The notes under the pieces were generated by a model. That model was given only the letters and a program-made list of their open reading frames with translations. It was not told where the DNA came from and made no database searches. DNA of 64,000 bases from sequence record MK327932.1; one strand, written 5' to 3'. The position numbers were made by a program, and so were the translations under genes. The stretch comes from Escherichia phage vB_EcoM_G2248. Shown here one piece after another: positions 1 to 64,000 of this stretch (its first letter is position 1; every line of letters starts with the position of its first letter).

Positions 1-278
1 TCATGACCAGGCAATAAAACTTCTTTGAAGCACGCTCGGTCGCCATCGGAAAACCATATATTATCACCAACATCGATAGAACTAATATAATCCCCTTCGT
101 GATTATAGATTGAACGTACATTACCCCAACGGTCTACCGTAGCGACAGTAAATGGTTTATCTAGATATGTAAACACACCATCAATATTAGGTTTTTGTTC
201 GTAACGCCAACAATCACGCAAAATACGCTTTTCGTCCTCACCAACCAACTTATATGTCTTCCCTTCTTCCCATTTCAT
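1..278 (-). CDS. hypothetical protein, 3' end outside window; paralog of 283..810
   Basis: ATG at 278..276; open frame to window edge; N-terminus MKWEEGKTYK matches MEWEVGKTYK of the next gene. Confidence 0.45.
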   Translation of the reverse strand, partial: MKWEEGKTYKLVGEDEKRILRDCWRYEQKPNIDGVFTYLDKPFTVATVDRWGNVRSIYNHEGDYISSIDVGDNIWFSDGDRACFKEVLLPGH

Positions 279-282
279 AATA

Positions 283-810
283 TCATCTCTCATTTTTGAT
301 ACGTGATTCTAATTGGATCATACGGTCTCGCGTTTGCTTGTATTCGCGGATAGCACCAATCCGGCTAGGCATACCATTTAGAACGCTCTTAATACCTTCT
401 AGGGTAGTGATTTTGGCAATACTATGTTGTAGCCCCGTCTTATCGATCAACTGAATGTCGTAGGCTTCCATAAGCAGACCCAGACGTTCTAAAGTTAGGT
501 CTTCTTCTTTTTCTTCCGATTCTGGAATCTTAGGTTCAATAGTAACTTCGGTAAAGAAACGACGCTCACCCGACCAAAACCACACACCGGAACAGCCAAT
601 AGGGGATTCTTTTAACGTCATAGAGTCGAAATCACTACCAATAATAGTAATTTCTCTAACATCACCATCATCGTCAATGTCTTCTACCCTAAACGGGCGA
701 CCAGCCAACAAGTCAACAATACATCTGTTAATAGACGACGAAAATTTAGTCAGTTCGGCTTTCGACGCTTCGCATTCAATCTTGTAAGTTTTACCAACTT
801 CCCATTCCAT
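283..810 (-). CDS. hypothetical protein
   Basis: Track ORF 283..819 starts with GTG; ATG at 810 has RBS GAGGTGA upstream. Confidence 0.5.
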   Translation of the reverse strand: MEWEVGKTYKIECEASKAELTKFSSSINRCIVDLLAGRPFRVEDIDDDGDVREITIIGSDFDSMTLKESPIGCSGVWFWSGERRFFTEVTIEPKIPESEEKEEDLTLERLGLLMEAYDIQLIDKTGLQHSIAKITTLEGIKSVLNGMPSRIGAIREYKQTRDRMIQLESRIKNER

Positions 811-820
811 AATAATCACC

Positions 821-1324
821 TCAAATAATTTTCACTGGAATACTATTAACAATCTTGTATTGTACTTGATTGTCGGACCCACGCCACGGTTTTTTCGTTG
901 GCATGTCTTTAATATACCGACCATCGATGAACATGTCAACTGATTCTACAATTTTTCTTTGCTCATCATTCAATTGGTCAAGGGTATAACCGGACCATAG
1001 CCAAATATCTTTATTTGGCATCCATGATTTTACTTCATCGATGATCCGCTGTACACCCTTTAAATTGCGTTTATACAGTGGATCGCCACCTAAGAATGTT
1101 AGCCCCTGAATAAAATCAGGTCTAAGCAGATCCAGAATCAATCCCATTGTATCATCGGTGAATGGTTCCCCGTTCTTAGGATTGAGTATGCTAGCATTAA
1201 AGCAACCATCACATGCGTGTGAACATCCGGTAACGTAAAGGGAGACTCTCACTCCCTCACCGTTAACCATATCACAATCTTTAATATCGGCATAGCGTAG
1301 TTTGCCGTATGTATCAGAACTCAT
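821..1324 (-). CDS. nrdG: anaerobic ribonucleotide reductase activating protein (radical SAM)
   Basis: Cys-rich motifs CSHACDGC and overall resemblance to T4 NrdG; sits downstream of nrdD; track start TTG moved to ATG at 1324. Confidence 0.85.
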   Translation of the reverse strand: MSSDTYGKLRYADIKDCDMVNGEGVRVSLYVTGCSHACDGCFNASILNPKNGEPFTDDTMGLILDLLRPDFIQGLTFLGGDPLYKRNLKGVQRIIDEVKSWMPNKDIWLWSGYTLDQLNDEQRKIVESVDMFIDGRYIKDMPTKKPWRGSDNQVQYKIVNSIPVKII

Positions 1325-1466
1325 ATTCAATTACCCCGAACTCGTTTACAATCTGCGCTTTATAGTAACCACCGCGAGATGCCAATAGATAAGCTGGGCT
1401 TAGGTATTCGTATTCACGGATTTCTACTTGTGCGTTTTCAGTTTCCCAAATCAGTAAAGTCCACAT
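1314..1466 (-). CDS. small hypothetical protein (50 aa)
   Basis: Track ORF 1314..1541 trimmed: a promoter/stem-loop cassette lies inside its 5' part; ATG at 1466 follows the conserved RBS GGAGAATCAAAT. Confidence 0.4.
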   Translation of the reverse strand: MWTLLIWETENAQVEIREYEYLSPAYLLASRGGYYKAQIVNEFGVIEYEF

Positions 1467-1508
1467 ATTTGATTCTCCTGTAAGGTTGTATCTCGTCTTG
1501 ATGAATAT

Positions 1509-1540
1509 AGTATAGGGGATCTCGCGATCCCCGTCAAGCA
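1509..1540 (-). promoter_or_regulatory. PeSL-like early promoter (-35 TTGACG, palindromic spacer GGGGATCGCGAGATCCCC, -10 TATACT)
   Basis: Reverse complement shows sigma70-like hexamers with an 18-nt palindromic spacer. Confidence 0.45.
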
Positions 1541-1541
1541 T

Positions 1542-2069
1542 TTATTTTAAATTTTTTCGAATGTATTCAGACCATTCCTTCCCTGTCATTTCGGACCCGT
1601 TCTGGAAACTGAAATATTCATACGGCATCGAGTCAAGATAAAACAGGATCATACATCGCGCCATATAATACCAATCACGATTAAAGTAAACTACGTTATC
1701 ACCAGTACCATCAGCACCTTTATCATAACCATCGCGGGTACGGGCGACCCATTGAATAGTATCATTTTTCTCACGGATAGTAACAGGTTCCCAATATCCA
1801 GCACATCCAGCATGACCACACGAACAAGTAAGGAAATATTGACCTTTTGCTTTGTTGTCATCCCATTCACGATGGATTGGTTCGATCTCGTGAAACAATG
1901 CCAAGCAATCATGATTATGCAACACTGGCTTACCATCAATCAATGCATGGAATGTATACAAACGACCAGTAGACAGATAGCTATCCTCACGCTCAACCAG
2001 TTCAATAGCAATCTTTTTAGCTCGTTCTTTGTGTCGTTGTGCTTTACGCTTACGGTTTAATGATTTCAT
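1542..2069 (-). CDS. hypothetical Cys/His-rich protein
   Basis: ORF with ATG at 2069 and RBS GGGGTGA; motif CSCGHAGCAG. Confidence 0.5.
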   Translation of the reverse strand: MKSLNRKRKAQRHKERAKKIAIELVEREDSYLSTGRLYTFHALIDGKPVLHNHDCLALFHEIEPIHREWDDNKAKGQYFLTCSCGHAGCAGYWEPVTIREKNDTIQWVARTRDGYDKGADGTGDNVVYFNRDWYYMARCMILFYLDSMPYEYFSFQNGSEMTGKEWSEYIRKNLK

Positions 2070-2086
2070 ATTCACCCCACACATTA

Positions 2087-2626
2087 TCAAAGGTCGCGAT
2101 ATAGTACATTATGAAAATGAGAACTTGCATTACCAATATTGTAGATAATAAATTCTTCATCCGGCGCTTGCGCTACAAATTGAGTATGAGCAACCGCCAC
2201 AACCTTAAAAATACGATCCGTGATCTTGTGTTTAATTTCTGCCCCTACTTCCATAGGAACATATTCATTTGTTTCTGTTTCAGTCGCAAAACAGCCATCT
2301 TCTTCATAAGCACGAATAAATCGGTCGCAATCAGTACGCTTAACAAATTCAAGAGTATATAATTCTCGTGAATTGTCGGTATAGACCAATACAGAATTAT
2401 TATGATAGCGAATCACATACAGGTTATTATCATCGTCAATTACGCAAAAGCTACGGATTCCTTCGCCTTGACTCCAGCAGATATTAACCACCGTTCCTCT
2501 AATAAAAAAACTTTCCTTTAAATTAAAACTAGCCAATGTGCTAGCGTGCATTTTAACAACAACACCATCACCAATTTCCAGTTTACGAAGTTTAACTTCT
2601 TTGCTCAGTACACAAAACATCATCAT
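2087..2626 (-). CDS. hypothetical protein
   Basis: ORF with RBS GAGAGGA before ATG at 2626. Confidence 0.5.
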   Translation of the reverse strand: MMMFCVLSKEVKLRKLEIGDGVVVKMHASTLASFNLKESFFIRGTVVNICWSQGEGIRSFCVIDDDNNLYVIRYHNNSVLVYTDNSRELYTLEFVKRTDCDRFIRAYEEDGCFATETETNEYVPMEVGAEIKHKITDRIFKVVAVAHTQFVAQAPDEEFIIYNIGNASSHFHNVLYRDL

Positions 2627-2655
2627 GTTGTCCTCTCGTTGTTTTCGATGTGAGC

Positions 2656-2683
2656 ATTATACATTAGCTAATCATGTTGTCAA
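2656..2683 (-). promoter_or_regulatory. sigma70-like early promoter (TTGACA, 16-nt spacer, TATAAT)
   Basis: Reverse complement reads gTTGACAacatgattagctaatgTATAATg. Confidence 0.55.
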
Positions 2684-2690
2684 CACCCCA

Positions 2691-2720
2691 AAACGAAAAA
2701 GCCGACCCTTTCGGATCGGC
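2691..2720 (-). terminator. rho-independent terminator downstream of nrdD
   Basis: Hairpin GCCGACCCTTTCGGATCGGC followed by a T-run on the minus strand. Confidence 0.6.
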
Positions 2721-2726
2721 TAAAAA

Positions 2727-4589
2727 TTACATGTGCTTAACGCGGTTTACCATCTCGGAGTGTTTCCCGTGGTTGAATGGACGCAGATCAACAGATCCAA
2801 GATATCCACTAACGCGACGGATAACATTCATCTTTTCCAGATTGTCATTGCCGCAATCAGGACAAACAAAACCAGACTCGGTCGCTCTCATTTCCTTAGT
2901 AGATCCGCATACATGACATACATCAGAAGGAGTATTAACACCGAAGTAGTGCAATTTATCCATTGCATAGTCTACTACAGTTTCAAGACCTTTCAGGTTG
3001 TTTTTCATGTCTGGGAACTCAACATAAGAGATCATGCCACCGGACGCCAGCCAGTGATAATCTTTCTCAAAGTCGATTTTCTCAAATGGAGTGACTTTCC
3101 GGTCTACGTCAAGGTGGAATGAGTTGGTGTACCAGTCTTTATCGGTAGCACCCTTAACAATACCAAATTGCTCTCGGTCCAGTCGATTAAATCGATAGCA
3201 AAGGCTCTCGGCTGGCGTACCGTAAAGACTAAACCCAAGTCCGGTTTCATCCTTCCATTTTTCAGTATAATGACGCAAGATCTTAAGAATATGTTTACCG
3301 TATCGCTGCGCATCTTCCGAATCAAACGGATGAACACCAAACAGGACGCTCAATACCTCATGTAAACCAATATATCCAAGAGAGATACTAGCGCGACCAT
3401 CTTTCAGAACTTCCAAAATTTCATCGTTTTGATGAATACGGAAAAATGCACCTTCTGTATACAGTACAGGAGCAACATTGGCTTTAGCCCCTTTTAAAGC
3501 GTCTACGCGACTCATGAGCGCATCAAAGCAAATAGGCATACGATTAGCTAGCTCTTGTTCGAATAGCTCAATTCTGCGCATTACAGACGCTTTACCAGCA
3601 CGACGCGCGGCAATAAGGGCAATACGCGGAAGATTTAGAGTCACAACACCTAAGTTATTACGTCCGTCTAATACTTCTTCGCCTTTCTCATTATGCCACA
3701 CACCCAGGAAGCTACGACAACCCATCGGGCTAACCGGAACACTAGATCCAGTGATACTACGGTTATTCTTCGCAGAGATATAATCAGGGTAAAGACGCTT
3801 ACTAGAACATTCCAATGCAAGTTGCTTAATGTCGTAGTTCGGATCTTCCGGTTTAAGGTTTAATCCTTCTTCTAAGAACATCACCAGCTTAGGAAACACC
3901 GGAGTTATACCGTCTTTACCTAAACCTTTAGTTCGAACTTTCAGGATCGCTTTCTGAATCAGTTTTTCTTCCCAGCTAGTACCCATACCAAAGGTTAAAG
4001 TCACAAAAGGCGTTTGACCGTTGGTGGAGAACAAAGTGTTGATTTCATATTCCAACGCTTGATACCCGTCTAGCGTTTCTTTTTCTGTCTTCTCTTGTGC
4101 ATAGAGAGTATCAGCTTTGATTCCGTAGGTTTCGGCATCAGCAAGGTGTTTATGATATGTTTTCTCAACGTATGGCGCTAAAACCTGATCGATGTTTGCA
4201 ATTGTGGTCCCGCCATATTGATGACTTGCCACCTGTGCGATAATTTGAGCGGTTACAGCACAAGCAACGCCGATCGATTTCGGACTTTCGATTTGTGCGC
4301 TACCCAATTTAAAACCATTCTCTAACATGTCTTTGAGATTAACAAGACAGCAGTTAGTAAACGGCATAGCGGGTGCATAATCCATATCATGATAATGAAT
4401 ATCACCATCTACATGCGCTTTATAGATGTGCTCAGGTAACACGGTTTTAGCAATCTGTTTAGACACAGCACCAGCAATCAGATCTCGACGTGTCGGGAAT
4501 GTTCGCGCGTCTTTGTTCGCGTTCTCTTTGCTTACTTCGTTTTCTTTACCCGTTGCGATCTCTGTAATGTCTTTGATTAGTTTTTCCAT
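2727..4589 (-). CDS. nrdD: anaerobic ribonucleoside-triphosphate reductase (glycyl radical enzyme)
   Basis: 620 aa; C-terminal zinc site CPDCG and glycyl radical motif RVSGYLG; single uninterrupted ORF. Confidence 0.9.
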   Translation of the reverse strand: MEKLIKDITEIATGKENEVSKENANKDARTFPTRRDLIAGAVSKQIAKTVLPEHIYKAHVDGDIHYHDMDYAPAMPFTNCCLVNLKDMLENGFKLGSAQIESPKSIGVACAVTAQIIAQVASHQYGGTTIANIDQVLAPYVEKTYHKHLADAETYGIKADTLYAQEKTEKETLDGYQALEYEINTLFSTNGQTPFVTLTFGMGTSWEEKLIQKAILKVRTKGLGKDGITPVFPKLVMFLEEGLNLKPEDPNYDIKQLALECSSKRLYPDYISAKNNRSITGSSVPVSPMGCRSFLGVWHNEKGEEVLDGRNNLGVVTLNLPRIALIAARRAGKASVMRRIELFEQELANRMPICFDALMSRVDALKGAKANVAPVLYTEGAFFRIHQNDEILEVLKDGRASISLGYIGLHEVLSVLFGVHPFDSEDAQRYGKHILKILRHYTEKWKDETGLGFSLYGTPAESLCYRFNRLDREQFGIVKGATDKDWYTNSFHLDVDRKVTPFEKIDFEKDYHWLASGGMISYVEFPDMKNNLKGLETVVDYAMDKLHYFGVNTPSDVCHVCGSTKEMRATESGFVCPDCGNDNLEKMNVIRRVSGYLGSVDLRPFNHGKHSEMVNRVKHM

Positions 4590-4602
4590 TGTATCACCTA
4601 TG

Positions 4603-4625
4603 AAAAAGCGGGATTTTCTCCCGCT
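4603..4625 (-). terminator. hairpin/terminator between the upstream gene and nrdD
   Basis: AGCGGGAGAAAATCCCGCT on the transcribed strand followed by a T-run. Confidence 0.5.
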
Positions 4626-4634
4626 CGTTGATAG

Positions 4635-5129
4635 TTATTTTACCAGTTCTGCTAATTCTTTTTCTTTAGCTTCTAGTTCAGCTTTAAGCTGTTTAATCTC
4701 TTGTCGCTTCTTATTAGCGGCTTCTTGCTTACTATTTCGGATAACCTGATCTAGATACAACTCCCAATCCTGAATATTTTTGATAATGTAACCGTCAACA
4801 TTAATTGGTCGGAGATTCAGTACAGCTTCCAGTTTAGTTGCAAAAACTTTAATTGCTGGTGTGAAGTATTCATATTCGTTATCTTCAAACCAATAACCTA
4901 GACTTGCATTCTCAATACGAAGATGAAGTTTAAGATCAAGGTCTTTATCATCGGTATATAGGTCTTTTACACACCCAATAGAATTAACAACAACTTTAAA
5001 ACGAATTTTATCTACACCACCAAACACATCTTCAAGAATATCAGCAATTGAGCTATTAGCGCAAGATTGGTCGCTGAATGCGTCAAGGTTTTCTTTAGTT
5101 ACAGTATACCAAACATCTTGTACCCACAT
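4635..5129 (-). CDS. hypothetical protein with C-terminal coiled coil
   Basis: ATG at 5129 preceded by the conserved RBS module GAGGATTATATTATG. Confidence 0.55.
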   Translation of the reverse strand: MWVQDVWYTVTKENLDAFSDQSCANSSIADILEDVFGGVDKIRFKVVVNSIGCVKDLYTDDKDLDLKLHLRIENASLGYWFEDNEYEYFTPAIKVFATKLEAVLNLRPINVDGYIIKNIQDWELYLDQVIRNSKQEAANKKRQEIKQLKAELEAKEKELAELVK

Positions 5130-5152
5130 AATATAATCCTCTCGTTGTTAAG

Positions 5153-5187
5153 TGGGAGTATTATAGCATACTCCCTTCGCATGTCAA
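5153..5187 (-). promoter_or_regulatory. PeSL-like early promoter with palindrome GGGAGTATGCTATAATACTCCC
   Basis: TTGACA at 5187..5182, TATAAT at 5165..5160; the palindrome spans the -10. Confidence 0.55.
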
Positions 5188-6362
5188 GCACTAACTTTTT
5201 TCTTTACTGCTTTCACCTTCTGGCGAATTGCTCGAATCTCTTCGATCTCTTTTTCAGTCTCTTTAACAATTTCTTTGCGATTCTGAATATCTGTATCTAG
5301 ATTATCATCAAGTTTAGGCAGCATGTCAATCAAGAACTTTTTAAAGTCTTTCAGGTTTCGGATAACAGCACCTTCACCCATTACCGCCACGCCTACACCA
5401 TCCGGCAGGTCGCCAAACAGTTTAACCAGTTCAGACAGATGATCATGATCTTCTAGTGCTTCTTCCGGTTCAGATGGCAGTTCCACAAAGTAATAACGTT
5501 CATCATTGCTGATCAGGTGATACCAGCAAAGCCCAAAAGATTTAGGAGTATATTCTACACCACCAACTTCAACTGCGTCAACACTTCCGAAAGAATCTAC
5601 TTTAGTTACCTTAAATCCATGTTCCAGCGTTTTAATAATTTCAATAACATGACTGGATACGGTTTCAGTATTAAACCAATGAGGCAAATTATGTGGATTT
5701 GGCTTGTATCGTTCGCCTACTTTAAATCTCTGACCACGCTCTTGCATACGGACATATTCAACTCGCGTGATTTCCGCGAAGTATTCAAATTCGCCACCGT
5801 CAAACACAGAAGCCCATTGATCACAAAAACGATCTGCCTTAACAGTTTCACCTTTCGCGGTGATCATGGTAGCTGATCCGTGCAATTCTTCTTCAACTAA
5901 AAAGCCATATTCGACAAAATCAACAAGTTTCATAGCTTCTTTGTGATCTGGATCATGCTCTCCCCAGAATCGCTTAAATTCTTGCAAACCTTCTGGGGTA
6001 AACGAATAACATTTACCTTTTTCAAAGTAAGTCGGCATTGCATCCTCTTTCTTGTTCATCGCTTCGTATGCCTCTTTTGAGATGCGTTTAAAGTATTTAC
6101 GCTCATTGTGCATAATCATAGTAGCCCAATAATCAACAATATCATTAGCGGAATAAACTACATCTCCAGCTTCAATAGTAATAACATGACCGTGGTCATC
6201 TTTTTCTAATACTTTAAAGCCCTTTTCTACGATTTCAGCAACACGAATATGACCACGGCGCGAAGCATCGGTCAGAATAATTGAATAGCGAGAAAAGTCT
6301 AGAAACTCATCTTTACCGCCTTCACGGAATGCATAGCAATGACCTTCAAAGAATTTAGCCAT
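5184..6362 (-). CDS. hypothetical protein with repeated ~65-aa domain (member of tandem paralog family)
   Basis: 392 aa; internal repeats share GF(K/L)V and NERKYFKRI motifs with the two following genes. Confidence 0.6.
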   Translation of the reverse strand: MAKFFEGHCYAFREGGKDEFLDFSRYSIILTDASRRGHIRVAEIVEKGFKVLEKDDHGHVITIEAGDVVYSANDIVDYWATMIMHNERKYFKRISKEAYEAMNKKEDAMPTYFEKGKCYSFTPEGLQEFKRFWGEHDPDHKEAMKLVDFVEYGFLVEEELHGSATMITAKGETVKADRFCDQWASVFDGGEFEYFAEITRVEYVRMQERGQRFKVGERYKPNPHNLPHWFNTETVSSHVIEIIKTLEHGFKVTKVDSFGSVDAVEVGGVEYTPKSFGLCWYHLISNDERYYFVELPSEPEEALEDHDHLSELVKLFGDLPDGVGVAVMGEGAVIRNLKDFKKFLIDMLPKLDDNLDTDIQNRKEIVKETEKEIEEIRAIRQKVKAVKKKVSA

Positions 6363-6384
6363 AATATAATCCTCTCGTTGTTTA

Positions 6385-6422
6385 GATGGGAGTATCTTAC
6401 TACTCCCGTTTCATCATGTCAA
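6385..6422 (-). promoter_or_regulatory. PeSL-like early promoter with palindrome GGGAGTAGTAAGATACTCCC
   Basis: TTGACA at 6422..6417 overlaps the stop codon of the upstream gene. Confidence 0.5.
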
Positions 6423-6985
6423 GCGTTAAATGACTTTTGGATCTCTTTCAGTTCAGCTACTTTATCGGCGCTATATTTTGCTTGATGTTCCATGCGCTTA
6501 AGCTCACCTTTGATATAGGTTTCTAGCTTAGGTTTATTCTCAATCAGAAAATCTTTCAGGTCATCGGCATTTTTAAAGTATAGCTGATTATCAAAGCTAA
6601 AATCTTCCAGCGTCAATGATACCAAAGAAGACTTCGCAAACAAGTTAATCAGATCTTCCAGAGATTCTTCTTTCTTAATTGGTTTCATTTCTTCAAACTG
6701 CTTTTTAGTGATGCGTTTAAAGTATTTTCGCTCGTTTGCAGCAATCAGAACAGATGCACCTTCATACTCATGAGTTTCTACCAGATACACACGCCCCATC
6801 GCATCAACAGTGAGAACTTTAAAGCCGTTACAAAGCACGTCATACAAGAACTTATTATGTTGCGGACATCGTTTGATAAATTCTGCGACTGTTTCTGCAC
6901 TACGGAAAGTATAGTAACGACCTCGTTCAAAAACAGCGTCATTGGGTGACTTAACCGAATATACTTTGTATGTTTTCTGTACCAT
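6419..6985 (-). CDS. hypothetical protein, paralog of 5184..6362
   Basis: Shares NERKYFKRITKKQFEEM and GFKVLTVD motifs; start placed at ATG 6985 behind RBS GAGGATTATATT. Confidence 0.55.
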   Translation of the reverse strand: MVQKTYKVYSVKSPNDAVFERGRYYTFRSAETVAEFIKRCPQHNKFLYDVLCNGFKVLTVDAMGRVYLVETHEYEGASVLIAANERKYFKRITKKQFEEMKPIKKEESLEDLINLFAKSSLVSLTLEDFSFDNQLYFKNADDLKDFLIENKPKLETYIKGELKRMEHQAKYSADKVAELKEIQKSFNA

Positions 6986-6999
6986 AATATAATCCTCTA

Positions 7000-7272
7000 T
7001 CATTTCACTAATTGAACAGCACGGAACAGAATGCGGTCACACGGAAGCAGCATAAATTCCCAACGCGGATCAAAGTCTTTAGCGGTATATGTTTTCCCAT
7101 CAACCGAGATTTCACTTACATAACCAATAGGTGACACTTTAAGAACAGTAAATCCATTCTTGATGACTTCGTAGGTATCTTTCAATCCTTCGTAGTCATC
7201 CTCTAGGAAGTCTTTACGTGCTTGCTCAGATTTAAAAACATAGGCCACACCGGATTTAAACATCTTACGCAT
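7000..7272 (-). CDS. hypothetical protein, single copy of the paralog domain
   Basis: 90 aa with GFTVLKVSPIGYV motif; RBS AAGGAGAATCAACA before ATG 7272. Confidence 0.5.
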   Translation of the reverse strand: MRKMFKSGVAYVFKSEQARKDFLEDDYEGLKDTYEVIKNGFTVLKVSPIGYVSEISVDGKTYTAKDFDPRWEFMLLPCDRILFRAVQLVK

Positions 7273-7296
7273 TGTTGATTCTCCTTCTTGATTAGA

Positions 7297-7332
7297 TGGG
7301 AGTATTTTACTACTCCCATTTCATGTTGTCAA
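7297..7332 (-). promoter_or_regulatory. PeSL-like early promoter with palindrome GGGAGTAGTAAAATACTCCC
   Basis: TTGACA at 7332..7327, -10 TAAAAT, palindrome spans the -10. Confidence 0.5.
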
Positions 7333-7335
7333 CCA

Positions 7336-7809
7336 CTATCTTAATCTTTGTATGAATTGTTTCTTATACTTCTTCGTGATCTCTTCTCTTGTATCCGCGT
7401 CACAGTAATCGAAACCTTCTGCGTCCATAATAGCAACCATCTCCGCTCGTGTCAAGCGTGAAAATCGTTTTACTTTATCAACAGCATATTGAGGATGTAA
7501 ATGATTGTTGGTGTAGTCTCCTTTGATGTAATTAACATAGTTTGTAGCCCAAACAACGAAATCAGCACCTAAAGCACCAACACCAAACCGTTTAAAGTCT
7601 CCGGTCAACGATCCTTCTAGGCGGTTGCAACACGAATGAAGCAATCCCCTTACGCGGCCTTGCCCTTTCCCATCTAGATCGTGGTCGTGGTCAAGATGGT
7701 TTTTGCTCATATCCTCAAAAAGTGGCAATTGACAAAGGGGGCAAATGCCCCCCTGTTTTTCGAATAGTTCTTGTTTGTACTCTTTAGCACTCTTAGCAGT
7801 CAGTAACAT
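7336..7809 (-). CDS. 49: endonuclease VII (Holliday junction resolvase)
   Basis: Motifs HLDHDHD, GxVRGLL and CxxC match T4 gp49; track TTG start moved to ATG 7809 (MLLTAK...). Confidence 0.9.
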   Translation of the reverse strand: MLLTAKSAKEYKQELFEKQGGICPLCQLPLFEDMSKNHLDHDHDLDGKGQGRVRGLLHSCCNRLEGSLTGDFKRFGVGALGADFVVWATNYVNYIKGDYTNNHLHPQYAVDKVKRFSRLTRAEMVAIMDAEGFDYCDADTREEITKKYKKQFIQRLR

Positions 7810-7833
7810 AAATTCACCCTCCAAAGAAGGTAT

Positions 7834-8115
7834 TTAACCATTAATCTTGTTTTTGACTACAAAGGATCGGAACTCATCAAAACCACCGATATAATCACCA
7901 TCATAGAAAATCTGCGGCATGGTGGCAATAACTTCTACCCCTGCGCGATCCTGAATATCGGCAATGATAGAATCAATCTTTACCGGACGACCGTTTTCGT
8001 CCACACCATCATTAACCGGAATGTAGATGTAAGGGATCTTACGCGCTTCACAAAGGCGCTTTGCATTCTGGCAATACTTACAGTTGTAACCTTCAAAACC
8101 AAAAATTTCTACCAT
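7834..8115 (-). CDS. nrdC: glutaredoxin/thioredoxin-like protein
   Basis: CKYCQNAKRL active site and MPQIFYDGDYIGGFDE resemble T4 NrdC; ATG at 8115. Confidence 0.8.
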   Translation of the reverse strand: MVEIFGFEGYNCKYCQNAKRLCEARKIPYIYIPVNDGVDENGRPVKIDSIIADIQDRAGVEVIATMPQIFYDGDYIGGFDEFRSFVVKNKING

Positions 8116-8123
8116 GTTATACC

Positions 8124-8936
8124 TCAATCTACGTTAGTTACATAAACTTCTTGCGTATCAGAAGACTTACCACCTGAACGATCTAGGCAATAGGTCTTAT
8201 TCAACAGGACGCAGTTTAAATCATTCCGCTTGATAAAGTCAAGGAGATGATCATTTACCTTTCCCTTATGATGCGTGACATTACTGATACCAAACTGAAA
8301 ACCACGCGCCATAATCGATTCTACCCACTGATAGAATTTAATCTCTTCCTCGTCACTCCAGAACTTATTATATTCCGCAGAAGTGATAAGGTACGGCGGG
8401 TCCAAATAAACGAAATCACCTGGCAAGATCTCGATCTCGTCATAGCGACCAGACGTAAAACTGATTCGACCGTCTTTGTTTTCTTCCTTAAAATTCAGGA
8501 CACGCTCTACCGCGTTTTCGTTAAAAGTCCGGCGACCAAAATTAGCATTAAATTCTCCCTTCCTGTTATGGCGGTTAATGTTGCTAAAACTGTGCTGAAT
8601 CAGAACAAACAGAGATAGCGGATCTGGATTCTCATTATACTTCTTGCGGAATGCCATATAAGAATCTTTATCATCACGAGACAAACCATTCTCGGCAATA
8701 ATCAGCTTGATCGTAGAAACCGGATCAGGACACTCGTCAATCGCTTTGTACGCGTCAATTAAGCGGTGATCATAGTCATTAGCCAGAACACCCCCTTCGA
8801 CGTACAGAGACACGCTCAAGCCACCACAAAAGGCATCAACAAAGCGGTTATAGTGCTTAGGGAAATACTTACTAACACTTGGCAATAACTTTTCCTTATT
8901 GCCAGTATAGGGAATTAAACCTAATGCTTTCTTCAT
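8124..8936 (-). CDS. dam: DNA adenine methyltransferase (Dam family)
   Basis: NRFVDAFCGGLSVSL (motif I), DFVYLDPPY (motif IV), YNKFWSDEEE; close match to T4 Dam. Confidence 0.85.
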   Translation of the reverse strand: MKKALGLIPYTGNKEKLLPSVSKYFPKHYNRFVDAFCGGLSVSLYVEGGVLANDYDHRLIDAYKAIDECPDPVSTIKLIIAENGLSRDDKDSYMAFRKKYNENPDPLSLFVLIQHSFSNINRHNRKGEFNANFGRRTFNENAVERVLNFKEENKDGRISFTSGRYDEIEILPGDFVYLDPPYLITSAEYNKFWSDEEEIKFYQWVESIMARGFQFGISNVTHHKGKVNDHLLDFIKRNDLNCVLLNKTYCLDRSGGKSSDTQEVYVTNVD

Positions 8937-9367
8937 TATCCCTTCCTCAAATAAGTTCGCTCAATCTCTACCAGTTCGAAAAATTCATCCCAATCACACG
9001 GAAAATTGCAGTTTCCAAAATGGTCTTCATTGTAAAGCTCTTTACCGGATGGCAACTTAATATCTGTTACAGTATACCAACCGCAACAATCACAATCACC
9101 CTCAACAACAGAAACTTTCGTCGGAATTTGCATCATTGCCAGATAGGTCGGCACGTCAGACTGTTCAAAGATCATGTAACCTTCATTGTCAAACGAAACA
9201 AAATTATCATCGCCCAAAAAAGGGATATAGTGGTCATAATCGGTTACAGGTTGACCGTGCAATTCCCATTCTACAATTTTAACATTACCACTAAACTTGA
9301 TACCCATCATATCAACCATAAAATGAGTATCGTCAATGTAAATCTTACTAGGAGTTGGATAAACCAT
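8936..9367 (-). CDS. hypothetical protein
   Basis: ATG 9367 behind conserved RBS GAGGATTATATAATG. Confidence 0.5.
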   Translation of the reverse strand: MVYPTPSKIYIDDTHFMVDMMGIKFSGNVKIVEWELHGQPVTDYDHYIPFLGDDNFVSFDNEGYMIFEQSDVPTYLAMMQIPTKVSVVEGDCDCCGWYTVTDIKLPSGKELYNEDHFGNCNFPCDWDEFFELVEIERTYLRKG

Positions 9368-9377
9368 TATATAATCC

Positions 9378-9671
9378 TCATATCTCAGAGAATAGAATCT
9401 CTGTTAGCTTCACTGACTGCTCTCTGAATGTTAGCGTATACTCGAAAGGAAAGTCAACACCTAATTTCAGAAGAGAATAGCCTACCGCCTCTTTATGCTT
9501 ATCTGTTAGGGCAATCCTAACCAATTCCAGTTGAATCTCTTTAGGCGGTGAATGGATAGTAACACGGGTATCATGCAATGTCCAGTCACCATTACGAATC
9601 AAGATTAACGGTTTATCGTCATTGAAGATCACCGACCCCTTTCCGGTCGGTGAGTGTTTTATACTAATCAT
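9378..9671 (-). CDS. hypothetical protein
   Basis: Track ORF; start moved from TTG to ATG 9671. Confidence 0.45.
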   Translation of the reverse strand: MISIKHSPTGKGSVIFNDDKPLILIRNGDWTLHDTRVTIHSPPKEIQLELVRIALTDKHKEAVGYSLLKLGVDFPFEYTLTFREQSVKLTEILFSEI

Positions 9672-9885
9672 CAAATTCTAAGAAATATTCTGGAACGATA
9701 TAACCGTTAAAGTCATTGCACTTATAAAAATGTGGTGCATTTAATGCTGGATGAGCGTTTGTAAAGAGTTTACCCTCTAGAAACAGAATGTAATTAATAG
9801 GTCTAATACCTACAGAATCAGGGTCTAAACCTTTTTCTTTCAGTTCAGCCAGCGTTAAAACTCGTCCAGATCGTAACTTAGCCAT
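9664..9885 (-). CDS. hypothetical protein
   Basis: ATG 9885 with RBS AGGGGT. Confidence 0.45.
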   Translation of the reverse strand: MAKLRSGRVLTLAELKEKGLDPDSVGIRPINYILFLEGKLFTNAHPALNAPHFYKCNDFNGYIVPEYFLEFDD

Positions 9886-10171
9886 GATTTACCCCTAATT
9901 CATCAAGATTATGTCGCAGCATTTCAGAGTATTTTTCTACTTCCTTGATCTTAGTGTGGATCTCCACGATCTCATCTTCACTATCAGATAGTTTAATGGC
10001 AATTGCGAGCGTGCTTTTACCAGCTTTCATAGTCTCTTTCCGTTCAACCAATAGATCCGCGTGTTTCAATAGCAATTCTTCACGTCGAACATAAGCGACG
10101 GTCAAAGCCTCATCAGCAATTTCTAAAGCGTTTTCAGCGACACCAACAACCATTTTACGAGTAGACAGCAT
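9878..10171 (-). CDS. hypothetical protein
   Basis: ATG 10171 with RBS GAGGTGA. Confidence 0.45.
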   Translation of the reverse strand: MLSTRKMVVGVAENALEIADEALTVAYVRREELLLKHADLLVERKETMKAGKSTLAIAIKLSDSEDEIVEIHTKIKEVEKYSEMLRHNLDELGVNHG

Positions 10172-10185
10172 AAATTCACCTCACA

Positions 10186-10494
10186 TTATTTCACGTTAAC
10201 GCCGTCATCAATCCAGCCGACGCTATTTGGTTTAACAGTTTTACCATAGGATGCATACTTAATCAAGCATGGTTTAACATCATTATCAAATCTTCCTAAA
10301 CGTACTCCCAAATCAGGAATATCCATGTATGCGGCTTTATATCCCCATGTGCCATATTCAGAATCAATCTCAACCGGACGGCCTTTAAAAGCATACACTA
10401 CACCGTGACGGTCAACGATAACATAGCAATAGCCAGCCGGAAGATACACAGTTTCGCCGTAAACTTTAACTGGAGTAGCAGAAGAGATAAACAT
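10186..10494 (-). CDS. hypothetical protein
   Basis: ATG 10494 behind conserved RBS module and a PeSL-like promoter. Confidence 0.5.
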   Translation of the reverse strand: MFISSATPVKVYGETVYLPAGYCYVIVDRHGVVYAFKGRPVEIDSEYGTWGYKAAYMDIPDLGVRLGRFDNDVKPCLIKYASYGKTVKPNSVGWIDDGVNVK

Positions 10495-10520
10495 AATATA
10501 ATCCTCACATCGTTCATTTG

Positions 10521-10557
10521 ATGCGGTTATTATAGGATAACCGCATTTTCATGTCAA
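10521..10557 (-). promoter_or_regulatory. PeSL-like early promoter with palindrome GCGGTTATCCTATAATAACCGC
   Basis: TTGACA at 10557..10552; the palindrome contains the -10 TATAAT. Confidence 0.5.
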
Positions 10558-10563
10558 CAGTTT

Positions 10564-10872
10564 TTAAAAATCTTCTTCCGGTTTATATCGACCGTCATCA
10601 ACTGGTTTTGGACTGAATCCGGTATGTTTGCGCGGCTTCGCTTCCGGTTTCCCCGCAATCATCAAACCAAAACATTTCATCCCCTTATAACACATAACAA
10701 TATCAACCACGGTCCACGTTATAGGCCATACGATTGCAGCAATACAAAATGCTCCTGTATCGACCTCTTTGGTGTCCTTATCGAATCTGGCATACAAGCA
10801 GAATACTAGATACGAGATCATTGCACCAGTAAGCCAGATATAAAGCACATTAACAATATCTTGTGTTGTCAC
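10564..10872 (-). CDS. small membrane protein (2 predicted TM helices)
   Basis: Hydrophobic segments; probable GTG start at 10872 five nt after GGAGGA, right after the upstream stop. Confidence 0.4.
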   Translation of the reverse strand: MTTQDIVNVLYIWLTGAMISYLVFCLYARFDKDTKEVDTGAFCIAAIVWPITWTVVDIVMCYKGMKCFGLMIAGKPEAKPRKHTGFSPKPVDDGRYKPEEDF

Positions 10873-10882
10873 GTTATCCTCC

Positions 10883-11161
10883 TTACATGTCTTGCAGTGC
10901 ATAAAAGCATTTTTCTTCATAGTCATAGAAAATGTCAAAGTATGCTTTTTCTACATACTCACCATTGATCCAAGCGGCAGTAACAATCAGAGTGGTCCAG
11001 TTCGATCCACTCTCAACGGTAAAGGTTTTAATACCCAGCTTCGCTGCCAAGTCGAACGCAAACCGGACGCAACCACGGCAGGAAGTGATATTTGAAGTTT
11101 TGATTTTAAAGCCACCGCGAGTTTTGGTAATTTCTACTTTAGCGAAAGACAGGTTGCTCAT
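10883..11161 (-). CDS. hypothetical protein
   Basis: ATG 11161 behind RBS AAGGAGAATCAAA and a PeSL-like promoter. Confidence 0.5.
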   Translation of the reverse strand: MSNLSFAKVEITKTRGGFKIKTSNITSCRGCVRFAFDLAAKLGIKTFTVESGSNWTTLIVTAAWINGEYVEKAYFDIFYDYEEKCFYALQDM

Positions 11162-11180
11162 TTTGATTCTCCTTAAGAAA

Positions 11181-11232
11181 GTGTGTTTCGTTTTGATGTG
11201 TGTAGTATAGGGGATACGTGATCCCCTGTCAA
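11181..11232 (-). promoter_or_regulatory. PeSL-like early promoter (TTGACA, palindromic spacer GGGGATCACGTATCCCC, TATACT) plus conserved leader
   Basis: Reverse complement shows hexamers 17 nt apart with the palindrome in the spacer. Confidence 0.5.
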
Positions 11233-11240
11233 CAACTTTT

Positions 11241-11570
11241 TTATGATTTTAGTGAATTAACCACTACATCAAAATGATGTACAGAGTACACCTTATTAAA
11301 CACATATTCATCGTGTTTAGGAATAGCCCCTAATCGCTCTATTTCGCTCGCTGACACGATAAACCGTTTATCCGGTGCATTTACCTTATATGCTTCAACA
11401 ACGCACGGAAAACGCGTTTTAGCGAGTTCGGGATAGTTTTCTGACTCCATCAGGACAATGAATACCCTGTTACATTGATTGTAGAATCCTGTTTTTGATT
11501 TCATCAAGTTTTCTTCTATGTTCAAGTCGTGCAATCTTCTTTTCATGATTTCGTTGGTTCTTGTCTTCAC
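11241..11570 (-). CDS. hypothetical protein (start uncertain)
   Basis: Track ORF with GTG start; internal ATGs at 11546 and 11504 are alternatives. Confidence 0.35.
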   Translation of the reverse strand: MKTRTNEIMKRRLHDLNIEENLMKSKTGFYNQCNRVFIVLMESENYPELAKTRFPCVVEAYKVNAPDKRFIVSASEIERLGAIPKHDEYVFNKVYSVHHFDVVVNSLKS

Positions 11571-11808
11571 AGTTTACCCACTCAACAAGATCTTTACCTA
11601 ACTCGAAAGCCCATTCTCGGTCTTGCTTTACGTTTTGTAGGTATGGACTTTCTGACACTCTACGAAGTGATGTTGTCGTAACAAGAATGATCCCAGGAAT
11701 GGTCGGATGTTCCTTTCCATATACAATCGGACGGGAATCACTTTCGACACCTTGTAAGAAGGTGTATCCTGAATCATTCAGCAACAAATACATTTTCGGT
11801 TCGTTCAT
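11470..11808 (-). CDS. hypothetical protein
   Basis: ATG 11808 with RBS GAGGAA; TGATG overlap with upstream stop. Confidence 0.45.
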   Translation of the reverse strand: MNEPKMYLLLNDSGYTFLQGVESDSRPIVYGKEHPTIPGIILVTTTSLRRVSESPYLQNVKQDREWAFELGKDLVEWVNCEDKNQRNHEKKIARLEHRRKLDEIKNRILQSM

Positions 11809-12065
11809 CACAGATTCCTCAACCAGTTATTAAAGCGAGCAAAGCATGATTCTTTTCGTGCTTTTTCTGCTTTACGGGCAAATCTATCCAAGAAACACCA
11901 TTCATAATCATCATTGTAAATTCCCTCAAAGGAAGCTCCAGCTTTGCGTAATTCTTTGGTTGTTACCAAGAAACTATCATAGAAGGGAGTTCCTCTAACA
12001 ATGACCGGAAGTTTAACACCTTTCAAGAAAGAATAATCGGCATCATTAATAATTTCAATTTTCAT
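11808..12065 (-). CDS. hypothetical protein
   Basis: Track ORF, ATG start. Confidence 0.45.
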   Translation of the reverse strand: MKIEIINDADYSFLKGVKLPVIVRGTPFYDSFLVTTKELRKAGASFEGIYNDDYEWCFLDRFARKAEKARKESCFARFNNWLRNL

Positions 12066-12310
12066 TTTACATTATCTCCATAGATCTTTCCAGCAATATC
12101 AATTTCACCAGCACGAACATCTAGGATAAGATGCGGTAGGTGTATGCAGTTTTCCCACCCTACGCGCTTCATTTCTTCTACGGTAACGTAAGCCCACCCG
12201 TTAGCTGTAATAAAGTCTACTTCAACCTTGAGAGGAAAGCAAGACTTTTCTATGTCTCCGAATCCGACAATATGTTTTGTTGTTGAATATGGAATATATC
12301 CTGTGATCAT
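12062..12310 (-). CDS. hypothetical protein
   Basis: Track ORF, ATG start overlapping upstream stop. Confidence 0.45.
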   Translation of the reverse strand: MITGYIPYSTTKHIVGFGDIEKSCFPLKVEVDFITANGWAYVTVEEMKRVGWENCIHLPHLILDVRAGEIDIAGKIYGDNVK

Positions 12311-12741
12311 TTTGTGATCTCCTTATACTCAACACACCATAAGCGTGTAGCCCATGATAAACGCTCATAACGCTGGCAGAAATCGGACCATAGATATTGT
12401 GTACCGTCTTGCATAGTTGAAATATGCGTTTTCTCGCCTACTTTCACGAAAGATGTATTTGACTTCGTGATCTCGACCGGAGTATATCCGAAAGCGGGTT
12501 CCAAGTCAACATCTGAACTAAATGCCAATTTAACAGAATTTGTTTTTCTGACCGCTGTCCGGTTTCCTTCTGGGTACAGCACAGCAGGTTTAGAGCCTAA
12601 GCGGATAAACTCAGTATTTTTAATGAACAGAATATCATGATAACCGTCATATTCCGACACTTCCATAGTAACAGGAAAATCGATATGTGCTAAACCTGGT
12701 AGATCTCGCATATCATGAAATGTAGCCATCAACTTTTTCAT
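12307..12741 (-). CDS. hypothetical protein
   Basis: Start placed at ATG 12741 behind RBS GAGGAATAT. Confidence 0.45.
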   Translation of the reverse strand: MKKLMATFHDMRDLPGLAHIDFPVTMEVSEYDGYHDILFIKNTEFIRLGSKPAVLYPEGNRTAVRKTNSVKLAFSSDVDLEPAFGYTPVEITKSNTSFVKVGEKTHISTMQDGTQYLWSDFCQRYERLSWATRLWCVEYKEITK

Positions 12742-12751
12742 TCTATATTCC

Positions 12752-12949
12752 TCACTCTTCTGTTTCATTTCTTTTATATGGTACTATAACAGGATTAATA
12801 CAGCAAGCACCAATTACGTTATGAGCACCACAATTTAAGCATTTATAATCATGGAACTTATTAAGGAATCGCCCGAACTCATAACCGACTAACGCCGCGT
12901 GTACTTGAGTATCGATCTCATCCATATCAGCCAATGTTTTAACCTTCAT
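12752..12949 (-). CDS. small zinc-ribbon-like protein
   Basis: CLNCG...CC motif; ATG 12949 behind conserved RBS GAGGATTATATTATG. Confidence 0.45.
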   Translation of the reverse strand: MKVKTLADMDEIDTQVHAALVGYEFGRFLNKFHDYKCLNCGAHNVIGACCINPVIVPYKRNETEE

Positions 12950-12959
12950 AATATAATCC

Positions 12960-13250
12960 TCAAATACTGGTTTTGCGAAGATGGTCATTACATGCTTTTA
13001 ATGCATCAGTCGAGGTGTCATAGCGAGTATTATCATAGCACCAATAACCATCTGTCAACTGATAAATTAATCCATCCTTTTTAGCGTCGATGAAAGACAA
13101 TTCTTTGAAAGTTTCTACTTTCTTTGCTGATACTCCACGGTCACGGCGTTTATAGAGTTTAGCTAAAACGCGTTCAGCTTGTTCCTCTTTATCGCCAGAC
13201 AGATCCCAGATGACGTTTCTGATATGCTTGATTAATTGTTCAGTGGTCAT
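12960..13250 (-). CDS. hypothetical protein
   Basis: ATG 13250 behind RBS AAGGAGAATCAAAT and a PeSL-like promoter. Confidence 0.5.
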   Translation of the reverse strand: MTTEQLIKHIRNVIWDLSGDKEEQAERVLAKLYKRRDRGVSAKKVETFKELSFIDAKKDGLIYQLTDGYWCYDNTRYDTSTDALKACNDHLRKTSI

Positions 13251-13280
13251 ATTTGATTCTCCTTAGTTGGTATGGTTATC

Positions 13281-13308
13281 ATTATACGGGGATTTCTCCC
13301 CGTGTCAA
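13281..13308 (-). promoter_or_regulatory. PeSL-like early promoter (TTGACA, spacer hairpin CGGGGAGAAATCCCCG, TATAAT)
   Basis: Perfect hexamers 16 nt apart; spacer is the recurrent GGGGAGAAATCCCC hairpin. Confidence 0.6.
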
Positions 13309-13311
13309 CAA

Positions 13312-13533
13312 TTAAATGATCTCTGCTTCACCGTTAAGGAAGAAAGACCATGTTTTGTTAGGATAACGAAGCGCCCATGATTCAGCAGTTTTAACACCAG
13401 CTTCGAACAATTGACGGCTGGTTACTTTAGCCATACCATCTTCGATGGCAACGTTTTCAATAATCATCGGGTACTTAGCGCCACGCATGAAACCGAAGCC
13501 AGTGGAAGATTTGATAATTTTAACAGTTGCCAT
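13312..13533 (-). CDS. small hypothetical protein
   Basis: Start placed at ATG 13533 behind RBS AGGAGAATCAAAA. Confidence 0.45.
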   Translation of the reverse strand: MATVKIIKSSTGFGFMRGAKYPMIIENVAIEDGMAKVTSRQLFEAGVKTAESWALRYPNKTWSFFLNGEAEII

Positions 13534-13550
13534 TTTTGATTCTCCTAGAA

Positions 13551-13602
13551 AGTGTCGTGTTTCGATGGGTGTATTATGCAATAACACCGGATCGCTGTCA
13601 AC
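13551..13602 (-). promoter_or_regulatory. PeSL-like early promoter with conserved leader ATCGAAACACGACACTTTCTAGGAGA
   Basis: TTGACA at 13602..13597, -10 CATAAT; near-identical copies elsewhere. Confidence 0.55.
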
Positions 13603-13619
13603 ACTTTCTAAGAAAAATT

Positions 13620-13904
13620 TTAAATTAATCGAATATAACCAAGAATTTCAGCGCCTTTAGCCAGTCCTAAAACTTCCCATTCAAGGTCGCCGTAGTCATA
13701 ATTTGCAACCATCAACTGACCATTTTTCATGCAGCAATCATGAGAGAAAATTTTCCCCGTATAAACTACGATAGTAATAAACTTTCCTGATTCTGGCGGT
13801 GTGGAAGACAAAGCGACCATATGACCATTCAGCTTAGTCACCAGTGATGGAACAATAAAATTCGGGCTTACCTGAATACCGTTAAATTCGTTTGTGTCTT
13901 TCAT
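13620..13904 (-). CDS. hypothetical protein
   Basis: Track ORF, ATG start. Confidence 0.45.
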   Translation of the reverse strand: MKDTNEFNGIQVSPNFIVPSLVTKLNGHMVALSSTPPESGKFITIVVYTGKIFSHDCCMKNGQLMVANYDYGDLEWEVLGLAKGAEILGYIRLI

Positions 13905-14251
13905 GCCAGACCTCGCAAAACACTAATAGCATAATCATGCTGGTTATTCATAATATCAATTGCATTGTGATAACGAGCTAAACCATCAAGGATAAATTCT
14001 TGTTTATCCTGTTTCAGTTTTGTATCACGCGCAGCCATAAGAGCATCAAGAACAGGTCCAAAGTGATTATCTAATTCATCTTCGGTTGCAATGTTTCCTA
14101 TTGCCTCGTCGATCCGTGATTCTAATGCTTGCTTTTCGTTGATCACTTGCTGGGTATATTCCAACACATCAAGAATATCGCGGGTAACGTCGCCATGATA
14201 AGGTATTCCCGCATGAAAATGATCAATTAATCGCTGAATATCAATGTTCAT
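13901..14251 (-). CDS. hypothetical protein
   Basis: ATG 14251 with RBS GAGGAGGG. Confidence 0.5.
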   Translation of the reverse strand: MNIDIQRLIDHFHAGIPYHGDVTRDILDVLEYTQQVINEKQALESRIDEAIGNIATEDELDNHFGPVLDALMAARDTKLKQDKQEFILDGLARYHNAIDIMNNQHDYAISVLRGLA

Positions 14252-14586
14252 TTGTAACCCTCCTCTGAAAGCACATCCCAGATCGTTGCGTCAAGATGCA
14301 TTAAATTCCACATAATAGAGTCATAACTACCGAAGCCAGAAGTAAAAATTACATCACACTGGCGATATGTCTTATGAAAATCGGTGGCTGTCTCTGCATC
14401 AATCGGCATATCGTCACCGGAAAGCACCAGACATTTAAGAATCATAACTCTGTTAGCCGTTGGCGCTTGCTTAGTCTTTTCAGCATATTTTTCGATGATC
14501 CGTTTTGCCTTTTCTTCTTTGATACGTCCAGACCAAATCCGGTTTCGGTATTGATTCATAATAATTTCAATCACATCATTTTGCAT
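14248..14586 (-). CDS. hypothetical protein
   Basis: Track ORF, ATG start. Confidence 0.45.
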   Translation of the reverse strand: MQNDVIEIIMNQYRNRIWSGRIKEEKAKRIIEKYAEKTKQAPTANRVMILKCLVLSGDDMPIDAETATDFHKTYRQCDVIFTSGFGSYDSIMWNLMHLDATIWDVLSEEGYK

Positions 14587-14785
14587 TCTTCACGGTCTCC
14601 ATAATTGTTTTGTAAGCCAGCTTAAAATGATCACCGAAAAACTTTGCGGTGTTACCATTCGGATCGCGGAGCATGGTTTCTACGATCTCATCGGCAGTAA
14701 CAATTTCTCCTTTCTTTGCTGCATGTTCTACCATATACTTCAAAGTTTCTTCGGAGGCAAGTGCTGCGGCTACTGGATTAATCAT
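14576..14785 (-). CDS. hypothetical protein
   Basis: ATG 14785 downstream of a PeSL-like promoter. Confidence 0.45.
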   Translation of the reverse strand: MINPVAAALASEETLKYMVEHAAKKGEIVTADEIVETMLRDPNGNTAKFFGDHFKLAYKTIMETVKNAK

Positions 14786-14800
14786 TTTGGTTCTCCTTTG

Positions 14801-14843
14801 TTGTCGATGTGTGCATTATGCTATACCCTATTCCGGTTGTCAA
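14801..14843 (-). promoter_or_regulatory. PeSL-like early promoter
   Basis: TTGACA at 14843..14838 with -10 CATAAT. Confidence 0.5.
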
Positions 14844-14850
14844 CACCTAA

Positions 14851-14883
14851 AAACGAAAAAGCCACCCTTTCGGATGGCTTTTT
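14851..14883. terminator. bidirectional rho-independent terminator
   Basis: Hairpin GCCACCCTTTCGGATGGC flanked by an A-run and a T-run; follows the stop of the 714-aa gene. Confidence 0.6.
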
Positions 14884-14892
14884 GATTATATT

Positions 14893-17037
14893 TTATTCAC
14901 GTCCATTTGTATAGTAGTGTTTGAATCGACCGTAACCAGTTTCAATGGTCATTGTTCTTTGGTGAACAATAGCCCAATAACCGTTACAGGAATCTTGCAG
15001 ATACAAATCTTTACCTTTCATAAACTCATTAAAGATTGTTTTCTGCCAGTCATAATAGACAGAATCTTCAATCTTATCCATCCAACCGTGTGGGTCTTCA
15101 AGCAGTTCAACAAGTTCATCGATAACCCAATACGGACACGGACTAAATCGACCTTTACTAAATTCGTTGAACACAGTAACGGTTTTAGCTTCCGGTCTAG
15201 GTTCATCAGGTTCTTCCGGTCGACGATTAACCACAACCTGAACATATTTTGTATAACCGATAATTTCCCCAGAGTCCAACTCATCGTTATTGTTCTGGTC
15301 AGCAAAAGCAACGAATCTATAGACTCCAGAGTCACCTATAGTAGCATTAACTTTTGTGTATATCGGTGTTTTGGGATCGATAATCGGCAACCGAACACCA
15401 TTTTTACTAAACTCATACGTTGGAACGTATGTAGAAGGAGGATTTAATGTCGTTGCTTCTAATGTCAAAGTATCCCCTTCCATAATCTGTACAGGATGAG
15501 GTCCGTCAAATTCCATATTAGGAACAACTTCAACATTATAGGTTGCACGCCCTGCAATATCATAATCATGATGCGCACTATATGGGTCTACACTAGGACT
15601 ATCTCTATATTCATGCGCCCAAATGCCATTATGTTCACGATCCGCAGAGTCAGTAATTTTATACTCTTTAGCCTCAATTGGTAGTTCGGTCACAAAAACA
15701 TCATTTTTTGTTATAACCAAAGAACGAGTTTGAGTAAAATCGCTACTTGCGGGTGGCTCTGGATCGACGATCTTAATAACAATAGGTTCACCAACCTCAA
15801 TATTTCGATAATCGTATTCTTTGTCATAAATGTCAAGCATACGACGGTCGTAAAATAATGGCCTTCCTTTATTGAGGTCATATGCACCATCTTGATTAGA
15901 AGGGGCAACTAGTAATTGTAAAGCAACGCTATTATCATACTGCAAGTCCGATAAAGTAATTCGGTCATAACCTTCATCGCCATATTTTTTGCTTTGTAGA
16001 GTTTTACCACCCAACATCCACGTAAAATAAACATTATTATTAATCAAACTATAATGTCGATTCCACGTATTATCGGATGTTACTAATGGCATATCTAGAT
16101 TGACGGTGGACCCAGAAGGATAACGAAATTCAACGGAATTAAAATCACGATCAAAAAATTCATTGTCTTTGATTGTTACCGTGAATCTATGACGATCACC
16201 ATCAATATATGCTGTCCCTTCTCTGGTTTCACTTGCGGCCTTATATGCACGAACCAAAGCAACATAAACACCCGCATCGGTTTCTTGAGCATGTTTCGTT
16301 ACAAACAGAGTCCTGTCTGTAGATTCATAAATTAAGCTACCATCTTCTCTTTCCAGACGATAACGGACAACGGTATATTCATCATTGGCGGGAGAATCGT
16401 CTGTCACCGTAAAATAGACAGGAGCATATTTCTGTGCGTTAAAAATTTCCGCGCTTTCCTGAATGGTGGCCTCAAACGGATAAACAAATTTCACGTCACC
16501 CGCTTCATCGCTAAGTTCCATTCTATATGTGCCAGAAAATTCAGGCCATGCAAATTTTGCAATTTTAAATTCACGATGGTCTAAACCAAGATCCCCGTCA
16601 ATAGTATCAACAAGACCGTCATTATAATAAAGGTCGATAGAAATGTTTTCTGGGATATGAATACGAAAAACAATTTTAGCCTTTATTTCGTCACCAACCA
16701 CAAAGGAAGTTGGAGGATATACATATTCAACATACTGATTATCAAATAATTCAAATGTGAAATTTTCCGTGCCGATATCAACGGATTCACCAGCAAAATC
16801 ATTATCATCTTGGGCATAGCCACGAACATTAACAGACCATCCTGTTTTATCGCTTTCTTTCACAGATTTTAATTCAAAAGACGGTGTATCGGTTGTAGCA
16901 ACAACCACCCCACCTTTTTTCCAAACATAACCTTTTTTCGGTTTAGTTGGATCATCTGATTCGGCAGCAATTGAGCACGCGAACGTATGAGGAAGCCAAA
17001 TGGTTGTGTTAATGCTAGTATCTTTTACTTCTGGCAT
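14893..17037 (-). CDS. large hypothetical protein (714 aa)
   Basis: Long ORF, ATG 17037 with RBS AGGGGGA; no counterpart recognised among T4 genes. Confidence 0.6.
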   Translation of the reverse strand: MPEVKDTSINTTIWLPHTFACSIAAESDDPTKPKKGYVWKKGGVVVATTDTPSFELKSVKESDKTGWSVNVRGYAQDDNDFAGESVDIGTENFTFELFDNQYVEYVYPPTSFVVGDEIKAKIVFRIHIPENISIDLYYNDGLVDTIDGDLGLDHREFKIAKFAWPEFSGTYRMELSDEAGDVKFVYPFEATIQESAEIFNAQKYAPVYFTVTDDSPANDEYTVVRYRLEREDGSLIYESTDRTLFVTKHAQETDAGVYVALVRAYKAASETREGTAYIDGDRHRFTVTIKDNEFFDRDFNSVEFRYPSGSTVNLDMPLVTSDNTWNRHYSLINNNVYFTWMLGGKTLQSKKYGDEGYDRITLSDLQYDNSVALQLLVAPSNQDGAYDLNKGRPLFYDRRMLDIYDKEYDYRNIEVGEPIVIKIVDPEPPASSDFTQTRSLVITKNDVFVTELPIEAKEYKITDSADREHNGIWAHEYRDSPSVDPYSAHHDYDIAGRATYNVEVVPNMEFDGPHPVQIMEGDTLTLEATTLNPPSTYVPTYEFSKNGVRLPIIDPKTPIYTKVNATIGDSGVYRFVAFADQNNNDELDSGEIIGYTKYVQVVVNRRPEEPDEPRPEAKTVTVFNEFSKGRFSPCPYWVIDELVELLEDPHGWMDKIEDSVYYDWQKTIFNEFMKGKDLYLQDSCNGYWAIVHQRTMTIETGYGRFKHYYTNGRE

Positions 17038-17059
17038 GTATTCCCCCTTGTGACTGGCA

Positions 17060-17458
17060 TTAAGCCAGTCGAGTGAGTTTATAAATGGTTTTAAAGCATA
17101 GAGCTTTGATATCGTCTAAAACGCTCTGTAACGAGCTATCAACATCATTATAAATCTCACTAGCCATTTGCGTTAACTCTTGCAAATAGGCAATTTCGCT
17201 AATCTCCTTGCGGACGACCAACGTTGGTTGATAACGACCAGTGATCCCAATATTGGTTTCAGTGAAATTATCAACCAATTCTTGCATTTCAAGATAGAAC
17301 TCTTCTAGCGCCTTATGTTTTGCATAAGAACCAGGACCAGTCACCCCAAAATGCGCAGAATGCATATAAGTAACACTCATCAGACATTCACCGATAAAGC
17401 GGTCAACTTTATTAGCTTTCCCGTCTTCGGACGTCTTTCGAAAATCACTGAATTTCAT
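17060..17458 (-). CDS. hypothetical protein
   Basis: Start placed at ATG 17458 behind RBS GGAGAATC. Confidence 0.45.
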   Translation of the reverse strand: MKFSDFRKTSEDGKANKVDRFIGECLMSVTYMHSAHFGVTGPGSYAKHKALEEFYLEMQELVDNFTETNIGITGRYQPTLVVRKEISEIAYLQELTQMASEIYNDVDSSLQSVLDDIKALCFKTIYKLTRLA

Positions 17459-17747
17459 GTTCTCGATTCTCCATATTATGCAACATAACAAATTGGTTTG
17501 CGGCATATTCCCCCATAATAAAACACTGCTTAGAGTCCATACATTTACTACGAGCGTACATCTTCATAATGTGGGCATGAAATTTCTGGCTGGTTTCAAT
17601 GGAAGGAGATATTTTGTTTACATATACTATCATCGCACCGTCGAAATAATCAGTAAAGTCACCAGTTAGATCATATTGATCAGCACTGACACTTCCGACC
17701 GCTGTCAAGCATATTGCCGTTGTTAGAGTTTTACGAATAAATGACAT
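17445..17747 (-). CDS. rI-like lysis-inhibition regulator candidate (signal-anchor plus periplasmic domain)
   Basis: N-terminal hydrophobic segment; Y-x3-C-x5-C-x3-G-x2-A-x-Q pattern resembles T4 RI (from memory); lies just downstream of tk. Confidence 0.4.
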   Translation of the reverse strand: MSFIRKTLTTAICLTAVGSVSADQYDLTGDFTDYFDGAMIVYVNKISPSIETSQKFHAHIMKMYARSKCMDSKQCFIMGEYAANQFVMLHNMENREHEIQ

Positions 17748-17780
17748 GAGTCATTCCCCCAGATTGAAAATATTCAGTTA

Positions 17781-17788
17781 TATTTATA
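17781..17788 (-). promoter_or_regulatory. late promoter TATAAATA
   Basis: Exact TATAAATA on the minus strand about 33 nt upstream of ATG 17747. Confidence 0.5.
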
Positions 17789-17815
17789 ATCTGGGGCTTT
17801 ATTTATGATTAACTC

Positions 17816-18412
17816 TTAGTTGGTAGTGCCGTCAATAAAATGTTTACGGCACACAGAAACATATTTATCCTCTGCACCAACTTCTATTTGAGCACCATCG
17901 CGAACAACATTACCCTCTTTATCTACACGAAGGACCATAGTTGCTTTCTTACCGCAATGACAAATACCCTTCATTTCGACCAGTTTATCAGCAAATGCCA
18001 TCAATGCCGCAGATCCTTCAAATAGATTGCCCTGAAAGTCGGTGCGAAGCCCATAACACAAAACAGGGATATTGGCATCATCAACCAGTGCACACAAGCC
18101 TAAAACATGCTCTTTAGTCATAAATTGGGCTTCATCTACAAACACAGCAGCAGGACGCCAGCGATCTGGTCTACGCTTACCTAGTGATTCACGATAAACC
18201 AAATCGAAAAGATCATCTGATTTAGTGAATGTGATCGCTGGAGCACTTAGACCAATTCGGGAAACAACTTCACTCTCTGAATCTCGATTATCAATCGCTG
18301 GCTTAAGAATCAATACTCGCATATCACGTTCGGTATAGTTATAAGCACTTTGTAACAGAGAAGTTGATTTGCCAGCGTTCATAGATGCATAGTAGAAATA
18401 TAATTGCGCCAT
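17816..18412 (-). CDS. tk: thymidine kinase
   Basis: P-loop SMNAGKST, VDEAQF and a C-terminal Cys cluster typical of thymidine kinase. Confidence 0.85.
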   Translation of the reverse strand: MAQLYFYYASMNAGKSTSLLQSAYNYTERDMRVLILKPAIDNRDSESEVVSRIGLSAPAITFTKSDDLFDLVYRESLGKRRPDRWRPAAVFVDEAQFMTKEHVLGLCALVDDANIPVLCYGLRTDFQGNLFEGSAALMAFADKLVEMKGICHCGKKATMVLRVDKEGNVVRDGAQIEVGAEDKYVSVCRKHFIDGTTN

Positions 18413-18705
18413 TAATTAATCTCCAAAAATCCAACAAGACCTAAACCGATATAAGTCCAGATACCAATGAAAAAGATGTTAATGCTCATGGCAAGGATAA
18501 ACCCTTTCAGAGTTTTGGGATACCCGACCCAATATTCCAGACCATCTTCTAACCGGATCAACTTATTGCCTTGCGAGTCCATATCAACTACAACATGTTT
18601 ATTTCGAGATTGCAATAGATATTGTTTTACAATCTCTACACCCGCCATAATAACAATAACGAAAATAAAAGTCCACACAACAAGATTAATGATAGTCTCA
18701 AGCAT
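18412..18705 (-). CDS. small membrane protein
   Basis: Two hydrophobic helices; RBS GGAGGTGA before ATG 18705. Confidence 0.5.
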   Translation of the reverse strand: MLETIINLVVWTFIFVIVIMAGVEIVKQYLLQSRNKHVVVDMDSQGNKLIRLEDGLEYWVGYPKTLKGFILAMSINIFFIGIWTYIGLGLVGFLEIN

Positions 18706-18915
18706 TTTCTATCACCTCCACCCAATCAGGTGTTTCCTGAAAGACTCCTTCACCTTCATGATGGTCGCAACCTTTATTGCTGCAATACATCCACCAATCC
18801 CACATTCCCCACGGTAAACGCTGCATATCGTCGTTACAGCAAGTGAATACAATAGGCCAACCACATCTACCACAACGGCAGTTTTCCTTCATGTGAGCGG
18901 TATTAGGCTTCTTCA
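18698..18915 (-). CDS. small Cys-rich protein
   Basis: CRCGRCG...CC...C...C motifs; ATG 18915. Confidence 0.4.
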
Positions 18916-19107
18916 TAGATGACTCCAATATAATCGACATTTACATTTAGGGCAATGCGGTTCTTTAATATAATACCCGTCTGTCTTTGGAACACTAACA
19001 GGAGCGGTTTTTATATTGTATTCAGTGAAACAACGAAAACAAGTTACGTTTTCTACAGACTGACGTTTCACCCAATCACCGGAATAGAGATCATTTTTAT
19101 TTGTCAT
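18913..19107 (-). CDS. small zinc-ribbon protein
   Basis: CFRC...CPKCKC; ATG 19107 with RBS GGTGG. Confidence 0.4.
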   Translation of the reverse strand: MTNKNDLYSGDWVKRQSVENVTCFRCFTEYNIKTAPVSVPKTDGYYIKEPHCPKCKCRLYWSHL

Positions 19108-19552
19108 ATTCCACCACCACAATGTTAATGTCTGGAGTGGCAATATTAATGATTTCTTCTACACATTCCCACTCAAGGCCACCGATACCGCAACCGATTT
19201 TAGGAATATAGAAAGGCTGTATAGCACCTTCAAAAACATCATTGAGAGCCTCAAATCCTTTCAGGATAGCACCATATTCAGCATTTGGACCCGGTCGGAA
19301 TTGGGTATAGAGATTAACCCCGCACCAATTATAACCATTAACTTGATGCGTCCAGACACTAAACCCACCCAGCTTTTCGACCTTACCGCGAGAAGTTTGC
19401 TTGTCAATCTCTAACGCTTGCGGGAACTCTTTCGCGATCTTCGCAGCAATACCAGCGCCCATAGTATGAAAACAATTACAACCATGAATTAAATGACCTT
19501 TTCCTTGTTTAAACAGGGCGATGAGATCGCCCTTTACAGTATCAATAATCAT
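19097..19552 (-). CDS. macro domain (ADP-ribose binding/processing) protein
   Basis: HGCNCFHTMGAGIAAKIAKEFP resembles the macro-domain N-terminal motif; RBS GAGAGG. Confidence 0.55.
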   Translation of the reverse strand: MIIDTVKGDLIALFKQGKGHLIHGCNCFHTMGAGIAAKIAKEFPQALEIDKQTSRGKVEKLGGFSVWTHQVNGYNWCGVNLYTQFRPGPNAEYGAILKGFEALNDVFEGAIQPFYIPKIGCGIGGLEWECVEEIINIATPDINIVVVEYDK

Positions 19553-19567
19553 AATATAAACCTCTCA

Positions 19568-19927
19568 TTAGTCACGGGAAGACAACCCAGCCATAAAACG
19601 GCTTAACAGTGTGTCGCGATAAGCAAAGCATAATTGCTTATCAGGGGCAGTATCACACAGGTTGCGTTTTGTTTTAGCAAAGCTGGCAATACTCAGATCC
19701 CATGCTCGATTTTTTCGTTTTTCGTCTCGACCTTGTTTGTATGCTTCATCAAGTTCGAGCGCGATAAAATCACTACACATGTTATCATCATCACAGAAAG
19801 TTTTAATGATCTTTTTGTTGATCTCAAATCCTTTGTATTCGAACTTTGGATAATGGCGCTCATTACTAGCAAGCGCACCAGCCGATAACATCATAGCAAT
19901 CATAGCAATTATTGTCAACTTTTTCAT
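19568..19927 (-). CDS. secreted/periplasmic hypothetical protein
   Basis: N-terminal signal peptide MKKLTIIAMIAMMLSAGALA; four Cys; RBS GAGGAA. Confidence 0.5.
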   Translation of the reverse strand: MKKLTIIAMIAMMLSAGALASNERHYPKFEYKGFEINKKIIKTFCDDDNMCSDFIALELDEAYKQGRDEKRKNRAWDLSIASFAKTKRNLCDTAPDKQLCFAYRDTLLSRFMAGLSSRD

Positions 19928-19934
19928 ATATTCC

Positions 19935-20525
19935 TCAATAGCGTTTAGTCTTAAGAATGCCTTTACTCTTTAGATGGTTGGCCTTTTTTAGTACGTCATC
20001 AGCATAACCTAATCCGGCTTTATAGTTCCATCCAGCATTGTAAGAAGCTAGCGCGAGTCGGATATTACCGTTTCGAACATCCAGCCAGTATGCTAACTCA
20101 TCCATCGCGTAGAATGCAGAAACCTCGCGATTCATGATAAAGTTGATAGTCTGGCGATCACTCATTTTAACACCGCGCTTTGCATTTTTCGCTTTCACCG
20201 TTTTAAGGTAATTTTGAAATAATCCATAAGCATGATGATTTTTCTTTGGTGCTAAGTTTGCACCCGCGCTTGATTCTTGCCATGCGATACCCGCCAGGAT
20301 GTGGCCTAAACCCTTTCCGTCATAGCGAATATTCGGATGGTCATTTTTCAACTTACCGCTTTTCTCGAATTGTTCGCCATATTGATAGGCGAAATGTAAA
20401 TTATCTAGTTGGTGTGCTGTAAAGTTGTCTATCGGCGCTTTTTTGATCGGTGCGCTAGTCGATGCGTGTGTAGCACCAACGGCTAGTGACAGACTCAATA
20501 CTATCGCTTTTAGAACTTTTAACAT
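19935..20525 (-). CDS. secreted lytic transglycosylase (SLT domain)
   Basis: Signal peptide; SLT motifs GIAWQESS and AYGLFQ. Confidence 0.65.
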   Translation of the reverse strand: MLKVLKAIVLSLSLAVGATHASTSAPIKKAPIDNFTAHQLDNLHFAYQYGEQFEKSGKLKNDHPNIRYDGKGLGHILAGIAWQESSAGANLAPKKNHHAYGLFQNYLKTVKAKNAKRGVKMSDRQTINFIMNREVSAFYAMDELAYWLDVRNGNIRLALASYNAGWNYKAGLGYADDVLKKANHLKSKGILKTKRY

Positions 20526-20559
20526 TAATTTCTCCTGTTTGGCTTAACTTTCTGATTCC

Positions 20560-20589
20560 ATAATATAGCCCTATCACCAGAAAGTCAAG
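20560..20589 (-). promoter_or_regulatory. possible sigma70-like promoter (TTGACT, 18-nt spacer, TATTAT)
   Basis: Hexamers on the minus strand in the regB to SLT gap. Confidence 0.3.
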
Positions 20590-20612
20590 CATTATTTTTA
20601 ACCAATTTTCCA

Positions 20613-21035
20613 TTATTGGTCTACCTTCAAAACAACCGCCGACATTTTACCCGCCAGTCGTTTTGGATTCTCTATAATCATTCGACAGCATAGACCGTGA
20701 TATGGCTTACCCTCTTCGATTAGATCTACTGTCATCCCGATCCACATGTTGCCGTCAGTAATTTCTAATCGATTAGGTCGGTCTTCCATTTTCAGGAAGT
20801 CGAAGATCTCCGGCAAACGAGTTTCTATCTTATTGAATAATTCCATTGTCTTATGTTCATCGATATGACGATCGGTTAGACGGTCGATCATATGCGGACT
20901 AAAGCGAATGAAAATATACTCACCGTAACCATCATTCAAGCACTTTTCTTTGATCTGCGCATTGGTTTTGCGCATTTCGGTTTCGAAGAATCTACGCAGC
21001 TTACTACGGCGAACATGTACGTTAATTGTTTCCAT
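20613..21035 (-). CDS. regB: RegB-like site-specific endoribonuclease
   Basis: RRSKLRRFFETEMRK, RLEITDGNMWIGMTV and CRMIIENPKRLAGKMSAVVLK match T4 RegB (from memory); ATG 21035. Confidence 0.75.
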   Translation of the reverse strand: METINVHVRRSKLRRFFETEMRKTNAQIKEKCLNDGYGEYIFIRFSPHMIDRLTDRHIDEHKTMELFNKIETRLPEIFDFLKMEDRPNRLEITDGNMWIGMTVDLIEEGKPYHGLCCRMIIENPKRLAGKMSAVVLKVDQ

Positions 21036-21039
21036 TTTA

Positions 21040-21375
21040 TTATCCTTTCTTAAACAAATTGCGAATCCAGTATACAAACGGGATTTCTTTAAACTTGAAT
21101 TTCTCTATAGTTAATTCTTTAGTAGCAAGATGAATACCATAAGCATCATGTGTCACGATATGCCATTTTCTATAGTCCAAATGTGAACAACCGTCTGGAT
21201 CTAGGTTAATAAGAGTTTCTCGCTCACTAGGATTATTTTTCCACAATTTTGTAATAGGATCGCACATAATTCGACCTAGCGTACCATGAATAATCTCACA
21301 ACGGTAAAGTTTTCCAGCAGTGAGATAGGCGCACCCGTCATAGTCGGTATAAACAAACACTTCTTTAATACTCAT
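21040..21375 (-). CDS. hypothetical protein (GCSHL paralog family)
   Basis: Start at ATG 21375 with RBS AAGGAG; motif DGCSHLDYRKWHIV. Confidence 0.45.
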   Translation of the reverse strand: MSIKEVFVYTDYDGCAYLTAGKLYRCEIIHGTLGRIMCDPITKLWKNNPSERETLINLDPDGCSHLDYRKWHIVTHDAYGIHLATKELTIEKFKFKEIPFVYWIRNLFKKG

Positions 21376-21390
21376 TTTAATACTCCTTTG

Positions 21391-21432
21391 TTTCGATGGG
21401 GGTATATTACTACCCCCGTTTTGTTGTGTCAA
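21391..21432 (-). promoter_or_regulatory. PeSL-like early promoter with palindrome GGGGGTAGTAATATACCCCC
   Basis: TTGACA at 21432..21427; the palindrome spans the -10. Confidence 0.5.
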
Positions 21433-21678
21433 CTACTTTTTCAAGATTTTTTTAATTGCGTTCCAAAGACCTTTATTCTCAGGTTGTTTTGGTTCTTCGA
21501 TCAGTGTCCATGTTCGACCGTCTAAGTGTGCACAATTTTTAAGACAAATAAAAATCTGGTGTCCCTTATCATCACGGATATAACCACTATTCGCAAATCT
21601 TTCATGTGGTGTATATTCATACAGTGTATTTGGTGTAATATACTTGCGGTTACTATAAGGTGTCATCACATACATCAT
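21433..21678 (-). CDS. hypothetical protein (GCSHL paralog family)
   Basis: Motif NCAHLDGRTWTLI; start placed at ATG 21678. Confidence 0.4.
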   Translation of the reverse strand: MMYVMTPYSNRKYITPNTLYEYTPHERFANSGYIRDDKGHQIFICLKNCAHLDGRTWTLIEEPKQPENKGLWNAIKKILKK

Positions 21679-21869
21679 GGTACTAACTCCCAACGATCAC
21701 CGCGAAGATGAGAACATCCACCATCAAGAAGTATCGTAATACGATAACCTATATCATCTTTGATGTAACCGATTGTCGGTGGATTTTCGTCGTCTCGTGC
21801 CGGGGTAAAATCATACATCTTTCCGGGCGTAATATCTTGTCCTTTATTACTATTGGTATAAACTTGCAT
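21675..21869 (-). CDS. hypothetical protein (GCSHL paralog family)
   Basis: Motif GGCSHLRGDRWELV; RBS AGGAGA before ATG 21869. Confidence 0.45.
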   Translation of the reverse strand: MQVYTNSNKGQDITPGKMYDFTPARDDENPPTIGYIKDDIGYRITILLDGGCSHLRGDRWELVP

Positions 21870-21890
21870 TTTCTTAATCTCCTATATTAA

Positions 21891-22589
21891 CTAACCACGG
21901 GTATAGTGTTCCAGAACAACGGTCAGATGAATATATTCTAATAGATCTTTCCAAAAGTCAACATCTGGTTCTTCCGGCATACCGTTTTTCTTTGCCTCTT
22001 CACGCGCGAGTTTAACACGCTCGTAGAGATCTTTCAATTCTTCCCGCACATTATCAAAGGTTCTTTCTCCTAACTTACACGCTAAGATAGAAGAACGTCG
22101 CGCGAGCGGGAATTGTAGATCACCAGTTTGATAGATTTCAAGTAGCTGATAACCAACACGCAGAGCATGAGAAAGATCTTTCCAGTTACTGAAATACTTT
22201 TCAGATTTGGCTACCTGTTTCTTGAGATAACCAGACAAACCCCACATACCAACATGATAGAATTTATCGCGATGTGTTCGGATGTATTCCCATTCTCTGG
22301 AGGATTCGATCAACATGTTACTAGGCGCGTGCACCATATCAATAGCGCCGATATCACCTTTACATGCCAGATTGATAAACCGTTTTAGACTGAACATATT
22401 AACGTCAATATCGTCTTTGGTGTTCTTGATACCTTGACCGCTAGTGCTTTGGTCATAGTGTTCTTTCATCGATCCTAAGATAATTTCTTTCGCAGTCGGA
22501 ACAAAGATACCACGATAATCTTTATCGGAATTTTCAGTATCAAGGCCGTATAAGTGAGATCCGAAGACCATTTTAACCATTGTATGCAT
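21891..22589 (-). CDS. Pol-beta-superfamily nucleotidyltransferase
   Basis: N-terminal signature FGSHLYGLDTENSDKDYRG (GS-x9-13-D-x-D); RBS GAGGG. Confidence 0.55.
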   Translation of the reverse strand: MHTMVKMVFGSHLYGLDTENSDKDYRGIFVPTAKEIILGSMKEHYDQSTSGQGIKNTKDDIDVNMFSLKRFINLACKGDIGAIDMVHAPSNMLIESSREWEYIRTHRDKFYHVGMWGLSGYLKKQVAKSEKYFSNWKDLSHALRVGYQLLEIYQTGDLQFPLARRSSILACKLGERTFDNVREELKDLYERVKLAREEAKKNGMPEEPDVDFWKDLLEYIHLTVVLEHYTRG

Positions 22590-22632
22590 AATTAAACCCT
22601 CAGTTGATTAAGAGATTGCATCATATCATCAT

Positions 22633-22665
22633 AAAACGAAAAAGCCAACCCTTTTCGGATTGGCT
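22633..22665 (-). terminator. rho-independent terminator downstream of the GrcA-like gene
   Basis: Hairpin AGCCAATCCGAAAAGGGTTGGCT followed by a T-run on the minus strand. Confidence 0.6.
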
Positions 22666-22675
22666 TGATGAAAAA

Positions 22676-23092
22676 TTAGAGAGATTCGGTAAAGGTACGA
22701 GCGATAACATCACGTTGCTGGTCTGGAGTCAGACTATTGAAGCGCACTGCGTAACCAGAAACGCGAATTGTAAGCTGCGGGTACTTCTCAGGATTAGCAA
22801 CAGCATCCAGAAGAAGGTCGCGACTCATCACATTGATATTCGCGTGCTGACCACCTTCGACAACCGGAGCACCATTATCTACAATCACCGGACGGAAGCT
22901 AGTTGTGTGCAGTGCCAGCGAATCGACGTCTTCTTCGGTGATCACATGGTCTTCTGCGAAAGTTTTACTAACAATTACTTTAGCGCCGATCAGTGCTTTC
23001 GGTTCGGATACCAAAATCATAGGCGCGAAGTGTCCACCGATAATAGTACCTTTATGCTCACCTTTCATGATTTGAATTGCTTTAAATTCCAT
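22676..23092 (-). CDS. autonomous glycyl radical cofactor (GrcA/YfiD-like)
   Basis: C-terminal glycyl radical motif RVSGYAVRF in a 138-aa protein; T4 is known to encode a YfiD-like protein; RBS GAGGTGA. Confidence 0.7.
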
Positions 23093-23226
23093 AATTCACC
23101 TCTTATAGATCAGGACGTTCGTCATTAATTTTACCAACCAAAACACCATAGAGTTTATCAGGTTGGATTTTACGATTCTTTTTAATTGTAGCACGAAATC
23201 GACGAGCTACGCTATCTTTATTTTCA

Positions 23227-23718
23227 TTAGTTGATACCTAAGCCAATGAAAATAGGTTGGTCTTCTACATTACCCATCCCAACACTAAGTCGATTCAATT
23301 CTAAAAACTGCAATACGCTGTCAGTAAATCCGCGCATGGTAGTATCTAGGATAAAAATTGTTTTGTCAAGACTACGACCTCGCCATGTGATCGGATTCAG
23401 GAAAGTTCGGATCGACGTACAATCTACATCTGAAATATTTACATTTTCACCACGACCGCGATCTCGGATCGTTTTGGCATGTTCCCGCGTTGTTGAAACG
23501 ATAAAGACACTATAGCCTTTTCGCGTATAATGGTCATATAACTTGATTGTAGCGTCTGTATGCCCTGTCTGACGGCCTAAATTGATTGAGACAATGGAAT
23601 CTAGGTCATCAGCAAAATTGCGTCGCTTACGGCGTTCCATGATGCCATTTACAGCAGATACACACGCAGCATAAATCAAATCTTTACTTTCTAATTCTAA
23701 ATCAATGTCAATATTCAT
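23227..23718 (-). CDS. hypothetical protein
   Basis: Start placed at ATG 23718 behind RBS GGAGAC; the track ORF extends to 23766. Confidence 0.45.
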   Translation of the reverse strand: MNIDIDLELESKDLIYAACVSAVNGIMERRKRRNFADDLDSIVSINLGRQTGHTDATIKLYDHYTRKGYSVFIVSTTREHAKTIRDRGRGENVNISDVDCTSIRTFLNPITWRGRSLDKTIFILDTTMRGFTDSVLQFLELNRLSVGMGNVEDQPIFIGLGIN

Positions 23719-23780
23719 GGTAAAGTCTCCAGTGAACGGGGAGAGATCCTTAGATTGTCTCCCCATTGATGGTTAATATT

Positions 23781-24356
23781 TTATTTTGGATCTGGGAAAT
23801 TCAATAGAGCATATTCTCCATAAAATTTCCTAGCTGCATTATCATAAGCGATTGCAGCTTCGATTTCTGTGTCATATTGTCCAAGAACATGTCTTTGTAG
23901 GTTGACCATTATACTAGCTCTCCATTTCTTACGCAAATCCTTCCTGTTACACTTACTAACACCCTTATACACACTAGAAAACTTTTTAGACTTCTTCTTT
24001 CTATTATGTTGATTTTGCGCGTCGGTTGCCTCCCTAAGATTTGGAGGATTGTTATTAGCAGGATTACCGTCAATATGATCAATTAATCTAACTTGCGTCC
24101 CATGTTCTAGAAACCAAACAACCCTATGCACGAATAGATGAACTCTAGGAAGACCGTCATCTCTACTATGCCAAAATCTAAGATGACCATCTTTATTTGT
24201 TCTGACTTTAACTAAATCGCCGTGTTTATATCTACTCCCTAATGGTCGTCCTTTGATAGCTTTACTATCGACTCTATAATATAAGATACCCTCTATATGA
24301 GCATATCTAAGTTTTATCTCGTTTTGTAGGGATTCATCCCAATATTTAAAAGCCAT
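23781..24356 (-). CDS. HNH homing endonuclease with C-terminal AP2 DNA-binding domain
   Basis: HNH motif LIDHIDGNPANNNPPNLREATDAQNQHN; AP2-like SSVYKGVS...WRASI...YDTEIEAAIAYDNAARKFYG. Confidence 0.75.
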   Translation of the reverse strand: MAFKYWDESLQNEIKLRYAHIEGILYYRVDSKAIKGRPLGSRYKHGDLVKVRTNKDGHLRFWHSRDDGLPRVHLFVHRVVWFLEHGTQVRLIDHIDGNPANNNPPNLREATDAQNQHNRKKKSKKFSSVYKGVSKCNRKDLRKKWRASIMVNLQRHVLGQYDTEIEAAIAYDNAARKFYGEYALLNFPDPK

Positions 24357-24401
24357 TTTATAATCCTCACAAAGCCAGCGATTAAGCTGGCTTGATTTTA
24401 G

Positions 24402-24791
24402 TTATACCGGGTCTGGATATACCTTTTTATCGAGTTCCATATGCGGTCCGTCTTTAAAAGTAACCCAATCAACACCGCAGATAACAGGAACACCCAATTC
24501 TCGACCAGCTTGTTTAAATGCATCCGCGATCATGCGGTAGTATTTCATGTTCCATGTATCCTTATCTTTCGGATACGCTACAACGTCAACCGCGAAACCG
24601 TGAAGATGACGAGATTTCATAGTCTTAGATTTACCTTCCGCAACATATTTCTTTTGCGTTTCTAGACTACGTACACCTTCCGTAATACCAAAATCGACCG
24701 GAGTCAGTTCTAACGCACGATGAACGACTTTTACCAGGTCAGGATGCACACCAACAAGCCGATCTTTGCTTCTTTGAGATAATTTAAACAT
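24402..24791 (-). CDS. peptidase M15 family peptidoglycan endopeptidase (candidate endolysin)
   Basis: Zn-binding motifs SRHLHGFAVDV and DGPHMELD typical of L-alanyl-D-glutamate peptidases; no signal peptide. Confidence 0.65.
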   Translation of the reverse strand: MFKLSQRSKDRLVGVHPDLVKVVHRALELTPVDFGITEGVRSLETQKKYVAEGKSKTMKSRHLHGFAVDVVAYPKDKDTWNMKYYRMIADAFKQAGRELGVPVICGVDWVTFKDGPHMELDKKVYPDPV

Positions 24792-24819
24792 TATTCACCC
24801 CCTTTGTGAGTGATAATAT

Positions 24820-25011
24820 TTAGATTCCGGCGATCCTGCATAGAGTTCTTGTATTAGCACCAATCAGGATCGCATTAACGACAACCATTCCCCAATCAAC
24901 CCACTGATTATTATAAATGCTAAACCCGTTTGCAAGACCAAATACAAGCATTCCGGTACACATACTCAGAGCAATAATCAACATCACGGTAAAACCAAAT
25001 GCAAATTTCAT
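24820..25011 (-). CDS. small membrane protein
   Basis: 63 aa, hydrophobic, ATG start. Confidence 0.4.
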   Translation of the reverse strand: MKFAFGFTVMLIIALSMCTGMLVFGLANGFSIYNNQWVDWGMVVVNAILIGANTRTLCRIAGI

Positions 25012-25012
25012 A

Positions 25013-25228
25013 TTATTTTCCTTTTCTCTGTTTACGTTTATAAAAGTAATACATTACCTCATCACGTCCGGTGATCCAACATGCTAGGGCGGTAAACAGG
25101 TTTACAATTCCCAACACACCTACTGACGCGGCGCTGTCAACAGACATAGGAACAGTAAAGGCCATAGCTAACATAGCAACGCCACAAATGACATTAAGCA
25201 CCATTATAATAAGACCGAAGAAAACCAT
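25013..25228 (-). CDS. small membrane protein
   Basis: Start placed at ATG 25228 with RBS GGAGGA; two hydrophobic helices. Confidence 0.4.
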   Translation of the reverse strand: MVFFGLIIMVLNVICGVAMLAMAFTVPMSVDSAASVGVLGIVNLFTALACWITGRDEVMYYFYKRKQRKGK

Positions 25229-25230
25229 TG

Positions 25231-25422
25231 TCAATCCTCCGACACAAGAAAACCAACAATCACGCCAGTGATAAGACATGATGCGCCGCTAATCAGACAA
25301 CCCGCACCAAGTGATTCCCACCAGATCAGAGAAGCGACAATAACACAGAATCCCCATACTACCGCAATCACAACATAGGCAAGGGTCGCCCAAAACATAT
25401 ATTTGTTCATAATAAATCCCAT
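25231..25422 (-). CDS. small membrane protein
   Basis: Hydrophobic 63-aa ORF. Confidence 0.4.
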   Translation of the reverse strand: MGFIMNKYMFWATLAYVVIAVVWGFCVIVASLIWWESLGAGCLISGASCLITGVIVGFLVSED

Positions 25423-25595
25423 TCACCAAACAAATAAGAAAAAAGCCATATCAACAGAAACGAGGCAATTGATCCGGCAAGCAAAATGATATTAGAGAAT
25501 CCGCCGTCTATCCAGGCGACAAAACAGAATACGCCAGTATAGAAGCATAAACCCATTACAAAGCATACTATAAGCAACCATAGACAAAACGCCAT
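25407..25595 (-). CDS. small membrane protein
   Basis: RBS GGAGGG before ATG 25595; hydrophobic. Confidence 0.45.
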   Translation of the reverse strand: MAFCLWLLIVCFVMGLCFYTGVFCFVAWIDGGFSNIILLAGSIASFLLIWLFSYLFGEWDLL

Positions 25596-25656
25596 AGAAA
25601 GCCCTCCATCGAGATAAATTAGTGCGGGTAGGGGACTGCACTACCCGCTTTGTTAA

Positions 25657-25815
25657 TCATCGCAGAGCGTGTTCTAGAACGATTCCACACCAACCGCTAA
25701 CCACACCAAAACACACAGCAACAAGCAGATTCATTCGGTCTTTTGGAATCATCGCAAACAGAACAACACCCACACAGAAAGCCATCACCATTGAAGTTAA
25801 CATTTGTTCAACCAT
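25657..25815 (-). CDS. small membrane protein (52 aa, below track cutoff)
   Basis: Own translation MVEQMLTSMVMAFCVGVVLF...; RBS AGGTG before ATG 25815. Confidence 0.35.
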   Translation of the reverse strand: MVEQMLTSMVMAFCVGVVLFAMIPKDRMNLLVAVCFGVVSGWCGIVLEHALR

Positions 25816-25817
25816 TA

Positions 25818-26156
25818 TCACACCTTTAAAGTCATAGACGCATAAACATTAATGCCAGGCCAGTTAGGATCGCAATTATACTCAACATCCCACAAATAAA
25901 GCGGTTTAGATGTATCAGCCAAGTTTTTAAAATCTTCTACCCACATTTCAAGGCTATATGATGGATAAACTAGGCTATCATATCCGCCGTAACGTTGGCC
26001 TACTGGTCGGTCAGTAAAAACTACATCAAGATCCGGTAATTCTTTTTCAAGGATAACCGCCAGCGCATAAATCAGACTGTCTTCCTTGTTACGCTGCCGA
26101 AGGACCGTTGTCAGTTGGTTTTTCTGGTTCACTAGCAAGCACCTCCACATTTTCAC
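25818..26156 (-). CDS. hypothetical protein (start uncertain)
   Basis: Track ORF overlaps the upstream ORF by about 68 nt, so the true start may be internal. Confidence 0.35.
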   Translation of the reverse strand: MKMWRCLLVNQKNQLTTVLRQRNKEDSLIYALAVILEKELPDLDVVFTDRPVGQRYGGYDSLVYPSYSLEMWVEDFKNLADTSKPLYLWDVEYNCDPNWPGINVYASMTLKV

Positions 26157-26409
26157 AGAATGAAATTTTCACAGACACAATTTTACCATAAGTGAAGAAT
26201 GAATATACATTATCGAGATATTCAACGTCACCTACAATCACATCAAACTGAGGATCAGCCACCGCCGCAACATATTCTACCAGTTCATCAAGAGAATGCA
26301 ACTTAATTTCATCAATTCGGCTGTATTTGGTTGCATCTTTGATTTTAAAACCACGTTCTTTCAGCTTATCAATTAGAATTTCACGCGGAGTTTCAAACAG
26401 TTTGCTCAT
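26089..26409 (-). CDS. hypothetical protein
   Basis: ATG 26409 behind conserved RBS GAGGATTATATTATG. Confidence 0.5.
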   Translation of the reverse strand: MSKLFETPREILIDKLKERGFKIKDATKYSRIDEIKLHSLDELVEYVAAVADPQFDVIVGDVEYLDNVYSFFTYGKIVSVKISFCENVEVLASEPEKPTDNGPSAA

Positions 26410-26430
26410 AATATAATCCTCACATTAAAT

Positions 26431-26628
26431 CTAAAATTTGTTAACGACGAATTGCATAATTAGACTAATCACAAACATTGCAAACCAAGTATAAATGCAA
26501 CAGATAAAAGCTACATACAATTCAATCTGGTCAGAGAATACACCGGGTAAAAGCATTAGCAAAATAACAACAGTAAAAACGCTAGCGATACCCGCAACAA
26601 AACCAATATCATTTTTACTAATCGTCAT
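26431..26628 (-). CDS. small membrane protein
   Basis: Hydrophobic; ATG 26628 overlaps the upstream stop. Confidence 0.4.
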   Translation of the reverse strand: MTISKNDIGFVAGIASVFTVVILLMLLPGVFSDQIELYVAFICCIYTWFAMFVISLIMQFVVNKF

Positions 26629-26825
26629 CAAGTCACCGTTTTGTAAAGAAACACAATAAAATCCCAGACAAAAAAGACAGTGAAAATAATCATCGTCAAG
26701 ACAATAAACACTGTCAGATTTTCATCGTTAGTTAATTCATGACCGTCCATCCATATAATCACCAGATAAAACATCGAAATCAAGGAGGCGAATACCAAAT
26801 TATAAAACTCTTCCTTTAATGACAT
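26628..26825 (-). CDS. small membrane protein
   Basis: Hydrophobic 65-aa ORF. Confidence 0.4.
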   Translation of the reverse strand: MSLKEEFYNLVFASLISMFYLVIIWMDGHELTNDENLTVFIVLTMIIFTVFFVWDFIVFLYKTVT

Positions 26826-26826
26826 A

Positions 26827-27009
26827 CTACACCTCGTCGCGGCTTAAGTCAACAGCAATTGCATACAGCATAATGAATATGCTAGCCGATCCGAGAATCA
26901 ATACACCCTCACATTTTGAAACTCGCTCATCAAAATGTAACATTATCCATCCGAGGATGTTAAAGGCGCAGACCGCGCCTATGTTCGCTAACCAATTAAT
27001 CTTTTTCAT
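26827..27009 (-). CDS. small membrane protein
   Basis: Hydrophobic 60-aa ORF. Confidence 0.4.
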   Translation of the reverse strand: MKKINWLANIGAVCAFNILGWIMLHFDERVSKCEGVLILGSASIFIMLYAIAVDLSRDEV

Positions 27010-27017
27010 AATATACC

Positions 27018-27344
27018 TTAGAAAGAAACAGTTTTCAAGAAATCCAGATTTTTAGTACCGAAAACAGAAAAGTAGTGTTTTCCTTTTTCGGTTTTAGAGA
27101 AAGCGATTGTCTTCTCTACATGGTGACGGAAGCCAGACAGACGATCACCCAGGTCAAGGCGGCAAGCGTAAGTAGTGCCGTTTTCGAAAGTAACCTCGAT
27201 TTGAGTTTTGTCATATTCGCTTTCATAGGCTTTTGCTGCCGCGTCCTGTGCTTTACGCTCGAAGTCTTCGAAGTGGAATACTTCGTTTGCGTTAGCGAAT
27301 ACAGAAGATTCAGAGAAGATAACTTTAACAGATACTGGTTTCAT
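27018..27344 (-). CDS. hypothetical protein
   Basis: ATG 27344 behind RBS AAGGAGTATCAAA and a PeSL-like promoter. Confidence 0.5.
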   Translation of the reverse strand: MKPVSVKVIFSESSVFANANEVFHFEDFERKAQDAAAKAYESEYDKTQIEVTFENGTTYACRLDLGDRLSGFRHHVEKTIAFSKTEKGKHYFSVFGTKNLDFLKTVSF

Positions 27345-27360
27345 TTTGATACTCCTTAGT

Positions 27361-27415
27361 AGTTCGTGTTTCGTTTCGATGGGTGTATTATGCTATACAC
27401 CCTCTCTCGTGTCAA
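27361..27415 (-). promoter_or_regulatory. PeSL-like early promoter plus conserved leader
   Basis: TTGACA at 27415..27410, -10 CATAAT, leader ACACCCATCGAAACGAAACACGAACT. Confidence 0.55.
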
Positions 27416-27423
27416 CAACTTTT

Positions 27424-27612
27424 TTAGTCTTTTTTCATAATTTCTAGAGCAGTTTCTACAGCACCTTTCCAACCTTCCCACATAATGGACATAGTAAGGA
27501 AGTTAAAGCACCCGCAGGAATCAACCTTTTTAGAGATAAACCATTCTACAAACGCTTCGCTCATACCATGCTCTTTAGCGGATTCGCGTAATTGTTCAAT
27601 TTGGTCTTCCAT
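27424..27612 (-). CDS. hypothetical protein
   Basis: Track ORF, ATG start. Confidence 0.4.
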   Translation of the reverse strand: MEDQIEQLRESAKEHGMSEAFVEWFISKKVDSCGCFNFLTMSIMWEGWKGAVETALEIMKKD

Positions 27613-27634
27613 AGTATCACCTCAACACTTAACG

Positions 27635-27829
27635 TTATTCAAACTCAAACGGTCTATTCATCCTATTGTAAAAGTACATATAACAAGCATAGTTATGTTT
27701 TGGTTGTACCGTATCAGATAGACACGCTTTTACAGCCTCGCGGTCCGATGGGTCTACACCCTCAGCTTTAAGTAATGCTAAAATCTGGTTATAGCGTACT
27801 CTTAGTTGTACTAATGGTTTATCCCCCAT
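27635..27829 (-). CDS. hypothetical protein
   Basis: RBS AGGGGG before ATG 27829. Confidence 0.45.
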   Translation of the reverse strand: MGDKPLVQLRVRYNQILALLKAEGVDPSDREAVKACLSDTVQPKHNYACYMYFYNRMNRPFEFE

Positions 27830-27838
27830 ATTACCCCC

Positions 27839-28060
27839 TTATAGTTGATCAGCGATGTAAGCGTGACAAGCGCGGAGTTTCATTAATGCACTACCTTTCA
27901 CTTCGCCTACGATGTTCATAACTTCTAAGCGGTCGGATGGATTCATCTTAGAGCACCAGATCTGGTTAGCCAATTCCAGTTTACTCATATTTGGTTCCAT
28001 CTCAAACAGTTCACGCTCAAAGTCGATAATTTCTTTTGCTGCGTCTTTAAAGTTAATCAT
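27839..28060 (-). CDS. hypothetical protein
   Basis: ATG 28060 behind GGAGAATCAAA-type RBS and a PeSL-like promoter. Confidence 0.5.
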   Translation of the reverse strand: MINFKDAAKEIIDFERELFEMEPNMSKLELANQIWCSKMNPSDRLEVMNIVGEVKGSALMKLRACHAYIADQL

Positions 28061-28074
28061 TTTGATTCTCCCGT

Positions 28075-28118
28075 TTCGTTGATGGTTGTATTGTAGGGGA
28101 GTTATCCTCCCCTGTCAA
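28075..28118 (-). promoter_or_regulatory. PeSL-like early promoter with palindrome AGGGGAGGATAACTCCCCT
   Basis: TTGACA at 28118..28113; G-rich palindrome in the spacer. Confidence 0.5.
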
Positions 28119-28126
28119 CACTTTTA

Positions 28127-28312
28127 TCAGAAATATGCAATATAGTTTGCCAGTCCTACAGAGTCATCATTCGGCATTGCTTTTACTGCCAGTTCAAACC
28201 CTACTTCAACTTTCTGTTTAGCGGATTCTTCGTTATAACCCCAGATTACCAGAATAGCTACTACGTTTTCTTTGCTTACTGCTTTCAGTGCTTTAGTGAT
28301 GCGACGTGCCAT
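28127..28312 (-). CDS. hypothetical protein
   Basis: ATG 28312 behind RBS ACGGAGAATCAAATT. Confidence 0.45.
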   Translation of the reverse strand: MARRITKALKAVSKENVVAILVIWGYNEESAKQKVEVGFELAVKAMPNDDSVGLANYIAYF

Positions 28313-28330
28313 AATTTGATTCTCCGTTTA

Positions 28331-28385
28331 AGAAAGTGTGTTTCGTTTCGATGGGTGTATTATGCTATAGGCCGGATCTGGTGTC
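28331..28385 (-). promoter_or_regulatory. PeSL-like early promoter plus conserved leader
   Basis: Near-identical to the copy at 27361..27415. Confidence 0.55.
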
Positions 28386-28412
28386 AACAACTTTTTTAAA
28401 AAAATTTTAGGC

Positions 28413-28437
28413 AATAAAAAAGCCACTCCGAAGAGTG
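28413..28437 (-). terminator. rho-independent terminator
   Basis: Hairpin GCCACTCTTCGGAGTGGC with a UUCG-type loop followed by TTTTTTATT on the minus strand. Confidence 0.65.
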
Positions 28438-28440
28438 GCT

Positions 28441-28588
28441 TATAGGGAAGGTAGCGAATCTTCCTTGTCTCCAACCTGCTAGCGGCCTAGCAAGTGAATG
28501 CTTTAGCGTACCGGATCGCCCATACGCTGCAATAAATGCGGCTAGGTGACGTCCAAATCATTCTAACCGCGCTGTCTTTAGTTCACTA
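28441..28588 (-). ncRNA. candidate structured non-coding region or small RNA just upstream of a terminator
   Basis: About 145 nt without a credible ORF, more GC-rich than its surroundings, several local hairpins (GGAAG...CTTCC, GCGTA...TACGC). Confidence 0.25.
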
Positions 28589-28807
28589 TTATTTATATCG
28601 CTTTCTCTCGCGACGTTTTTGATCTTCTTCCTTGATAGAGTTAAATGCATCAAAAAGACACATGACACTAATAATAAACATAACCGTATTTTCTACGGTA
28701 TCCCACGGCTTCGCATCAGTACAGATCCCCCAAACGGTAAGAAATGCAAATAAGGCAGAAGAGATCACAAGAATGATACTTGCTAAAATATAAAAAGTCA
28801 TTTTCAT
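28589..28807 (-). CDS. small membrane protein
   Basis: Hydrophobic 72-aa ORF. Confidence 0.4.
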   Translation of the reverse strand: MKMTFYILASIILVISSALFAFLTVWGICTDAKPWDTVENTVMFIISVMCLFDAFNSIKEEDQKRRERKRYK

Positions 28808-28998
28808 GGTTTTACCTCAATTCTTCGATATTCATCACACATCCACGCAGTAAGCAAGAATCCCAACACATAAGCAACAAAATACGTTAATGCTTCTTCT
28901 GGTTCGGTGCTATGCGCCATCATCAGACCAGCGAGAAAGGTCTTAACAATTACATTTAAAATAATTAGCCACGCAAATAATTTCATCGTTTGCCCCAT
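28804..28998 (-). CDS. small membrane protein
   Basis: Hydrophobic 64-aa ORF. Confidence 0.4.
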   Translation of the reverse strand: MGQTMKLFAWLIILNVIVKTFLAGLMMAHSTEPEEALTYFVAYVLGFLLTAWMCDEYRRIEVKP

Positions 28999-29207
28999 TT
29001 CGGTCGAGTCTTTTCAAACTTATACATTCCGTAACAATCTCGAATCATCCACGTAACAAGAGCACCAGTCAACACAGACAATACACAGAAGAAGTAAAAC
29101 GGTCCGGTTGCATTATCAACATGAGCAAGCCAGGTAAAGAAAACACATGCAAGGAATGTAAAGAACATCATAAAGCACAAGAAAGCGAAATATTTTATAC
29201 TACTCAT
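28983..29207 (-). CDS. small membrane protein
   Basis: Start placed at ATG 29207 with RBS GGTGG. Confidence 0.4.
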   Translation of the reverse strand: MSSIKYFAFLCFMMFFTFLACVFFTWLAHVDNATGPFYFFCVLSVLTGALVTWMIRDCYGMYKFEKTRPKWGKR

Positions 29208-29310
29208 AGCGCCACCATACAACAGATCATAAGAAACCCCAACGCAATAAGAATTGCATCAAATTTAGTGAACTCAGGTCCACCTATCAACATCATTCGT
29301 TCCTGTTCAT

Positions 29311-29550
29311 TCATAGATCACAGAGCCATCTTACAGCACCACATAAAGCGATCAAAAGACTAGGTATAAACGAGACTAAAACAAGACTACAAAAATCATC
29401 TAAGGTAACGCCGGAATAGCTACCTACTGTAACAACACCGATCATCAGACACAGAAAGAAAACAAATGCAATCAGAAACAAAGTATTGCTAAACAGTTTA
29501 GTGATCATTAGACACCCCACGACGATCAATTTCAAAAACTTTTTTATCAT
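29311..29550 (-). CDS. small membrane protein
   Basis: Hydrophobic; start moved to ATG 29550. Confidence 0.4.
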   Translation of the reverse strand: MIKKFLKLIVVGCLMITKLFSNTLFLIAFVFFLCLMIGVVTVGSYSGVTLDDFCSLVLVSFIPSLLIALCGAVRWLCDL

Positions 29551-29701
29551 CAACGAAGCATGTCACAACTGCATCGTTGACTTCCGCAAATTGTTGTGTT
29601 ACCCACTTAAGGTCAGAGCGAAACAATGTTCTATTAATAACAAATGTTTTACCGCTCTTATCCTTACCCATAAATTTTGCTTTAACCATATCAAATTCCA
29701 T
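29498..29701 (-). CDS. hypothetical protein
   Basis: Track ORF, ATG 29701. Confidence 0.4.
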   Translation of the reverse strand: MEFDMVKAKFMGKDKSGKTFVINRTLFRSDLKWVTQQFAEVNDAVVTCFVDDKKVFEIDRRGVSNDH

Positions 29702-29710
29702 ATTATCACC

Positions 29711-29869
29711 TTATTTGCTAATCGCTAAACCCAATCCGAAGAGAGCACCCGATGCTACAGTATACCCGAAAGTTTCAAATGCAGTAAAGATATCTAAGCC
29801 ACCAGCTAACAGAGTTGCAGTAAACAGAGTACCAGCTACGAACATAAAAGTTTTACCGATAAATTTCAT
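29711..29869 (-). CDS. small membrane protein (52 aa, below track cutoff)
   Basis: Own translation MKFIGKTFMFVAGTLFTATLLAGG...; RBS AGGAGAATCAAA; PeSL-like promoter directly upstream. Confidence 0.45.
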   Translation of the reverse strand: MKFIGKTFMFVAGTLFTATLLAGGLDIFTAFETFGYTVASGALFGLGLAISK

Positions 29870-29880
29870 TTTGATTCTCC

Positions 29881-29929
29881 TTTCGTTTGTTTGTGGGGGT
29901 ATCTTACTACCCCCGTTTCATGTTGTCAA
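29881..29929 (-). promoter_or_regulatory. PeSL-like early promoter with palindrome GGGGGTAGTAAGATACCCCC
   Basis: TTGACA at 29929..29924; the palindrome spans the -10. Confidence 0.5.
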
Positions 29930-29935
29930 CTATTT

Positions 29936-30310
29936 TTAAGAATATTTTACTTCGTCTACAATGTCTTTCATGACATTGATTTCCATTCCGGTCAGAACAC
30001 GTTGGAACATGTGCTGCACATACGCTTTCAGGTATTCATTTGATGGCTTACTATCGAAAGTCTTTTTAGTGTAGTAGTCATCACCGAAAGCTACTGTAAT
30101 TACATTTTCGTCGTCGTTCCAAGCGATATAAGCAAATTTGCCGTTATCCCAGAAGCGAGCACTAATTGCTACTTTTGTTGAATCGAATCCTACTTCGCTG
30201 TGAGATTCAAGAACTACTTGCGTACCAGTTTCTTTATGAATGTAGTAGCGGGATACTAAGTCAAAGTTACGGGTGTAGTGACATTCGAATTTATCTTTAA
30301 ACATCATCAT
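29936..30310 (-). CDS. hypothetical protein
   Basis: Start placed at ATG 30310 behind RBS AGGAGAATCAAA; the track ORF extends further. Confidence 0.45.
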   Translation of the reverse strand: MMMFKDKFECHYTRNFDLVSRYYIHKETGTQVVLESHSEVGFDSTKVAISARFWDNGKFAYIAWNDDENVITVAFGDDYYTKKTFDSKPSNEYLKAYVQHMFQRVLTGMEINVMKDIVDEVKYS

Positions 30311-30322
30311 TTTGATTCTCCT

Positions 30323-30376
30323 AAGTGTGTTTCGTTTCGATATGTGCATTATGCTATAGTCGTTTATGGTTGTCAA
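30323..30376 (-). promoter_or_regulatory. PeSL-like early promoter plus conserved leader
   Basis: TTGACA at 30376..30371, -10 CATAAT, leader ATCGAAACGAAACACACTTAGGAGA. Confidence 0.55.
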
Positions 30377-30381
30377 CACCT

Positions 30382-30412
30382 AAAAACAAAAAACCCCGAA
30401 AAATTTTCGGGG
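30382..30412 (-). terminator. rho-independent terminator downstream of 57B
   Basis: Hairpin CCCCGAAAATTTTTCGGGG followed by a T-run on the minus strand. Confidence 0.6.
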
Positions 30413-30419
30413 TATAAAA

Positions 30420-30884
30420 TTACAGTTTGGTCGTCCACTCCAGGTCTAGATCTTCGACATACTCATGAGATCGGACAATCTCTAAATCGAACTCTAGGTC
30501 AGTGCCAAATTTACGCGCACCAACATCATAAGAAAGCGTGATATGCGGTACATATTCAGGATAATCCCACGTCGCACCTAAAGCAGTGCCGATATCGTGT
30601 CTGAATTGCATGTAGTCGCTTTCAAATGCCAGCACAAGCGCATTAGTACCGGATTGAGTTTCAAACACTTTCAGATGGCATAGAGAGCCTAAGAACTTCT
30701 CCCCTTCTTCTGGGATAAACGGAACATAGACACGAGAATATAAGATAGTGCTATGCAGTTTATCACGAGGAACGGCATTAGGCAGATCGTAGAACTCCTG
30801 CAATTTTTCAATGCGGTCTAGTGTATCCTCAGTGAATTTAACCGCCGCATATGTACCTTTAACGGATTCTCTAAACGGGGTCAT
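30420..30884 (-). CDS. 57B: 2H phosphoesterase (Acb1-like anti-CBASS nuclease, gene 57B position)
   Basis: Two H-x-T/S-x motifs (HSTILY, HITLSY); located immediately downstream of 57A as in T4; track TTG start moved to ATG 30884. Confidence 0.65.
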   Translation of the reverse strand: MTPFRESVKGTYAAVKFTEDTLDRIEKLQEFYDLPNAVPRDKLHSTILYSRVYVPFIPEEGEKFLGSLCHLKVFETQSGTNALVLAFESDYMQFRHDIGTALGATWDYPEYVPHITLSYDVGARKFGTDLEFDLEIVRSHEYVEDLDLEWTTKL

Positions 30885-30886
30885 AA

Positions 30887-31147
30887 TCAAGCCTCCGTGA
30901 TCAGTTCTACTTCCTCTTCTGCGTCTTCCGCTGCTTCGTCTTTAGGGAGAAGTGCTTTCACTTCTTCGACAATAGCATCAAGGGAAACAGTCCCGTTTTC
31001 GTCTGGCTGAATACCCAGAATGCGTACCAGTTCCATCAATACACGCTCACGATCTTTCAGTTGGCCTTCTAAGAATGCGGCCTTTTCTTGAGTGTCAAAC
31101 AGACGTACTTTCAGGACATTAATCATTTGTTCATGCTGATTGGACAT
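30887..31147 (-). CDS. 57A: tail fiber assembly chaperone gp57A
   Basis: Small acidic coiled-coil protein resembling T4 gp57A; start at ATG 31147 with RBS AGGAG. Confidence 0.75.
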   Translation of the reverse strand: MSNQHEQMINVLKVRLFDTQEKAAFLEGQLKDRERVLMELVRILGIQPDENGTVSLDAIVEEVKALLPKDEAAEDAEEEVELITEA

Positions 31148-31179
31148 ATTCACATCTCCTACTTGTTGATAACTTTTTA

Positions 31180-31836
31180 TTAAATGTTCGCGAGAATCGC
31201 GCTTTCAAATTCTTCTAATGTACCATTATTTATGATAATGGTTTCACCGTCAATAGGCAAAATTCCTTTTTCGGTGGAGTGAGTCGATACAATACCAGTA
31301 TCACGCTGAATATGCAACACCTTAGCACCCATAGCACGCATGAGAGCAATTTCAATAGGCTGACGCACATCAACCACTACAAAATACCCTTCTTCATTTT
31401 TGCGCTTCATAAACTCATTCACGAAGAGATTACACCAATAAAGCGGATTGATCAAGTTAACCATTATATCAGTACCGAGAGTGGTTAACATGAGACGAAT
31501 AGACCAGACGTTATTATGTTTTTCGCCGATCTCATTAACGACCTTGTAAATCTCAGCCAGACGATCACAAGTAAAGGAACTACCGCCATACTTCGAATCT
31601 AGCATAAGCAGACACTGAATAAACCACTTATGCGCGGTATAGGTATCAATACCTAGATCGGCTTCTCTGTCACGCCCTAACCCGTCAAAGTCAAGATAAG
31701 TCAGACCTAAGTCTGGTTGACATTCGCATAAGATTTCTTTGATCGGTGCTGCCAGTTGATAACTGTGTCCATCAATGATTAACGCGGCAGTATCTTTTCC
31801 TACTCGCTTTTTACCACAAAGTGCAATCAATTTCAT
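31180..31836 (-). CDS. 1: deoxynucleoside monophosphate kinase
   Basis: P-loop LCGKKRVGKDT and overall resemblance to T4 gp1. Confidence 0.85.
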   Translation of the reverse strand: MKLIALCGKKRVGKDTAALIIDGHSYQLAAPIKEILCECQPDLGLTYLDFDGLGRDREADLGIDTYTAHKWFIQCLLMLDSKYGGSSFTCDRLAEIYKVVNEIGEKHNNVWSIRLMLTTLGTDIMVNLINPLYWCNLFVNEFMKRKNEEGYFVVVDVRQPIEIALMRAMGAKVLHIQRDTGIVSTHSTEKGILPIDGETIIINNGTLEEFESAILANI

Positions 31837-31851
31837 TATATAAGCCTCTTA

Positions 31852-32442
31852 TTACTTTCTAAAAGCAGGGTGCATAGCTTTAATACCTTCCACCCTCTGA
31901 CGATCCGCCGCCTGAATTGCTGGGCGAGGAACGATCAGTTGACCATCACGTTCAATGCTCATTGTTTTAAAGGGAAGAATTGCAGTACACACCAGAGATT
32001 CATGCATATCATCGGTGTATGTTAACTCAAGTTCCCCCAATTGTGAACACCAACAACCATAAAAGTTAAAAGTGCACACAATGTTACGTCGTTCGTTGTC
32101 CATCATGTGAACTTGAACGGCTTCCGGCATTGAATCCTTCCACGCGGTGGAGTTACCGTTATTGTAGTCTACTATAGAAAGCATCCATGTGTAAAGGTTT
32201 AGATAGCTTTCCAAATGCTCATCGACAATAAACCGGACTACCAACGGGTCAAACTCCACATGACTAGACGGATAATCAGCGACCGCCAAACCATATTGAC
32301 CAGCAACTTGCTTAGTCGGTGGAATGGTTATAGCCGGAAGTGTAACACCTTGAGCATTTAAAGTAAAGCCTTTTGTTAGTTGTCCATCTGGAATATTGAT
32401 CTGCCAGTTGCTGGGGTTAGCATAGTTAAAGAGATTAGACAT
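31852..32442 (-). CDS. 3: tail completion/sheath stabilizer protein gp3 (assigned by position)
   Basis: 196-aa ORF upstream of gene 1, the T4 position of gene 3; RBS GAGGAA. Confidence 0.5.
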   Translation of the reverse strand: MSNLFNYANPSNWQINIPDGQLTKGFTLNAQGVTLPAITIPPTKQVAGQYGLAVADYPSSHVEFDPLVVRFIVDEHLESYLNLYTWMLSIVDYNNGNSTAWKDSMPEAVQVHMMDNERRNIVCTFNFYGCWCSQLGELELTYTDDMHESLVCTAILPFKTMSIERDGQLIVPRPAIQAADRQRVEGIKAMHPAFRK

Positions 32443-32463
32443 TACTGATTCCTCAAATGAAAA

Positions 32464-32471
32464 TATTTATT
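32464..32471 (-). promoter_or_regulatory. possible late promoter variant AATAAATA upstream of gene 3
   Basis: One mismatch from TATAAATA, about 25 nt upstream of ATG 32442. Confidence 0.3.
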
Positions 32472-32631
32472 AACAATTGTCGCTTTGCGACGTGCCGGAG
32501 GCACTGACTACTTTTTAACCGAAACAAATTTTTATTATTCTAAAGATCTTTCTTCGTTTTGGTTATGTTTTAACCAATAACTATATTTTTATACAGTAAT
32601 AAATAAAACGGGTACTATACGAGGACTTCTT

Positions 32632-32886
32632 ATGACAGAAGACATTTTGTTAAAACTCTATGATCGTCTGGATAACGAATTAGCAACATTGCGGGGTGAA
32701 GTTCTCTATTTGTCTAAATGCAATACAGATCTGCTTAAGCAGATTGCAGAAAGGGATGACCAAATAAAATCCCTTTCAGGTGCATTACGTGATCGCGACA
32801 AAGCATTAGAGATTTTACAGCGTGTTACCAATAAGGAAGAATTAAAAGACTTCTTACATGGTTATGCTCATGCCATCGATCTATAA
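32632..32886 (+). CDS. small coiled-coil protein, antisense to the flanking genes
   Basis: 84-aa ORF with RBS GAGGA before ATG 32632; ends at a terminator. Confidence 0.45.
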   Translation: MTEDILLKLYDRLDNELATLRGEVLYLSKCNTDLLKQIAERDDQIKSLSGALRDRDKALEILQRVTNKEELKDFLHGYAHAIDL

Positions 32887-32919
32887 TAAAAAAGCCCGTC
32901 AATGACGGGCTTAATTTTT
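32886..32919. terminator. bidirectional rho-independent terminator
   Basis: Hairpin GCCCGTCAATGACGGGC flanked by an A-run and a T-run. Confidence 0.65.
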
Positions 32920-33946
32920 AATATGTATCAGCTAATTTAATTATGTTATCAAGTTCCGTTATTGGTAAAGTTTCTGTGTATCCATCTTTCAACATAGATT
33001 TATCAACAACGCCACATTGATAAGTTCTCTTTATTTCCTTTTCAAGTTCCCACGGAATCCAGCCATCAACACTTTGTTTGACGTAAACAAGTTTATGAAC
33101 AAACTTAGATTTCTGCATATGTTGTTTCATTCTGGTTTCCGGTAATTCATTGGTTACACCAAACTTTATAAATTTATCATCTAACGTCTGGATATAAAAA
33201 TATCCTATCTCAGATGGACGATAGCCAGAAGAACTACATTTCGGACACCCTTTAGCATTTCTGCTGAACGTACAATATCTTACGGAAAATTCGGCGTCAT
33301 GTTTTGTACATTTAAGTTTTATCCATGAATTTGCAGTACCTATCCATTCACCATCGACACCTATATATTCATACCCTAACTTTTTACATTTATCTTCTAT
33401 TCTAGATAGTGCATCTTCTACGGGAACGACATATTCCGTCTTAAATTGTTCAGCCGCACATTTCTTACAACCACATGTACCATGATTTTTAAAATCAAAG
33501 AACTTTGTATTCTTCCAAATATGGTCATGTTTCTTGCATCTAAGAATAATCTTAGTAATTTGTGATTTCCAGCCACCAACAAATCCCAAAAATTCATAAT
33601 CAAGATCTTTACATTTTTCTTCAATGAATTTGGTTGCTTCCTCTTCTGTCATAACTCCCCTACATTGAGGACAACCAACAATAACCTTTTTAGCATAGAA
33701 ACTATTACTGGAAACATCATAGACAGATCCATGCTTATTGCATTGGATAACAGATCTAGTCAATTTTCCTTTCCATTCTCCAGAAAATCCTAAGAATGTA
33801 TGGTCGACAAGTTTACACCTTTCAATAACTTTATCCGCAAATTCTCTAGGAGATTTTGTTACTTTGTTTACTCTGTATTCTATTTCTTCCGGTTGACGAA
33901 GATAATAAACGTGGGGATTGCTCCCCACGGAATTAATATTAAGCAT
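32918..33946 (-). CDS. putative GIY-YIG-like nuclease with three N-terminal zinc-ribbon repeats (candidate homing endonuclease)
   Basis: Three ~45-aa repeats each ending in a CxxC-type motif (CPQCRG, CGCKKC, CPKCSS); C-terminal GYFYIQTL...FIKFGVT...R...H; ATG 33946 with RBS AAGGAAGG. Confidence 0.4.
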   Translation of the reverse strand: MLNINSVGSNPHVYYLRQPEEIEYRVNKVTKSPREFADKVIERCKLVDHTFLGFSGEWKGKLTRSVIQCNKHGSVYDVSSNSFYAKKVIVGCPQCRGVMTEEEATKFIEEKCKDLDYEFLGFVGGWKSQITKIILRCKKHDHIWKNTKFFDFKNHGTCGCKKCAAEQFKTEYVVPVEDALSRIEDKCKKLGYEYIGVDGEWIGTANSWIKLKCTKHDAEFSVRYCTFSRNAKGCPKCSSSGYRPSEIGYFYIQTLDDKFIKFGVTNELPETRMKQHMQKSKFVHKLVYVKQSVDGWIPWELEKEIKRTYQCGVVDKSMLKDGYTETLPITELDNIIKLADTY

Positions 33947-34760
33947 CCTTCCACACCTTCCTTGCATCATAGTTTTTACCTTTAGAAACAAATTTATATG
34001 TGTTAAGGTAGATAATATTGCTCCAGTCTTTCGGGCTAATCTCAACAAGTTTTGTTTTAATGTGTCCCGGTAGATATGCTTTGATCATGTGATCACTTCC
34101 ACGCATACCTTTTACATCGCTCCATTTGATTTTTAAGCGTGTTTTATTGCTCAAGGTAGGAGTAGATGCATATTGCTTTAAAAGTGCCTCTAAAAACTGC
34201 TGACGGGCTTTAGGAGTTACATAGTGTAAGTTAAGACCCAGCATCACAGTATTACCCGCCTTTGTCTTAGAATCACCCAGACAAATGATCAGCGGGAAAA
34301 CATCCCAATATGGCAAAGTGTCTTTATACTTAGCATCATACATAAAGGTATAGATTCGCCCTACTTGCGGTTTTACAATCTGGTGTCCCTTTATTCCAGC
34401 TTTTATTGTTTTAGTAAACCACTCCTGTGATTTTTCTTTAGGACGACTCTTTGATACAGCACGCATAGACGCACGAAAATCATTAATCATCATCATTGCG
34501 CGTTGCTGCTTATTGAGACCCTTTGCGCCTTTCCCTTTTAGTTTTTCAACTTCTATTGCTGTTTTAATTTCGCTGGCATAACGAGACATACTTTTAGTGA
34601 AAGTCGCATAGGCTATTCCCTTAGAATCTGCAAATGCTTTAGCTGTCATGCCTTTGGCTTTTGCTTTCGCAAATTCTACACCCAATTCGACCCACTGTTT
34701 AGACTTTCTTTTTTGGGGAGACGGCTTTTCGTCTTCTGTGATTATTTCAAATACGCTCAT
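33939..34760 (-). CDS. 2: DNA end protector protein gp2
   Basis: 273-aa basic protein at the T4 gene 2 position upstream of gene 4. Confidence 0.65.
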   Translation of the reverse strand: MSVFEIITEDEKPSPQKRKSKQWVELGVEFAKAKAKGMTAKAFADSKGIAYATFTKSMSRYASEIKTAIEVEKLKGKGAKGLNKQQRAMMMINDFRASMRAVSKSRPKEKSQEWFTKTIKAGIKGHQIVKPQVGRIYTFMYDAKYKDTLPYWDVFPLIICLGDSKTKAGNTVMLGLNLHYVTPKARQQFLEALLKQYASTPTLSNKTRLKIKWSDVKGMRGSDHMIKAYLPGHIKTKLVEISPKDWSNIIYLNTYKFVSKGKNYDARKVWKDA

Positions 34761-34771
34761 AATATTATCCT

Positions 34772-35245
34772 CTATTTGTTAAGCCCTTTAAAGCCAAACA
34801 CTTTCTTTAATGCATGTTCGGTGATGATCTTAAACTCCATGTTATGCTTTTGGCATAATTTCACGGCAGCTAACCATTTTTCAGTATTTTTTGTGTATGT
34901 CCATACTTCATGCATATATCGTTGCTTTGTCTTCGCGGTCATTCTTTTTGGCTTTTCCGGTGGCCTTGTCTCTTTAGCTGGTTTAACTTCCCATAAATGC
35001 TCCTTGCCATCATCAAACTTAACGTAAAAATCCATAAAGTATCTGTGTCTTTTTCCGTCTGTTGATGACTCATAAGGAATTACTACGGTCTCAGATCCCC
35101 ATTTTGCAACTCTAGGATTGCGGTCTAGCCACTGCATGATCCATCTTTCCCAGCTTGAACGGTATGTGATCTTACGTATATCCCCTTTATACTTTTCCTT
35201 ATTCTCAGGAACATACTTGCCCTTATAAGTGTTAGATCCTCCCAT
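34772..35245 (-). CDS. 4: head completion protein gp4
   Basis: 157 aa, divergently arranged next to gene 53 as in T4. Confidence 0.7.
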   Translation of the reverse strand: MGGSNTYKGKYVPENKEKYKGDIRKITYRSSWERWIMQWLDRNPRVAKWGSETVVIPYESSTDGKRHRYFMDFYVKFDDGKEHLWEVKPAKETRPPEKPKRMTAKTKQRYMHEVWTYTKNTEKWLAAVKLCQKHNMEFKIITEHALKKVFGFKGLNK

Positions 35246-35260
35246 TTTAGCACCCTTTAT

Positions 35261-35268
35261 TATAAATA
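35261..35268 (+). promoter_or_regulatory. late promoter TATAAATA for gene 53
   Basis: Exact TATAAATA about 33 nt upstream of ATG 35301. Confidence 0.6.
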
Positions 35269-35276
35269 CATAATAC

Positions 35277-35284
35277 TATTTATC
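35277..35284 (-). promoter_or_regulatory. probable late promoter GATAAATA for genes 4 and 2
   Basis: One mismatch from TATAAATA, about 32 nt upstream of ATG 35245. Confidence 0.35.
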
Positions 35285-35300
35285 AATTGAGGGTGCTAAA

Positions 35301-35855
35301 ATGCTCTTTTCTTTCTTCCCTGCCATTGAATACAACGGCAAGATGATTACTGACATTGTGCGCAATTACCGCGCATATTTCAACGCAATAATTTCTGATT
35401 ATAACATACAAACATATTACATTCAAGGTAGTCCACGACCGGAACAAGTTGCATATGAAGTATACGGAAACCAACAACTTTATTGGATCTTGCTGATGCT
35501 TAATGACGTATACGATCCGTTCCATGACTGGATCACCGATCAAGAGACAGCATATGAATCAGCCGAACAACGATATGCAAACGTAGGAGGAAATCAAGTA
35601 TTATACCACGTTGATATTGACGGAAACAAGTATTGGAATCTTACCGAATATCCGAAAGGATCAAGCAATTGGTATGATAAAGGGGATATTCATCACCGTT
35701 ATTTGCAGTTTCAGGGTGCATTATCGGCAGTAGACACACTGGAAGATGCGATCCTCCGTAATGAGGAACGACGCAAGATCAAGATCATAGATCCTACACA
35801 AATTAAACAATTTATTAACGCATTCATTCGAGAAATGGAAAAGGCTGATGTGTAA
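35301..35855 (+). CDS. 53: baseplate wedge protein gp53
   Basis: 184 aa, immediately upstream of gene 5 as in T4. Confidence 0.7.
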   Translation: MLFSFFPAIEYNGKMITDIVRNYRAYFNAIISDYNIQTYYIQGSPRPEQVAYEVYGNQQLYWILLMLNDVYDPFHDWITDQETAYESAEQRYANVGGNQVLYHVDIDGNKYWNLTEYPKGSSNWYDKGDIHHRYLQFQGALSAVDTLEDAILRNEERRKIKIIDPTQIKQFINAFIREMEKADV

Positions 35856-35866
35856 GGTGATTAATT

Positions 35867-37666
35867 ATGCTAATGTTTAATAACTCCGTTAAATGGTTTA
35901 CCGGAATTGTAGAAAACAGGGAAGACCCATTAATGCTGGGGCGTGTTCAGGTTAGGATTCATGGTATACATCCCTCGCTATCCGCGCACGGTGACATTCA
36001 AGGTCTTCCAACCGAAGATCTATTATGGATTACGCCAGTACAAGATATTACAAGCGCGGCGATCTCCGGTATAGGTCAAAGCCCTACTGGTATTGTTGAA
36101 GGTTCAATGGTATTTGGTTTGGCTTTAGATGAACGTTATTTAAACTGCGTTATTCTGGGTACTATTGCCGGACAATATACAGAGAAACCACTCACTACAG
36201 AAGGTTTTTGCGACCCTTCTGGTGCATATCCTCGTTATATTGGTAATGATGTTAATATTCTTGCTCGTGGCGGTATTAACCCAGAAACCGGACAAACAAC
36301 AAAACCTGATAGTGTCTATATTCGAGATGAAAACACTGGAGTTGCAGTAAATCCAGACGACGAGCCATTAGACCAAATTCCGGTTGATGATAATCCTGAT
36401 TTTACAATAGAAAAAATGCTGCGGGGCGATGAGGGGTATCGCGAGAAATGGTATCTTGATTCAGAAGGATATCCGACAATAGGCATCGGGCATTTGATCA
36501 TTTATAAGAAAACCAGTGATCTTGGTATTATCAATAATGAACTTTCTAAGCTGGTAGGGCGTGAAGTTACAAACGGAAGACTTACCGCCGAAGAAGTTAG
36601 TAAAGTATTTGCTGACGATATAGAAAAGACTCGTCGTGATATGCGCAAACATCCACGAATTGCACCTGTCTATAATAAATGTAATGCCTCACGTCGTATG
36701 GCATTAGAAAATATGGCGTTTCAAATGGGTGTTGGTGGATTGGGTAAATTTAAGAATAGTCTTGCTGCGATGTTAGCGGAAGAATGGAAACAAGCCTATG
36801 ATGGATTACGTCAATCGGTATGGGCTAACCAAACTCCAGGACGCTCCAGCCGTGTTTCTAAAATTATTTTAACTGGTAACTTAGAATCATATGGCGTAAT
36901 TGCTCCAAAGAAAGAGGAATCAATTTCTGATGATCCGCGAGCACGTTTGAGAAATGCCCGTATTGCTGCCTATAAGACGCAGAGAGCAGAAGAAGACCCA
37001 GAAGCACCGTTTACCCCACAAGACACACGAATCATGTTTAAAGAGCCTAAGAGTTCGTATTCTGCTAGGTATCCTTATAACCATGTGTACGAGTCAGAGA
37101 GCGGTCATATTATCGAGATTGATGATACTCCTTCTCATGAGCGATATCATCGTAAACATCCTTCGGGTACATTTGAAGAAACCAGACCGGACGGAACGAG
37201 GGTAGAAAAGATTGAAGGCGATGATTATCTGATCGTTAAACAAGGCCGGAAAGTAAACGTTAAGGGTAATTTGCAAGTTGTTGTTGAAGGTGACGCGCAA
37301 GTTTATTATATGGGTAATGTGATGCAAACCGTTGATGGCAACGTCACTGAATTTATTCGTGGCAATGTTAATCAGACCGTTGAAGGTACTGCTAACATGC
37401 ATGTTGTTGGTGATGTTATCGCACAGCTTGACGCTAATTTGACGGCTAACGTCAAGGGTAATGCTGAATTAATGATCGAGGGTAACACTACCGAAACAAT
37501 TAAAGGTAACTATGATTTAACCGTTGAGGGTAATTTTAATATGACCGTCAATGGCACTAAATCAGATCAGGTTAATGGTGACTGGTCCCGTAATTGTGGT
37601 GCAAGCGTTAAAGATATTGCATCTGGTACAGTTCAAATTGATGGTAGCCGTATTGATTTTGGGTGA
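35867..37666 (+). CDS. 5: baseplate hub and tail lysozyme gp5
   Basis: T4-lysozyme-like domain (LRGDEGYREKWYLDSEGYPTIGIGHLI) and C-terminal repeats of the type VxGNxxxxVxG. Confidence 0.9.
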   Translation: MLMFNNSVKWFTGIVENREDPLMLGRVQVRIHGIHPSLSAHGDIQGLPTEDLLWITPVQDITSAAISGIGQSPTGIVEGSMVFGLALDERYLNCVILGTIAGQYTEKPLTTEGFCDPSGAYPRYIGNDVNILARGGINPETGQTTKPDSVYIRDENTGVAVNPDDEPLDQIPVDDNPDFTIEKMLRGDEGYREKWYLDSEGYPTIGIGHLIIYKKTSDLGIINNELSKLVGREVTNGRLTAEEVSKVFADDIEKTRRDMRKHPRIAPVYNKCNASRRMALENMAFQMGVGGLGKFKNSLAAMLAEEWKQAYDGLRQSVWANQTPGRSSRVSKIILTGNLESYGVIAPKKEESISDDPRARLRNARIAAYKTQRAEEDPEAPFTPQDTRIMFKEPKSSYSARYPYNHVYESESGHIIEIDDTPSHERYHRKHPSGTFEETRPDGTRVEKIEGDDYLIVKQGRKVNVKGNLQVVVEGDAQVYYMGNVMQTVDGNVTEFIRGNVNQTVEGTANMHVVGDVIAQLDANLTANVKGNAELMIEGNTTETIKGNYDLTVEGNFNMTVNGTKSDQVNGDWSRNCGASVKDIASGTVQIDGSRIDFG

Positions 37667-37674
37667 GGTAACTA

Positions 37675-38241
37675 ATGGTTGAAATTCTTCCGATGAGTTC
37701 AAAATTGGAGGATATCAGCGAGCGAGAAATCTTTGAGGTGGTGTTCTCTTATAAAGCAACGCCACCGGATGCAAATACCACATACACGATTAAAGAGTTT
37801 AAGATCAGCGAGTATCGCCCTAATAAGGGCGTTACCGTTGAAGAAACTAAAATATCTGGTGAGTATAGGGATAGTTTTTCGCTTGGCGCGGATTCTCTTA
37901 AATATATAACGAAAGATCGAATTAAAAAATCTGCCGGAAGTTTTGATGATTTACCAGATCCAACTACCGCAGATCTATATTATTTTAACGCTCCTACACG
38001 TCTACAGGAGGTTTATACTTATAAAGTAACCCTAACCTATATCCAATCTGTTTCAGAGTCTCCTGGTGGTTCTGGTGAAGGAAATAGTGGTGGTTCCAAT
38101 AGCCGAGAGGGTGCTGGTGAAACTAATCCGCCTCCGGTAGTAACCGAGCACACAATAGAGAAAGTTTATACTCAAACCGTTTTTGGAAATTGGGATGTGT
38201 GGGCGCAGCAACTAAGAGATTATGTACATAGGGGTGTTTAA
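37675..38241 (+). CDS. hypothetical baseplate-region protein (gp5.1 position)
   Basis: 188-aa ORF between genes 5 and 5.4. Confidence 0.5.
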
Positions 38242-38534
38242 TGGCTGGATTATCCTACGATAAAGCTAAAACTACAGGGCACGGAAACTACCCACCTACT
38301 GTAATTAATGCAACTCAATCGAAGGTATTTGTTGAGGGTATCCCTGTATTAGTAGAAGGAGACCCAATTACACCACACACAAAAACAACAAAGCCTTATG
38401 ATACACACGGGGGAACTACGGTCGCCAGTACCCCGAAAGTCTTTGTTACCGGAAAGAAAGCAATTCAAATGGCAGATCGTATTAGCTGTGGCGATACCGT
38501 CGCTATGGCATCACCGAAGGTTTATATCAAATGA
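38241..38534 (+). CDS. 5.4: PAAR-repeat baseplate spike tip protein gp5.4
   Basis: 97 aa, size and position as T4 gp5.4. Confidence 0.7.
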
Positions 38535-40435
38535 CAAAGCAAAAGATTACACAAATTCCTGATATTTTTAATGCTGCTACATTCGATGAAATTAAAAGCG
38601 CATTAACAGACTGGATGAGAAACCAGGAAGAATTTAAAGATTTTGATTTTAATGGTGCTGGTATTAACGTATTGATGGACTTGCTCGCATATAATACCCT
38701 TTATATTCAGCAATTTGCCAACGCCGCGCTATATGAATCTTTTATCAGAACGGCAATTAAGCGTAGTTCAGTTGTTCAAGCCGCGCAAGATTTAGGATAT
38801 TTGCCAGCAAGTAAAACTAGTGCATCAACTACAATTATGTTGCATGTATCACATCCACGAAATCCGGCAAGTATTCGAATCCCACGAGGAACTAAATTTA
38901 TTGCAAGTGTGGATCGCCAGACTTCTTACCCATTTGTGACTACAGAAGACGTTGTGAGCGTTTTAGGTTCAAATGGTTTATATACGCCTATGCTTAAAGT
39001 CGCACAAGGTCGTATTGTTCGTACAGAAATGTTATTTGATCCGAAGAAACAAATTCTGATCCGCGACCCTGATATTGACCGCGCTCAGGTTAAGTTGTGG
39101 GTAGATGGTGCTGAATGGAAAGACTGGACACGAGAAAGCATTGTTAACGCAACTGGCGCTAGTAATATTTTCTATATGCGTGAAACCGTAGACGGTCATA
39201 CAGAAATCTTCTTTGGTGAAGGTGAATCAACTTTATCTGCTGCTGGCGGGGCGCTGGAAGCAAATTATATTGGTGGACTTAAGCCGTCAACTGGTGCTAA
39301 TATTGTTATCGAATATATTAGCACTAAAGGCGCGGAAGCAAACGGTTCAGTTAATTTTACATATGCGGATACCCTTGCATCTATCTCTATTGTTAAAATT
39401 ATTGAGAATCCGACAAATGATCGTGATTATGTCGGTGCAGATGGTGGTGGTGATCCTGAATCAATCGAACGTATCCGTGAACTTGCTCCGGTAATGCGTG
39501 AATCTCAGCGTCGTTGTGTTACTGCTTCTGACTATGAGGCTTTTGTATCTAGCCGTTTTGGTAGTATTGTTCAGGCGGTACAATGTTTCACCGACCGAGA
39601 AAAACCGGGTTATGCTTTTGTTGCGGTTAAGCCTAAATCTGGCTTGCGCTTGACAACTGTTCAAAAAGAAGATATGCGGGATTATCTGGCAAAATATAAT
39701 CTTGCCCCTATCACGCCGAGCATCATTGACCCTAACTATCTGTATATTAAACAGAATATTAAAGTTTCCTATTCAATCAATGACTTGTCAGAATCAGAGC
39801 AGTGGTTGCGAGGTGCGGTTATTGATCAGATAGATGCATATTATACCGACGAAGTGGAAATTTTTAACCAGACCTTTAGTAAGTCTAAAATGCTTGCTCG
39901 TATTGACAAGGCTGACGTGTCTGTGATAGGTTCTAGTGCAGAAATAGAGATGGTACGAGAGATCGACAACTTCTATAAAGCACCTATGGCTGGAATCAAG
40001 TTCTTAAACCAATATAAGAGCGGAATCAAGTCTAGTTCGTTCAACTTCGAAAAGGACGGTAAACAATACCCGATCCATTATGTAAGTACAGAAATGAACA
40101 AAGAATCAGGTTTAGCTAAATTGCTGGTTGGACCTTTCCCTGTTGGTTCTACAATCGCTTTACCGCACTATTCCGGCACTGATTTTGATAAAGAGGTTAT
40201 CGACGGTGCGGACCTATACTTTGAGGTTGGAGAGGTTCAGCATTATGAAGACCTTATTTCATGGGATCTGGGTAAACTGAATATCAATAGCGATCGCTTT
40301 ACTGGTTCATATATTGAGTTGACAGCTAAACCGATTGCTGATAACATTTTTACTAAAGACGGTTCTTTGATCGTGTTTGAAAACGATCTCCGTCCTCAGT
40401 ACACAACTATTAGTCTGGAGGCAATTGCTCAATGA
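38531..40435 (+). CDS. 6: baseplate wedge protein gp6
   Basis: 634 aa, synteny and size. Confidence 0.8.
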
Positions 40436-43400
40436 TTAAAGCGCCTAGTGTAACTAGCTTGACAATAGAAAAATTGTCTGCTAATCAGGCGTATATCACA
40501 TGGGATGACGTAGGCGAAAACTTCTTTTATTTTGTGGAGTTAGCCGAAACCAGAACACGAGACGGGGAGATCATCCCCGTCGATGAGTTAAGCTGGGTAA
40601 ACCTGGGATATACTGCCGACCAAAACTGGTTTGAGGACAAAAACCTTTTTCCAGAATATTATTACAAGTTTCGTGTAGCAGTAGCCGCAGAAGGATTTGA
40701 ACAAAGTAAATGGATTGAAACCGAAGAATTTCAGACATTTAAAACAAACGCATATAATTTTTCTATGATGCGAGAGTTCAACCTTGCAAACGAGTTTGTT
40801 AAGCAAAAGTTTACATATGATAATCGTGATTATATTAAATTCAATACTGATTTAATTCAAGCATCATTGATGCAGGAAGATTTTGTTTTCAGTCCTGAAT
40901 ATGCAAACATCACAAATATTTCTAACAAAATTATTGTTGATGAAAACTTTCATGAAATACAGGATCACATAGAAAAAGTTTGTATTGATATAAACCGCAC
41001 TATGTTAGCGGAAATGAACGGTGTTTTGTACCTTTTCGAACGGTTCCAGCCGATCGTGAAAGTGTCAAATGATAAAGGTCAATCATGGAAAGCATATAAA
41101 GCGTTTAACGACCGTGTAGGCAATCCGGTTTCCCGTACATGCGTTTATCAGTCTAAAACCACTACTTACGTTTTAGGATATGACCGAATCTTTTACGGAC
41201 GACAAGCTAGAGATACTCGATGGAGCGCGGACGATGTTCGATTTAGTGATGATACGATCACTTTTGCAAAGGTTGGTGACGAGAACGATTTAGGCTTTGA
41301 CGTTGAGGTCTTTGGTGTATTTTCCAGATTAACAGGGGACACCACAAAATACGCCGAAGCTATGGCATGTAGTGATGACTATTTGTGGGTTGGTGCTAAG
41401 GATGTTATTCGCCGGATTCGTCTTAAGAATACTCCTGTTGATACCGTACAGGGTTCGCCTACGTTTGGAGAAAAAATATTCGATCCTGATGTTATCCGAG
41501 TAACAGGAAATGATAAAGCTGTCATTCAGAAAATGGATGTGATCGACGGTAAATTGCTTGTATTTGTTACTGGTGAAGTTAAACAGCGTTATCAAGATCC
41601 GACTAAACCTGAAAACGTTGTCCCGTCAGACGATGCGGGTGTATACTTAATTGGGAGTGATGGTCTGTCTTTTCAGAGAGTATTTGGCAACACTCCGCAG
41701 GAAAGGGAATATATTCATCATGGGTTCAGTAATATGTCAACCAATGGTGATGAGGTGTTCATAAGCCATTATAATCATCATTTCGAAAGCATTTTACCTG
41801 ATCCAGAAACTGCCGCGAAATATGAATTAAGCGAAGCTGTAAAATATTCTCAGGAGCCAACTTATCTAACTGATAAGAAAATACATCAAACTACTTTCAG
41901 AGCAAGTTATGATGATTTGCGTATTTGGGAATTAGGACCGCAAGCGTATTATAATGAGGCTGATTATACATGGATGCGTCGAAACGGTGTTCGTGTATGG
42001 ATCACAAATGATAATCGCCCGTTGGTTGTTTATCCAGAAGTTGTCTATACGCAGGAAGTTGATACTTCCGGCATTCTTGATAAAAACAGAATTAACCGTG
42101 AAGTTTATGATAAAGGGACCGTGACCTGTTATCTTAACAATGTTAAATTTGAAGGATTCAAACAATATGCATCCGGTGTAATGTTCCATAAAAACACGGG
42201 GGAGATCATTGGGTTCTATCAATTTAACTATCGCGTTCGTGATCAGGTTGGTGTATATTGGAAACCTACAAATGTAGCATTTGTTGCTGAATTGCAAAAT
42301 CAGGTTCGGGAGGTTCCCTGGGTTCCGGTTCACTACGATCGAGAGCAAGATCCAGATTTGCGACCTTTACTGAATAAGATGACACCGGATAGCTTTTTAC
42401 TTGAGAACGAAAATTTCAGAAAATTCTCTGAATATTATCTGCAATTCTTAAGTGATGGTTCAGGAACATATTATAATAAACTAAAAAATCTGATTAAAAA
42501 CAAATATCCACGCGAGCAAGATGCATATGAGTATCTTTGGTCAGAGATGAACAAACGAAACATCTATGCAGATAAAAACAAGCGAGATGCGGTCGTAAGA
42601 TTCTTTGAATCCCGCAAATCAGATTTTTATTCCACTAAGGGCGTGGAGGCTTCTTACAAGTTCTTGTTTAAGTTACTTTATAATGAAGATGTGGAAATTG
42701 AGGTTGAATCACAAGCCGGACTAGAGTATGATATTGTTGTTAGTTCAACGAACATTGACGAGGATATCGTAGGTCGCACGATTTATACTCCAACCGGACG
42801 GGCTAACGTGACGTATCTTGAAAGGGAATATGAAGGTGGACGTCTACGCTGGCGAGTAACCATTCATAACCTGATCGGGCGGTTTGAAGAAGGTCAAGTG
42901 ATCAAATCAGAGAAAACAGCGTTTGAGGGGATGATCCTTGTTGGTGTACGTGGTAAAGAGTTGTTGAGTAGTTCAATCGACTATATCAACCGCTCACGAA
43001 GCCAATACACCATGAAGATTAAAAGTGCATTGCCAGTTTCGCGCTATGCAAATGATGTAATGCGATTCGTTCATCCTGTCGGCTTTGGGTTTATCGGTGT
43101 TACCCTGCTTACGATGTTCATTAACAGCGGGTTAAGTATGAGACACGTAGAAACTATAATTCAATCTCTGAAAAATTATAAGTTTGACAGCGGATTGCCT
43201 AGCGTGTATCCTGATCGTGTTGCTGATCTTGATGTTGATGGAAATATTAAGATTGACCCACTAACAGGGAAACCATTATACTTAACGTCACCGACAATTG
43301 GCGAAGAGTTCCCTGTTCCTCCTGAATATGATCAGGAGAACAGCGAATTGTTCCACGGACTTAAAGCAAGCGAACGAAGATTTGCAATGAGTCCACTGTT

Positions 43401-43518
43401 TGACCAGTCGGCGGTAACATTCTCTATGTTCCGTGAACTTGTAGATAAACGGTTGAAGGATAATATAGGAAATCCACGAGACCCGAAGAATCCGACACAG
43501 AGGAAAATTAATGGCTAA
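40432..43518 (+). CDS. 7: baseplate wedge initiator gp7
   Basis: 1028 aa, synteny and size (T4 gp7 about 1030 aa). Confidence 0.85.
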   Translation: MIKAPSVTSLTIEKLSANQAYITWDDVGENFFYFVELAETRTRDGEIIPVDELSWVNLGYTADQNWFEDKNLFPEYYYKFRVAVAAEGFEQSKWIETEEFQTFKTNAYNFSMMREFNLANEFVKQKFTYDNRDYIKFNTDLIQASLMQEDFVFSPEYANITNISNKIIVDENFHEIQDHIEKVCIDINRTMLAEMNGVLYLFERFQPIVKVSNDKGQSWKAYKAFNDRVGNPVSRTCVYQSKTTTYVLGYDRIFYGRQARDTRWSADDVRFSDDTITFAKVGDENDLGFDVEVFGVFSRLTGDTTKYAEAMACSDDYLWVGAKDVIRRIRLKNTPVDTVQGSPTFGEKIFDPDVIRVTGNDKAVIQKMDVIDGKLLVFVTGEVKQRYQDPTKPENVVPSDDAGVYLIGSDGLSFQRVFGNTPQEREYIHHGFSNMSTNGDEVFISHYNHHFESILPDPETAAKYELSEAVKYSQEPTYLTDKKIHQTTFRASYDDLRIWELGPQAYYNEADYTWMRRNGVRVWITNDNRPLVVYPEVVYTQEVDTSGILDKNRINREVYDKGTVTCYLNNVKFEGFKQYASGVMFHKNTGEIIGFYQFNYRVRDQVGVYWKPTNVAFVAELQNQVREVPWVPVHYDREQDPDLRPLLNKMTPDSFLLENENFRKFSEYYLQFLSDGSGTYYNKLKNLIKNKYPREQDAYEYLWSEMNKRNIYADKNKRDAVVRFFESRKSDFYSTKGVEASYKFLFKLLYNEDVEIEVESQAGLEYDIVVSSTNIDEDIVGRTIYTPTGRANVTYLEREYEGGRLRWRVTIHNLIGRFEEGQVIKSEKTAFEGMILVGVRGKELLSSSIDYINRSRSQYTMKIKSALPVSRYANDVMRFVHPVGFGFIGVTLLTMFINSGLSMRHVETIIQSLKNYKFDSGLPSVYPDRVADLDVDGNIKIDPLTGKPLYLTSPTIGEEFPVPPEYDQENSELFHGLKASERRFAMSPLFDQSAVTFSMFRELVDKRLKDNIGNPRDPKNPTQRKING

Positions 43519-44506
43519 TGAAAATAGTGTGATCTATCGCTCAATCATTACTAGCAAATTCAGAACAGAAAAACTTCTGAACTTCTATAATTCTGTAGGC
43601 GATGGAGCAAATCAAATTACAATTTATGGAACGTTTGGACGTTCGGAGCCGTGGTCAGAAAACGAAAAAGAGGTGGGCTTTGCCCCACCTTATCCGACCG
43701 ATTCAACGGCTGGTGTTGTTGACGTGTGGACCCATATGATGGGGGCGGTTAAGATTAACAAATCACTTCTTGATGCGGTTATCCCTCGTAAAGATTGGGG
43801 TGATACCGGACAGGATAACCCGCGCACGTTCTTTATCAATGACATTGTTGTCGTAAACTCAGCACCATATAACCGAACTGATGTTGGTAGCGGCTGGATG
43901 GTGTATCGCGTAACCGATGTTCCTGATCGCGGTTACTGCTCGATTTCAAGCATTGACGCTAAAGTAGAGTGTTTGAAGTTGGGCGGAAAGTGGACCCCCA
44001 CTCATGAATCAATTGCGCCACCTGTAGGAAAGGGCGATTCTATTGATATGGGTGATGGGTATCGTTGGGAATATCTGTACACAATTCCACCTGATGCGGC
44101 GATCAACCGTTGCACCAATGAACATATTGTTGTACCGTTCCCCGATGAACTGCGACAAGATCCGGCGCGTTGGGGCTATGACAATGTGATCACCTGGTAT
44201 AATGACTATAATCTGCTTTATCGGCTGAAAGTAGTAACTTTGCGTTTTCAGGCTTATATGGACTCTGCGCAATTCCCAACTACCGCGTTAGTGGGTAATA
44301 CTGGTTTCCGTCAGTTAAGCATTATCCTTAACCCATTGGAAAAGAAAGCACGCCCTAGCGATCCAGACGTTAAAGCGGTCAAAGATAAGTACCGACCGCA
44401 AGACTTAGAGCCACACTCAGGCGAAATGATCTACATGGAAAACCGACAACCTATCGTTCGGTCATTAGATCAAACAGAACTTGTTTCTGTATTGTTTGAG
44501 TTCTAA
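43511..44506 (+). CDS. 8: baseplate wedge protein gp8
   Basis: 331 aa, synteny and size. Confidence 0.8.
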   Translation: MANENSVIYRSIITSKFRTEKLLNFYNSVGDGANQITIYGTFGRSEPWSENEKEVGFAPPYPTDSTAGVVDVWTHMMGAVKINKSLLDAVIPRKDWGDTGQDNPRTFFINDIVVVNSAPYNRTDVGSGWMVYRVTDVPDRGYCSISSIDAKVECLKLGGKWTPTHESIAPPVGKGDSIDMGDGYRWEYLYTIPPDAAINRCTNEHIVVPFPDELRQDPARWGYDNVITWYNDYNLLYRLKVVTLRFQAYMDSAQFPTTALVGNTGFRQLSIILNPLEKKARPSDPDVKAVKDKYRPQDLEPHSGEMIYMENRQPIVRSLDQTELVSVLFEF

Positions 44507-44521
44507 GTGTATGATTTTAAA

Positions 44522-44548
44522 AGCCAATTCGAGAGAGTTGGCTTTTTC
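44522..44548 (+). terminator. rho-independent terminator after gene 8
   Basis: Hairpin AGCCAATTCGAGAGAGTTGGCT followed by TTTTT. Confidence 0.65.
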
Positions 44549-44559
44549 CATTTTTGGTG

Positions 44560-44587
44560 TTGACAATCTTATTTGGTAAGGTATAAT
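44560..44587 (+). promoter_or_regulatory. near-consensus sigma70 early promoter (TTGACA, 16-nt spacer, TATAAT)
   Basis: TTGACA at 44560..44565 and TATAAT at 44582..44587; RBS GGAGGA before ATG 44617. Confidence 0.7.
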
Positions 44588-44616
44588 ACACACATCTAAA
44601 CAACGGAGGATAAATT

Positions 44617-44874
44617 ATGGCACGTCGTAAATTTACAGATAATTGTGAAGCAATTCAGGTATCCCCTTGCGGTTGGGATGTGATCGCGAACGGTGAAAAG
44701 ATTGGAGAGATCATCGATCATACTCATTCATCACTAGCCGATTACACCGATGAACTATGGGAGGGTATCAACTTCATGAATGACACTAAACGATTCAAGA
44801 CTATCGACGAAGCTATCTATTTTGTGTATAATCCAACTTTCGGTATGTGGGGAACTAGAAAATGGCACGCGTAA
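44617..44874 (+). CDS. small hypothetical protein (cassette ORF 1)
   Basis: 85 aa, RBS GGAGGA. Confidence 0.5.
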   Translation: MARRKFTDNCEAIQVSPCGWDVIANGEKIGEIIDHTHSSLADYTDELWEGINFMNDTKRFKTIDEAIYFVYNPTFGMWGTRKWHA

Positions 44875-45188
44875 ATATTAAACTGCATTATACAATGGGT
44901 AAACCAAAACATCCAATGCATAAAGTGTTTTGGGGCTTGCATCTTCAAGAAAAATGGCATGATAACTATTGGTTTTGTGACCATGATAAGAAGTGGCATT
45001 CTCAAGATGAAGTTAATGCGATGATGGAACAGGGTATCAAATTTAATTACTCTAATTATGACCATAGCATTACTTGTATTCGAAAATTGAAACGGTTTAT
45101 TCGAAAGAATCCGCAATTTAAAAACTTTGTGTTCTTTATGTCTCATGTTTATTTGGGGCATAGCGTTACCGTAACAGCAAAAGGTTAA
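44862..45188 (+). CDS. small His/Trp-rich hypothetical protein (cassette ORF 2)
   Basis: 108 aa, start overlaps the upstream ORF. Confidence 0.45.
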   Translation: MARVNIKLHYTMGKPKHPMHKVFWGLHLQEKWHDNYWFCDHDKKWHSQDEVNAMMEQGIKFNYSNYDHSITCIRKLKRFIRKNPQFKNFVFFMSHVYLGHSVTVTAKG

Positions 45189-45191
45189 ATA

Positions 45192-46031
45192 ATGGCACGA
45201 CTTTCTAAACAAGAGCAAAAATTACACGATCGGGCGATGGAGTTGATTAATTCAGATCGTCCATTGACATTTGAAGAAAAAGAATTTTGCTATAACAACT
45301 ATCATGGCGATGGACTAGGTGGTTCCGGTGCATTCTTTACCCCAGAATGGCTTGCCTGGGATTTTACCATTGATGCATATTGCACCGGAAAAGTATTAGA
45401 TCTTTGTGCGGGGATCGGTCGCTTATCTTTTTGTATGTTACATCGTTGTAAGCCAGAAAAGATCGTATGCGTCGAACTCAATCCAGAATTTGCGCGGATC
45501 GGCAAGCGACTATTACCGGAGGCAGAATGGATCACCAGCGATGTATTCGAATTTGAGTCAAACGAGAAATTCGATGTTGTAATTAGCAATCCACCTTTCG
45601 GGAAAATCAATACTACCAACACAAAGGATGTATTTGAATATACTGGCGGTGAGTTTGAATTTAAAGTTATGACGTTAGGCCAGAAGTTTGCCGATGTAGG
45701 TTACTTTATTGTTCCTTCTAGTTCCGCTGGTTTTGCATATTCCGGCAGACCTTATTATGATGAATCAGTGAAGTCTAATAAATATCTAAAATGGAGCAAA
45801 CAAACTGGTTTGGTGACTTATGCCGGATGTGGGATCGATACATCAGTCTATCGCGATGAATGGCATAATACCAACGTTTTAACAGAAGTGGTTGAGGTTC
45901 GGTATTACGAGAAAGAAGCCGTAGAAGCGCCTAAATCGCGTCCTAACGAACAGATAGAAGAAAGTAAGGAGATTACCTTACCGGAACAAGAAACAGCGTC
46001 TGGGACGCTCTCAGACTTGTTTGACATTTAA
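45192..46031 (+). CDS. gamma-class N6-adenine methyltransferase (M.TaqI/HsdM-like motifs)
   Basis: FFTPEWLAWDF (motif X-like), VLDLCAGIGRLS (motif I), VVISNPPFG (motif IV), in that order. Confidence 0.65.
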   Translation: MARLSKQEQKLHDRAMELINSDRPLTFEEKEFCYNNYHGDGLGGSGAFFTPEWLAWDFTIDAYCTGKVLDLCAGIGRLSFCMLHRCKPEKIVCVELNPEFARIGKRLLPEAEWITSDVFEFESNEKFDVVISNPPFGKINTTNTKDVFEYTGGEFEFKVMTLGQKFADVGYFIVPSSSAGFAYSGRPYYDESVKSNKYLKWSKQTGLVTYAGCGIDTSVYRDEWHNTNVLTEVVEVRYYEKEAVEAPKSRPNEQIEESKEITLPEQETASGTLSDLFDI

Positions 46032-46038
46032 TTATAAT

Positions 46039-46061
46039 CCGTCCTCGTGGGCGGCTTTTTT
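46039..46061 (+). terminator. rho-independent terminator after the methyltransferase gene
   Basis: Hairpin CCGTCCTCGTGGGCGG followed by TTTTTT. Confidence 0.6.
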
Positions 46062-46071
46062 GTATGTATTT

Positions 46072-46079
46072 TATAAATA
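46072..46079 (+). promoter_or_regulatory. late promoter TATAAATA for gene 9
   Basis: Exact TATAAATA 28 nt upstream of ATG 46107. Confidence 0.6.
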
Positions 46080-46106
46080 ATACATCATAACACGAGGAAT
46101 TAAACA

Positions 46107-46961
46107 ATGGCACAAGTTCCAAAGAAAAGAATAGACACAGGTACGGTCGGCAATCCATCGACTGGCGATATATTATATGATGGCGGTAATAAAATTAACG
46201 ATAACTTTGATTCAATATATGACGCATTTGCTGATCAACGTCTAAAAGAGATTGATCATGGTGCTGGTCGAATGGTTATTCATGCCACTGGATACTATCA
46301 GAAACACCCACGACAAAGCTATGCAGGATCGGCGGTAGAGATTGGTAGTCTGCATGATATTGACACAACTCAAGGCGCATTAATAGCAATTCTTCCTAAA
46401 GCTAAAGTTGGTGAGGGTGTTGTGTTCATAAATAGTAACGGTAGCTTTTCGGCAACAACACCACTAAACATTAGAACTCAAGCAGGAGATTCTATTAGCG
46501 GGTATTCAGGTGACGCGGTAATAACTCAACCTTTCTCAAAAGTCACCGTCTGGTGTACTGCCGTCGAAGGTAGTAGAGTTACCTGGCGGCTGGGCATCGA
46601 AAGTATGTTTGCCGACACAACCACACCACTAGATAGGACCGTTAATGTAACTGGAGTTGCAACCAACGTTGCTATTGCAGCAAAAACAGAATATGTATCA
46701 ATTAAACTATTAACAACCGCTAGCAATACGACGGGTTCAAAAATGCGCTCAAGCGAAACTCTATTGATGATTGATGCCAGAGCCGGAAAAGTTTACGCGA
46801 CAGAATATGCGGTTTTACAGAAAACAGAAGACGAATTATACACGGTTCGTTATTTCATTGGTTCCGGCGATAAAGTATATGCAGAGTATAAGGCTACTGG
46901 CGAAAATATTCGTTTAGCAGTTAAAGCCACAGACACTATTAAAATCGGGGTTGCTACATGA
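46107..46961 (+). CDS. 9: baseplate wedge / long tail fiber socket protein gp9
   Basis: N-terminus PKKRIDTGTVGNPSTGDILYDGGNKINDNFDSIYDAF closely resembles T4 gp9. Confidence 0.9.
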   Translation: MAQVPKKRIDTGTVGNPSTGDILYDGGNKINDNFDSIYDAFADQRLKEIDHGAGRMVIHATGYYQKHPRQSYAGSAVEIGSLHDIDTTQGALIAILPKAKVGEGVVFINSNGSFSATTPLNIRTQAGDSISGYSGDAVITQPFSKVTVWCTAVEGSRVTWRLGIESMFADTTTPLDRTVNVTGVATNVAIAAKTEYVSIKLLTTASNTTGSKMRSSETLLMIDARAGKVYATEYAVLQKTEDELYTVRYFIGSGDKVYAEYKATGENIRLAVKATDTIKIGVAT

Positions 46962-48760
46962 AACAATTAATTAATATCGGTAACGTTGTAGATGACGGTA
47001 CTGGTGATTATCTAAGAAAAGGCGGTCAAAAGATCAACGACAACTTTTCTGAACTTTATACTAAGCTGGGGGACGGCGATACCCCCCACGCATCCGGCGC
47101 ATGGAAAACGCATACAGCGCCATTATTAAAGCCTAATTTTGGTGATGCGTGGGCCATCAATACAACAAACAACGCGGTGTCGGTAGAGCTTCCTAAAGGT
47201 GGAGTTGGTGATTATAACAAGACAATTAAACTTCGTGATGTTTGGCGCTCGTGGGCGTCTCATAACGTAACACTTAAGCCAGCACAAGGCGATACAATTA
47301 AAGGATCACCAATTGACCGAGAATTGTATAAAGATTTTATGGATGTTGAACTGGTTTATTGTGCGCCTGGACGCTGGGAATATATCGAAAACAAGCGAGT
47401 TGACACGATCACCACGTCTGACCTAAGCACAGTAGCTAAGGAAGTTTATATTGCCACAGAAGGGCAAACAGATTTCCCTAATGTATTTGGTTCTAACACA
47501 TATAACACTCGAAATGTTGAAGTATATTATCGAGGAAACCTTTTATATTATGGCAAGTCTTTTAGTAATGACTCTAACTACGGTTCAATTGGTGAGGATG
47601 GATCACTTGTTGAACTTGATGGCAAAAGCATAAAACTTCGTTTTCCTTGTTCTGCTGGGGACACCGTTCAAATTATTACATATATGGACGGAATTGCGTC
47701 TTTCCGTTCTAGTTATATCACGCACACAATTAGAGTGTATGATACCGGAATGACAGCACTAGAAACTATTCCGGGTGAAGTATGGGTTGGTGATTTGTCT
47801 AAGAAAAAAGAATTTACTAATGCTGATTTGGGCGTTAGTAAACGTGATATAATTAACCCAAATTCATTTGAGTTATTAATAAATGGTACTCAAATGATTA
47901 AAGCTGGTGATGCTGATCTTCCTTCGTTTGTCTGTGAAGGTGCTGACGGAGAAACCGAAGAGAGTTGCGCACTTGCTGGCGGTCAGTGGGTACAGTCTGG
48001 AGAAGATTATTCACTGGTATTTGATGAGAATAGCATTGTAACAGGGATTAAATTAGCTAAAGCGTTGGACAATAGAGATACTATAACAATTCGTTGGTTT
48101 AATAACGATATCGGAACTCTATTAGAATGGGATGGTGTCGGCGGAATTAAAGAAAAAGCAGACAAGATTTATCTCAATAACGAAGACGAAGTTAATTTAA
48201 CAAAACAAATTGAATATACAGACTTCCAGAATCCTAGCCAGAAAAACACTCGTCCGGCGGAAGAGTATTCAGGTCGAATTATGGATATATATTCACTGTT
48301 TGATATTTTCCATCCGGTCGGCACGATATACGAAAACGCACATAACCCAGCTAACCCAGCGACCTATATGGGGTTTGGTATCTGGGTTCGGTATGCGGAA
48401 GGAGAATTTCTTGCTGGTTGGTCTTCCGATGCCAGCGACCAGAATTTTGCATTAAACAATAACGATCTTGATATTCATGGACAACCTACACACACCGCTG
48501 GTGGTACTGGTGGTGAAGTTGCCTATCAAATCAAGAAAGATATGATTCCTGAATTACAATCCAGCGATCGTGTTTTGGTGAAAGACGATACAGGGTCAAT
48601 TATCATTGGTGGCTGTCAAGTTGATCCTGATGCGGCAGGTCCAGCGTTTACGAAATATAGAGAGGATATCGTAAAAGTTAATTCTGGAAATGCTGATCCA
48701 TCAATGATGGGTATTCTTCCTCCATATCGCACCGTTCATCGCTGGTTAAGGGTAGGTTAA
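46958..48760 (+). CDS. 10: baseplate wedge / tail pin protein gp10
   Basis: 600 aa, synteny and size. Confidence 0.85.
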   Translation: MKQLINIGNVVDDGTGDYLRKGGQKINDNFSELYTKLGDGDTPHASGAWKTHTAPLLKPNFGDAWAINTTNNAVSVELPKGGVGDYNKTIKLRDVWRSWASHNVTLKPAQGDTIKGSPIDRELYKDFMDVELVYCAPGRWEYIENKRVDTITTSDLSTVAKEVYIATEGQTDFPNVFGSNTYNTRNVEVYYRGNLLYYGKSFSNDSNYGSIGEDGSLVELDGKSIKLRFPCSAGDTVQIITYMDGIASFRSSYITHTIRVYDTGMTALETIPGEVWVGDLSKKKEFTNADLGVSKRDIINPNSFELLINGTQMIKAGDADLPSFVCEGADGETEESCALAGGQWVQSGEDYSLVFDENSIVTGIKLAKALDNRDTITIRWFNNDIGTLLEWDGVGGIKEKADKIYLNNEDEVNLTKQIEYTDFQNPSQKNTRPAEEYSGRIMDIYSLFDIFHPVGTIYENAHNPANPATYMGFGIWVRYAEGEFLAGWSSDASDQNFALNNNDLDIHGQPTHTAGGTGGEVAYQIKKDMIPELQSSDRVLVKDDTGSIIIGGCQVDPDAAGPAFTKYREDIVKVNSGNADPSMMGILPPYRTVHRWLRVG

Positions 48761-48761
48761 T

Positions 48762-49406
48762 ATGATTTCTAAAACACGTTCTAAAGCAAGCGTATTTTCT
48801 AGTGACGCAGCATTCATTTCATACGATCCGGGGTTGAAAGACCCCGTTATTGGCAACATTCGCCCAATTGGTGGATTAAACGTAGACCAATCTCGCAAAG
48901 GTTCTTTTATTAACAACGTGCAGTCGGCAATTGATGACCTGTATAGCATTTCTATGCTTAATGTTGGTGATGTATTGGTAACTACAAATTCAACTCCACC
49001 GGAAGCGGCAGGACAAATAGAAACTCTTTCTTTCACTGGAACGGTAACAAATAAACACGATCCAGCCGCGCAAAAAGTTGTAATTGAAGTTTTGGGCTAT
49101 CCATTTGTTGTTAATGTTGGAACATCGAATGTTGCATTGTGCGAGACAGTTGCAGAAAAATTTACTGAATTGAAAGACAAAAGCATCCTGTTCTCTAAAG
49201 TTCAGAGGAAAGGCACTGGCAACGATCAAATAGAGATTCAGTATATTGATTCAAACGCACACGAAGCAACGGTCGTAGAAAAATATGGTATTAGCGTTCG
49301 TGGGGAAATAAATTCCCCTGCTCGTTATGGTTATGGTGCATGGTCCAAATTGGGAACGGAAGAAAAATTTGATACAACACTATTTTATTTTAAGCGTATT
49401 GCGTAA
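48762..49406 (+). CDS. 11: baseplate wedge / tail pin protein gp11
   Basis: 214 aa; resembles T4 gp11. Confidence 0.85.
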   Translation: MISKTRSKASVFSSDAAFISYDPGLKDPVIGNIRPIGGLNVDQSRKGSFINNVQSAIDDLYSISMLNVGDVLVTTNSTPPEAAGQIETLSFTGTVTNKHDPAAQKVVIEVLGYPFVVNVGTSNVALCETVAEKFTELKDKSILFSKVQRKGTGNDQIEIQYIDSNAHEATVVEKYGISVRGEINSPARYGYGAWSKLGTEEKFDTTLFYFKRIA

Positions 49407-49416
49407 GGTGTAAATT

Positions 49417-50820
49417 ATGAATAACACTATTAATCACGTAAAAGACGATGCACAGTATGTTAAGTTTGACCCTACCGGAAATTGGCCTAGCAATATAAAA
49501 AACGTACAAGCGGCATTAGCCGCTATTCAGGGGTTTGCTATTGCAGGTCTTCCAACGGCAACCGAAGAAACAGCGGGTATTGCTGAAATTGCTACTCAAA
49601 AAGAAGTAGATGATGGGTTGGATGGAACTAAAATTGTTACCCCAAAAACATTGGCTGTTAAGCTGTCAAGACCGGACGCAACAAAATTTGTTAAAGGGAT
49701 CACTCGCTATGCTAATAACGACGAAGCTATGGGCGATACTCCAAATATTGCAATTGGTCCTGATACATTAACCCATGTATTCGAGAAGAAGAAAGCAACG
49801 GAAACCGTACAGGGTACAATTAAAATTTGTTCTATGGATGCAGCAAAAATAGGTAGCGATGACACTATGGCGGTTACGCCTAAAAAGATGCACGCTGCTA
49901 TTGCTCAGATTGTTCCTGGGTTGATTCCAGAACAAAACACGGCGACCGAGTCCCGTGAGGGTTTAGTTAGACTGGCGACAAGCCAACAAACGCTTGCTGG
50001 TACTATCAGAGAAGGATTTGCCGTTAGTCCATATGCATTTTCCAACGCAAGAGCAAATGAAAATCAGGCGGGTACGGTTAAAATTGCCTCATCCCAACAA
50101 ATGATTGACGGTAATGACAACACAGTAGTAGTATCAGCACAAAAATTTGCGAACACTAAAGCAACCACTGGACAATTCGGTGTTGTTAAGCTAACAGATA
50201 ATCCCGGTTCCGGTGAAGCAAATGCTGCGTTATCTGCAAATGCTCGTGTATTGCCTCTAAGCGGTGGTGTCGTTACTGGTGATGTGTATCGTCATAGCGG
50301 AGGCGACGGAAACCAGTTTACCACTAAAAACGAAATGGATGCATGGTGTATGCCAATTGGTGCAATTATTCTAACTGCATTCAATAGCAATGATCATGGC
50401 GCATTTAAAATTTGTAACGGGCAATGGTTGAATAAACACCAATATCCTACGCTATTTGCTCGCATCGGATTTACATATGGTGGTGACGGTGGAGACCATT
50501 TCGCTGTTCCAGATATGCGCGGTCTTGTTGCTCGTGGGTGCGATTGGGGAAGAGGTTTAGACCCAGGTCGTGGATTTGGTACTTATCAAGACGACACCAT
50601 GCAACATATGACAGGTAACTTCCCTGTAGCTAACCGCTATCGCGGTTGGACTGGTGGTGCATTTACCATCACAGGTGGTCAATGGAGCACGAACTATAAA
50701 AACGGTGGCGGCGATGATTGGGGTAGTATTGTTAACTTTGACAGCGCAAGACAGGTTAGAACGTCTGGCGAAACTCGCGTTAAAAGCCTTGCATTAAACT
50801 ACGTTATAAGGGTACAATAA
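49417..50820 (+). CDS. 12: short tail fiber protein gp12
   Basis: YVKFDPT, ATESREGLVRLAT, PDMRGLVARG and C-terminal LALNYVIRVQ match T4 gp12. Confidence 0.9.
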   Translation: MNNTINHVKDDAQYVKFDPTGNWPSNIKNVQAALAAIQGFAIAGLPTATEETAGIAEIATQKEVDDGLDGTKIVTPKTLAVKLSRPDATKFVKGITRYANNDEAMGDTPNIAIGPDTLTHVFEKKKATETVQGTIKICSMDAAKIGSDDTMAVTPKKMHAAIAQIVPGLIPEQNTATESREGLVRLATSQQTLAGTIREGFAVSPYAFSNARANENQAGTVKIASSQQMIDGNDNTVVVSAQKFANTKATTGQFGVVKLTDNPGSGEANAALSANARVLPLSGGVVTGDVYRHSGGDGNQFTTKNEMDAWCMPIGAIILTAFNSNDHGAFKICNGQWLNKHQYPTLFARIGFTYGGDGGDHFAVPDMRGLVARGCDWGRGLDPGRGFGTYQDDTMQHMTGNFPVANRYRGWTGGAFTITGGQWSTNYKNGGGDDWGSIVNFDSARQVRTSGETRVKSLALNYVIRVQ

Positions 50821-52589
50821 TGATCGAACAATTAAACATTCGAAAGATCCCTAACGTCGATGGTGTCCCCGGAGAGGGACAACATTCTATTAGCTGGATT
50901 AAAAATGGTGAATGTCTAAGCGCAGCAACCACAGAAACAGGACACGAGGGGACGCTTAACCGCGCCCCTTATGCGATTCAAGAAAATATTGTTCGTCTGG
51001 ATGAAAATTCTAAGACAACGGTAACAAAAGTTAACGAAGTTGTTACAGCAGTTAATGATATTAAAACTACTTTAGGCGCGGTTGCTGATGGTAGTATTAT
51101 TGATATTGTCAATCAAACTATTGCAAAGGTTGAGTCTGTAGAAGAAAATTTAGGAGAAACTTCAAGGACATTACAAACCACAGTAGATGAACTGGCGGAG
51201 ACAGGAAAGAAAATTGGTGTTCGTCCGGCAGCAGATCCGAGTACACGAACAATATATGATGATATTTCTTTCATCAAACAAGAATTGGGTGCTTTCCCTA
51301 ACTTCAACATCAACGGTTATCCAGATCCAGGTAGTTCCGGTTCCGGTATCAAATATCGAGTTATCCAGAATACGGAAGCATTAAACAACCACGGTCAGCG
51401 AATCCGCCAACTAGAAAACGACTGGCAAGATTCTGACGTTGGAGAGCTAACAAAACAAGTTAACAAAATGCGAAGCGAGCTAGGCGACCCATCACTAGCA
51501 ACACAGGACAATGTTTATCTTCGTCTTCGTACCAACACTCGCAATATCGCTAGTATATCAAACGAAGTTCAGGAAGTAAAGAAAGCGATTCTATTTGAAT
51601 CAATTCCTGATATCGGTACTAAAGTAACCAAGCTACAATCTGATTATACACAGCTTAATGATGAAGTCAACGGCGTTGACGCTGGTATCCGTCCTCGTTT
51701 AACTCGTCTGGAAAATAAGATTGGCAATCCTCAATCCGCTGGAAGTATTGATTATCGATTGACTAATCAAGAACGGGAATTTGTAGATCTTAAATCTATT
51801 GTCGGTGTCAGTGGTGCTGATGGCCTACGTGGTGAGGTTGCACGAATCACTAACACCGTCGGCACGGATAACGAGCGTCACACAATCGCTGGTCGACTGA
51901 AAATCGTCGAAAACACGCAAGGGCGTTTAGAAGCAAACGTGCAGGATATCGAGCAAATGATCGGCAATCGAGATTCCGGTCTAATCGCTGGGGTTATTAA
52001 GCTGTCAAGCGACATGTACGGCAATCCAGAAGGAAGCACGCAGTTTGAACAAGATGGGATCGTGAAAACTGTTAAGGCATTGAGCACGTCAAATGAAAGC
52101 AAGATAACAGACGTTCCTGATGATGGGTTCCACTATCTCCGCAAACACGGAGAATGGGTCCAAGTTGCGTGGGCTGCTGGTGCATTTAAAAACACCACTC
52201 AGATTGATCTTACGCTAGACGAACAAGACCAATACAAAGGAATCCCGCTTACTGACATGACCGCAGAAGTTCCAGTGCGTGGATTGGTTAAGAGCGAATC
52301 TCTTGTTACGGTTAACGACAAAGGCTTATTCCGTTGTGTTTTCCGTTGTTCTGTACACGCGGCACATAACGCTACTTTCGTAGTCGGTATTGCTAAAAAT
52401 GGTCAGATTGTACATGAGGTACGAAATGGTCATTATGGAACTGATGAATTAATTAGCTATTCTACCAGTGCTTTCCTAAATATTGAAAAGGGCGACCGGA
52501 TCGATATTCGTATTAAGGGTGTATCCGTAGAAGCATTAGCGCAACCGCTACAAATTAAAGAGTTCCTCTTTGGAATTTCTCCGGTATAA
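50820..52589 (+). CDS. wac: fibritin (whisker protein) with an extra C-terminal domain
   Basis: Coiled-coil heptads; foldon-like GFHYLRKHGEWVQV followed by about 140 additional residues. Confidence 0.8.
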   Translation: MIEQLNIRKIPNVDGVPGEGQHSISWIKNGECLSAATTETGHEGTLNRAPYAIQENIVRLDENSKTTVTKVNEVVTAVNDIKTTLGAVADGSIIDIVNQTIAKVESVEENLGETSRTLQTTVDELAETGKKIGVRPAADPSTRTIYDDISFIKQELGAFPNFNINGYPDPGSSGSGIKYRVIQNTEALNNHGQRIRQLENDWQDSDVGELTKQVNKMRSELGDPSLATQDNVYLRLRTNTRNIASISNEVQEVKKAILFESIPDIGTKVTKLQSDYTQLNDEVNGVDAGIRPRLTRLENKIGNPQSAGSIDYRLTNQEREFVDLKSIVGVSGADGLRGEVARITNTVGTDNERHTIAGRLKIVENTQGRLEANVQDIEQMIGNRDSGLIAGVIKLSSDMYGNPEGSTQFEQDGIVKTVKALSTSNESKITDVPDDGFHYLRKHGEWVQVAWAAGAFKNTTQIDLTLDEQDQYKGIPLTDMTAEVPVRGLVKSESLVTVNDKGLFRCVFRCSVHAAHNATFVVGIAKNGQIVHEVRNGHYGTDELISYSTSAFLNIEKGDRIDIRIKGVSVEALAQPLQIKEFLFGISPV

Positions 52590-52597
52590 GAAATTAA

Positions 52598-52621
52598 AGG
52601 GGCGTTAAGCCCCTTTTTCGT
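52598..52621 (+). terminator. rho-independent terminator after wac
   Basis: Hairpin AGGGGCGTTAAGCCCCT followed by TTTTCGTTT. Confidence 0.65.
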
Positions 52622-52635
52622 TTATAGGTGATATT

Positions 52636-53568
52636 ATGTCAGGATATGTAACCAATAACCCAAGAGAATTAAAAGACGCTATTCTGCGTCGTTTAGGCGC
52701 ACCAGTAATTAACGTAGAAGTCACAGAAGACCAGATTTACGATTGTATTCAGAGAGCACTAGAACTCTATGGGGAATATCATTTCGATGGTGTGAATAAA
52801 GGATATAAAGTATTTCGTGTTAGTGCAGAGCAAGCGCAACACGGGGTATTTGATTTAAGCGATTCTGGAGTATTCGCAGTAACTAAAATAATTCGAACAA
52901 ACGTAGGTAGCGCGGCTACGATGGATGGTACTGCCGTTTATCCGTGGTTTACTGACTTTCTGTTGGGTTTAGCGGGTGTAAATGGCGGTTTAGGATCTGG
53001 CTGTAGTAAATTTTATGGTCCAAATGCAATGGGCGGTGATCTGGGATATTTCGAACAGCTTATGAGCTATCGCGCAACTATGCAAAACATGCTTAATCCT
53101 CTTCCCGATTACTGGTATAACAGCGCAAACGGACAACTTAAGATTACAGGAAATTTTCGAGAAGGTGATCTCATTGTTGTTGAATTATATGTTAAAAGCT
53201 ATGTAGATGTTCCTGATATGATCGGCGCGGTTGCTGGCTATGCCCATGCAGGAGGATGTTCTACCGCTGGCGGGATTAGTGCCGTTTATGATAACCCAAC
53301 CGCAGGATTGAGCGGTATTTCGGCAGGAATGGGACCAATTAGAGAAAACAAACAGGGCGCATATAATAACCGTTGGGTGAAAGATATGGCTACCGCTTTC
53401 ACTAAGGAGGTGTGGGGGTCCATCATGGCTAAACATCAAGGTCTGCAATTACCTGGCGGTGTCACTGTTGATGGTATCCGAATCATTGAAGAAGCACGCG
53501 CCGATATTGAGAAATTGCGACAAGAACTAGAATTATTAGATCCTCCGTTCGGCATCCTCATGATTTGA
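52636..53568 (+). CDS. 13: neck protein gp13
   Basis: Strong resemblance to T4 gp13 throughout ([23 protein letters not shown]..., C-terminal LDPPFGIL). Confidence 0.9.
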
Positions 53569-53574
53569 TTTATT

Positions 53575-53590
53575 GGGGGAGTATTCCCCC
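53575..53590 (+). promoter_or_regulatory. intergenic RNA hairpin GGGGGAGTATTCCCCC between genes 13 and 14
   Basis: Perfect palindrome with no T-run; probable mRNA structural element. Confidence 0.4.
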
Positions 53591-53604
53591 ATTTGGAGTA
53601 ACAT

Positions 53605-54345
53605 ATGTTTAACAACACTCTTTTTGCTCGCCTTGAATCGCAAAAGGATTATGAGAATACACGACAAACAGAGATTCTTAATCCTTATGTGAACTTTCAC
53701 AAATATACAAATACTCAGACGTTAGCCGACGTTATGGTCGCCGAAGCTATTCAGATGCGAGGTGTAGAATTATATTACATCCCTCGTGAATTTGTCAAAC
53801 CAGATATGATATTTGGTGAGGATGTTCAAAGCAAATTTACTAAAGCATGGAAATTTGCGGCTTATATTAACTCATTTGATGGGTATGAAGGAGCGGGTAA
53901 CTTCTTCTCTAGTTTCGGTTATCAAGCCAATGATGAACTAACTTTTACGGTTAACCCCAACCTATTCAAGCATCAAGTAGATGATCAAGAGCCAAAATCA
54001 GGTGACTTGATTTATATTCCAATGAGTAATGATTTATTTGAAATCTCATATGTAGAGCCATATCAGCCGTTTTTTCAGGCTGGCAAAAATGCCATGCGTA
54101 AAATTATTGCAGAGAAATTCGTGTATAGCGGCGAGGAATTGCGACCAGAATTACAACGCAATGAGGGAATTAATGTTGATGAGTTTGCGGATCTGGACCT
54201 TGCACCGATCACTAATCTGGACGGATTAACAGATATCAACTTAGAACAGTACAAAGAAGATAAGCAATTCAGAAGCGAAGGACAAGATTTTATTGACCCG
54301 TTTGATCCTATTAATGGCAAGGGTTCACCTTTTGCTAATTTTTGA
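53605..54345 (+). CDS. 14: neck protein gp14
   Basis: 246 aa, synteny and size. Confidence 0.8.
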
Positions 54346-54371
54346 TAAATACTCATAAACAAGGGGGTCAA

Positions 54372-55205
54372 ATGTTCGGTTGGCACTATAATTCGTCAAT
54401 TAGACGGTATATTGTATTGCTGGGTAATTTATTCTCCGGCGTACAAATTAAAAGGGTGCGTAGTGACGGTGAGCGGTTTATTAAAGTTCCTATCACCTAC
54501 GCAAAGAAAGAAAAATTCATGATGACTCTGGACAAATATAACAATATCTCAAGTGAGGAAGACGTAGCAAAGGTAGAAACTATTTTACCGCGCATGTGTC
54601 TTTCTTTGATTGATATGACATACGCCCAGAACTTTAAAACCAATATTGCAAATAAGACAGTACCAAAATATACAGCGGATGGAATCAGGAGCGTAACACA
54701 ATATAATCCTGTACCATATAAGTTTACTTTCGAGTTAGGGATTTATACGCGTAACGAAGATGATATGTTTCAGATAATTGAACAGATTCTTCCTTACTTC
54801 CAGCCTCATTTTAACTGTAAGATTAAAGAACTACACGGTAATGATGTATGGATTGATCGAGATATTCAGGTCACAATTAGTTCTATTACTCCAGATGAAC
54901 AGGTAGGCGAAGATAAGTTTTCTCGTCGTCGTCTTGAGTGGACCATTATGTTTGAGTTCATCGGGTTTATCTATCCTCCAGCTACTGACGTTAAGGGGGA
55001 AATCAGAACGATTTATCTTGATTTTCATGCTAATTCTCGTGAATTAAATCCTAGCGGTAATTTTGAATCTGTGGATCACGAGGTCGTTAAACGTGATGTT
55101 GAGCAAGAAGAATGGGATGGAACAATCAAAGAATCATATTCTAGTGATATTCCAATACCAGTTGCACCGACTCCACCGGGTCCACGTATTGTAAGAGAAT
55201 TTTAA
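54372..55205 (+). CDS. 15: tail sheath stabilizer / tail completion protein gp15
   Basis: Start placed at ATG 54372 behind RBS AGGGGGT (track ORF starts with TTG at 54342). Confidence 0.8.
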   Translation: MFGWHYNSSIRRYIVLLGNLFSGVQIKRVRSDGERFIKVPITYAKKEKFMMTLDKYNNISSEEDVAKVETILPRMCLSLIDMTYAQNFKTNIANKTVPKYTADGIRSVTQYNPVPYKFTFELGIYTRNEDDMFQIIEQILPYFQPHFNCKIKELHGNDVWIDRDIQVTISSITPDEQVGEDKFSRRRLEWTIMFEFIGFIYPPATDVKGEIRTIYLDFHANSRELNPSGNFESVDHEVVKRDVEQEEWDGTIKESYSSDIPIPVAPTPPGPRIVREF

Positions 55206-55218
55206 GAGGTATTTTATT

Positions 55219-57539
<2,321 letters not shown>

Positions 57540-57570
57540 CGATAATGCATAAAAAGATGAGGAAATTCTA

Positions 57571-59568
57571 ATGACTCTATTATCACCGGGTTTCGAAACG
57601 AAAGAAACTACTCTCTCCACTACCATTGTGCAATCTGCGACTGGTCGCGCGGCGCTGGTAGGTAAATTCCAATGGGGTCCAGCTTTCCAGATTGTTCAAG
57701 TAACTAATGAAGTTGAATTAGTTAATAAATTTGGTCAGCCGGATAATAACACCGCAGACTATTTCATGAGCGGGGCTAACTTCCTCCAGTACGGTAATGA
57801 CCTGCGTGTTGTTCGTGTCCTGAATAAAGCAAAAGCGAAAAACGCAACTGCACTGGCGGGTAACGTAGAATTTAATATTACCAACGAAGGTTCTAACTAC
57901 AAAGTAGGCGATACTATTAAAGTAAAATATAAAAACACCGATGTTGAGACTGGCGGTAAAGTTACTAAAATCAGCACAGAAGGTAAAATTAAGGGTATTT
58001 TTATCCCAACCAGGAAAATCATTTCTCTGGCTAAGTCTATTGGTGTTTACCCTAATCTGGATGGATTTACCGTAGAAATCACTTCCAGCACTGGTAACTC
58101 AACTGCGGCGATCACCATTTCCAAAATTGTTACCGATTCCGGTCTTCTCTTAACGGATCTGGAAACTTCCCGCGCCAATATCACCAATCAAGAATTTTTG
58201 ACTAAGCTCAAAAAGTATGATATGCCAGCGGTAAGTGCAATCTATGCGGGTGAGATCGGGGACTCTCTGGAAGTTGAAATTCTGGCACGTAGTGCGTTTA
58301 AGAACACCGCACCGGAACTGACAATGTATCCTTACGGCGGTACTCGCACCGCAGCACGCAACCTGATTCCATATGCACCGCAGAATGATAACCAGTATGC
58401 GTTTATTGTTCGTCGAGATGGTGTTGTGGTAGAATCCTATGTACTGTCTACTCTGAAAGGTGATAAAGACGTTTACGGAAATTCTATCTATATGGACGAC
58501 TTCTTCGCTCGTGGTGCTAGTCAGTACATCTATGCAACCGCTCAGGGTTGGGTAGATGGTTTCAGTGGCATTATCTCTCTTGCTGGTGGTGTTTCTGCGA
58601 ACGAAGCCAGCACGAGCGATCGCGAAAATGACCCGTTCATTGGTGCGATGATGCAAGGTTGGGATCTGTTCGCTGAACGCGAATCTATTCACGTAAACCT
58701 GCTGATTGCTGGTGCATGTGCTGGTGAGAGTGACGCATTCTCTACTGTACAGAAACATGCTGTTTCCATCGGTGATGAGCGTCAGGATTGCTTAGTGATG
58801 GTTTCTCCGCCGCGTAGCACCGTTGTTAATATTCCGGTGACTACCGCAATTGATAACCTGATTGCATGGCGCGAAGGAAAGAGCAATTACTCAGACAACA
58901 ACATGAACATTAATACCACTTACGCGGTTATTGATGGTAACTACAAATATCAGTATGACAAATACAACGACGTAAACCGTTGGGTTCCGTTGGCTGCTGA
59001 TATTGCTGGCTTGTGTGCTCGTACTGATGTTGTATCCCAGCCGTGGATGAGTCCGGCAGGTTATAACCGTGGTCAGATCATGAACGTGGTTAAGTTGGCT
59101 ATTGAGCCTCGCAAGGCGCACCGTGATCGTCTGTATCAGGCCGCAATTAACCCGGTAATCGGTGCTGGTGGTGAAGGGTTTATCCTGATGGGTGATAAAA
59201 CCGCTACGACTGTCCCTAGCCCGTTTGACCGCATTAACGTTCGTCGTCTGTTTAACATGCTGAAAAAGAATATCGGCGATTCAAGCAAATACAAACTGTT
59301 TGAAAACAACGATAACTTTACTCGCGCTTCCTTCCGTATGGAGGTTTCGCAATATCTCAGCACGATTCGCTCTCTGGGTGGCATTTATGACTTCCGAGTA
59401 CAGTGCGACACCACAAACAACACGCCGGATGTAATTGATCGTAACGAATTTGTTGCTAGTATGTTCATCAAACCAGCAAAATCGATCAACTATATCATGC
59501 TCAATTTCACTGCTGTTGCAACTGGTGCTGATTTTGACGAAATTATCGGTCCAGCTAACCAGGCATAA
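57571..59568 (+). CDS. 18: tail sheath protein gp18
   Basis: 665 aa, synteny and size. Confidence 0.9.
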   Translation: MTLLSPGFETKETTLSTTIVQSATGRAALVGKFQWGPAFQIVQVTNEVELVNKFGQPDNNTADYFMSGANFLQYGNDLRVVRVLNKAKAKNATALAGNVEFNITNEGSNYKVGDTIKVKYKNTDVETGGKVTKISTEGKIKGIFIPTRKIISLAKSIGVYPNLDGFTVEITSSTGNSTAAITISKIVTDSGLLLTDLETSRANITNQEFLTKLKKYDMPAVSAIYAGEIGDSLEVEILARSAFKNTAPELTMYPYGGTRTAARNLIPYAPQNDNQYAFIVRRDGVVVESYVLSTLKGDKDVYGNSIYMDDFFARGASQYIYATAQGWVDGFSGIISLAGGVSANEASTSDRENDPFIGAMMQGWDLFAERESIHVNLLIAGACAGESDAFSTVQKHAVSIGDERQDCLVMVSPPRSTVVNIPVTTAIDNLIAWREGKSNYSDNNMNINTTYAVIDGNYKYQYDKYNDVNRWVPLAADIAGLCARTDVVSQPWMSPAGYNRGQIMNVVKLAIEPRKAHRDRLYQAAINPVIGAGGEGFILMGDKTATTVPSPFDRINVRRLFNMLKKNIGDSSKYKLFENNDNFTRASFRMEVSQYLSTIRSLGGIYDFRVQCDTTNNTPDVIDRNEFVASMFIKPAKSINYIMLNFTAVATGADFDEIIGPANQA

Positions 59569-59602
59569 TCAGTAAATTAGCATAGATTAAAGGTTAAAAT
59601 CA

Positions 59603-59622
59603 AGCGGGGAGAAATCCCCGCT
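59603..59622 (+). promoter_or_regulatory. conserved RNA hairpin AGCGGGGAGAAATCCCCGCT upstream of gene 19
   Basis: Perfect 8-bp G-rich stem; same motif recurs at 60149, 13286 and 4607 in transcript-sense orientation. Confidence 0.5.
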
Positions 59623-59641
59623 CTATTAAGGAATATCAATT

Positions 59642-60136
59642 ATGGCACTCGATTTGAATGATATTACACGCGGTTTCGAGTCTGGCGATTTTGCTCGTCC
59701 TAACCTGTTTGAAGTTGAGATCCCGTATCTGGGGCAAAACTTTAAGCTGATGTGTAAAGCGGCAACTGTCCCGGCCGCAACCGTAGAAAAAATCGCTATC
59801 GGTTATCAAAACCGTAAAATTAACATCGCTGGCGACCGTGTATATGACGACTGGACCATCACTGTATTCAACGATGACGCACACAAGATCCGTGACGCTA
59901 TCGTTGCATGGAGCGATCAGACACATGGCACTGGATCGGCGATCACTGGTGCAACTCCTGCACAGTATAAGAAACAAGCTATTGTTCGTCAACTTAACCG
60001 TAACACCGAATCAACTAGCGAAAAAACATTGTACGGTATTTTCCCGACTAATGTCGGTGAAGTAACCCTCGATTGGGAACAAAACAACGAAGTTGAAACG
60101 TTTGAAGTTACTTTTGCTATCGATTGGGTAGAATAA
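59642..60136 (+). CDS. 19: tail tube protein gp19
   Basis: 164 aa, synteny and size. Confidence 0.85.
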   Translation: MALDLNDITRGFESGDFARPNLFEVEIPYLGQNFKLMCKAATVPAATVEKIAIGYQNRKINIAGDRVYDDWTITVFNDDAHKIRDAIVAWSDQTHGTGSAITGATPAQYKKQAIVRQLNRNTESTSEKTLYGIFPTNVGEVTLDWEQNNEVETFEVTFAIDWVE

Positions 60137-60148
60137 ATATATTATCAT

Positions 60149-60167
60149 GCGGGGAGAAGTTCCCCGC
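60149..60167 (+). promoter_or_regulatory. conserved RNA hairpin GCGGGGAGAAGTTCCCCGC downstream of gene 19
   Basis: Second copy of the G-rich hairpin, flanking the tail tube gene. Confidence 0.5.
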
Positions 60168-60194
60168 TTAATTTCTCCCAATTCGAGGTGAATA

Positions 60195-61760
60195 ATGTTT
60201 AGTAGATTAAAAATGCTTGCGCGTTGGGCTGATTTTGACAACGACAAATACGAAGAACAAATTAAAGATAAAGCAGAGTCTATAGCCGCACCTAAAAACA
60301 ATGATGGTGCTACGGAAGTAGAAATTAATGATAATTCACCTGCTAGCGCGTGGAACTCTCTTACCCAGCAATTTTACAGCACCGACCAGAAAATCAGTAC
60401 AACTAAGCAATTAGTTAACACATATCGCGGTTTGATGAATAACCATGAAGTCGAAAACGCTGTACAGAATATCGTTAACGATGCGATTGTATTTGAAGAC
60501 GGTCATGACGTTGTTTCATTAAATCTTGAGGCGACTGGCTTTAGTGAATCTGTAAAAGAGCGCATTCATGAAGAATTTAAAGATCTTTTAAACACTATCC
60601 AGTTTGATAGGCGCGGTCAGGATATGTTCCGTCGCTGGTATGTCGATTCGCGTATTTTCTTCCATAAGATCATCGGTAAAAACCCAAAAGATGGTATCGT
60701 AGAATTACGCCAGCTTGATCCACGTAATCTTGAATATGTTCGCGAGATCATTACAGAAGACACACCGGAAGGTAAAATTTATAAAGCAACGAAAGAATAT
60801 TTCATTTACACTGTAGTCAATAGCTCTTATTGCGCAGGTGGTCAAGTATTCTCTCCTAATAGTCGCGTTAAAATCCCGCGTAGTGCCATTACATACGCTC
60901 ATAGCGGCTTGATGGATTGCGATGATAAATATATCATTGGTTATTTGCATCGGGCTGTTAAGCCAGCAAACCAACTTAAACTGTTGGAAGACGCAATGGT
61001 CGTTTATCGTATCACGCGTGCACCTGAACGCCGAGTGTTCTTTATTGATACCGGAAACATGAACAACCGCAAGGCTGCACAGCACATGAACTCAGTGGCA
61101 CAGTCTTTTAAAAACCGCGTTGTTTATGATGCATCGACTGGTAAACTTAAAAACCAGCAAGCAAACCTATCAATGACAGAGGACTACTGGTTACAGCGTC
61201 GAGATGGTAAAGCAATCACCGATGTTACTACTTTACCCGGTGCATCTGGTATGAGTGATATCGATGATATTCGCTACTTTAACCGTAAATTGTATGAAGC
61301 GTTGCGTGTACCATTGTCCCGTAGTAATCTCTCTGATGCTAATATGGTTATTGGTGGTGATGGTTCAGAAATTACGCGCGATGAGTTGGAATTTTCGAAA
61401 TTCATTAGAACTCTGCAAACACAGTTTTCGGAAGTATTGCGCGATCCACTTAAATATAATCTGATCCTTAAAAATGTAATTACGGAAGACGATTGGGATC
61501 GTGAAATAAATAATATCAAGGTGGTTTTCCATCGGGACTCTTATTATACAGAAGTTAAAGACGCGGAAATTTTAGAACGTCGAATCGGTCTAATCGAACG
61601 TATCGCCCCTTACATTGGTAAGTATTTCTCTAACCAGACAGTGATGCGTGACATTCTGAAATATACCGATGACCAGATGGACACCGAGAAGAAACAGATC
61701 GAAGAAGAAGCGAACGATCCGCGCTTTAAACAAACTCCCGATGAAATAGAGGATTTTTAA
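60195..61760 (+). CDS. 20: portal vertex protein gp20
   Basis: 521 aa, synteny and size. Confidence 0.9.
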   Translation: MFSRLKMLARWADFDNDKYEEQIKDKAESIAAPKNNDGATEVEINDNSPASAWNSLTQQFYSTDQKISTTKQLVNTYRGLMNNHEVENAVQNIVNDAIVFEDGHDVVSLNLEATGFSESVKERIHEEFKDLLNTIQFDRRGQDMFRRWYVDSRIFFHKIIGKNPKDGIVELRQLDPRNLEYVREIITEDTPEGKIYKATKEYFIYTVVNSSYCAGGQVFSPNSRVKIPRSAITYAHSGLMDCDDKYIIGYLHRAVKPANQLKLLEDAMVVYRITRAPERRVFFIDTGNMNNRKAAQHMNSVAQSFKNRVVYDASTGKLKNQQANLSMTEDYWLQRRDGKAITDVTTLPGASGMSDIDDIRYFNRKLYEALRVPLSRSNLSDANMVIGGDGSEITRDELEFSKFIRTLQTQFSEVLRDPLKYNLILKNVITEDDWDREINNIKVVFHRDSYYTEVKDAEILERRIGLIERIAPYIGKYFSNQTVMRDILKYTDDQMDTEKKQIEEEANDPRFKQTPDEIEDF

Positions 61761-61982
61761 ATGAAACAATTTATCGAAGCAATTAAAACTCGCGATCTAA
61801 CGCTGATCGAAAAAGAATTTGATAAGATCATGGAGGCTAAAAAAGCCCAGATCATCGAATCCCAGCGTGTCGAAATCGCATCCAGCGTCATGATCGAAGG
61901 TGAAGAAGAAAAAGACCTCGATGATGAGGACGACGAAGACGAAGATCGCAAAGACGATAAAAAAGACAAAGACGACGAATAA
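61761..61982 (+). CDS. 67: prohead core protein gp67
   Basis: 73 aa with a highly acidic C-terminus, between genes 20 and 68 as in T4. Confidence 0.7.
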   Translation: MKQFIEAIKTRDLTLIEKEFDKIMEAKKAQIIESQRVEIASSVMIEGEEEKDLDDEDDEDEDRKDDKKDKDDE

Positions 61983-61994
61983 TAGGAAGCCAAC

Positions 61995-62402
61995 ATGATT
62001 AAAGATTTTACTCCTAAAGCTGACTTGGAAACTTTTCTGCCGGAAGCACAGGAAAAATTGGACATGTTGGCTATGTTTGAGTCAGAAGAACTATTGAAAA
62101 TCGTTGAAGGTATCGCCGAAGATGAGCCGGAATTGGCTGTAGCAATGCTGTCTATCATCGACGGAATCACTGTAAACGAGGCAATGGTTAAACATGTAAA
62201 CGCACGCGGGGAAGTTGCACGCAAGAAAGATCGCAAAACCCGTGAGCGCAATGCTTACATGACTACTGGCCTAAGCAAAGCTAAACGCCGTCAAATTGCC
62301 CGTCGTGCTGCAAAAACCAAACGTGCAAATCCATCTATCGAACGTCATGCGGAACGTAAGCGCAAAAAAGCAATGCGTAAACGTAAGGCGTTAGGATTAT
62401 AA
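61995..62402 (+). CDS. 68: prohead core protein gp68
   Basis: 135 aa with basic C-terminus; synteny. Confidence 0.7.
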   Translation: MIKDFTPKADLETFLPEAQEKLDMLAMFESEELLKIVEGIAEDEPELAVAMLSIIDGITVNEAMVKHVNARGEVARKKDRKTRERNAYMTTGLSKAKRRQIARRAAKTKRANPSIERHAERKRKKAMRKRKALGL

Positions 62403-62413
62403 CAGGAAACAAC

Positions 62414-63109
62414 ATGGAAAAGAACGAATTACTGATCGAACAATGGGGCGTTCCTTGTGCTCGCGGTAGTTCGTCATTGCTTGAATCATTTGATGATAAG
62501 GCTACAGGAAATCTCTATATTCAAGGGATTTTCCTGCAAGCCGAAACAGTAAACCGTAATAAACGCTGGTATCCTCGCAGTGTTCTAGAAAATGCGGTTA
62601 CTAAATACATACATGAACAAGTTGAGACACATCAAGCTCTAGGCGAACTTAATCACCCAGCAAGAGCAATGCCAGATCCATCTAATGCTTGCATCATAAT
62701 TGAAAAATTGTGGTGGGAAGGTAATAACGTGATGGGTAAAGCCCGTGTCATTGAAGGGGATAAAGGCGCAGGTGATAAACTTGCTGCGCTGATTCGCGCT
62801 GGCTGGATTCCTGGCGTTTCCTCCCGTGGATTGGGTCGGTTGAAAGACTCTGGTCGCGGATACAATATTGTACAGGAAGGTTTTGTGTTGACGGTTGGTG
62901 TTGATGTTGTGTGGGGTCCGAGCGCACCAGATGCGTGGGTAACTCCGGTGGTTGAGTCAACGGATAGCGATTCTAGCGCGTCAGACGCACCAGAAAGCGA
63001 TAAAACCGAAAAAGTGACTAACCCTACAGCCTCACAACAAAACATCGTAGAATCGAATAATAGCGCGTTTATGGCGCTCGCGGAAGCGTTATCTAAACGC
63101 TATAAATAA
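62414..63109 (+). CDS. 21: prohead core scaffold protease gp21
   Basis: 231 aa at the gene 21 position, between genes 68 and 22. Confidence 0.85.
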   Translation: MEKNELLIEQWGVPCARGSSSLLESFDDKATGNLYIQGIFLQAETVNRNKRWYPRSVLENAVTKYIHEQVETHQALGELNHPARAMPDPSNACIIIEKLWWEGNNVMGKARVIEGDKGAGDKLAALIRAGWIPGVSSRGLGRLKDSGRGYNIVQEGFVLTVGVDVVWGPSAPDAWVTPVVESTDSDSSASDAPESDKTEKVTNPTASQQNIVESNNSAFMALAEALSKRYK

Positions 63110-63140
63110 TAACGTCGTTATCAACAAGAAGGTTATAACC

Positions 63141-63935
63141 ATGCTTAAAGAAATGCTGCTCGAAGAAGCAAAACAGATCACCGTAGACGTTGCTCTCGAT
63201 GACCTGTTTGAATCCGTCGAACTGTCGCCGGAAGTAAAAGAAAATTTTGGTACTATCTACGCTCAAGCGGTAAAAGCTAATGCCGTTGCACTGGCAGAAA
63301 GCCACATTGAAAAAATCGCCGCTAAAGCCGATGAACTGGTAGAATCAAAGGTCGAAGAAGCACGCACCGAGATTGAAACCAAACTGTACGAAGATGCAGA
63401 TAAATTCCTGAATCACTTAGGCGCTAAATGGCTGGCAGAAAATAAAGAAGCCGTTACCCGTAATATTAAAGCGGATCTGTGCGAATCCCTGATTGGTTCT
63501 CTGAAAGATGTTTTCGTTACTCACAATGTTGTAGTACCGGAAGAATCTGTGGACGTTGTTGCTGAACTGGACGAAGCACTCAAAGAAGAAAAAGAAAAAA
63601 CCTCTGAACTCTTTGATGCCAAACTGCAACTCGAAAGCGAAATTCGCGGCATGAAGCGTGAACAAGCGATCAATGAAAGCACTCGTGATCTTTCCGATAC
63701 CCAGAAAGAAAAAGTAACCGCGCTGATTGAAGGTCTGGAATATAGCGAAACTTTCGATAAGAAATTAACTGCAATTGTCGAAATGGTTGCTAAGAAAGAA
63801 GACAAACCAGCGAAGATTGAAGAATCACTAAATACTGATGCCGACAAGCTGAATGTTATTGCAGAAAATGTCGAAAAATCAGATAAAAAGGCAACTGTAG
63901 ATTCCGGCGTATCCCGCTACCTGAATTTCATCTAA
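63141..63935 (+). CDS. 22: prohead core scaffold protein gp22
   Basis: 264 aa, Glu/Lys-rich coiled coil; synteny. Confidence 0.85.
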   Translation: MLKEMLLEEAKQITVDVALDDLFESVELSPEVKENFGTIYAQAVKANAVALAESHIEKIAAKADELVESKVEEARTEIETKLYEDADKFLNHLGAKWLAENKEAVTRNIKADLCESLIGSLKDVFVTHNVVVPEESVDVVAELDEALKEEKEKTSELFDAKLQLESEIRGMKREQAINESTRDLSDTQKEKVTALIEGLEYSETFDKKLTAIVEMVAKKEDKPAKIEESLNTDADKLNVIAENVEKSDKKATVDSGVSRYLNFI

Positions 63936-63953
63936 TGTAATTCAAATCTACTT

Positions 63954-63961
63954 TATAAATA
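63954..63961 (+). promoter_or_regulatory. late promoter TATAAATA (probably for gene 23, which starts at 63995)
   Basis: Exact TATAAATA 34 nt upstream of an ATG at 63995 at the window edge. Confidence 0.55.
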
Positions 63962-64000
63962 CTTTAGGTTAACAACAAACAAGGTTTAAAGAACATGAAA

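Follow-up and report, generated by a model that had tools for sequence, protein, structure and literature searches.

Repeated promoter, hairpin and ribosome-binding-site modules in the early region of a Krischvirus genome as promoter-early stem-loop cassettes

Results

The window, that is, the whole 64,000-nt stretch of Escherichia phage vB_EcoM_G2248 (MK327932.1) analysed here, is a Krischvirus segment, from an RB49/Phi1-like T4-type coliphage, and shows 96-99% identity to public genomes including Phi1 and RB49. Between the ORFs of its nrdG-to-57B region, equivalent to Phi1 ORF053-ORF125, lie 17 promoter, Shine-Dalgarno and ATG cassettes, all on the minus strand between 1464 and 30413. Cassettes were defined by a -35 matching at least five of six positions, at least 10 of 12 matches over both hexamers, and a Shine-Dalgarno sequence with ATG within 70 nt. 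The minus strand of positions 1-36000 contains 18 of them, against 0.67 ± 0.84 expected from 200 first-order Markov simulations, none of which gave more than 4; promoters matching at 11 or more of the 12 positions number 19, against 0.77 expected. A weak cassette at 35286 is doubtful. The region also encodes regB (about 20616-21035). Searches of the whole window with Rfam (gathering thresholds) and ARAGORN gave no matches. A sequence-only reading of this DNA had proposed about 18 minus-strand copies and listed 15 sites. All 15 are real, each lying no more than about 25 nt from a cassette's -10 or leader; the listed coordinates point to the right loci but are approximate and do not mark element starts. 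Two further cassettes that it missed, with -35 elements at 2683 and 20588, complete the 17.

A stable hairpin occupies one of three fixed positions in 15 of the 17 minus-strand cassettes. In class A it fills the promoter spacer, as in the cassettes at 1464..1567 (-35 TTGACG, 1537-1532; hairpin GGGGATCGCGAGATCCCC, 1532-1515, -12.5 kcal/mol; -10 TATACT, 1514-1509; RBS GGAGAATCAAA, 1478-1468; ATG, 1466-1464), 11159..11262 (-35, 11232-11227; hairpin AGGGGATCACGTATCCCCT, 11227-11209, -9.3 kcal/mol; leader ATCAAAACGAAACAC; RBS GGAGAATCAAA; ATG, 11161-11159), 13248..13338 (-35, 13308-13303; hairpin ACGGGGAGAAATCCCCGT, 13303-13286; -10 TATAAT, 13286-13281; RBS GGAGAATCAAA; ATG, 13250-13248) and 28058..28148 (-35, 28118-28113; hairpin AGGGGAGGATAACTCCCCT, 28113-28095, -12.8 kcal/mol; -10 TACAAT; RBS GGAGAATCAAA; ATG, 28060-28058).

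The class B hairpin lies over the -10. Cassettes of this kind are found at 5127..5217 (-35, 5187-5182; hairpin GGGAGTATGCTATAATACTCCC, 5175-5154, -11.8 kcal/mol; -10 TATAAT, 5165-5160; RBS GAGGATTATATT; ATG, 5129-5127), 6360..6452 (-35, 6422-6417; hairpin GGGAGTAGTAAGATACTCCC, 6407-6388, -10.4 kcal/mol; RBS GAGGATTATATT; ATG, 6362-6360), 7270..7362 (-35, 7332-7327; hairpin ATGGGAGTAGTAAAATACTCCCAT, 7319-7296, -13.1 kcal/mol; RBS GGAGAATCAAC; ATG, 7272-7270), 10492..10587 (-35, 10557-10552; hairpin ATGCGGTTATCCTATAATAACCGCAT, 10546-10521, -12.1 kcal/mol; RBS GAGGATTATATT; ATG, 10494-10492), 21373..21462, which is the best match to the covariance model described below (-35, 21432-21427; hairpin GGGGGTAGTAATATACCCCC, 21417-21398, -12.5 kcal/mol; RBS GGAGTATTAAA; ATG, 21375-21373), 27342..27445 (-35, 27415-27410; hairpin GGGTGTATAGCATAATACACCC, 27402-27381, -10.6 kcal/mol; leader ATCGAAACGAAACAC; RBS GGAGTATCAAA; ATG, 27344-27342) and 29867..29959 (-35, 29929-29924; hairpin GGGGGTAGTAAGATACCCCC, 29914-29895, -12.5 kcal/mol; RBS GGAGAATCAAA; ATG, 29869-29867).

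Class C cassettes have a separate canonical terminator upstream of the -35 instead. On the minus strand they lie at 2624..2721 (terminator AGCCGATCCGAAAGGGTCGGCT plus TTTTCGTTTT, 2721-2700, -16.0 kcal/mol; -35, 2683-2678; -10 TATAAT, 2661-2656; RBS GAGGACAAC; ATG, 2626-2624), 14783..14883 (terminator AAAAAGCCATCCGAAAGGGTGGCTTTTT, 14883-14856, -16.9 kcal/mol; -35, 14843-14838; -10 CATAAT; RBS GGAGAACCAAA; ATG, 14785-14783), 28310..28441 (terminator AAGCCACTCTTCGGAGTGGCTT plus TTTT, 28441-28420, -14.3 kcal/mol; -35, 28387-28382; decayed class B remnant CTATAGCATAATACACCC; leader ATCGAAACGAAACAC; RBS GGAGAATCAAA; ATG, 28312-28310) and 30308..30413 (terminator ACCCCGAAAATTTTTCGGGGT plus TTTTTGTTTT, 30413-30393, -12.3 kcal/mol; -35, 30376-30371; leader ATCGAAACGAAACAC; RBS GGAGAATCAAA; ATG, 30310-30308). 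The sole plus-strand cassette, at 44519..44619 within the late-gene block, is also of class C and heads three small ORFs (terminator AAAAGCCAATTCGAGAGAGTTGGCTTTT, 44519-44546, -15.1 kcal/mol; -35 TTGACA, 44560-44565; -10 TATAAT, 44582-44587; ATG, 44617-44619).

The two remaining minus-strand cassettes are exceptions. At 13531..13631 a one-base slip leaves a degenerate class B hairpin, GGTGTTATTGCATAATACACC (-7.0 kcal/mol, or -2.0 as a perfect stem; -35, 13601-13596; RBS GGAGAATCAAA; ATG, 13533-13531), and at 20523..20618, between regB and vs.1, an early-type promoter and RBS stand without a hairpin (-35 TTGACT, 20588-20583; -10 TATTAT; ATG, 20525-20523); a promoter is annotated at the homologous GEC-3S site. 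Overall, 17 of 19 cassettes contain a hairpin of -9.3 kcal/mol or below, compared with 8.8% of random 103-nt windows on the same strand, and these two are the failures. The G-rich palindrome in the spacer or -10 that the sequence-only reading had ascribed to the modules is thus a property of 11 copies and not of the four minus-strand class C cassettes, the degenerate copy or the copy at 20588.

These modules are almost certainly PeSL (promoter-early stem-loop) cassettes of a Krischvirus, compact intergenic units read on the early (minus) strand. PeSLs were defined, named and assayed in Phi1 and RB49 (Arbiol et al., 2010, Genome Biol Evol 2:140, PMC2839356) and were treated again by Comeau et al. 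(2014, PMC4122927). By definition they are intergenic elements of T4-type genomes, clustered in hyperplastic regions, where they precede small ORFs without known function; their stable hairpin, typically a G-run followed by a C-run, lies between the promoter boxes, overlaps a box or sits just up- or downstream of the promoter, and at their 3' end they provide the downstream gene with its Shine-Dalgarno sequence and start codon (Arbiol et al., 2010). The cassettes agree with this definition in genome type and location, architecture, strand, intergenic position and GN-loop-CN stems. Every copy matches at 10 or more of the 12 hexamer positions, with a 16-17-nt spacer and an A-rich stretch from -30 to -1, and has its Shine-Dalgarno sequence and ATG 15-35 nt past the -10. 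We found no essential difference from the published PeSLs of Phi1 and RB49 (Arbiol et al., 2010; Comeau et al., 2014), which come from the same genus, occupy orthologous positions, show the same strand bias and hyperplastic-region location, and share an A-rich upstream stretch, a near-perfect TTGACA-N17-TATAAT, a GN-loop-CN stem-loop at variable position and a 3' Shine-Dalgarno sequence with ATG; the five published hairpin positions are grouped here into three classes. The sequence-only reading had called the modules PeSL-like and of RB49 type, which holds more literally than proposed, the window itself being an RB49/Phi1-type genome. The observation is correct but ordinary: the class has been known since 2010, and the public GEC-3S record already carries promoters and terminators at homologous sites. 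Beyond the PeSL papers go the mutual exclusivity of embedded hairpin and upstream terminator, purifying selection on the stems, and the RegB/S1-like RBS GGAGAATCAAA.

Besides the hexamers, the column profile of the cassettes shows a conserved G at -36, the A-rich upstream stretch, a C-rich -6 to -1 and the start of CATC(G/A)AAAC; conservation limited to generic sigma70 hexamers would have spoken against the sequence-only reading, and it extends past them. Features of the RB49 early-promoter consensus (G at -36, T/C at -12, C-rich -3 to -1), which agrees with 5'-end mapping (Nolan 2006), recur in this profile. Each cassette would be driven by the A-rich upstream region and a near-consensus host sigma-70 promoter (G-TTGACA, 16-17 nt, T/CATAAT), with transcription predicted to begin about 7 nt past the -10, at the conserved CATC(G/A)AAAC. 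We infer promoter activity and start sites in this genome from the sequence; for homologous PeSL copies both activity and 5' ends have been shown experimentally. The full 15-mer leader occurs in three exact copies and one with a single mismatch. Allowing three mismatches gave 7 matches against 2.9 expected, a number reached by 4 of 100 shuffles, and with this weak enrichment the full 15-mer was rejected as a general cassette feature.

In a MAFFT alignment of all class B copies, the 5' arms of 22-nt hairpins did not line up with those of 20-nt hairpins. The covariance model was built from one class B register only, and the remaining copies were re-aligned by the model. In the alignment of 36 copies, whose fit to the model structure favours pairing, 95.6% of cells were paired, double changes occurred in 5 of 7 pairs and 0 of 500 shuffles reached the observed values; the stems covary. 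Across seven orthologous genomes, variable sites made up 1.0% of the -35, 2.1% of the -10, 3.2% of the stems and 4.8% of the stretch from Shine-Dalgarno to ATG, as against 23.5% of the unpaired spacer, 25.6% of the loops and 7-12% of the flanking coding sequence. Stems are about as conserved as the -35 and -10 hexamers, and loops and unpaired spacer bases drift.

This pattern bears on the idea that the palindromes are DNA operators through which a dimeric protein, of phage or host, would shut off the early promoters. Palindromic operators classically lie in the spacer or over the -10, and in RB49-type phages, which are without MotA-type middle transcription, another switch might be expected. 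However, at least five unrelated stem sequences keep their pairing through double changes, variability is highest in the loops and the unpaired spacer, the copies share no single recognition sequence, and the embedded palindromes are missing exactly where an upstream RNA terminator exists. An operator function is therefore highly improbable.

The last point reflects a strict division. In the window five cassettes have a terminator, 11 an embedded hairpin, none both and three neither (Fisher p = 0.0048); the corresponding numbers for a whole RB49-type genome are 11, 26, 0 and 27 (p = 0.0019). Class C copies retain a decayed class B remnant, TATAGCATAATGCAC. This exclusivity would be left unexplained, as would the fixed position just upstream of the start, if the palindromes acted in DNA, as cruciforms or single-strand hairpins that draw recombination or endonuclease VII and so make hotspots. 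The phage does encode endonuclease VII, and one mini-circle crossover was mapped inside a loop (Arbiol et al., 2010). We consider this reading, like the operator, very unlikely. At 7-10 bp, with loops of 4-6 nt, the stems are short for cruciforms to extrude.

A role in RNA fits these observations better. Whether it occupies the spacer, as in class A, or covers the -10 and discriminator, as in class B, the G-run/C-run hairpin lies upstream of the cassette's own start and would therefore appear only in read-through RNA from the upstream unit, where it may end, attenuate or 3'-protect the transcript; in class C this task would fall to the separate canonical terminator, which precedes the -35 by 15-35 nt. 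We infer this role on the upstream transcript from the selection on pairing, the mutual exclusivity, the position and a published lacZ assay, in which the stem-loop of RB49 PeSL211/210, identical to that of the copy at 11232, performed like rrnB T1 (Arbiol et al., 2010). The assayed hairpin, as read from the RB49 record, is of class A, the sole kind assayed in the literature, and its tail is the U-rich -10 (UAUACU). A lacZ assay cannot tell termination from destabilisation.

Class B hairpins have U-poor tails, with 0-2 T in 8, so that efficient intrinsic termination at them is doubtful. The hairpins, class B above all, may thus be non-terminating and serve as 3'-end exonuclease barriers or processing sites that set upstream message stability after read-through. 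The scarcity of U after class B stems and the U-rich tail of the one assayed hairpin favour such a function; on the other side, that embedded hairpins and canonical terminators never occur together points to a shared role, and G/C-rich stems of 7-10 bp can still pause or weakly terminate. We regard a purely non-terminating function as possible, though not probable.

Relatives for the comparison of gene content were drawn from the GenBank phage collection; an IMG/VR search with RegB gave one locus. Sixteen of the 17 cassettes, with about 150 nt of the downstream gene, are colinear in at least four of seven genomes. The cassette at 13308 has an ortholog only in G5211; in these two genomes it replaces the [terminator + gp38 + class C cassette] of RB49, Phi1, SSG23 and JK32, and its downstream gene also follows the class C cassette in RB49. 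Variation in gene presence concerns the genes of an HNH-AP2 endonuclease and of a CapR-domain endonuclease, gp38, and a 714-aa ORF that an internal deletion has removed. Comparison of the window with nine relatives placed 3 of 32 unique indel or replacement breakpoints no farther than 20 nt from a cassette, where chance would give about 2.5; this is not a significant enrichment (binomial p = 0.47). With no enrichment of breakpoints and with downstream genes conserved across the genus, a "recently acquired" status of the genes directly downstream of cassettes is unsupported; the proposal that the small flanked ORFs are the best candidates for recent acquisition fails at genus depth.

The cassettes could be ordinary early promoters and terminators, whose likeness reflects shared function and old duplication, a regulatory punctuation with no special role in shuffling. 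The same place and same downstream gene of 16 of 17 cassettes, the chance-level breakpoint count, and presence/absence differences that come down to homing-endonuclease genes and an internal deletion all speak for this. Against it, two copies separated by 82 kb are near-identical for about 100 nt, even in parts without obvious functional constraint, and upstream, core and leader modules recur among the cassettes in mosaic combinations. The gp38 swap has a cassette at its boundary, cassettes mark the ends of three divergent-allele tracts, and recombinant mini-circles with junctions inside PeSLs have been sequenced (Arbiol et al., 2010). We regard the punctuation reading as possible, though less likely than not. 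Near-identity over such a length, even at a distance of 82 kb, would let copies supply portable homology to recombination. In the assembly of Krischvirus LF73P4 (OZ035795), the junctions of two nested inversions also fall at a cassette pair; these inversions may be real or may stem from misassembly. Signs of shuffling at cassettes are confined here to a few sites, and cassette-bounded recombination in this window is clear only at the gp38 locus.

The two RBS modules named by the sequence-only reading differ in their distribution. All 11 minus-strand copies of GGAGAATCAAA are at cassettes (1.9 copies expected) and this module is cassette-specific, whereas GAGGATTATATT has 8 of its 11 copies at internal genes without a promoter and was rejected as a cassette component, being a generic RBS of this phage. 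GAGGATTATATTATG has 11 copies, three of them at cassettes. In a RegB-encoding phage, the RegB/S1 target is an 11-nt single-stranded consensus, GGAGRAYARAA, usually in the Shine-Dalgarno region of early genes (Durand et al., 2006, PMC1702504). GGAGAATCAAA matches it at 10 of 11 positions, with C at position 8 where A is preferred, and the RBS of 9 of the 17 minus-strand cassettes fits GGAGRAYNRAA (GGAGAATCAAA in eight, GGAGAACCAAA in one). This relaxed motif has 10 copies in the window against 1.0 expected, nine of them in cassette leaders; genome-wide, 21 of 24 are in cassette leaders.

Discussion

The short A/C-rich leader of a cassette ends in the RBS, and where this fits GGAGRAYNRAA the first genes could be switched off post-transcriptionally through its cleavage by RegB. 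Since the RBS resembles the RegB target and the phage encodes RegB, such shut-off probably occurs; neither the RegB/S1-like RBS nor the shut-off step appears in the two PeSL papers (Arbiol et al., 2010; Comeau et al., 2014). We lean slightly towards the view that each cassette is a self-contained "pulse" expression unit whose RBS, GGAGAAUCAAA, is a near-consensus RegB/S1 site almost confined to promoter-proximal leaders. T4 early promoters with RegB-sensitive GGAG Shine-Dalgarno sequences likewise use host sigma-70 and an A-rich upstream region (Durand 2006; Uzan and Miller 2010). In T4 early genes as in cassette first genes, GGAG is followed by an A-rich stretch, the cassettes carrying predicted sites that match GGAGRAYARAA at 10 of 11 positions. 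Unlike the cassettes, T4 early promoters have GTTTAC-type -35 boxes and are generally without a hairpin embedded in the promoter. Morons of lambdoid phages, too, are placed between resident genes as self-contained units of expression that bring a promoter and a terminator of their own, but no conserved repeats flank them and they are considered to insert illegitimately, whereas the PeSL regulatory sequences are repeated and can supply homology (Arbiol et al., 2010, discussion).

The cassettes carry little weight as a discovery, and their practical value is in annotation: with them, 17 early transcription units can be marked and several start codons put right, as for the ORF at 1314, which begins at 1466 and not at 1541. 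The refinements, namely hairpin/terminator exclusivity, selection on the stems and the RegB-like RBS, may help users of the cassettes as compact insulated expression parts, and may likewise help studies of early-gene shut-off in RB49-type phages, which are without MotA-type middle transcription. If the pulse-unit reading is true, a gene acquiring a cassette would at one stroke be expressed early by the host machinery, insulated from transcription upstream and shut off at a time set by the phage, and genes with the other RBS, GAGGAUUAUAUU, would escape RegB.

PeSL cassettes in the window

Megablast searches with window 1000-9000 and 1-25000 matched about 60 Krischvirus genomes, including RB49, Phi1, JSE and GEC-3S, in colinear order and at 93-99% identity; vB_EcoM_G5211 and G37-3 were closest. 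Window 1-35500, reading on the minus strand, is the counterpart of Phi1 ORF051 through gene 4, and the plus-strand late baseplate genes start at about 35900. The cassettes repeated here (promoter, Shine-Dalgarno (SD) sequence and ATG, mostly with a hairpin; named by -35 start coordinate) are promoter-early stem-loops (PeSLs). The sequence-only reading had identified them correctly: PeSLs were first defined in Phi1 and RB49 (Arbiol et al. 2010, PMC2839356), members of the same group as the window, and their description was later widened to other T4-type phages (Comeau et al. 2014, PMC4122927).

All 15 coordinates listed in that reading fall within the -10 or leader of a genuine module. A uniform scan, which required at least 5/6 matches in the -35, at least 10/12 over both hexamers, and SD and ATG within 70 nt, gave 18 modules on minus strand 1-36000, against 0.67 ± 0.84 expected from 200 Markov-1 simulations. 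The range first described, 1509-30376, holds 17, adding 2683 and 20588 to those listed; the module at 35286 is doubtful. A generic promoter scan agreed in strand and region bias. The one plus-strand module, at 44560, is an early-type cassette within the late baseplate block and precedes three ORFs of 85, 108 and 279 aa (44617-46031, +), all starting MAR; the ORF downstream of cassette 28387 starts MARR.

Similarity restricted to generic sigma70 hexamers would have spoken against a shared element. The column profile shows further conservation, with G at -36, an A-rich stretch from -30 to -1, a C-rich one from -6 to -1 and a predicted transcription start of CATC(G/A)AAAC. The same features were reported for RB49 early promoters and said to agree with 5'-end mapping (Nolan et al. 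2006). A covariance model trained on nine copies of one subclass matched the minus strand only, and retrieved five more window copies from other subclasses (E = 1e-4 to 0.02).

Position and conservation of the hairpin

Hairpins of -9.3 kcal/mol or better are present in 17 of 19 modules versus 8.8% of random windows, and occupy three positions. Class A cassettes (1537, 11232, 13308 and 28118, all -) carry the hairpin in the spacer, and the U-rich tail that follows it is provided by the -10 itself. In class B (5187, 6422, 7332, 10557, 21432, 27415 and 29929, with 13601 as a degenerate member, all -) it lies over the -10 and discriminator. In class C (2683, 14843, 28387 and 30376, -; 44560, +) the -35 is preceded by a separate element, a canonical terminator with a T-run, and a decayed class B remnant is still present. 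Several class A stems contain GATC sites in the form GGGGATC...GATCCCC (1532-1515 and 11227-11209, -); the phage encodes a Dam methylase (dam, 8124-8936, -).

In a 36-copy alignment fitted to a covariance model, a procedure that favours pairing, 95.6% of cells pair and both sides have changed in 5 of 7 pairs; these values were attained by 0 of 500 shuffles, and slid controls pair at 39-72%. The alternation of A-U, G-C and U-A at one stem position is evident in the raw sequences. At 16 cassettes compared across seven colinear genomes, variable sites make up 1.0% of the -35, 2.1% of the -10, 3.2% of stems and 4.8% of the SD-to-ATG segment, rising to 12.3% in leaders, 23.5% in unpaired spacer and 25.6% in loops; flanking coding sequence varies at 7-12%. 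Upstream terminators and embedded hairpins never coincide: in the window 5 cassettes have a terminator, 11 have an embedded hairpin, none has both and 3 lack both (p = 0.0048), and the corresponding counts for 64 cassettes of OZ035808, a whole RB49-type genome, are 11, 26, 0 and 27 (p = 0.0019). Covariation, low stem variability and this exclusivity together argue that the hairpin is selected as a structure.

Because pairing appears selected, hairpin and terminator exclude each other and class C retains class B remnants, the data indicate that both would serve a single function in the upstream transcript, at the RNA level: termination, attenuation or 3' protection. The cassette's own message would not contain the embedded hairpin, which lies upstream of its start. 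The PeSL211/210 stem-loop GGGGATCACGTATCCCC, which reduced lacZ expression as rrnB T1 does (Arbiol et al. 2010, PMC2839356), is identical to that of cassette 11232. Class B tails are U-poor, so efficient termination at these hairpins is doubtful.

Between the Phi1 ORF118 and ORF117 homologs, about 177 nt (28414-28590, -) contain no ORF and end in the terminator of cassette 28387. The predicted fold comprises three hairpins together with the terminator (-63.9 kcal/mol, z = -3.7, 0/200 shuffles). Conservation across seven genomes is 97-99%, and the changes are concentrated in one hairpin. Neither Rfam nor tRNA searches gave a match, and the stretch is a candidate small RNA or structured 3' UTR.

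Gene content and rearrangement at cassettes

Chained alignments of the window with nine relatives revealed few clean events bounded by cassettes; of the 32 unique breakpoints, 3 are found 20 nt or less from a cassette, versus about 2.5 expected (p = 0.47). The clearest event is at the gp38 locus, which in RB49, Phi1, SSG23 and JK32 consists of a terminator, gp38 and a class C cassette. The window and G5211 lack this tail-fibre adhesin gene, which may bear on host range, and have a single class A cassette instead (13275-13311). The gp38-carrying segment of other Krischviruses spans about 0.9 kb, and homology picks up again in the shared leader. Three divergent-allele tracts end beside cassettes (1556, 2604 and 5106). 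The proposal that the small ORFs at cassettes were recently acquired is unsupported at this depth, since cassette and start of the downstream gene align in at least 4 of 7 colinear genomes for 16 of 17 cassettes.

Much of the window's difference in gene content is explained by two genes. One encodes a 191-aa HNH-AP2 endonuclease (HNH_3 and AP2; 23781-24356, -) and is found in RB49, G5211 and JK32, not in Phi1, GEC-3S, SSG23 or Brandy; the other, a 376-aa CapR-domain endonuclease-type gene (32918-34048, -), has a counterpart in Phi1 alone (ORF130.1). An HNH gene in GEC-3S is a further difference. A 714-aa ORF (14893-17037, -), intact in the window, SSG23, Brandy and JK32, is cut in RB49, GEC-3S, G5211 and Phi1 by an internal deletion of about 1.9-2.0 kb that leaves a short remnant (Phi1 'ORF084.1'). 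No Pfam family was matched. In PHROG, residues 478-698 align with positions 963-1145 of 1150, at the C-terminal end of the 'Hoc-like head decoration' family (E = 4e-11).

Cassette copies are mosaic, and some are near-identical across about 100 nt though 82 kb apart, which is ample homology for T4-type recombination. Mini-circle junctions inside PeSLs have been sequenced (Arbiol et al. 2010, PMC2839356). The order of OZ035795 (Krischvirus LF73P4) equals the RB49 order, as in OZ035808, after two nested inversions, with junctions at two near-identical PeSLs (the homolog of 11232 and PeSL211/210) and at a non-PeSL inverted repeat of about 100 nt. This layout is either a true repeat-mediated rearrangement or an assembly artefact; in the repeat graph it is also the alternative path, so misassembly could have produced it. 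The non-PeSL repeat (32480-32577, +) is non-coding and contains two short hairpins, GTCGCTTTGCGAC and GTGCCGTAGGCAC; a second copy, inverted, lies about 77 kb from it, the two being at about 63.3 and 140.4 kb in OZ035808.

RBS modules and RegB

Of two RBS modules initially assigned to the cassettes, GGAGAATCAAA holds: all 11 of its minus-strand occurrences (at most one mismatch) lie in cassettes. GAGGATTATATTATG was rejected in this role; 8 of its 11 copies precede internal genes without a promoter, so it is a general RBS of the phage. GGAGAATCAAA agrees at 10 of 11 positions with GGAGRAYARAA, the target consensus of RegB with S1, whose T4 form is GGAGAAUAAAA (Durand et al. 2006). For GGAGRAYNRAA the window has 10 occurrences, where 1.0 is expected; nine are in cassette leaders, as are 21 of 24 occurrences in OZ035808. 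The window also contains regB. We infer that the promoter-proximal early genes are putative RegB targets. RegB is mentioned in neither PeSL paper (Arbiol et al. 2010; Comeau et al. 2014), and the RegB link is the one addition here to what is published on PeSLs; it would extend known T4 biology.

Follow-up and report, generated by a model that had tools for sequence, protein, structure and literature searches.

The nrdD gene of phage T4 (sunY) is interrupted by a group I intron of 1033 nt that encodes the GIY-YIG endonuclease I-TevII – the original prediction had taken the presence of a group I intron as its starting point, and the T4 annotation, Rfam and the literature (PMC2988022) bear it out. 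T4 introns occur variably among T-even phages (Edgell et al. 2010, PMC2988022). In the survey of Petrov et al. 2010 (PMC2993671), the three HEG-containing introns were confined to the T-even cluster, convincing evidence for movement across clusters was lacking, and no intron-encoded HEG was listed for RB49 or phi1. An interruption of a different kind is annotated in phage JSE (two records), in which the nrdD module is ~770 nt longer and a 'Homing endonuclease' separates two pieces of nrdD.

The window – the whole 64,000-nt stretch of Escherichia phage vB_EcoM_G2248 (MK327932.1) that was analysed – is that of an RB49-type (Krischvirus) coliphage, judging from its similarity to sequenced relatives. 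Between positions 2500 and 4800 it has 99.1% DNA identity to Escherichia phage RB49 (NC_005066, genus Krischvirus), and it is 98–99% identical there to about 55 more RB49-like phages. With a probability of roughly 95%, its nrdD can be regarded as an ordinary, functional, intron-less gene of an RB49-type phage. The evidence for this comes from the identity of the gene, the position at which T4 is interrupted, the separate position at which JSE is interrupted, and the distribution of introns among relatives.

The nrdD gene and its surroundings

The ORF list contains an ORF of 620 codons plus stop on the minus strand, with its ATG at 4589 and its stop codon ending at 2727. The original prediction had placed an uninterrupted nrdD at exactly these coordinates, leaving out the strand, and the ORF is indeed continuous across them. 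The gene, its partner nrdG and the signals in its flanks are as follows.

2727..4589, minus strand: nrdD, a continuous 620-codon ORF plus stop (Pfam, PDB and RB49 comparison)
821..1330, minus strand: nrdG, the radical-SAM activase of NrdD (Pfam Fer4_12, E = 1.8e-43; RB49 annotation)
2700..2721, minus strand: terminator-like GC-rich hairpin with a T-run, 5 nt past the nrdD stop codon (pattern scan and sequence reading)
2656..2683, minus strand: sigma-70 promoter-like site (TTGACA, 16 nt, TATAAT), a consensus match only (pattern scan, 12/12 matches)
4594-4599, minus strand: Shine-Dalgarno-like AGGTGA, 4 nt ahead of the nrdD ATG (read from the sequence)
4607-4625, minus strand: hairpin AGCGGGA-GAAAA-TCCCGCT with a T-run in the nrdD 5' flank (read by eye; missing from the pattern-scan list)

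By homology, 2727..4589 is nrdD, the gene for the large subunit of the class III (anaerobic) ribonucleoside-triphosphate reductase. Its product matches the Pfam family NRDD (PF13597) at 585.6 bits (curated cut-off 26.2; E = 1.4e-175), and the match is full length, with residues 22–619 covering model positions 1–562 of 562. Residues 496–598 match Gly_radical (E = 5.6e-23), and there is a weak zinc-ribbon match at residues 557–581. The closest solved structure is that of T4 NrdD (PDB 1h78, E = 4e-255), aligned over residues 15–619 of the window protein and 14–604 of the T4 protein.

Mapping of residues to T4 NrdD showed that Cys80/81, Cys291, Asn312, Cys558/561/576/579 and Gly595 are conserved in the window protein, their T4 counterparts being Cys79/80, Cys290, Asn311, Cys543/546/561/564 and Gly580. 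In T4 NrdD these residues include the active-site cysteines, the zinc site and the radical-bearing Gly580. Three of the corresponding stretches of DNA are referred to below.

3717..3719, minus strand: codon of Cys291, the catalytic cysteine (T4 Cys290; residue mapping)
2805..2807, minus strand: codon of Gly595 in the RVSGYLG motif, the predicted glycyl-radical residue (T4 Gly580; mapping and Pfam Gly_radical)
2853..2918, minus strand: C-terminal four-cysteine zinc site (Cys558, Cys561, Cys576, Cys579; residue mapping)

The nrdG gene lies 1.4 kb downstream of nrdD on the same strand, with three small ORFs between the two, and its ORF also has a weak Radical_SAM match in Pfam. NrdG, as a radical-SAM protein, would generate the glycyl radical on Gly595, and NrdD activated in this way would reduce ribonucleoside triphosphates to dNTPs anaerobically, as homology predicts. 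The nrdD genes of the window and RB49 differ by 17 nt, with one amino acid change (K142E), and those of the window and spliced JSE differ by 37 nt and three amino acids. That nearly all of these differences are synonymous indicates purifying selection.

The gene order in the window is as in RB49: nrdG, three small ORFs, nrdD, one ORF, frd.2/goF-like ORFs, gene 49, nrdC and dam. Relatives of the window phage have annotated terminators at the position of the 2700–2721 hairpin. The promoter-like site at 2656–2683 is just downstream of this hairpin and points at the next ORF, and a second perfect sigma-70 consensus site is found at 5160–5187 (minus strand). Mobile regulatory cassettes are reported for RB49/phi1 (PMC2839356), and the layout of stem-loop and early promoter in the window (2656–2721, 5160–5187) may relate to them. 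Around nrdD there is also a set of paralogous ORFs, all on the minus strand (283–819, 4635–5129, 5184–6362, 6419–7003 and 7000–7272), which have PHROGs 622, 5347, 3710 and 8944 in common. In RB49 they are annotated as 'frd.2 / goF mRNA metabolism modulator', and the 392-aa member of the family holds a repeat in three copies.

Beyond nrdD, the window differs from RB49 by insertions and deletions, including two extra endonuclease-like genes. These genes are in insertions at ~23.8–24.4 kb and ~32.9–33.9 kb, neither of which is near nrdD.

23781-24356, minus strand: free-standing endonuclease gene with HNH_3 and AP2 domains (PHROG 99, E = 1.4e-43)
32918-34048, minus strand: ORF with two CapR-homology domains (PHROG 681 'endonuclease', E = 2e-79)

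The ORF at 23781–24356 lies between a vs.8-like ORF and an endolysin-like gene, in an insertion of ~645 nt that is absent there in RB49. The ORF at 32918–34048 adjoins gene 2 in an insertion of ~1 kb relative to RB49, and is probably another free-standing mobile endonuclease. In its longest form this ORF extends into the gp2-like ORF (33939–34760) at the latter's 3' end, so its real start is probably further downstream. The window also encodes a 714-aa ORF (14893–17037, minus strand) of which ~2 kb is missing from RB49; it had no Pfam match, and its only PHROG match was a weak C-terminal one to a Hoc-like (head decoration) family. RB49 positions 45289–46198, which hold an annotated g38-like adhesin gene (RB49p079), are missing from the window. 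Positions 1–251 of the window were not aligned to RB49 by megablast, suggestive of local replacement at the window edge; the remaining window is collinear with RB49.

The T4 intron site

In the T4 annotation (T4 40000–60000), nrdD is a two-piece join over 2851 nt with I-TevII inside it. Since T4 NrdD has 605 aa (1818 nt with the stop codon) and the gene spans 2851 nt, the intervening sequence is 1033 nt. The junction was located by generating all frame-keeping 1033-nt deletions and screening them by group I rules (U as the last base of exon 1, G as the last base of the intron). Four deletions follow these rules, and only the loss of T4 gene nt 539–1571 keeps an NrdD-like join (AFQAYEYEVNTLF). 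A T4-like nrdD of 1818 nt that naturally lacks the intron (phage vB_EcoM-101117BS1) aligns with T4 nt 1–536 and 1572–2851. Together, the deletion analysis and this intron-less gene place the T4 junction after nt 538, within the codon of Tyr180, which is split with T in exon 1 and AT in exon 2. What we take to be the 30-bp I-TevII homing site is restored exactly in spliced T4, and only at the chosen junction; 22 of its 30 positions match in the window. In phage vB_EcoM_FN the same position is taken by an intron variant ~66% identical to that of T4.

Window NrdD and spliced T4 NrdD, aligned globally, share 385 residues over 603 aligned positions (63.8%). Tyr181 of the window protein is opposite T4 Tyr180, in an alignment that is locally ungapped (ALEYEINTLFSTNGQTPFVT in comparison with AYEYEVNTLFSSNGQTPFVT). 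The gaps closest to Tyr181 are single residues ~18–23 positions upstream, and there is no gap of more than 9 residues anywhere.

4047..4049, minus strand: Tyr181 codon TAT, the counterpart of the T4 intron insertion site (alignment to spliced T4 NrdD)

The T4-equivalent junction falls between window positions 4049 and 4048 and is unoccupied. A missing segment or a frameshift at this position is what the original prediction had named as evidence against an uninterrupted gene, and the alignment to the T4 exon junction that it had proposed contains neither.

The window was also searched for introns and endonucleases. As a positive control, Rfam RF00028 detected the T4 intron (105.3 bits, E = 3.6e-26). 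At Rfam gathering thresholds no group I intron was found anywhere in the 64-kb window, and in a permissive scan (E <= 10) of positions 1–9000 there was no group I signal or degenerate intron remnant; the three matches in that scan were at chance level and to unrelated families only (snoRNA, DapZ). By Pfam and PHROGs, neither NrdD nor the adjacent ORFs tested had an endonuclease domain (GIY-YIG, HNH or any other). Because the nrdD CDS is continuous, there is no room in it for an internal sense-frame ORF such as I-TevII. Rfam, Pfam and PHROGs are thus in agreement with the original prediction that neither an intron nor an intron-encoded endonuclease is present in the gene. The three ORFs between nrdD and nrdG, along with the ORF upstream of nrdD, were considered as homing endonucleases and rejected, having no Pfam match and only PHROGs of unknown function.

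It is conceivable that the gene merely looks uninterrupted, and that the ORF conceals an in-frame intervening element – an intein or an in-frame intron. Other phage RNR genes are reported to contain inteins and introns (PMC3653736), and window NrdD, at 620 aa, exceeds the 605-aa T4 NrdD by 15 residues. However, the extra residues are small scattered indels, the largest of 9 residues, far below the length of an intein; the alignment had already ruled out an intein or in-frame insertion as their source. The only Pfam matches in NrdD were NRDD, Gly_radical and the weak zinc ribbon, with no intein/Hint, LAGLIDADG, HNH or GIY-YIG domain, and the Rfam scans, including the permissive one, were negative for an in-frame intron. 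A concealed element is thus exceedingly improbable. The same can be said of a decaying or non-functional copy, in which the absence of an intron would be irrelevant: all of the catalytic residues are kept, NRDD is matched over its full length, the changes relative to RB49 and JSE are nearly all synonymous, the partner gene nrdG is intact, and the gene is flanked by a Shine-Dalgarno-like motif and a terminator-like hairpin. The chance that such a copy is what the window holds is minute.

The intron site at the catalytic cysteine

An RB49-type nrdD can also be interrupted at a position other than that of T4.

Positions 3436-4195 of the JSE locus analysed (from NC_012740), minus strand: JSE nrdD group I intron, 760 nt (blastn against window nrdD)

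By blastn, nt 1–870 and 871–1863 of the window nrdD flank the 760-nt JSE insert, and the two segments are contiguous in the window. The boundaries of the insert are unambiguous, with U ending exon 1 and G ending the insert, and its removal leaves a 620-aa ORF with the three residue differences from window NrdD given above. Compared with Rfam group I models the insert is sub-threshold, at 27.4 bits (E = 5.5e-4), the match including the conserved GAAGAUAUAGUCU core. Its 5' end is closely like that of the T4 nrdD intron and has the same guide, GCUCAU, and its ORF (YP_002922130.1) encodes I-HmuI-like NUMOD and HNH_3 domains. The insertion site is directly 5' of the Cys291 codon, which corresponds to the boundary between window positions 3720 and 3719 and is empty in the window. 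It is 110 codons from the T4 insertion site. The same intron and boundary recur in phage phiS, whose match to the window ends at 3719 and whose record starts inside the intron. The contrast with T4 drawn in the original prediction holds, the window being continuous at the T4 site, with the qualification that JSE and phiS are interrupted elsewhere in the gene.

Related introns, ~77% identical, occur in nrdD of the rV5-like Phapecoctavirus phages. In Phapecoctavirus nieznany, a phage of an unrelated genus (positions 2001–2771 of the locus analysed, from NC_052659), a 771-nt intron is found at the identical codon boundary, with …AUGGGU before it and UGUAGAAGUUUC after it. Over its first 12 nt, exon 2 of JSE reads as in nieznany (TGTAGAAGTTTC), while the window (3708–3719) and RB49 have TGTCGTAGCTTC. 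JSE and the window differ there by three synonymous changes, all within 9 nt of the exon start. This clustering has P = 0.0015 for a pre-specified 12-nt window and is not significant across all possible windows. It was rejected as proof of co-conversion on that account, and was kept as a suggestion. Together with the related introns in Phapecoctavirus, it suggests that the JSE intron was acquired across genera with a short co-conversion tract.

All six positions of the window exon end, AUGGGU, pair with the intron guide, and the flanks of the site are nearly those of JSE, so the window nrdD has an unoccupied and apparently compatible site for a JSE-type intron. We tentatively propose that the window nrdD may be a naive, fully compatible recipient for an intron of JSE/rV5 type, and that this intron may have come from a phage of an unrelated, Phapecoctavirus-like genus with the first ~10 nt of exon 2 co-converted; we put this at somewhat under an even chance. 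If it is true, an intron would currently be spreading between genera into a codon of the catalytic site, and the window phage would have the uninvaded allele. This interpretation bears on JSE and phiS more than on the window itself.

Intron-less nrdD among relatives

At least 80% of the T4 intron was found in 69 phage records, 25 of them at >= 99% identity and the others with the ~66%-identical variant type. A query with T4 nrdD exon 2 returned 810 records at >= 80% coverage, and by this count about 8.5% of T4-like nrdD genes (69 of ~810) are interrupted at the T4 site. Among RB49-like records, 55 of 58 have an nrdG–nrdD module that is collinear to the window and has no insertion in nrdD. An intron-less nrdD is the majority state. 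The feature was already known from the RB49 annotation and published intron surveys. Since most relatives lack an intron, and most T4-like phages do as well, the observation made for the window is correct but ordinary.

We infer that the T4 intron never arrived in this lineage, because homing needs co-infection and homologous exon flanks, and the DNA of the window is well diverged from that of T4. In a codon-aligned comparison, the nrdD DNA of the window and T4 is 62.9% identical overall and 58–68% identical around the site, with a longest exact run of 13 nt. Against the T4 intron guide GCUCAU, the sequence ending the window exon at the T4 insertion site (UGGAAU) would form pairs at only three of six positions. 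The nrdD mRNA would need no splicing, because neither a T4-type nor a JSE-type intron appears to have entered the lineage.

Alternatively, an nrdD intron of T4 type or JSE type may once have been present in the lineage and then been precisely removed, for instance through recombination during co-infection with an allele lacking the intron. Taken by itself, the sequence would fit 'never invaded' and 'invaded, precisely lost' alike. The patchy presence of introns (69 of ~810 T4-like and 3 of 58 RB49-like records) fits cycles of gain and loss, and the exons of JSE and the window are only ~2% apart. No footprint of such a loss is seen, however: the window has the RB49 sequence at the JSE site, without the three synonymous changes that accompany the JSE intron, and at the T4 site the exon end pairs with the guide at just half of the positions. 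Moreover, the great majority of relatives are intron-less, which makes gain by a few of them the simpler history. For these reasons we consider precise loss very unlikely, and prefer a lineage that neither intron has entered.

The wider importance of the locus is small – the gene call is sound, there is one exon, and an intron-less nrdD is usual for an RB49-type phage. The window nrdD can serve as a reference "empty site" allele, both for the I-TevII site of T4 and, more relevantly, for the site of the HNH intron found ahead of the catalytic cysteine codon in JSE, phiS and rV5-like phages, and could be used in studies of intron homing and co-conversion between phage genera.

Three known systems are closest to the window locus. 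T4 nrdD (sunY) is orthologous, encoding the same class III RNR large subunit, with shared catalytic residues and nrdG downstream. It differs in that T4 has the HNH gene mobC between nrdD and nrdG, while the window has neither mobC nor the I-TevII intron. The exons of JSE and phiS are ~98% identical to the window nrdD, and their genomic context is shared. In RB49 the same 1863-nt stretch is annotated as a single-piece nrdD CDS (RB49p056, NP_891627.1), with the same length of 620 aa and the same neighbours as in the window.

Follow-up and report, generated by a model that had tools for sequence, protein, structure and literature searches.

A tandem family of GoF/Frd.2-type domains in a Krischvirus genome, with its promoter cassettes and a mosaic member

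What is the domain that recurs in a run of adjacent genes of Escherichia phage vB_EcoM_G2248, and what might its many copies do? The DNA analysed here is a stretch of 64,000 nucleotides (record MK327932.1, hereafter the window) from a Krischvirus, i.e. an RB49/Phi1-like T-even phage. A first-pass annotation made from the sequence alone had described five copies of a domain of unknown function in three neighbouring genes, which it took for a locally duplicated and diverged set of paralogues. The three open reading frames it outlined are present, all on the minus strand (Table 1; genes are named by their lowest coordinate), as are the motifs it quoted, in the forms F-E-x-G...Y-x-F, GFKVL/GFTVLK and NERKYFKRI[ST]K.

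Table 1. Genes, domains, candidate promoters and conserved island of the family, by position in the window
Feature	Positions	Strand	Description
Candidate PeSL early promoter, g7000	7298..7332	-	TTGACA-17-TAAAAT, 11/12 match; -10 box inside stem-loop GGGAGTA/TACTCCC
g7000	7000..7272	-	90 aa; one GoF-like beta-barrel (repeat E), tail-less; orthologue RB49 ORF060; phrog_16115; cross-match to phrog_622 (T4 GoF family) E 1.3e-6
g6419	6419..6985	-	188 aa; barrel, linker helix, C-terminal tail; orthologue RB49 ORF059; cross-match from phrog_622 E 3.2e-5
g6419 repeat D barrel	about 6704..6934	-	
Conserved DNA island, end of g6419 barrel	6684..6736	-	encodes NERKYFKRITKK; DNA 77% identical over 53 nt to its repeat A counterpart, 6055..6107
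g6419 tail	6422..6703	-	predicted long helix at end
Candidate PeSL early promoter, g5184	6388..6422	-	10/12 match; overlaps g6419 stop codon; GGGAGTA..TACTCCC stem; 74% identity over 78 nt to g7000 cassette
g5184	5184..6362	-	392 aa; three tandem barrels, then tail; phrog_8944 E 5e-208, phrog_622 E 2.9e-20 in 3 stretches
g5184 repeat A	6072..6362	-	HMM domain i-E 8e-26
g5184 repeat B	5763..6032	-	HMM domain i-E 2e-23
g5184 repeat C	5472..5729	-	HMM domain i-E 2e-26
g5184 tail	5187..5459	-	resembles g6419 tail
Candidate PeSL early promoter, g4635	5154..5187	-	12/12 match plus extended TG; overlaps g5184 stop codon; GGGAGTA/TACTCCC stem
g4635	4635..5129	-	164 aa; divergent sixth copy plus helical coiled-coil-like tail; orthologue RB49 ORF057
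g4635 repeat F	4851..5129	-	
g283	283..810	-	175 aa; lies downstream of nrdG; barrel with tail; RB49 orthologue ORF051; phrog_5347 E 3e-65, phrog_622 E 7.6e-11
5' part of family gene	1..278	-	runs off left window edge; phrog_5347 match; full-length G37-3 orthologue 161 aa, barrel plus tail (L004 5681-6166)

The repeat and its relationship to T4 GoF and Frd.2

Self-alignment by the Smith-Waterman method placed all ten pairs among the five copies above every one of 300 shuffles (z 4.1 to 18), and a profile built from the copies resolved three separate domains in g5184 (i-E-values 1e-22 to 1e-25; residues 1-97, 111-200 and 212-297). The corresponding envelopes are residues 18-94 in g6419 and residues 3-87 in g7000, the latter at E 1e-28 for a copy that was itself included in the model. 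The count of five copies in these three genes is thus upheld, with a unit of about 85-95 aa rather than the ~65 aa first proposed. Nor is the family confined to these genes: 283..810 and 1..278, both left out of model building, were still matched (E 7e-12 and 1.7e-10, respectively), and g4635 is also a member. The last of these fits the family motifs in the alignment, its pairwise Smith-Waterman scores alone are not significant and, since it sat in the profile alignment, its independent support is the match to phrog_3710 (E 4e-5), a group that T4 GoF matches at 8e-12.

In the near-identical phage G37-3 there are 11 copies in eight genes between gene 49 and nrdH, and the same gene content and order were found in all Krischvirus genomes examined, including RB49, JSE and Phi1. 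RB49-type coliphages have multiplied the domain to at least 11 copies around nrdD/nrdG, and one of the proteins combines three. Pairwise identity between copies is 15-36% and the closest relative of each copy is its neighbour, which bears out the proposed local duplication and divergence. The C-terminal tail is a second module common to the 392-aa and 188-aa proteins (Smith-Waterman z 6.6); a profile of the tail matched g283 weakly (E 0.05) and did not find g4635.

Profile comparison identifies the repeated domain as that of the GoF/Frd.2 early proteins of phage T4. A model built from Krischvirus sequences only matched T4 GoF over residues 4-91 at E 9e-10, Frd.2 at 3e-4 and MotB.1 marginally, at 0.03; aligning the window copies to T4 GoF with hhalign gave E 3.6e-5, and T4 GoF itself belongs to phrog_622 (E 4.6e-38), the group that recurs in Table 1. 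[quoted passage not shown] (2025, PMC12152347), and 'goF mRNA metabolism modulator' is the existing RefSeq and PHROG 8944 label for two of the three genes. A match to a well-characterised family was to have counted against the first-pass annotation, and this one does so only by half, in that the family is named but its wild-type role is poorly understood.

The link to Frd.2 needs some care. The Pfam model PF03197 (FRD2) matched no protein of the window, even at E<=1; T4-like Frd.2 proteins bearing PF03197 were retrieved by the family profile at E 1e-17 to 1e-3, a retrieval that is not independent because that profile included T4 Frd.2, and the independent link is the Krischvirus-only match given above. 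In RB49, Phi1 and JSE g5184 carries the name 'frd.2', although it stands away from the frd locus; the frd locus proper of G37-3 also holds a gene for a 392-aa protein, equal in length but unrelated. Searches for homologues by word index, with g7000 and g5184 as queries, turned up Krischvirus orthologues only; an exhaustive profile search gave just 13 matches at E<=1e-3, which included spurious ones to large repeat proteins. Other Pfam and NCBIfam matches, such as RecT (E 6e-4, below cutoff), LYR and VioA, were rejected as sub-threshold noise.

T4 GoF (ComC-alpha, 141 aa) resembles the window proteins, themselves putative early-gene products, in being a small early-gene-type protein of a T4-type phage, with a homologous N-terminal barrel of about 90 aa that a linker joins to a variable C-terminal part. 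It differs in arrangement, T4 having one barrel in each of three genes, which lie at different loci, whereas the Krischvirus set numbers 11 barrels in eight genes and includes fused double- and triple-barrel proteins. The tail described here, a short alpha/beta part followed by a long helix, has no similarity to the C-terminal domains of T4 GoF or Frd.2. The motif at beta-strand 5 is also changed, from E-A-G-F-F in T4 GoF to a basic [DE]-R-[KR]-[YF]-F; the column of the T4 G84R suppressor natively holds K or R in five of the 11 Krischvirus copies, repeats A and D and g283 among them, and the preceding column holds R in eight. The D25Y-equivalent column, which falls in a loop of variable length, could not be aligned reliably across the copies.

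Predicted fold and assembly

An AlphaFold2 model of g6419, built on a 60-sequence alignment and thus a prediction rather than a solved structure, gives the structural view of one repeat that the first-pass annotation had called for. The N-terminal domain is confidently predicted as a bent five-strand antiparallel sheet or SH3-like barrel, as in the GoF family (pLDDT 88-96 over residues 20-100; strands 24-27, 55-60, 66-70, 77-81 and 89-92), with the topology b1-a-a-b2-b3-b4-b5, in which a pair of helices separates strand 1 from strand 2; a helix at 151-187 is predicted at pLDDT 84-94. This topology is the one predicted for T4 GoF, and the nearest solved folds are FeoA-type SH3-like barrels, as also published for T4 GoF in 2025 (PMC12152347). 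The resemblance to the FeoA/DtxR-type domain (PDB 6e55) is one of fold only, at 16% sequence identity, and the window genes have no iron-transport context; a profile search of PDB sequences found nothing (best E 0.13). GoF of phage VR7 is among the 39 proteins of T4-type phages that were matched at E<=1e-3 in the viral structure library BFVD. A single-sequence AlphaFold2 model of full-length g5184 (pLDDT 44) was unusable for the arrangement of its three barrels.

Promoter cassettes, selection and mosaicism

Each of the three genes had been credited with its own cassette promoter. The promoter scan located candidates before g7000 and g5184, and before g4635 as well, but none before g6419 by scan, sequence or motif search. 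That gene has just the shared ribosome-binding/start cassette, its ATG at 6985 being preceded by GAGGATTATATT immediately past the g7000 stop codon. The predicted promoters match the sigma-70 consensus and resemble the PeSL (promoter-early stem-loop) cassettes described in RB49 and Phi1 by Arbiol et al. (2010, PMC2839356), which likewise combine a consensus sigma-70 promoter with a stem-loop before accessory ORFs in a hyperplastic region, and the family genes that they precede may be expressed early. The GGGAGTA/TACTCCC stem occurs nowhere else in the 64-kb window, so that the cassettes look to have been duplicated along with the genes.

Comparison with RB49, JSE and Phi1 gave dN/dS of about 0.05-0.30 for the family genes (0.00-0.05 for g7000 and 0.24-0.30 for g5184); a single pair gave 0.63, a value based on a very small number of changes. 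At the whole-gene level selection is purifying rather than of the positive, arms-race kind.

One gene, g6419, exists as several deeply diverged alleles among genomes otherwise 93-100% identical. The barrel of g6419 is about 80% identical to those of RB49, JSE and Phi1, and the tail shows 51-71% identity to RB49 and JSE versus 98-100% to Phi1, a pattern that marks the gene, on sequence grounds, as a recombination mosaic whose barrel and tail have been exchanged separately. Between the two modules lies a conserved island; within the 60-nt bin 6641-6700 identity to RB49 and JSE reaches 98%, against 51-85% in its flanks, and the island may be a recombination joint. Such allele exchange fits a variable accessory locus. 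It departs from the PeSL scheme in that one joint lies inside coding sequence and not at a PeSL, so that recombination appears to shuffle modules below the level of the gene, beyond whole PeSL-flanked ORFs.

Possible roles of the expanded family

T4-type phages conserve the GoF/Frd.2 family, whose wild-type function has been elusive for about 50 years; a recent dCas13d screen singled out T4 frd.2 as the one fitness gene of that phage without a known function (PMC11879866). The Krischvirus proteins form a natural series with one, two or three barrels, some tailed and others not, and include copies that are natively basic at the T4 suppressor position; the series could ease structure-function work on the family. 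The domain itself was already known, and beyond this series and the mosaic the result is a refinement of annotation, not a new biological system.

The little that is known of function comes from T4, where GoF is non-essential, is present at some 20,000 copies in each cell and runs both as a monomer and as a dimer. The family's only genetics is that of T4 goF, whose mutations suppress rho alleles and stabilise mRNA. One-residue changes within the GoF barrel stabilise gene 41 mRNA, and GoF(D25Y) does so post-transcriptionally for a reporter RNA with the gene 41 5'UTR; wild-type T4 GoF and MotB.1 have little effect in the RNA reporter assay, in which only the gain-of-function mutant is active. 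By analogy, the reading to which we lean, at a little better than even confidence, is that of a lineage-specific GoF/Frd.2 expansion supplying early multi-partner binding modules that influence mRNA stability or the host RNA machinery. The Krischvirus lineage would have expanded a roughly 90-aa SH3-like barrel through local tandem duplications, copying entire genes as well as the domain within a gene and yielding one-, two- and three-barrel proteins. Most of these proteins end in a helical tail, of which the final 35-40 residues would form one long helix. To go by the monomer model, this helix probably drives oligomerisation. The sigma-70 PeSL cassettes would have the genes transcribed immediately after infection and, together with the island at the joint of barrel and tail, could serve as recombination sites at which phages exchange alleles and modules. 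The abundant early products would then act as non-enzymatic modules with several binding sites, engaging several partners at once, and, if T4 GoF is a guide, they may influence at a post-transcriptional stage how stable phage mRNAs are, or the host machinery for RNA processing and termination. General nucleic-acid binding is not favoured by the charge of the barrels, most of which are acidic to neutral (pI 4.3-5.9), repeats D and E alone being mildly basic.

That acidic surface charge would suit SH3/FeoA-type protein-protein modules without any RNA role, each paralogue binding its own host protein for takeover or counter-defence, and the expansion and allele shuffling would then be target diversification. 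The first-pass annotation had hinted at a role of this sort, in host interaction or anti-defence. Such an account is in keeping with the hyperplastic, PeSL-rich accessory region, with the diverged g6419 alleles and with the columns conserved across copies, which are mostly hydrophobic or glycine plus one acidic position and so suggest that surfaces vary freely. It is less easily squared with the low dN/dS, in which whole-gene positive selection is not seen, or with the fixed gene content and order, unlike that of typical anti-defence islands, which vary by presence and absence. GoF pull-downs in E. coli gave GoF itself only and the T4 genetics points to RNA metabolism, and we hold this account to be unlikely, though well short of negligible. 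Chance or compositional resemblance among the copies, or their decay into non-functional duplicates, might be suspected from their low pairwise identity, the Smith-Waterman scores of g4635 and a frameshift that splits the g283 orthologue in G37-3; the shuffles, profile E-values as low as 1e-27, a confident fold model and intact ORFs with dN/dS well below 1 against the three reference phages rule this out.

Two further proposals give the barrels a part in RNA handling. True Sm/LSm-type RNA chaperones, with triple barrels of g5184 dimerised by the tail into a pseudo-hexameric, Hfq-like ring, would take the family's published label at its word; with three barrels and a long helix at the C-terminus, the numbers would allow a 3x2 arrangement, and there are two-barrel relatives in Krischvirus and, to judge from the BFVD and tblastn hints on which copy numbers outside Krischvirus rest, in the Karamvirus goF-cef locus. 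The model nevertheless lacks the Sm-typical N-terminal helix and has its helices between b1 and b2, as in FeoA; Sm and Hfq structures are absent among the fold matches listed, published AlphaFold3 runs produced neither a dimer nor a hexamer of T4 GoF or MotB.1 with confidence, and the single-sequence model of g5184 is uninformative, so that we regard a ring as very improbable. Improbable, too, is a natively 'activated' set of multi-barrel RNA-protecting proteins, in which a tail-dimerised triple-barrel protein with six barrels would shield phage mRNAs from host Rho or RNases. Under that proposal the basic [DE]-R-[KR]-[YF]-F motif may correspond to the gain-of-function state of T4 G84R, and every paralogue may serve its own transcript or host factor.

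The GoF-type repeat and its fold

The three adjacent ORFs of the first-pass annotation are present as described there, and the five related copies it recognised, namely A, B and C in the 392-aa g5184 protein, D in the 188-aa g6419 protein and E in the 90-aa g7000 protein, are significant in every pairwise test. All 10 pairs gave Smith-Waterman scores above each of 300 shuffles (z 4.1 to 18), MAFFT alignment revealed eight invariant columns (F5, G8, Y11, G40, F41, V43, G50 and F83 in g7000 numbering), and in the 392-aa protein a family HMM resolved three distinct domains, each full-length. These results confirm the repeat, with a unit of about 85–95 aa rather than the ~65 aa first proposed. Beyond the repeat, a C-terminal tail of about 85 aa recurs in the 392-aa and the 188-aa protein as a second common module (z 6.6).

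Pfam and NCBIfam scans gave no match above threshold, while PHROGs assigned the 392-aa and 188-aa proteins to phrog_8944, ‘goF mRNA metabolism modulator’, the name also used in RefSeq. T4 GoF (141 aa) belongs to phrog_622 (E 4.6e-38), which is matched by g5184 in three stretches (2.9e-20), g283 (7.6e-11), g7000 (1.3e-6) and g6419 (3.2e-5), and hhalign of the window copies against T4 GoF gave E 3.6e-5. An HMM built from 11 Krischvirus copies only recovered T4 GoF residues 4–91 (E 9e-10), T4 Frd.2 residues 2–88 (3e-4) and, marginally, MotB.1 (0.03). On these sequence comparisons the repeat very probably belongs to the GoF/Frd.2/MotB.1 family reported by Kim et al. 2025 (PMC12152347). The 392-aa gene was already named ‘frd.2’ in the 2003 RB49 annotation; as an unrelated gene occupies the true frd.2 position in G37-3, this name misleads about the position of the RB49, Phi1 and JSE orthologues of g5184. 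The G37-3 protein at the frd locus equals g5184 exactly in length, yet it is unrelated and rich in repeated Cys-x2-Cys motifs.

Single-sequence AlphaFold2 gave no usable model of the 392-aa protein (pLDDT 44). The 188-aa protein, modelled with a 60-sequence family alignment, reached pLDDT 88–96 across residues 20–100, in the order b1, two helices, b2, b3, b4, short helix, b5 and linker helix, followed by a poorly defined stretch and a terminal 37-residue helix (pLDDT 84–94). The predicted fold, a small SH3-like barrel of the FeoA type, agrees with that published for T4 GoF. Predicted viral structures yielded 39 matches at E<=1e-3, including VR7 ‘GoF’; those named are all from T4-type or related large myophages, with hosts including Escherichia, Aeromonas, Serratia, Citrobacter, Acinetobacter, Cronobacter, Pectobacterium, Erwinia and others. 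The BFVD matches also include a 211-aa ECD7 protein, ‘Dc2’, possibly the orthologue of the 211-aa G37-3 protein beside gene 41.

Positions of the repeat genes and associated features
Feature	Position	Strand	Remark
Gene 49, endonuclease VII	7336..7824		Pfam PF02945/PF09124
g7000	7000..7272	-	repeat E
g6419	6419..6985	-	repeat D and tail
g5184	5184..6362	-	repeats A, B, C and tail
g4635	4635..5129	-	164 aa, repeat F
g283	283..810	-	175 aa
Edge-truncated gene	1..278	-	cut by window edge
PeSL cassettes	7298..7332, 6388..6422, 5154..5187	-	
GAGGATTATATTATG sites	5127-5141, 6360-6374, 6983-6997, 9365-9379, 10492-10506, 12947-12961, 19550-19564, 26407-26421, 34758-34772	-	ribosome-binding/start cassette
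Distant barrel member	13631-14266 of G37-3 stretch L008		outside window; 211 aa; phrog_16187; beside gene 41; HMM E 8.6e-8
Gene at true frd.2 position	10819-11997 of G37-3 stretch L010		outside window; 392-aa product; between frd and gene 32

Extent, origin and mosaicism of the array

Region 5100-7400 matches Escherichia phages vB_EcoM_G37-3 and G5211 at 99.8% identity and another 54 Krischvirus genomes, RB49, Phi1, JSE, GEC-3S and ECD7 among them, at 93–96%, which marks the window by sequence as a piece of an RB49-type (‘pseudo-T-even’) coliphage. The repeat genes lie in a minus-strand early region between gene 49 and nrdD (2727..4589), and the next gene downstream, g4635, matches the family motifs in alignment. 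As g4635 was included in the alignments behind the family profiles, its independent support rests on phrog_3710 (E 4e-5), which T4 GoF matches too (8e-12). Beyond nrdD/nrdG, g283 (E 7e-12) and the edge-truncated gene (E 1.7e-10), both outside the model, match the family HMM. In G37-3 the array extends past the window edge with 161-aa, two-barrel 274-aa and 158-aa proteins, giving 11 barrels in 8 genes from gene 49 to nrdH, and a scan of the remaining genome found only one more member, distant and adjoining the gene 41 helicase, a place that is notable because T4 GoF mutants affect gene 41 mRNA.

In the identity matrix the best partner of each copy is a neighbouring copy, with clusters {A, B, C, D} and {g283, 161, 158, 274a, 274b}; within the 274-aa protein, one barrel is 52% identical to the other. 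This pattern indicates that genes, and domains inside genes, were duplicated locally in tandem, and bears out the earlier suggestion of local duplication and divergence. Gene order is identical in RB49, JSE and Phi1, so the expansion is older than the sampled diversity of the genus. T4 has three dispersed single-barrel genes, whereas Krischvirus has 11–12 copies; Karamvirus phages CC31 and PG7 carry two-barrel GoF proteins at the canonical goF-cef locus, so domain fusion is recurrent in the family. As a separate observation, g283 is whole in the window, whereas the otherwise 99.8% identical G37-3 record has two ORFs there (122 + 62 aa; L004 6171-6696), implying a frameshift that may reflect a pseudogene or a sequencing error in G37-3; alternatively, the window may represent another isolate, such as G5211.

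Against RB49, JSE and Phi1, dN/dS was 0.00–0.30 in every family gene, apart from a single 0.63 from very few substitutions; no gene-wide positive selection was seen in these comparisons, and the proteins are thus maintained, not decaying duplicates. For g6419, dS against RB49 and JSE reaches 0.79–0.91, compared with 0.04–0.15 in flanking genes, and protein identity across 56 genomes ranges from 69% to 100%. Identity scanned in 60-nt bins against the same three references is about 80% to all alike in the barrel part (7000-6700), 98% in a 60-nt island coding for NERKYFKRITKK, and in the tail (6640-6461) 98–100% to Phi1 and 51–71% to RB49 and JSE, returning to 100% at about 6460, in the final 40 nt of the gene just upstream of the promoter-early stem-loop (PeSL) cassette that starts at 6422. 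Barrel and tail have therefore been exchanged independently, and the scan puts one probable exchange joint at the conserved island, which shares 77% DNA identity with the corresponding part of repeat A. A second diverged block (5800-5560) straddles the repeat B/repeat C boundary in g5184.

Between nrdD and nrdG, two unrelated hypothetical genes (1542..2626, minus strand), orthologues of RB49 ORF054 and ORF055, are 97–98% identical to RB49 and Phi1 versus 50% and 74% to JSE (dS 0.7–1.5), the signature of a further allele-replacement block in the same region. By annotation, a homing endonuclease gene interrupts JSE nrdD (L006 13415-16037), and in GEC-3S one of the HNH type lies between nrdC and dam (L001 9018-9773); neither insertion is present in the window (2727..4589 and 7834..8936 compared).

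The domain, the barrel fold, the ‘goF’ label of two genes and the ‘frd.2’ name in RB49 are already public. The searchable literature yielded no description of the internal triplication of g5184, of the ‘hypothetical’ neighbours ORF060, ORF057 and ORF051-048 as the same family, of the total of 11–12 copies, of the domain-level mosaicism, or of the distinct coiled-coil tail, a module unrelated to the C-terminal domains of the T4 proteins.

Possible roles of the barrel proteins

Functional knowledge of the family derives from T4, where GoF is made early and in abundance (about 20,000 per cell), can be dispensed with under laboratory conditions and is found in monomer and dimer forms. The barrel substitutions D25Y and G84R allow T4 growth on certain rho alleles, and D25Y raises gene 41 mRNA through a longer half-life, an effect that does not depend on Hfq. 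In the gene 41 mRNA assay, GoF and MotB.1 in their wild-type forms had little effect. A dCas13d screen found frd.2 to be the sole T4 fitness gene of unknown function (PMC11879866). The T4 G84 column holds K or R in 5/11 Krischvirus copies and the preceding column R in 8/11, so that the consensus, [DE]-R-[KR]-[YF]-F, is nearer to the T4 gain-of-function state (E-A-R-F-F) than to wild type (E-A-G-F-F).

Apart from one acidic residue in the [DE]-x-x-[YF]-F strand, the conserved positions hold hydrophobic residues or glycine, and nothing in the sequences suggests an enzymatic activity. We tentatively interpret the barrel proteins as early binding proteins, each with several binding sites, which might act on mRNA stability or host RNA machinery. 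The main rival reading, in our view only slightly less likely, makes them SH3-type adaptors that bind proteins in the service of host takeover or counter-defence; both the fold neighbours and the acidity of most barrels (pI 4.3–5.9) speak for it. A true Sm-like ring, in which a dimer of triple-barrel g5184 would form a pseudo-hexamer, is very improbable: no computed result favours it, no Sm-specific feature was recognised in the model, which lacks the N-terminal helix, and no Hfq or Sm protein is among the fold matches listed.

Promoters and translation starts

Upstream of g7000, g5184 and g4635 lie three cassettes of nearly identical sequence, each comprising TTGACA, a spacer, the stem GGGAGTA, a -10 box and TACTCCC; this stem occurs nowhere else in the 64-kb window. 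Their layout identifies them as PeSLs of the RB49/Phi1 type, which have been shown to drive early transcription and mediate modular shuffling (PMC2839356). The first-pass annotation gave each repeat gene its own promoter, which holds for g7000 and g5184, through their PeSLs, but fails for the third gene, g6419, upstream of which none was found. This gene starts 12 nt past the g7000 stop with the ribosome-binding/start cassette GAGGATTATATTATG, as also seen in g5184 and g4635, and is presumably co-transcribed with g7000.

The 15-nt GAGGATTATATTATG occurs 9 times in the window at <=1 mismatch (0.01 expected by chance), and appears to be a translation-initiation module common to early accessory genes and distinct from the PeSL promoter. 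The PeSL spacer ATGAAA(T/C)GGGAG (6404-6421, 7314-7331) resembles ATGAAATGGGAAG (MKWE...; 268-285), the 5' coding sequence of the edge-truncated family gene, at 83% over 18 nt, a likeness that is probably chance but could be a trace of joint cassette and gene duplication. GC skew is negative below about 36000 and positive above, which suggests that early genes on the minus strand give way there to genes on the plus strand.

Follow-up and report, generated by a model that had tools for sequence, protein, structure and literature searches.

The ligands of gp45, the sliding clamp of T4, are defined by interchangeable C-terminal peptides of hydrophobic and acidic character carried on flexible linkers, and the only such ligands named in a review of T4 late transcription, a process that gp45 also activates, are the clamp loader and the C-terminal ends of gp43, gp55 and gp33 (PMC2988020). 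For the bacterial beta clamp, whose clients include Pol II, Pol IV, MutS, MutL and Hda, the consensus is the pentapeptide QL[SD]LF (PMC9690074). A 2022 review of sliding-clamp partners names no methyltransferase among bacterial clamp clients, eukaryotic DNMT1 being the sole methyltransferase mentioned (PMC9690074), and the literature we searched, that review included, yielded no bacterial or phage DNA methyltransferase described as a clamp client. Among the DNA methylases themselves, the gamma-class N6-adenine enzymes (M.TaqI, Eco57I, N6_Mtase, HsdM and CamA) carry their motifs in the order X (xxFFTP), I and IV (NPPF), and T4 Dam (PDB 1yfj, 1q0s) is a GATC N6-adenine methylase of the D12 family.

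The window analysed here, 64,000 nucleotides of Escherichia phage vB_EcoM_G2248 (MK327932.1), belongs to a Krischvirus, an RB49-like coliphage of the T4 type, and is 100% identical to the record of phage G37-3 across positions 7300-9400. A six-frame scan of ORFs of 80 or more amino acids for [DNS]PP[YFWH] returned a Dam ORF, a second methylase ORF and one DPPF; the latter stands at the very C-terminus of a late-region ORF of 310 aa in which a Pfam search found no methyltransferase match. The original prediction had pointed to two adenine methyltransferases of different classes in this phage. The pairing is ordinary and not special to this phage, because both genes occur in 58 of 58 Krischvirus records and are annotated already. 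What is new is the C-terminal tail of the second methylase, which is of the clamp-binding type and suggests that methylation is coupled to DNA replication.

The Dam-type enzyme with a DPPY motif is, as predicted, a clear orthologue of T4 Dam that exceeds the family cut-offs, scoring 103.8 bits against PF02086 MethyltransfD12 (cut-off 22) and 149.8 bits against TIGR00571 dam (cut-off 114.85). Residues 5-268 match T4 Dam structures such as 1yfj with E=3.5e-65, so that the two proteins are alike from end to end and have FCGG and DPPY in common, the window protein being 11 residues longer. Five T4 Dam residues that we take to contact GATC in the T4 Dam-DNA structures, K11, S112, R116, N118 and R130, have the same residues at the aligned positions, and two substitutions were found, with M114 replaced by I and P126 by N. 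The gene order around the window gene (dam, nrdC, gene 49) is unlike that of T4. Judging by orthology, this enzyme, encoded in the early-gene block, would methylate GATC. The claim that the two enzymes belong to different classes holds for the motif order: motifs I and IV of Dam are separated by about 140 residues, the alpha arrangement, and the second enzyme has X, I and IV in sequence with a gap of 57 residues between I and IV, the gamma arrangement.

Coordinates of the two methyltransferase genes, their motifs and the surrounding cassette in the window
Feature	Position	Strand	Basis
dam, T4 Dam orthologue, alpha-class N6-adenine DNA methyltransferase, 270 aa	8124..8936	-	Pfam, TIGR and T4 Dam structure matches; dam annotated in RB49
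Dam motif I, FCGG (aa 36-39), AdoMet binding	8820..8831	-	alignment to T4 Dam 1yfj, F32-G35
Dam motif IV, DPPY (aa 179-182)	8391..8402	-	motif scan; aligned with T4 Dam D171-Y174
gp8, upstream of second methylase	43511..44506		Pfam Phage-Gp8, E=1.8e-143
Intrinsic terminator-like hairpin and T run directly 3' of gene 8; upstream cassette boundary	44519..44546	+	same feature annotated in phage GEC-3S
Perfect sigma-70 promoter of the early type, TTGACA-16-TATAAT, from which the cassette is driven	44560..44587	+	annotated promoter in GEC-3S
85-aa ORF, phrog_16603, no known function; cassette gene 1	44617..44874	+	ORF call and PHROG
108-aa ORF, phrog_12630, no known function; cassette gene 2	44862..45188	+	ORF call and PHROG
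Second methyltransferase, RB49ORF143w orthologue, 279 aa, gamma motif order, no separate TRD	45192..46031	+	sequence, profile, model
Motif X, GAFFTP (aa 46-51), invariant in family	45327..45344	+	homologue alignment
Motif I, LDLCAGIG (aa 69-76; CAGIG aa 72-76), AdoMet binding	45396..45419	+	homologue alignment
Motif IV, NPPF (aa 133-136); N133, P134 and F136 invariant, P135 nearly so	45588..45599	+	motif scan and alignment
Predicted disordered acidic linker (~aa 240-270), varies among orthologues	45909..46001	+	AlphaFold pLDDT; alignment
GTLSDLFDI, C-terminal peptide, putative gp45 sliding-clamp-binding epitope	46002..46028	+	likeness to gp43 C-terminus ASLTDLFDI
Intrinsic terminator-like hairpin and T run ahead of gene 9; downstream cassette boundary	46039..46054	+	annotated in GEC-3S
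gp9, downstream of second methylase	46107..46961		T4_gp9_10_N, E=5.8e-41

Within the baseplate gene cluster, the second methylase occupies a cassette of its own that is bounded by a terminator at each end and has an early-type promoter. Perfect sigma-70 sites of this kind occur six times in the window, where 0.07 would be expected, and four of them lie within the early-gene block. In RB49 the first cassette ORF is split. Neither of the two small upstream ORFs resembles the ORFs that precede the RB43 homologue, and given this dissimilarity a conserved specificity or regulator subunit was dropped as a candidate partner gene. Across 26 diverse homologues of the methylase, GAFFTP, CAGIG and NPPF show little or no variation.

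The original prediction had described a gamma-class NPPF adenine methylase in the gene 8/9 insert; the ORF, its motifs, the gamma order and the position are all borne out, but the status of an established gamma-class DNA adenine methylase exceeds the evidence. In sequence and fold, the enzyme is about equally near to RNA and protein amino-methylases (PH1948/METTL5-like, RsmC, PrmC) and to DNA methylases (M.TaqI, HsdM, CamA). Its top domain is the generic Pfam MTS (37.8); Pfam Eco57I PF07669 scores 27.2 against a cut-off of 25.3 and reaches E<=0.01 in 13 of 26 family members, and N6_Mtase PF02384 stays below its cut-off (16.6 versus 20.4). The best profile match to the N-terminal half is mad2 of the MADS system (PADLOC PDLC04134), which covers motifs X to IV with E=6e-17; mad2 is longer (a 492-position profile) and belongs to a multi-gene bacterial defence system, whereas the window gene is a phage orphan that matches over aa 30-139 only. 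Models of Type II methylases, and DNA methylase profiles in general, align from aa 45-46 and include motif X, whereas the profiles of RNA and protein methylases start only at aa 59-66, their alignments being confined to aa 59-145, a stretch that takes in motifs I to IV. The NCBIfam equivalog cut-offs are missed for PrmC (36.7 versus 199.1), the L3 glutamine methylase (28.2 versus 229.7), RsmC (26.8 versus 295) and TrmN (16.3 versus 350), and the family-specific extra domains of RNA and protein methylases, including the N-terminal domains of RsmC and PrmC, are absent from the protein.

Structural comparison places the enzyme in similarly mixed company. Sequence and profile searches of PDB chains, meant to tell a DNA from an RNA methylase, gave mixed and throughout weak matches (E ~1e-4 or worse) that do not settle the choice, with PH1948, a TrmN6-like protein and RsmC marginally ahead of DNA methylases, and the top Foldseek neighbours in the PDB were mixed as well, with query-normalised TM-scores of at most 0.55, which is compatible with a DNA methylase and not diagnostic of one. 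Superposition on M.TaqI gave an rmsd of 3.6-3.9 over ~207 columns, with matches restricted to its catalytic domain; HsdM and CamA are also fold neighbours, and the viral neighbours are mostly DNA methylase domains. The AlphaFold model contains no discrete C-terminal target-recognition domain (TRD), consisting of a Rossmann-type core up to ~aa 238 followed by disorder. Unlike enzymes of the M.TaqI type, with which it shares the order X, I, IV, the protein thus has a core of only ~238 aa and, instead of a C-terminal TRD, a disordered tail bearing a clamp-type peptide. Domain fusions in longer family members offer a weak hint, the sole informative case being a beta-class N6_N4_Mtase fragment in the version of a Dickeya phage, and the cluster names in the family are generic only (methyltransferase, DNA methyltransferase, predicted RNA methylase). 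Considering that the tail is of the clamp type, that replication genes are neighbours in other phages and that the best profiles are DNA methylase models including motif X, we infer from this indirect support that DNA is the substrate. In the literature searched we found neither methylomes nor REBASE-type or biochemical data on RB49ORF143w and its homologues.

The last nine residues of the protein, GTLSDLFDI, match ASLTDLFDI, the end of gp43 in both RB49 and G37-3, at 7 of 9 positions, and such a motif ends only these two proteins among 1258 ORFs (the window plus 70 kb of RB49). The tail region is modelled with low mean AlphaFold pLDDT, 59 at aa 241-250 and 44-48 at aa 251-279. As in the C-termini of gp43, gp33 and gp55, a variable and flexible linker leads to a short terminal peptide that is hydrophobic and acidic; unlike in those three ligands, the carrier is a methyltransferase, which by its sequence is a putative ligand. 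The motif is of the phage-clamp type, not the bacterial beta type; the gene for gp45 itself lies outside the window.

The family comprises 716 representative clusters and was found in 289 phage records, plus many enterobacterial prophages; one homologue of the prophage-end kind was seen on 887 contigs. Among 151 representatives, 55 are tail-less, including copies at prophage ends in Enterobacteriaceae and copies in Aeromonas and Sinorhizobium phages. In 96 family tails, Q[LIVMF]x[LIVMF][FLM] occurs within the last 12 residues of 26 (shuffle mean 0.5, maximum 4) and LF in 49 (3.9 expected), LF standing exactly at the C-terminus in 19; 39 tails have no recognisable motif. Members in T4-like phages, which have the gp45 clamp, carry polymerase-like hydrophobic and acidic tails. 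Outside the T4-like phages many members end in QLSLF, QLDLFGEAA or QASLFGDAA, thereby sharing QL[SD]LF with the clients of the bacterial beta clamp, and a lambdoid member that uses the host replisome has a QLDLF tail. On many IMG/VR phage contigs the homologue ends in Qx[SD]LFGxAA, and the motif was confirmed in 80 IMG/VR loci. The genomic neighbourhoods are those of replication genes: in RB43, Matisse and leB the homologue lies between the genes for the gp41 helicase and the gp61 primase, the lambdoid homologue is located after lambda O and P, and others follow DnaB or adjoin MT-A70, helicase and Prim-Pol genes.

On the balance of these observations we favour, with a confidence slightly above even, a replication-coupled, clamp-tethered DNA adenine methylase that may act alongside Dam. 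In such a mechanism a small orphan amino-methyltransferase would be made from its own early-type promoter within the baseplate gene cluster and would most likely methylate adenine N6 in DNA. Its recruitment to replicating phage DNA would most probably run through the gp45 sliding clamp, to which it would bind by the C-terminal peptide on its flexible linker, a peptide that appears to copy the end with which the phage DNA polymerase binds the clamp. Once tethered, a methylase that lacks a large DNA-recognition domain could reach freshly replicated DNA before a nuclease does, and its presumed purpose would be anti-restriction.

The composition of the window bears on what methylation may protect against. 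GATC sites are not depleted (350 observed versus 331 expected), and their observed/expected ratio of 1.06 is the highest among the 16 four-base palindromes. In contrast, 25 of the 64 hexamer palindromes are wholly absent, and the sites of EcoRI and HindIII, along with other A-containing sites, are strongly avoided. Taken together, the non-depletion of GATC and the absence of hexamers fit a protective methylation of GATC combined with the avoidance of sites. The strong avoidance of A-containing sites such as those of EcoRI and HindIII shows that methylation gives no blanket protection; non-specific blanket adenine methylation is argued against by the continued purging of such sites and by the reported cleavage of RB49 DNA by DraI and NheI (PMC4041780). 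When the target site of the second enzyme was sought in the palindrome statistics of the window, avoidance was striking and no motif was indicated. The suggestion that dual adenine methylation evades a second restriction specificity is a plausible hypothesis, and the alternative offered with it, layered regulation, found no support.

Other explanations of the second methylase can be weighed against this evidence. The enzyme might methylate DNA while its tail does not work as a clamp ligand, the likeness to gp43 having arisen incidentally through recombination with the 3' end of gene 43 or through an mRNA hairpin. The last 18 nt of the two genes are identical at 17 positions, as would fit the copying of a segment, a terminator-like hairpin at 45998-46016 overlaps the sequence that encodes the tail, and in Pseudotevenvirus and Slopekvirus phages (RB43, leB, Matisse) the methylase tails, NLFTFTIE and DLFTFTIE, differ from the gp43 tails of the same phages, SLNTLFGDDW and SLNDLFGDW, having only the [ND]LF core in common. 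We nevertheless consider this origin unlikely: in homologues of 64-67% identity the tail motif is retained while the linker has diverged, and beta-clamp-type motifs occupy this terminal position independently in unrelated lineages, far more often than shuffling would predict. The probability is lower still, in our estimation, that the enzyme methylates RNA or protein (m2G or m6A in rRNA, m6A in tRNA, or glutamine in a release factor or ribosomal protein) and tunes host translation. Older annotations in several records read 'similar to rRNA guanine-N2-methyltransferase', 'release factor glutamine methyltransferase' or 'predicted RNA methylase', the MTS top domain points the same way, in sequence the closest solved structures are PH1948, 3lpm and RsmC, and NPPF occurs in such enzymes, which would also be in keeping with the missing TRD. 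Against these points, the scores fall 5 to 10 times under the curated equivalog cut-offs, the RsmC and PrmC N-terminal domains are missing, the invariant GAFFTP of motif X aligns only with DNA methylase profiles, and in an enzyme of this kind it would be hard to account for tails of the clamp type and for neighbouring replication genes.

A clamp-tethered methylase could also modify DNA at the fork for a purpose other than anti-restriction, such as self-marking against the phage's own nucleases or the timing of packaging or late transcription. Site avoidance already handles many Type II specificities, RB49-type phages keep homologues of DenA, as reported (PMC8056088), and of dCTPase despite their canonical cytosine, with gene 56 present in RB49, and gp45 is also the activator of late transcription (PMC2988020); the tail-less copies at prophage ends in Enterobacteriaceae, however, fit a generic anti-restriction role of orphan methylases equally, and we rate these other purposes as rather improbable. 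That the gene is an inactive relic in a hyperplastic insert seems barely credible. The split first ORF of the cassette in RB49 and neighbouring ORFs of no known function would suit a relic, but the methylase gene is intact, at 279 aa, in 58 of 58 Krischvirus records with 94-98% protein identity, its catalytic motifs are all invariant across the family of 716 clusters, and it has a strong promoter of its own.

Extended beyond the window, the clamp-tethered reading would turn a widespread family of orphan methylases, small, carried by phages and acting on DNA adenine, into sliding-clamp clients, with gp45-type tails in T4-type phages and QL[SD]LF where the host replisome is used, and thereby into a phage and bacterial counterpart of DNMT1-PCNA; we give this generalisation about an even chance. 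The logic proposed to be shared with DNMT1-PCNA is that a DNA methylase is brought to newly replicated DNA through a short clamp motif (PMC9690074), and the analogy is one of mechanism only, as DNMT1 is a C5-cytosine enzyme with an internal motif, whereas the window enzyme is an amino-methylase with a C-terminal motif, and the purposes differ. If the reading is correct, nascent phage DNA would be methylated along with replication, fast enough to outrun restriction, and the methylase would join the clamp loader, gp43, gp33 and gp55 as an additional class of gp45 ligand, a new client of the T4 clamp 'toolbelt'. Binding of the tail to gp45, or to beta elsewhere, would account for the access that a minimal methylase, devoid of a recognition domain, has to nascent DNA and would yield a simple, testable rule according to which the type of tail follows the type of clamp.

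A homologue was also detected in the Slopekvirus phage KP27. In published analyses of KP27-type Slopekvirus phages, Dam and Dcm are the only methyltransferases reported, and the family may bear on the unexplained restriction resistance of Slopekvirus phages such as KP27.

The original prediction placed a Dam-type enzyme with a DPPY motif at 8124-8936 and an NPPF enzyme in the 8/9 insert, and on the ORF data and a six-frame motif scan both observations are correct. Scanning the window for [DNS]PP[YFWH] gave a single further methylase-like ORF, the second methylase, located between gp8 and gp9; a third match, DPPF, stands at the extreme end of a 310-aa late-region ORF with no methyltransferase domain. 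The pairing is ordinary in Krischvirus (RB49-like T4-type coliphages): all 58 records matching window 7300-9400 belong to this group, and 58/58 carry both genes. That segment matches Escherichia phages vB_EcoM_G37-3 and G5211 at 100% identity and RB49 at 96%. The GC skew switches sign at ~36 kb, separating a minus-strand early/middle gene block from a plus-strand late structural block.

Features of the two methylase loci and of other regions discussed in the text
Feature	Coordinates	Strand	Description
Gene trio	5184-7272	-	three adjoining genes, 392, 194 and 90 aa
Dam	8124-8936	-	270 aa; Pfam MethyltransfD12, TIGR00571, T4 Dam structure alignment
Upstream ORF	8936-9367	-	143 aa, immediately upstream of dam
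gp8 gene	43511-44506		left neighbour of insert
Insert between genes 8 and 9	44507-46106		self-contained early-type transcription unit within late baseplate operon
Terminator	44519-44546		cassette upstream end
Promoter, sigma-70	44560-44587		perfect, TTGACA-16-TATAAT; cassette
phrog_16603 and phrog_12630 ORFs			85 and 108 aa; between promoter and second-methylase gene
Second methylase	45192-46031	+	279 aa; NPPF aa 133-136
Terminator	46039-46054		cassette downstream end, after second-methylase gene
gp9 gene	46107-46961		right neighbour of insert
Sixth perfect promoter	53769-53798	-	TTGACA-N18-TATAAT

Dam scored 103.8 bits against Pfam MethyltransfD12 (cut-off 22) and 149.8 bits against TIGR00571 dam (cut-off 114.85), and T4 Dam crystal-structure chains aligned over almost its full length (E=3.5e-65), with FCGG (aa 36-39) matching T4 Dam F32-G35 and DPPY (aa 179-182) matching D171-Y174. 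Positions equivalent to T4 Dam K11, S112, R116, N118 and R130, which we take to be the GATC-contacting residues of the T4 Dam-DNA structures, are conserved in the alignment. Judged by sequence, the Dam assignment is secure. The upstream ORF shares base 8936 with the dam start codon and had no match in Pfam or PADLOC. The gene trio, labelled frd.2/goF-like 'mRNA metabolism modulator' in the RB49 annotation, gave no significant Pfam matches; by eye, its translations appear to contain five copies of one ~100-aa module, in which G-x-x-Y-x-F, GF-x-V-L/V and G-x-V recur in this order.

The second methylase (identical to QBO62297.1 of phage vB_EcoM_G2248) is predicted by AlphaFold to be disordered from ~aa 240 to 279, ending in GTLSDLFDI, and the DNA polymerase gp43 of RB49 and G37-3 ends in ASLTDLFDI, with 7/9 residues equal and 17/18 of the terminal nucleotides identical. 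Among 1258 ORFs (40 aa or longer) from the window and 70 kb of RB49, only these two proteins end in DLF or [ST]L..[LF]F; RB49 gp33 and gp55 end in TNTLDI and PSLDQFYEIEN. Ligands of the sliding clamp gp45 carry freely interchangeable hydrophobic and acidic C-terminal peptides on variable flexible linkers (PMC2988020), and the second methylase has the same architecture, a putative clamp peptide on a predicted disordered linker. The peptide is retained (GTLTDLFDI, GSLSMFDI) in homologues at 64-67% identity, whose linkers differ in length and sequence.

The family comprises 716 representative clusters (50% identity), and 96 of 151 representatives surveyed have at least 8 residues past the core. 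Q[LIVMF]x[LIVMF][FLM] occurs within the final 12 residues of 26 of these 96 tails, as compared to a mean of 0.5 and a maximum of 4 in 2000 shuffles, and LF occurs in 49 (shuffle mean 3.9), forming the last residues of the protein in 19. Common ends such as QLSLF, QLTLF, QLALF, QLDLFGEAA and QASLFGDAA correspond by sequence to the beta-clamp pentapeptide QL(S/D)LF (PMC9690074). Across 80 IMG/VR loci we distinguished three types: tail-less copies at Enterobacteriaceae prophage ends, mostly beta-clamp-type ends on viral contigs of 15-90 kb, and TLSDLFDI, [ND]LFTFTIE or TFDFRIE in T4-like phages. In RB43, leB and Matisse, where gp43 ends in ASLNTLFGDDW or ASLNDLFGDW, the methylase tail shares only the [ND]LF core with it, and Aeromonas and Sinorhizobium phage homologues have no tails. 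The motif counts, together with the tail-less and divergent copies, suggest that clamp tethering is frequent in the family, although not universal.

RB43, Matisse and leB have the homologue in the replication module, flanked by the genes for the gp41 helicase and the gp61 primase. Elsewhere it comes after the O and P genes and before ninB on a lambdoid contig (end QLDLFGEAA), directly after a DnaB helicase gene on another contig, and on a further one after an MT-A70 methylase gene, between SF2 helicase and Prim-Pol/helicase genes. Among IMG/VR loci, the family member stands directly behind an MT-A70 family methylase gene at L083:9429-10001 and shares a module with a GcrA-like regulator and a DnaB helicase at L070:6630-7313. 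Tail-less homologues lie at prophage ends in Citrobacter and Enterobacter chromosomes. In the literature on the Slopekvirus phages KP15 and KP27 (PMC5219037, PMC3620542), searches for the 'unknown DNA modification' of KP27 name Dam and Dcm alone and report further methyltransferases as absent; a homologue was nevertheless detected in KP27, and others are annotated in Matisse (L010:12001-12777) and phiEap-3.

In the window, perfect promoters of the cassette type number only 6, against 0.07 expected, four of them in the early block, and the GEC-3S record annotates the same cassette promoter and terminators. Since this promoter type is concentrated in the early block, the second methylase is likely expressed early, which fits an enzyme active during replication. 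The two small cassette ORFs had no match in Pfam or PADLOC; the first is split into two annotated ORFs in RB49.

G46-A-F-F-T-P51, C72-A-G-I-G76, N133, P134, F136 and G137 are invariant, and P135 nearly so, among 26 homologues of the second methylase (43-68% identity), and this succession of motifs X, I and IV indicates a gamma arrangement. RB49 is annotated with dam and with RB49p143, a 'DNA methyltransferase; similar to rRNA guanine-N2-methyltransferase'; other records name the second protein either a 'release factor glutamine methyltransferase' or a 'hypothetical protein', and a 2006 comparison gave RB49ORF143w merely a weak match to 'Methyltransferase small domain' (PMC1524935). We found no experimental work on it in the literature searched. 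An RNA or protein substrate, as some of these names imply, seems improbable. Pfam returned MTS (37.8 bits), Methyltransf_25 and Eco57I (27.2 bits, cut-off 25.3), with N6_Mtase under cut-off; the equivalogs PrmC, RsmC and TrmN (NCBIfam) scored far under their cut-offs, in alignments beginning only at aa 59-66, whereas PADLOC DNA methylase profiles (best mad2, E=6e-17) align from aa 30-46 and hence take in GAFFTP. In the AlphaFold model, with a mean pLDDT of 81 (most blocks of aa 51-130 average >90, parts of 131-240 less), a predicted Rossmann-type core ends at ~aa 238, and no region is a candidate for a separate target-recognition domain. The model's PDB neighbours in Foldseek are mixed (lmo1582, M.TaqI, PH1948, HsdM, CamA; M.TaqI at rmsd 3.6-3.9 over ~207 columns), while those in a viral structure library are for the most part DNA methylase domains, the best being a member of the family from a Dickeya phage, joined to a beta-class N6_N4 DNA methylase fragment. 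The original interpretation is partly supported: the predicted pair of DNA adenine methyltransferases is secure for Dam and only probable for the second enzyme, by context rather than family membership.

Tethering of the second methylase to the clamp would couple methylation to replication, and we regard this as the likeliest mechanism, with slightly better than even confidence. In the literature searched, no paper was found that describes a methyltransferase of bacterial or phage origin as a clamp client. A non-functional tail is unlikely given the peptide kept beside a varying linker. A purpose other than anti-restriction is less probable still. The window, from a canonical-cytosine phage, shows very strong restriction-site avoidance: 25/64 six-base palindromes are completely absent from window 1-64000 (summed expectation ~248, order-2 Markov), including GAATTC, AAGCTT, GGATCC, CCATGG, CTGCAG, GGTACC, ACCGGT and TCCGGA, and GGCC (0.47) and AGCT (0.65) are depleted. 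GATC (350 observed, 331 expected), TGATCA and AGATCT occur at normal frequency. By these counts the phage relies heavily on avoidance, with GATC exempt. Blanket adenine protection is not provided by the second methylase, in agreement with the reported cleavage of RB49 DNA by DraI and NheI (PMC4041780). Krischvirus SAP is reported to carry glucosylated methyl-deoxycytidines, made via an unknown pathway, whereas TB34, 99.96% identical, has canonical cytosine (2026 paper, PMC13390438); no link of the SAP modification to either methylase was found, and RB49-type genomes retain the gene 56 dCTPase.

The sixth perfect promoter lies inside the plus-strand late structural cluster, with no minus-strand ORF of at least 150 aa within several kb downstream; its product may be a small or antisense transcript.
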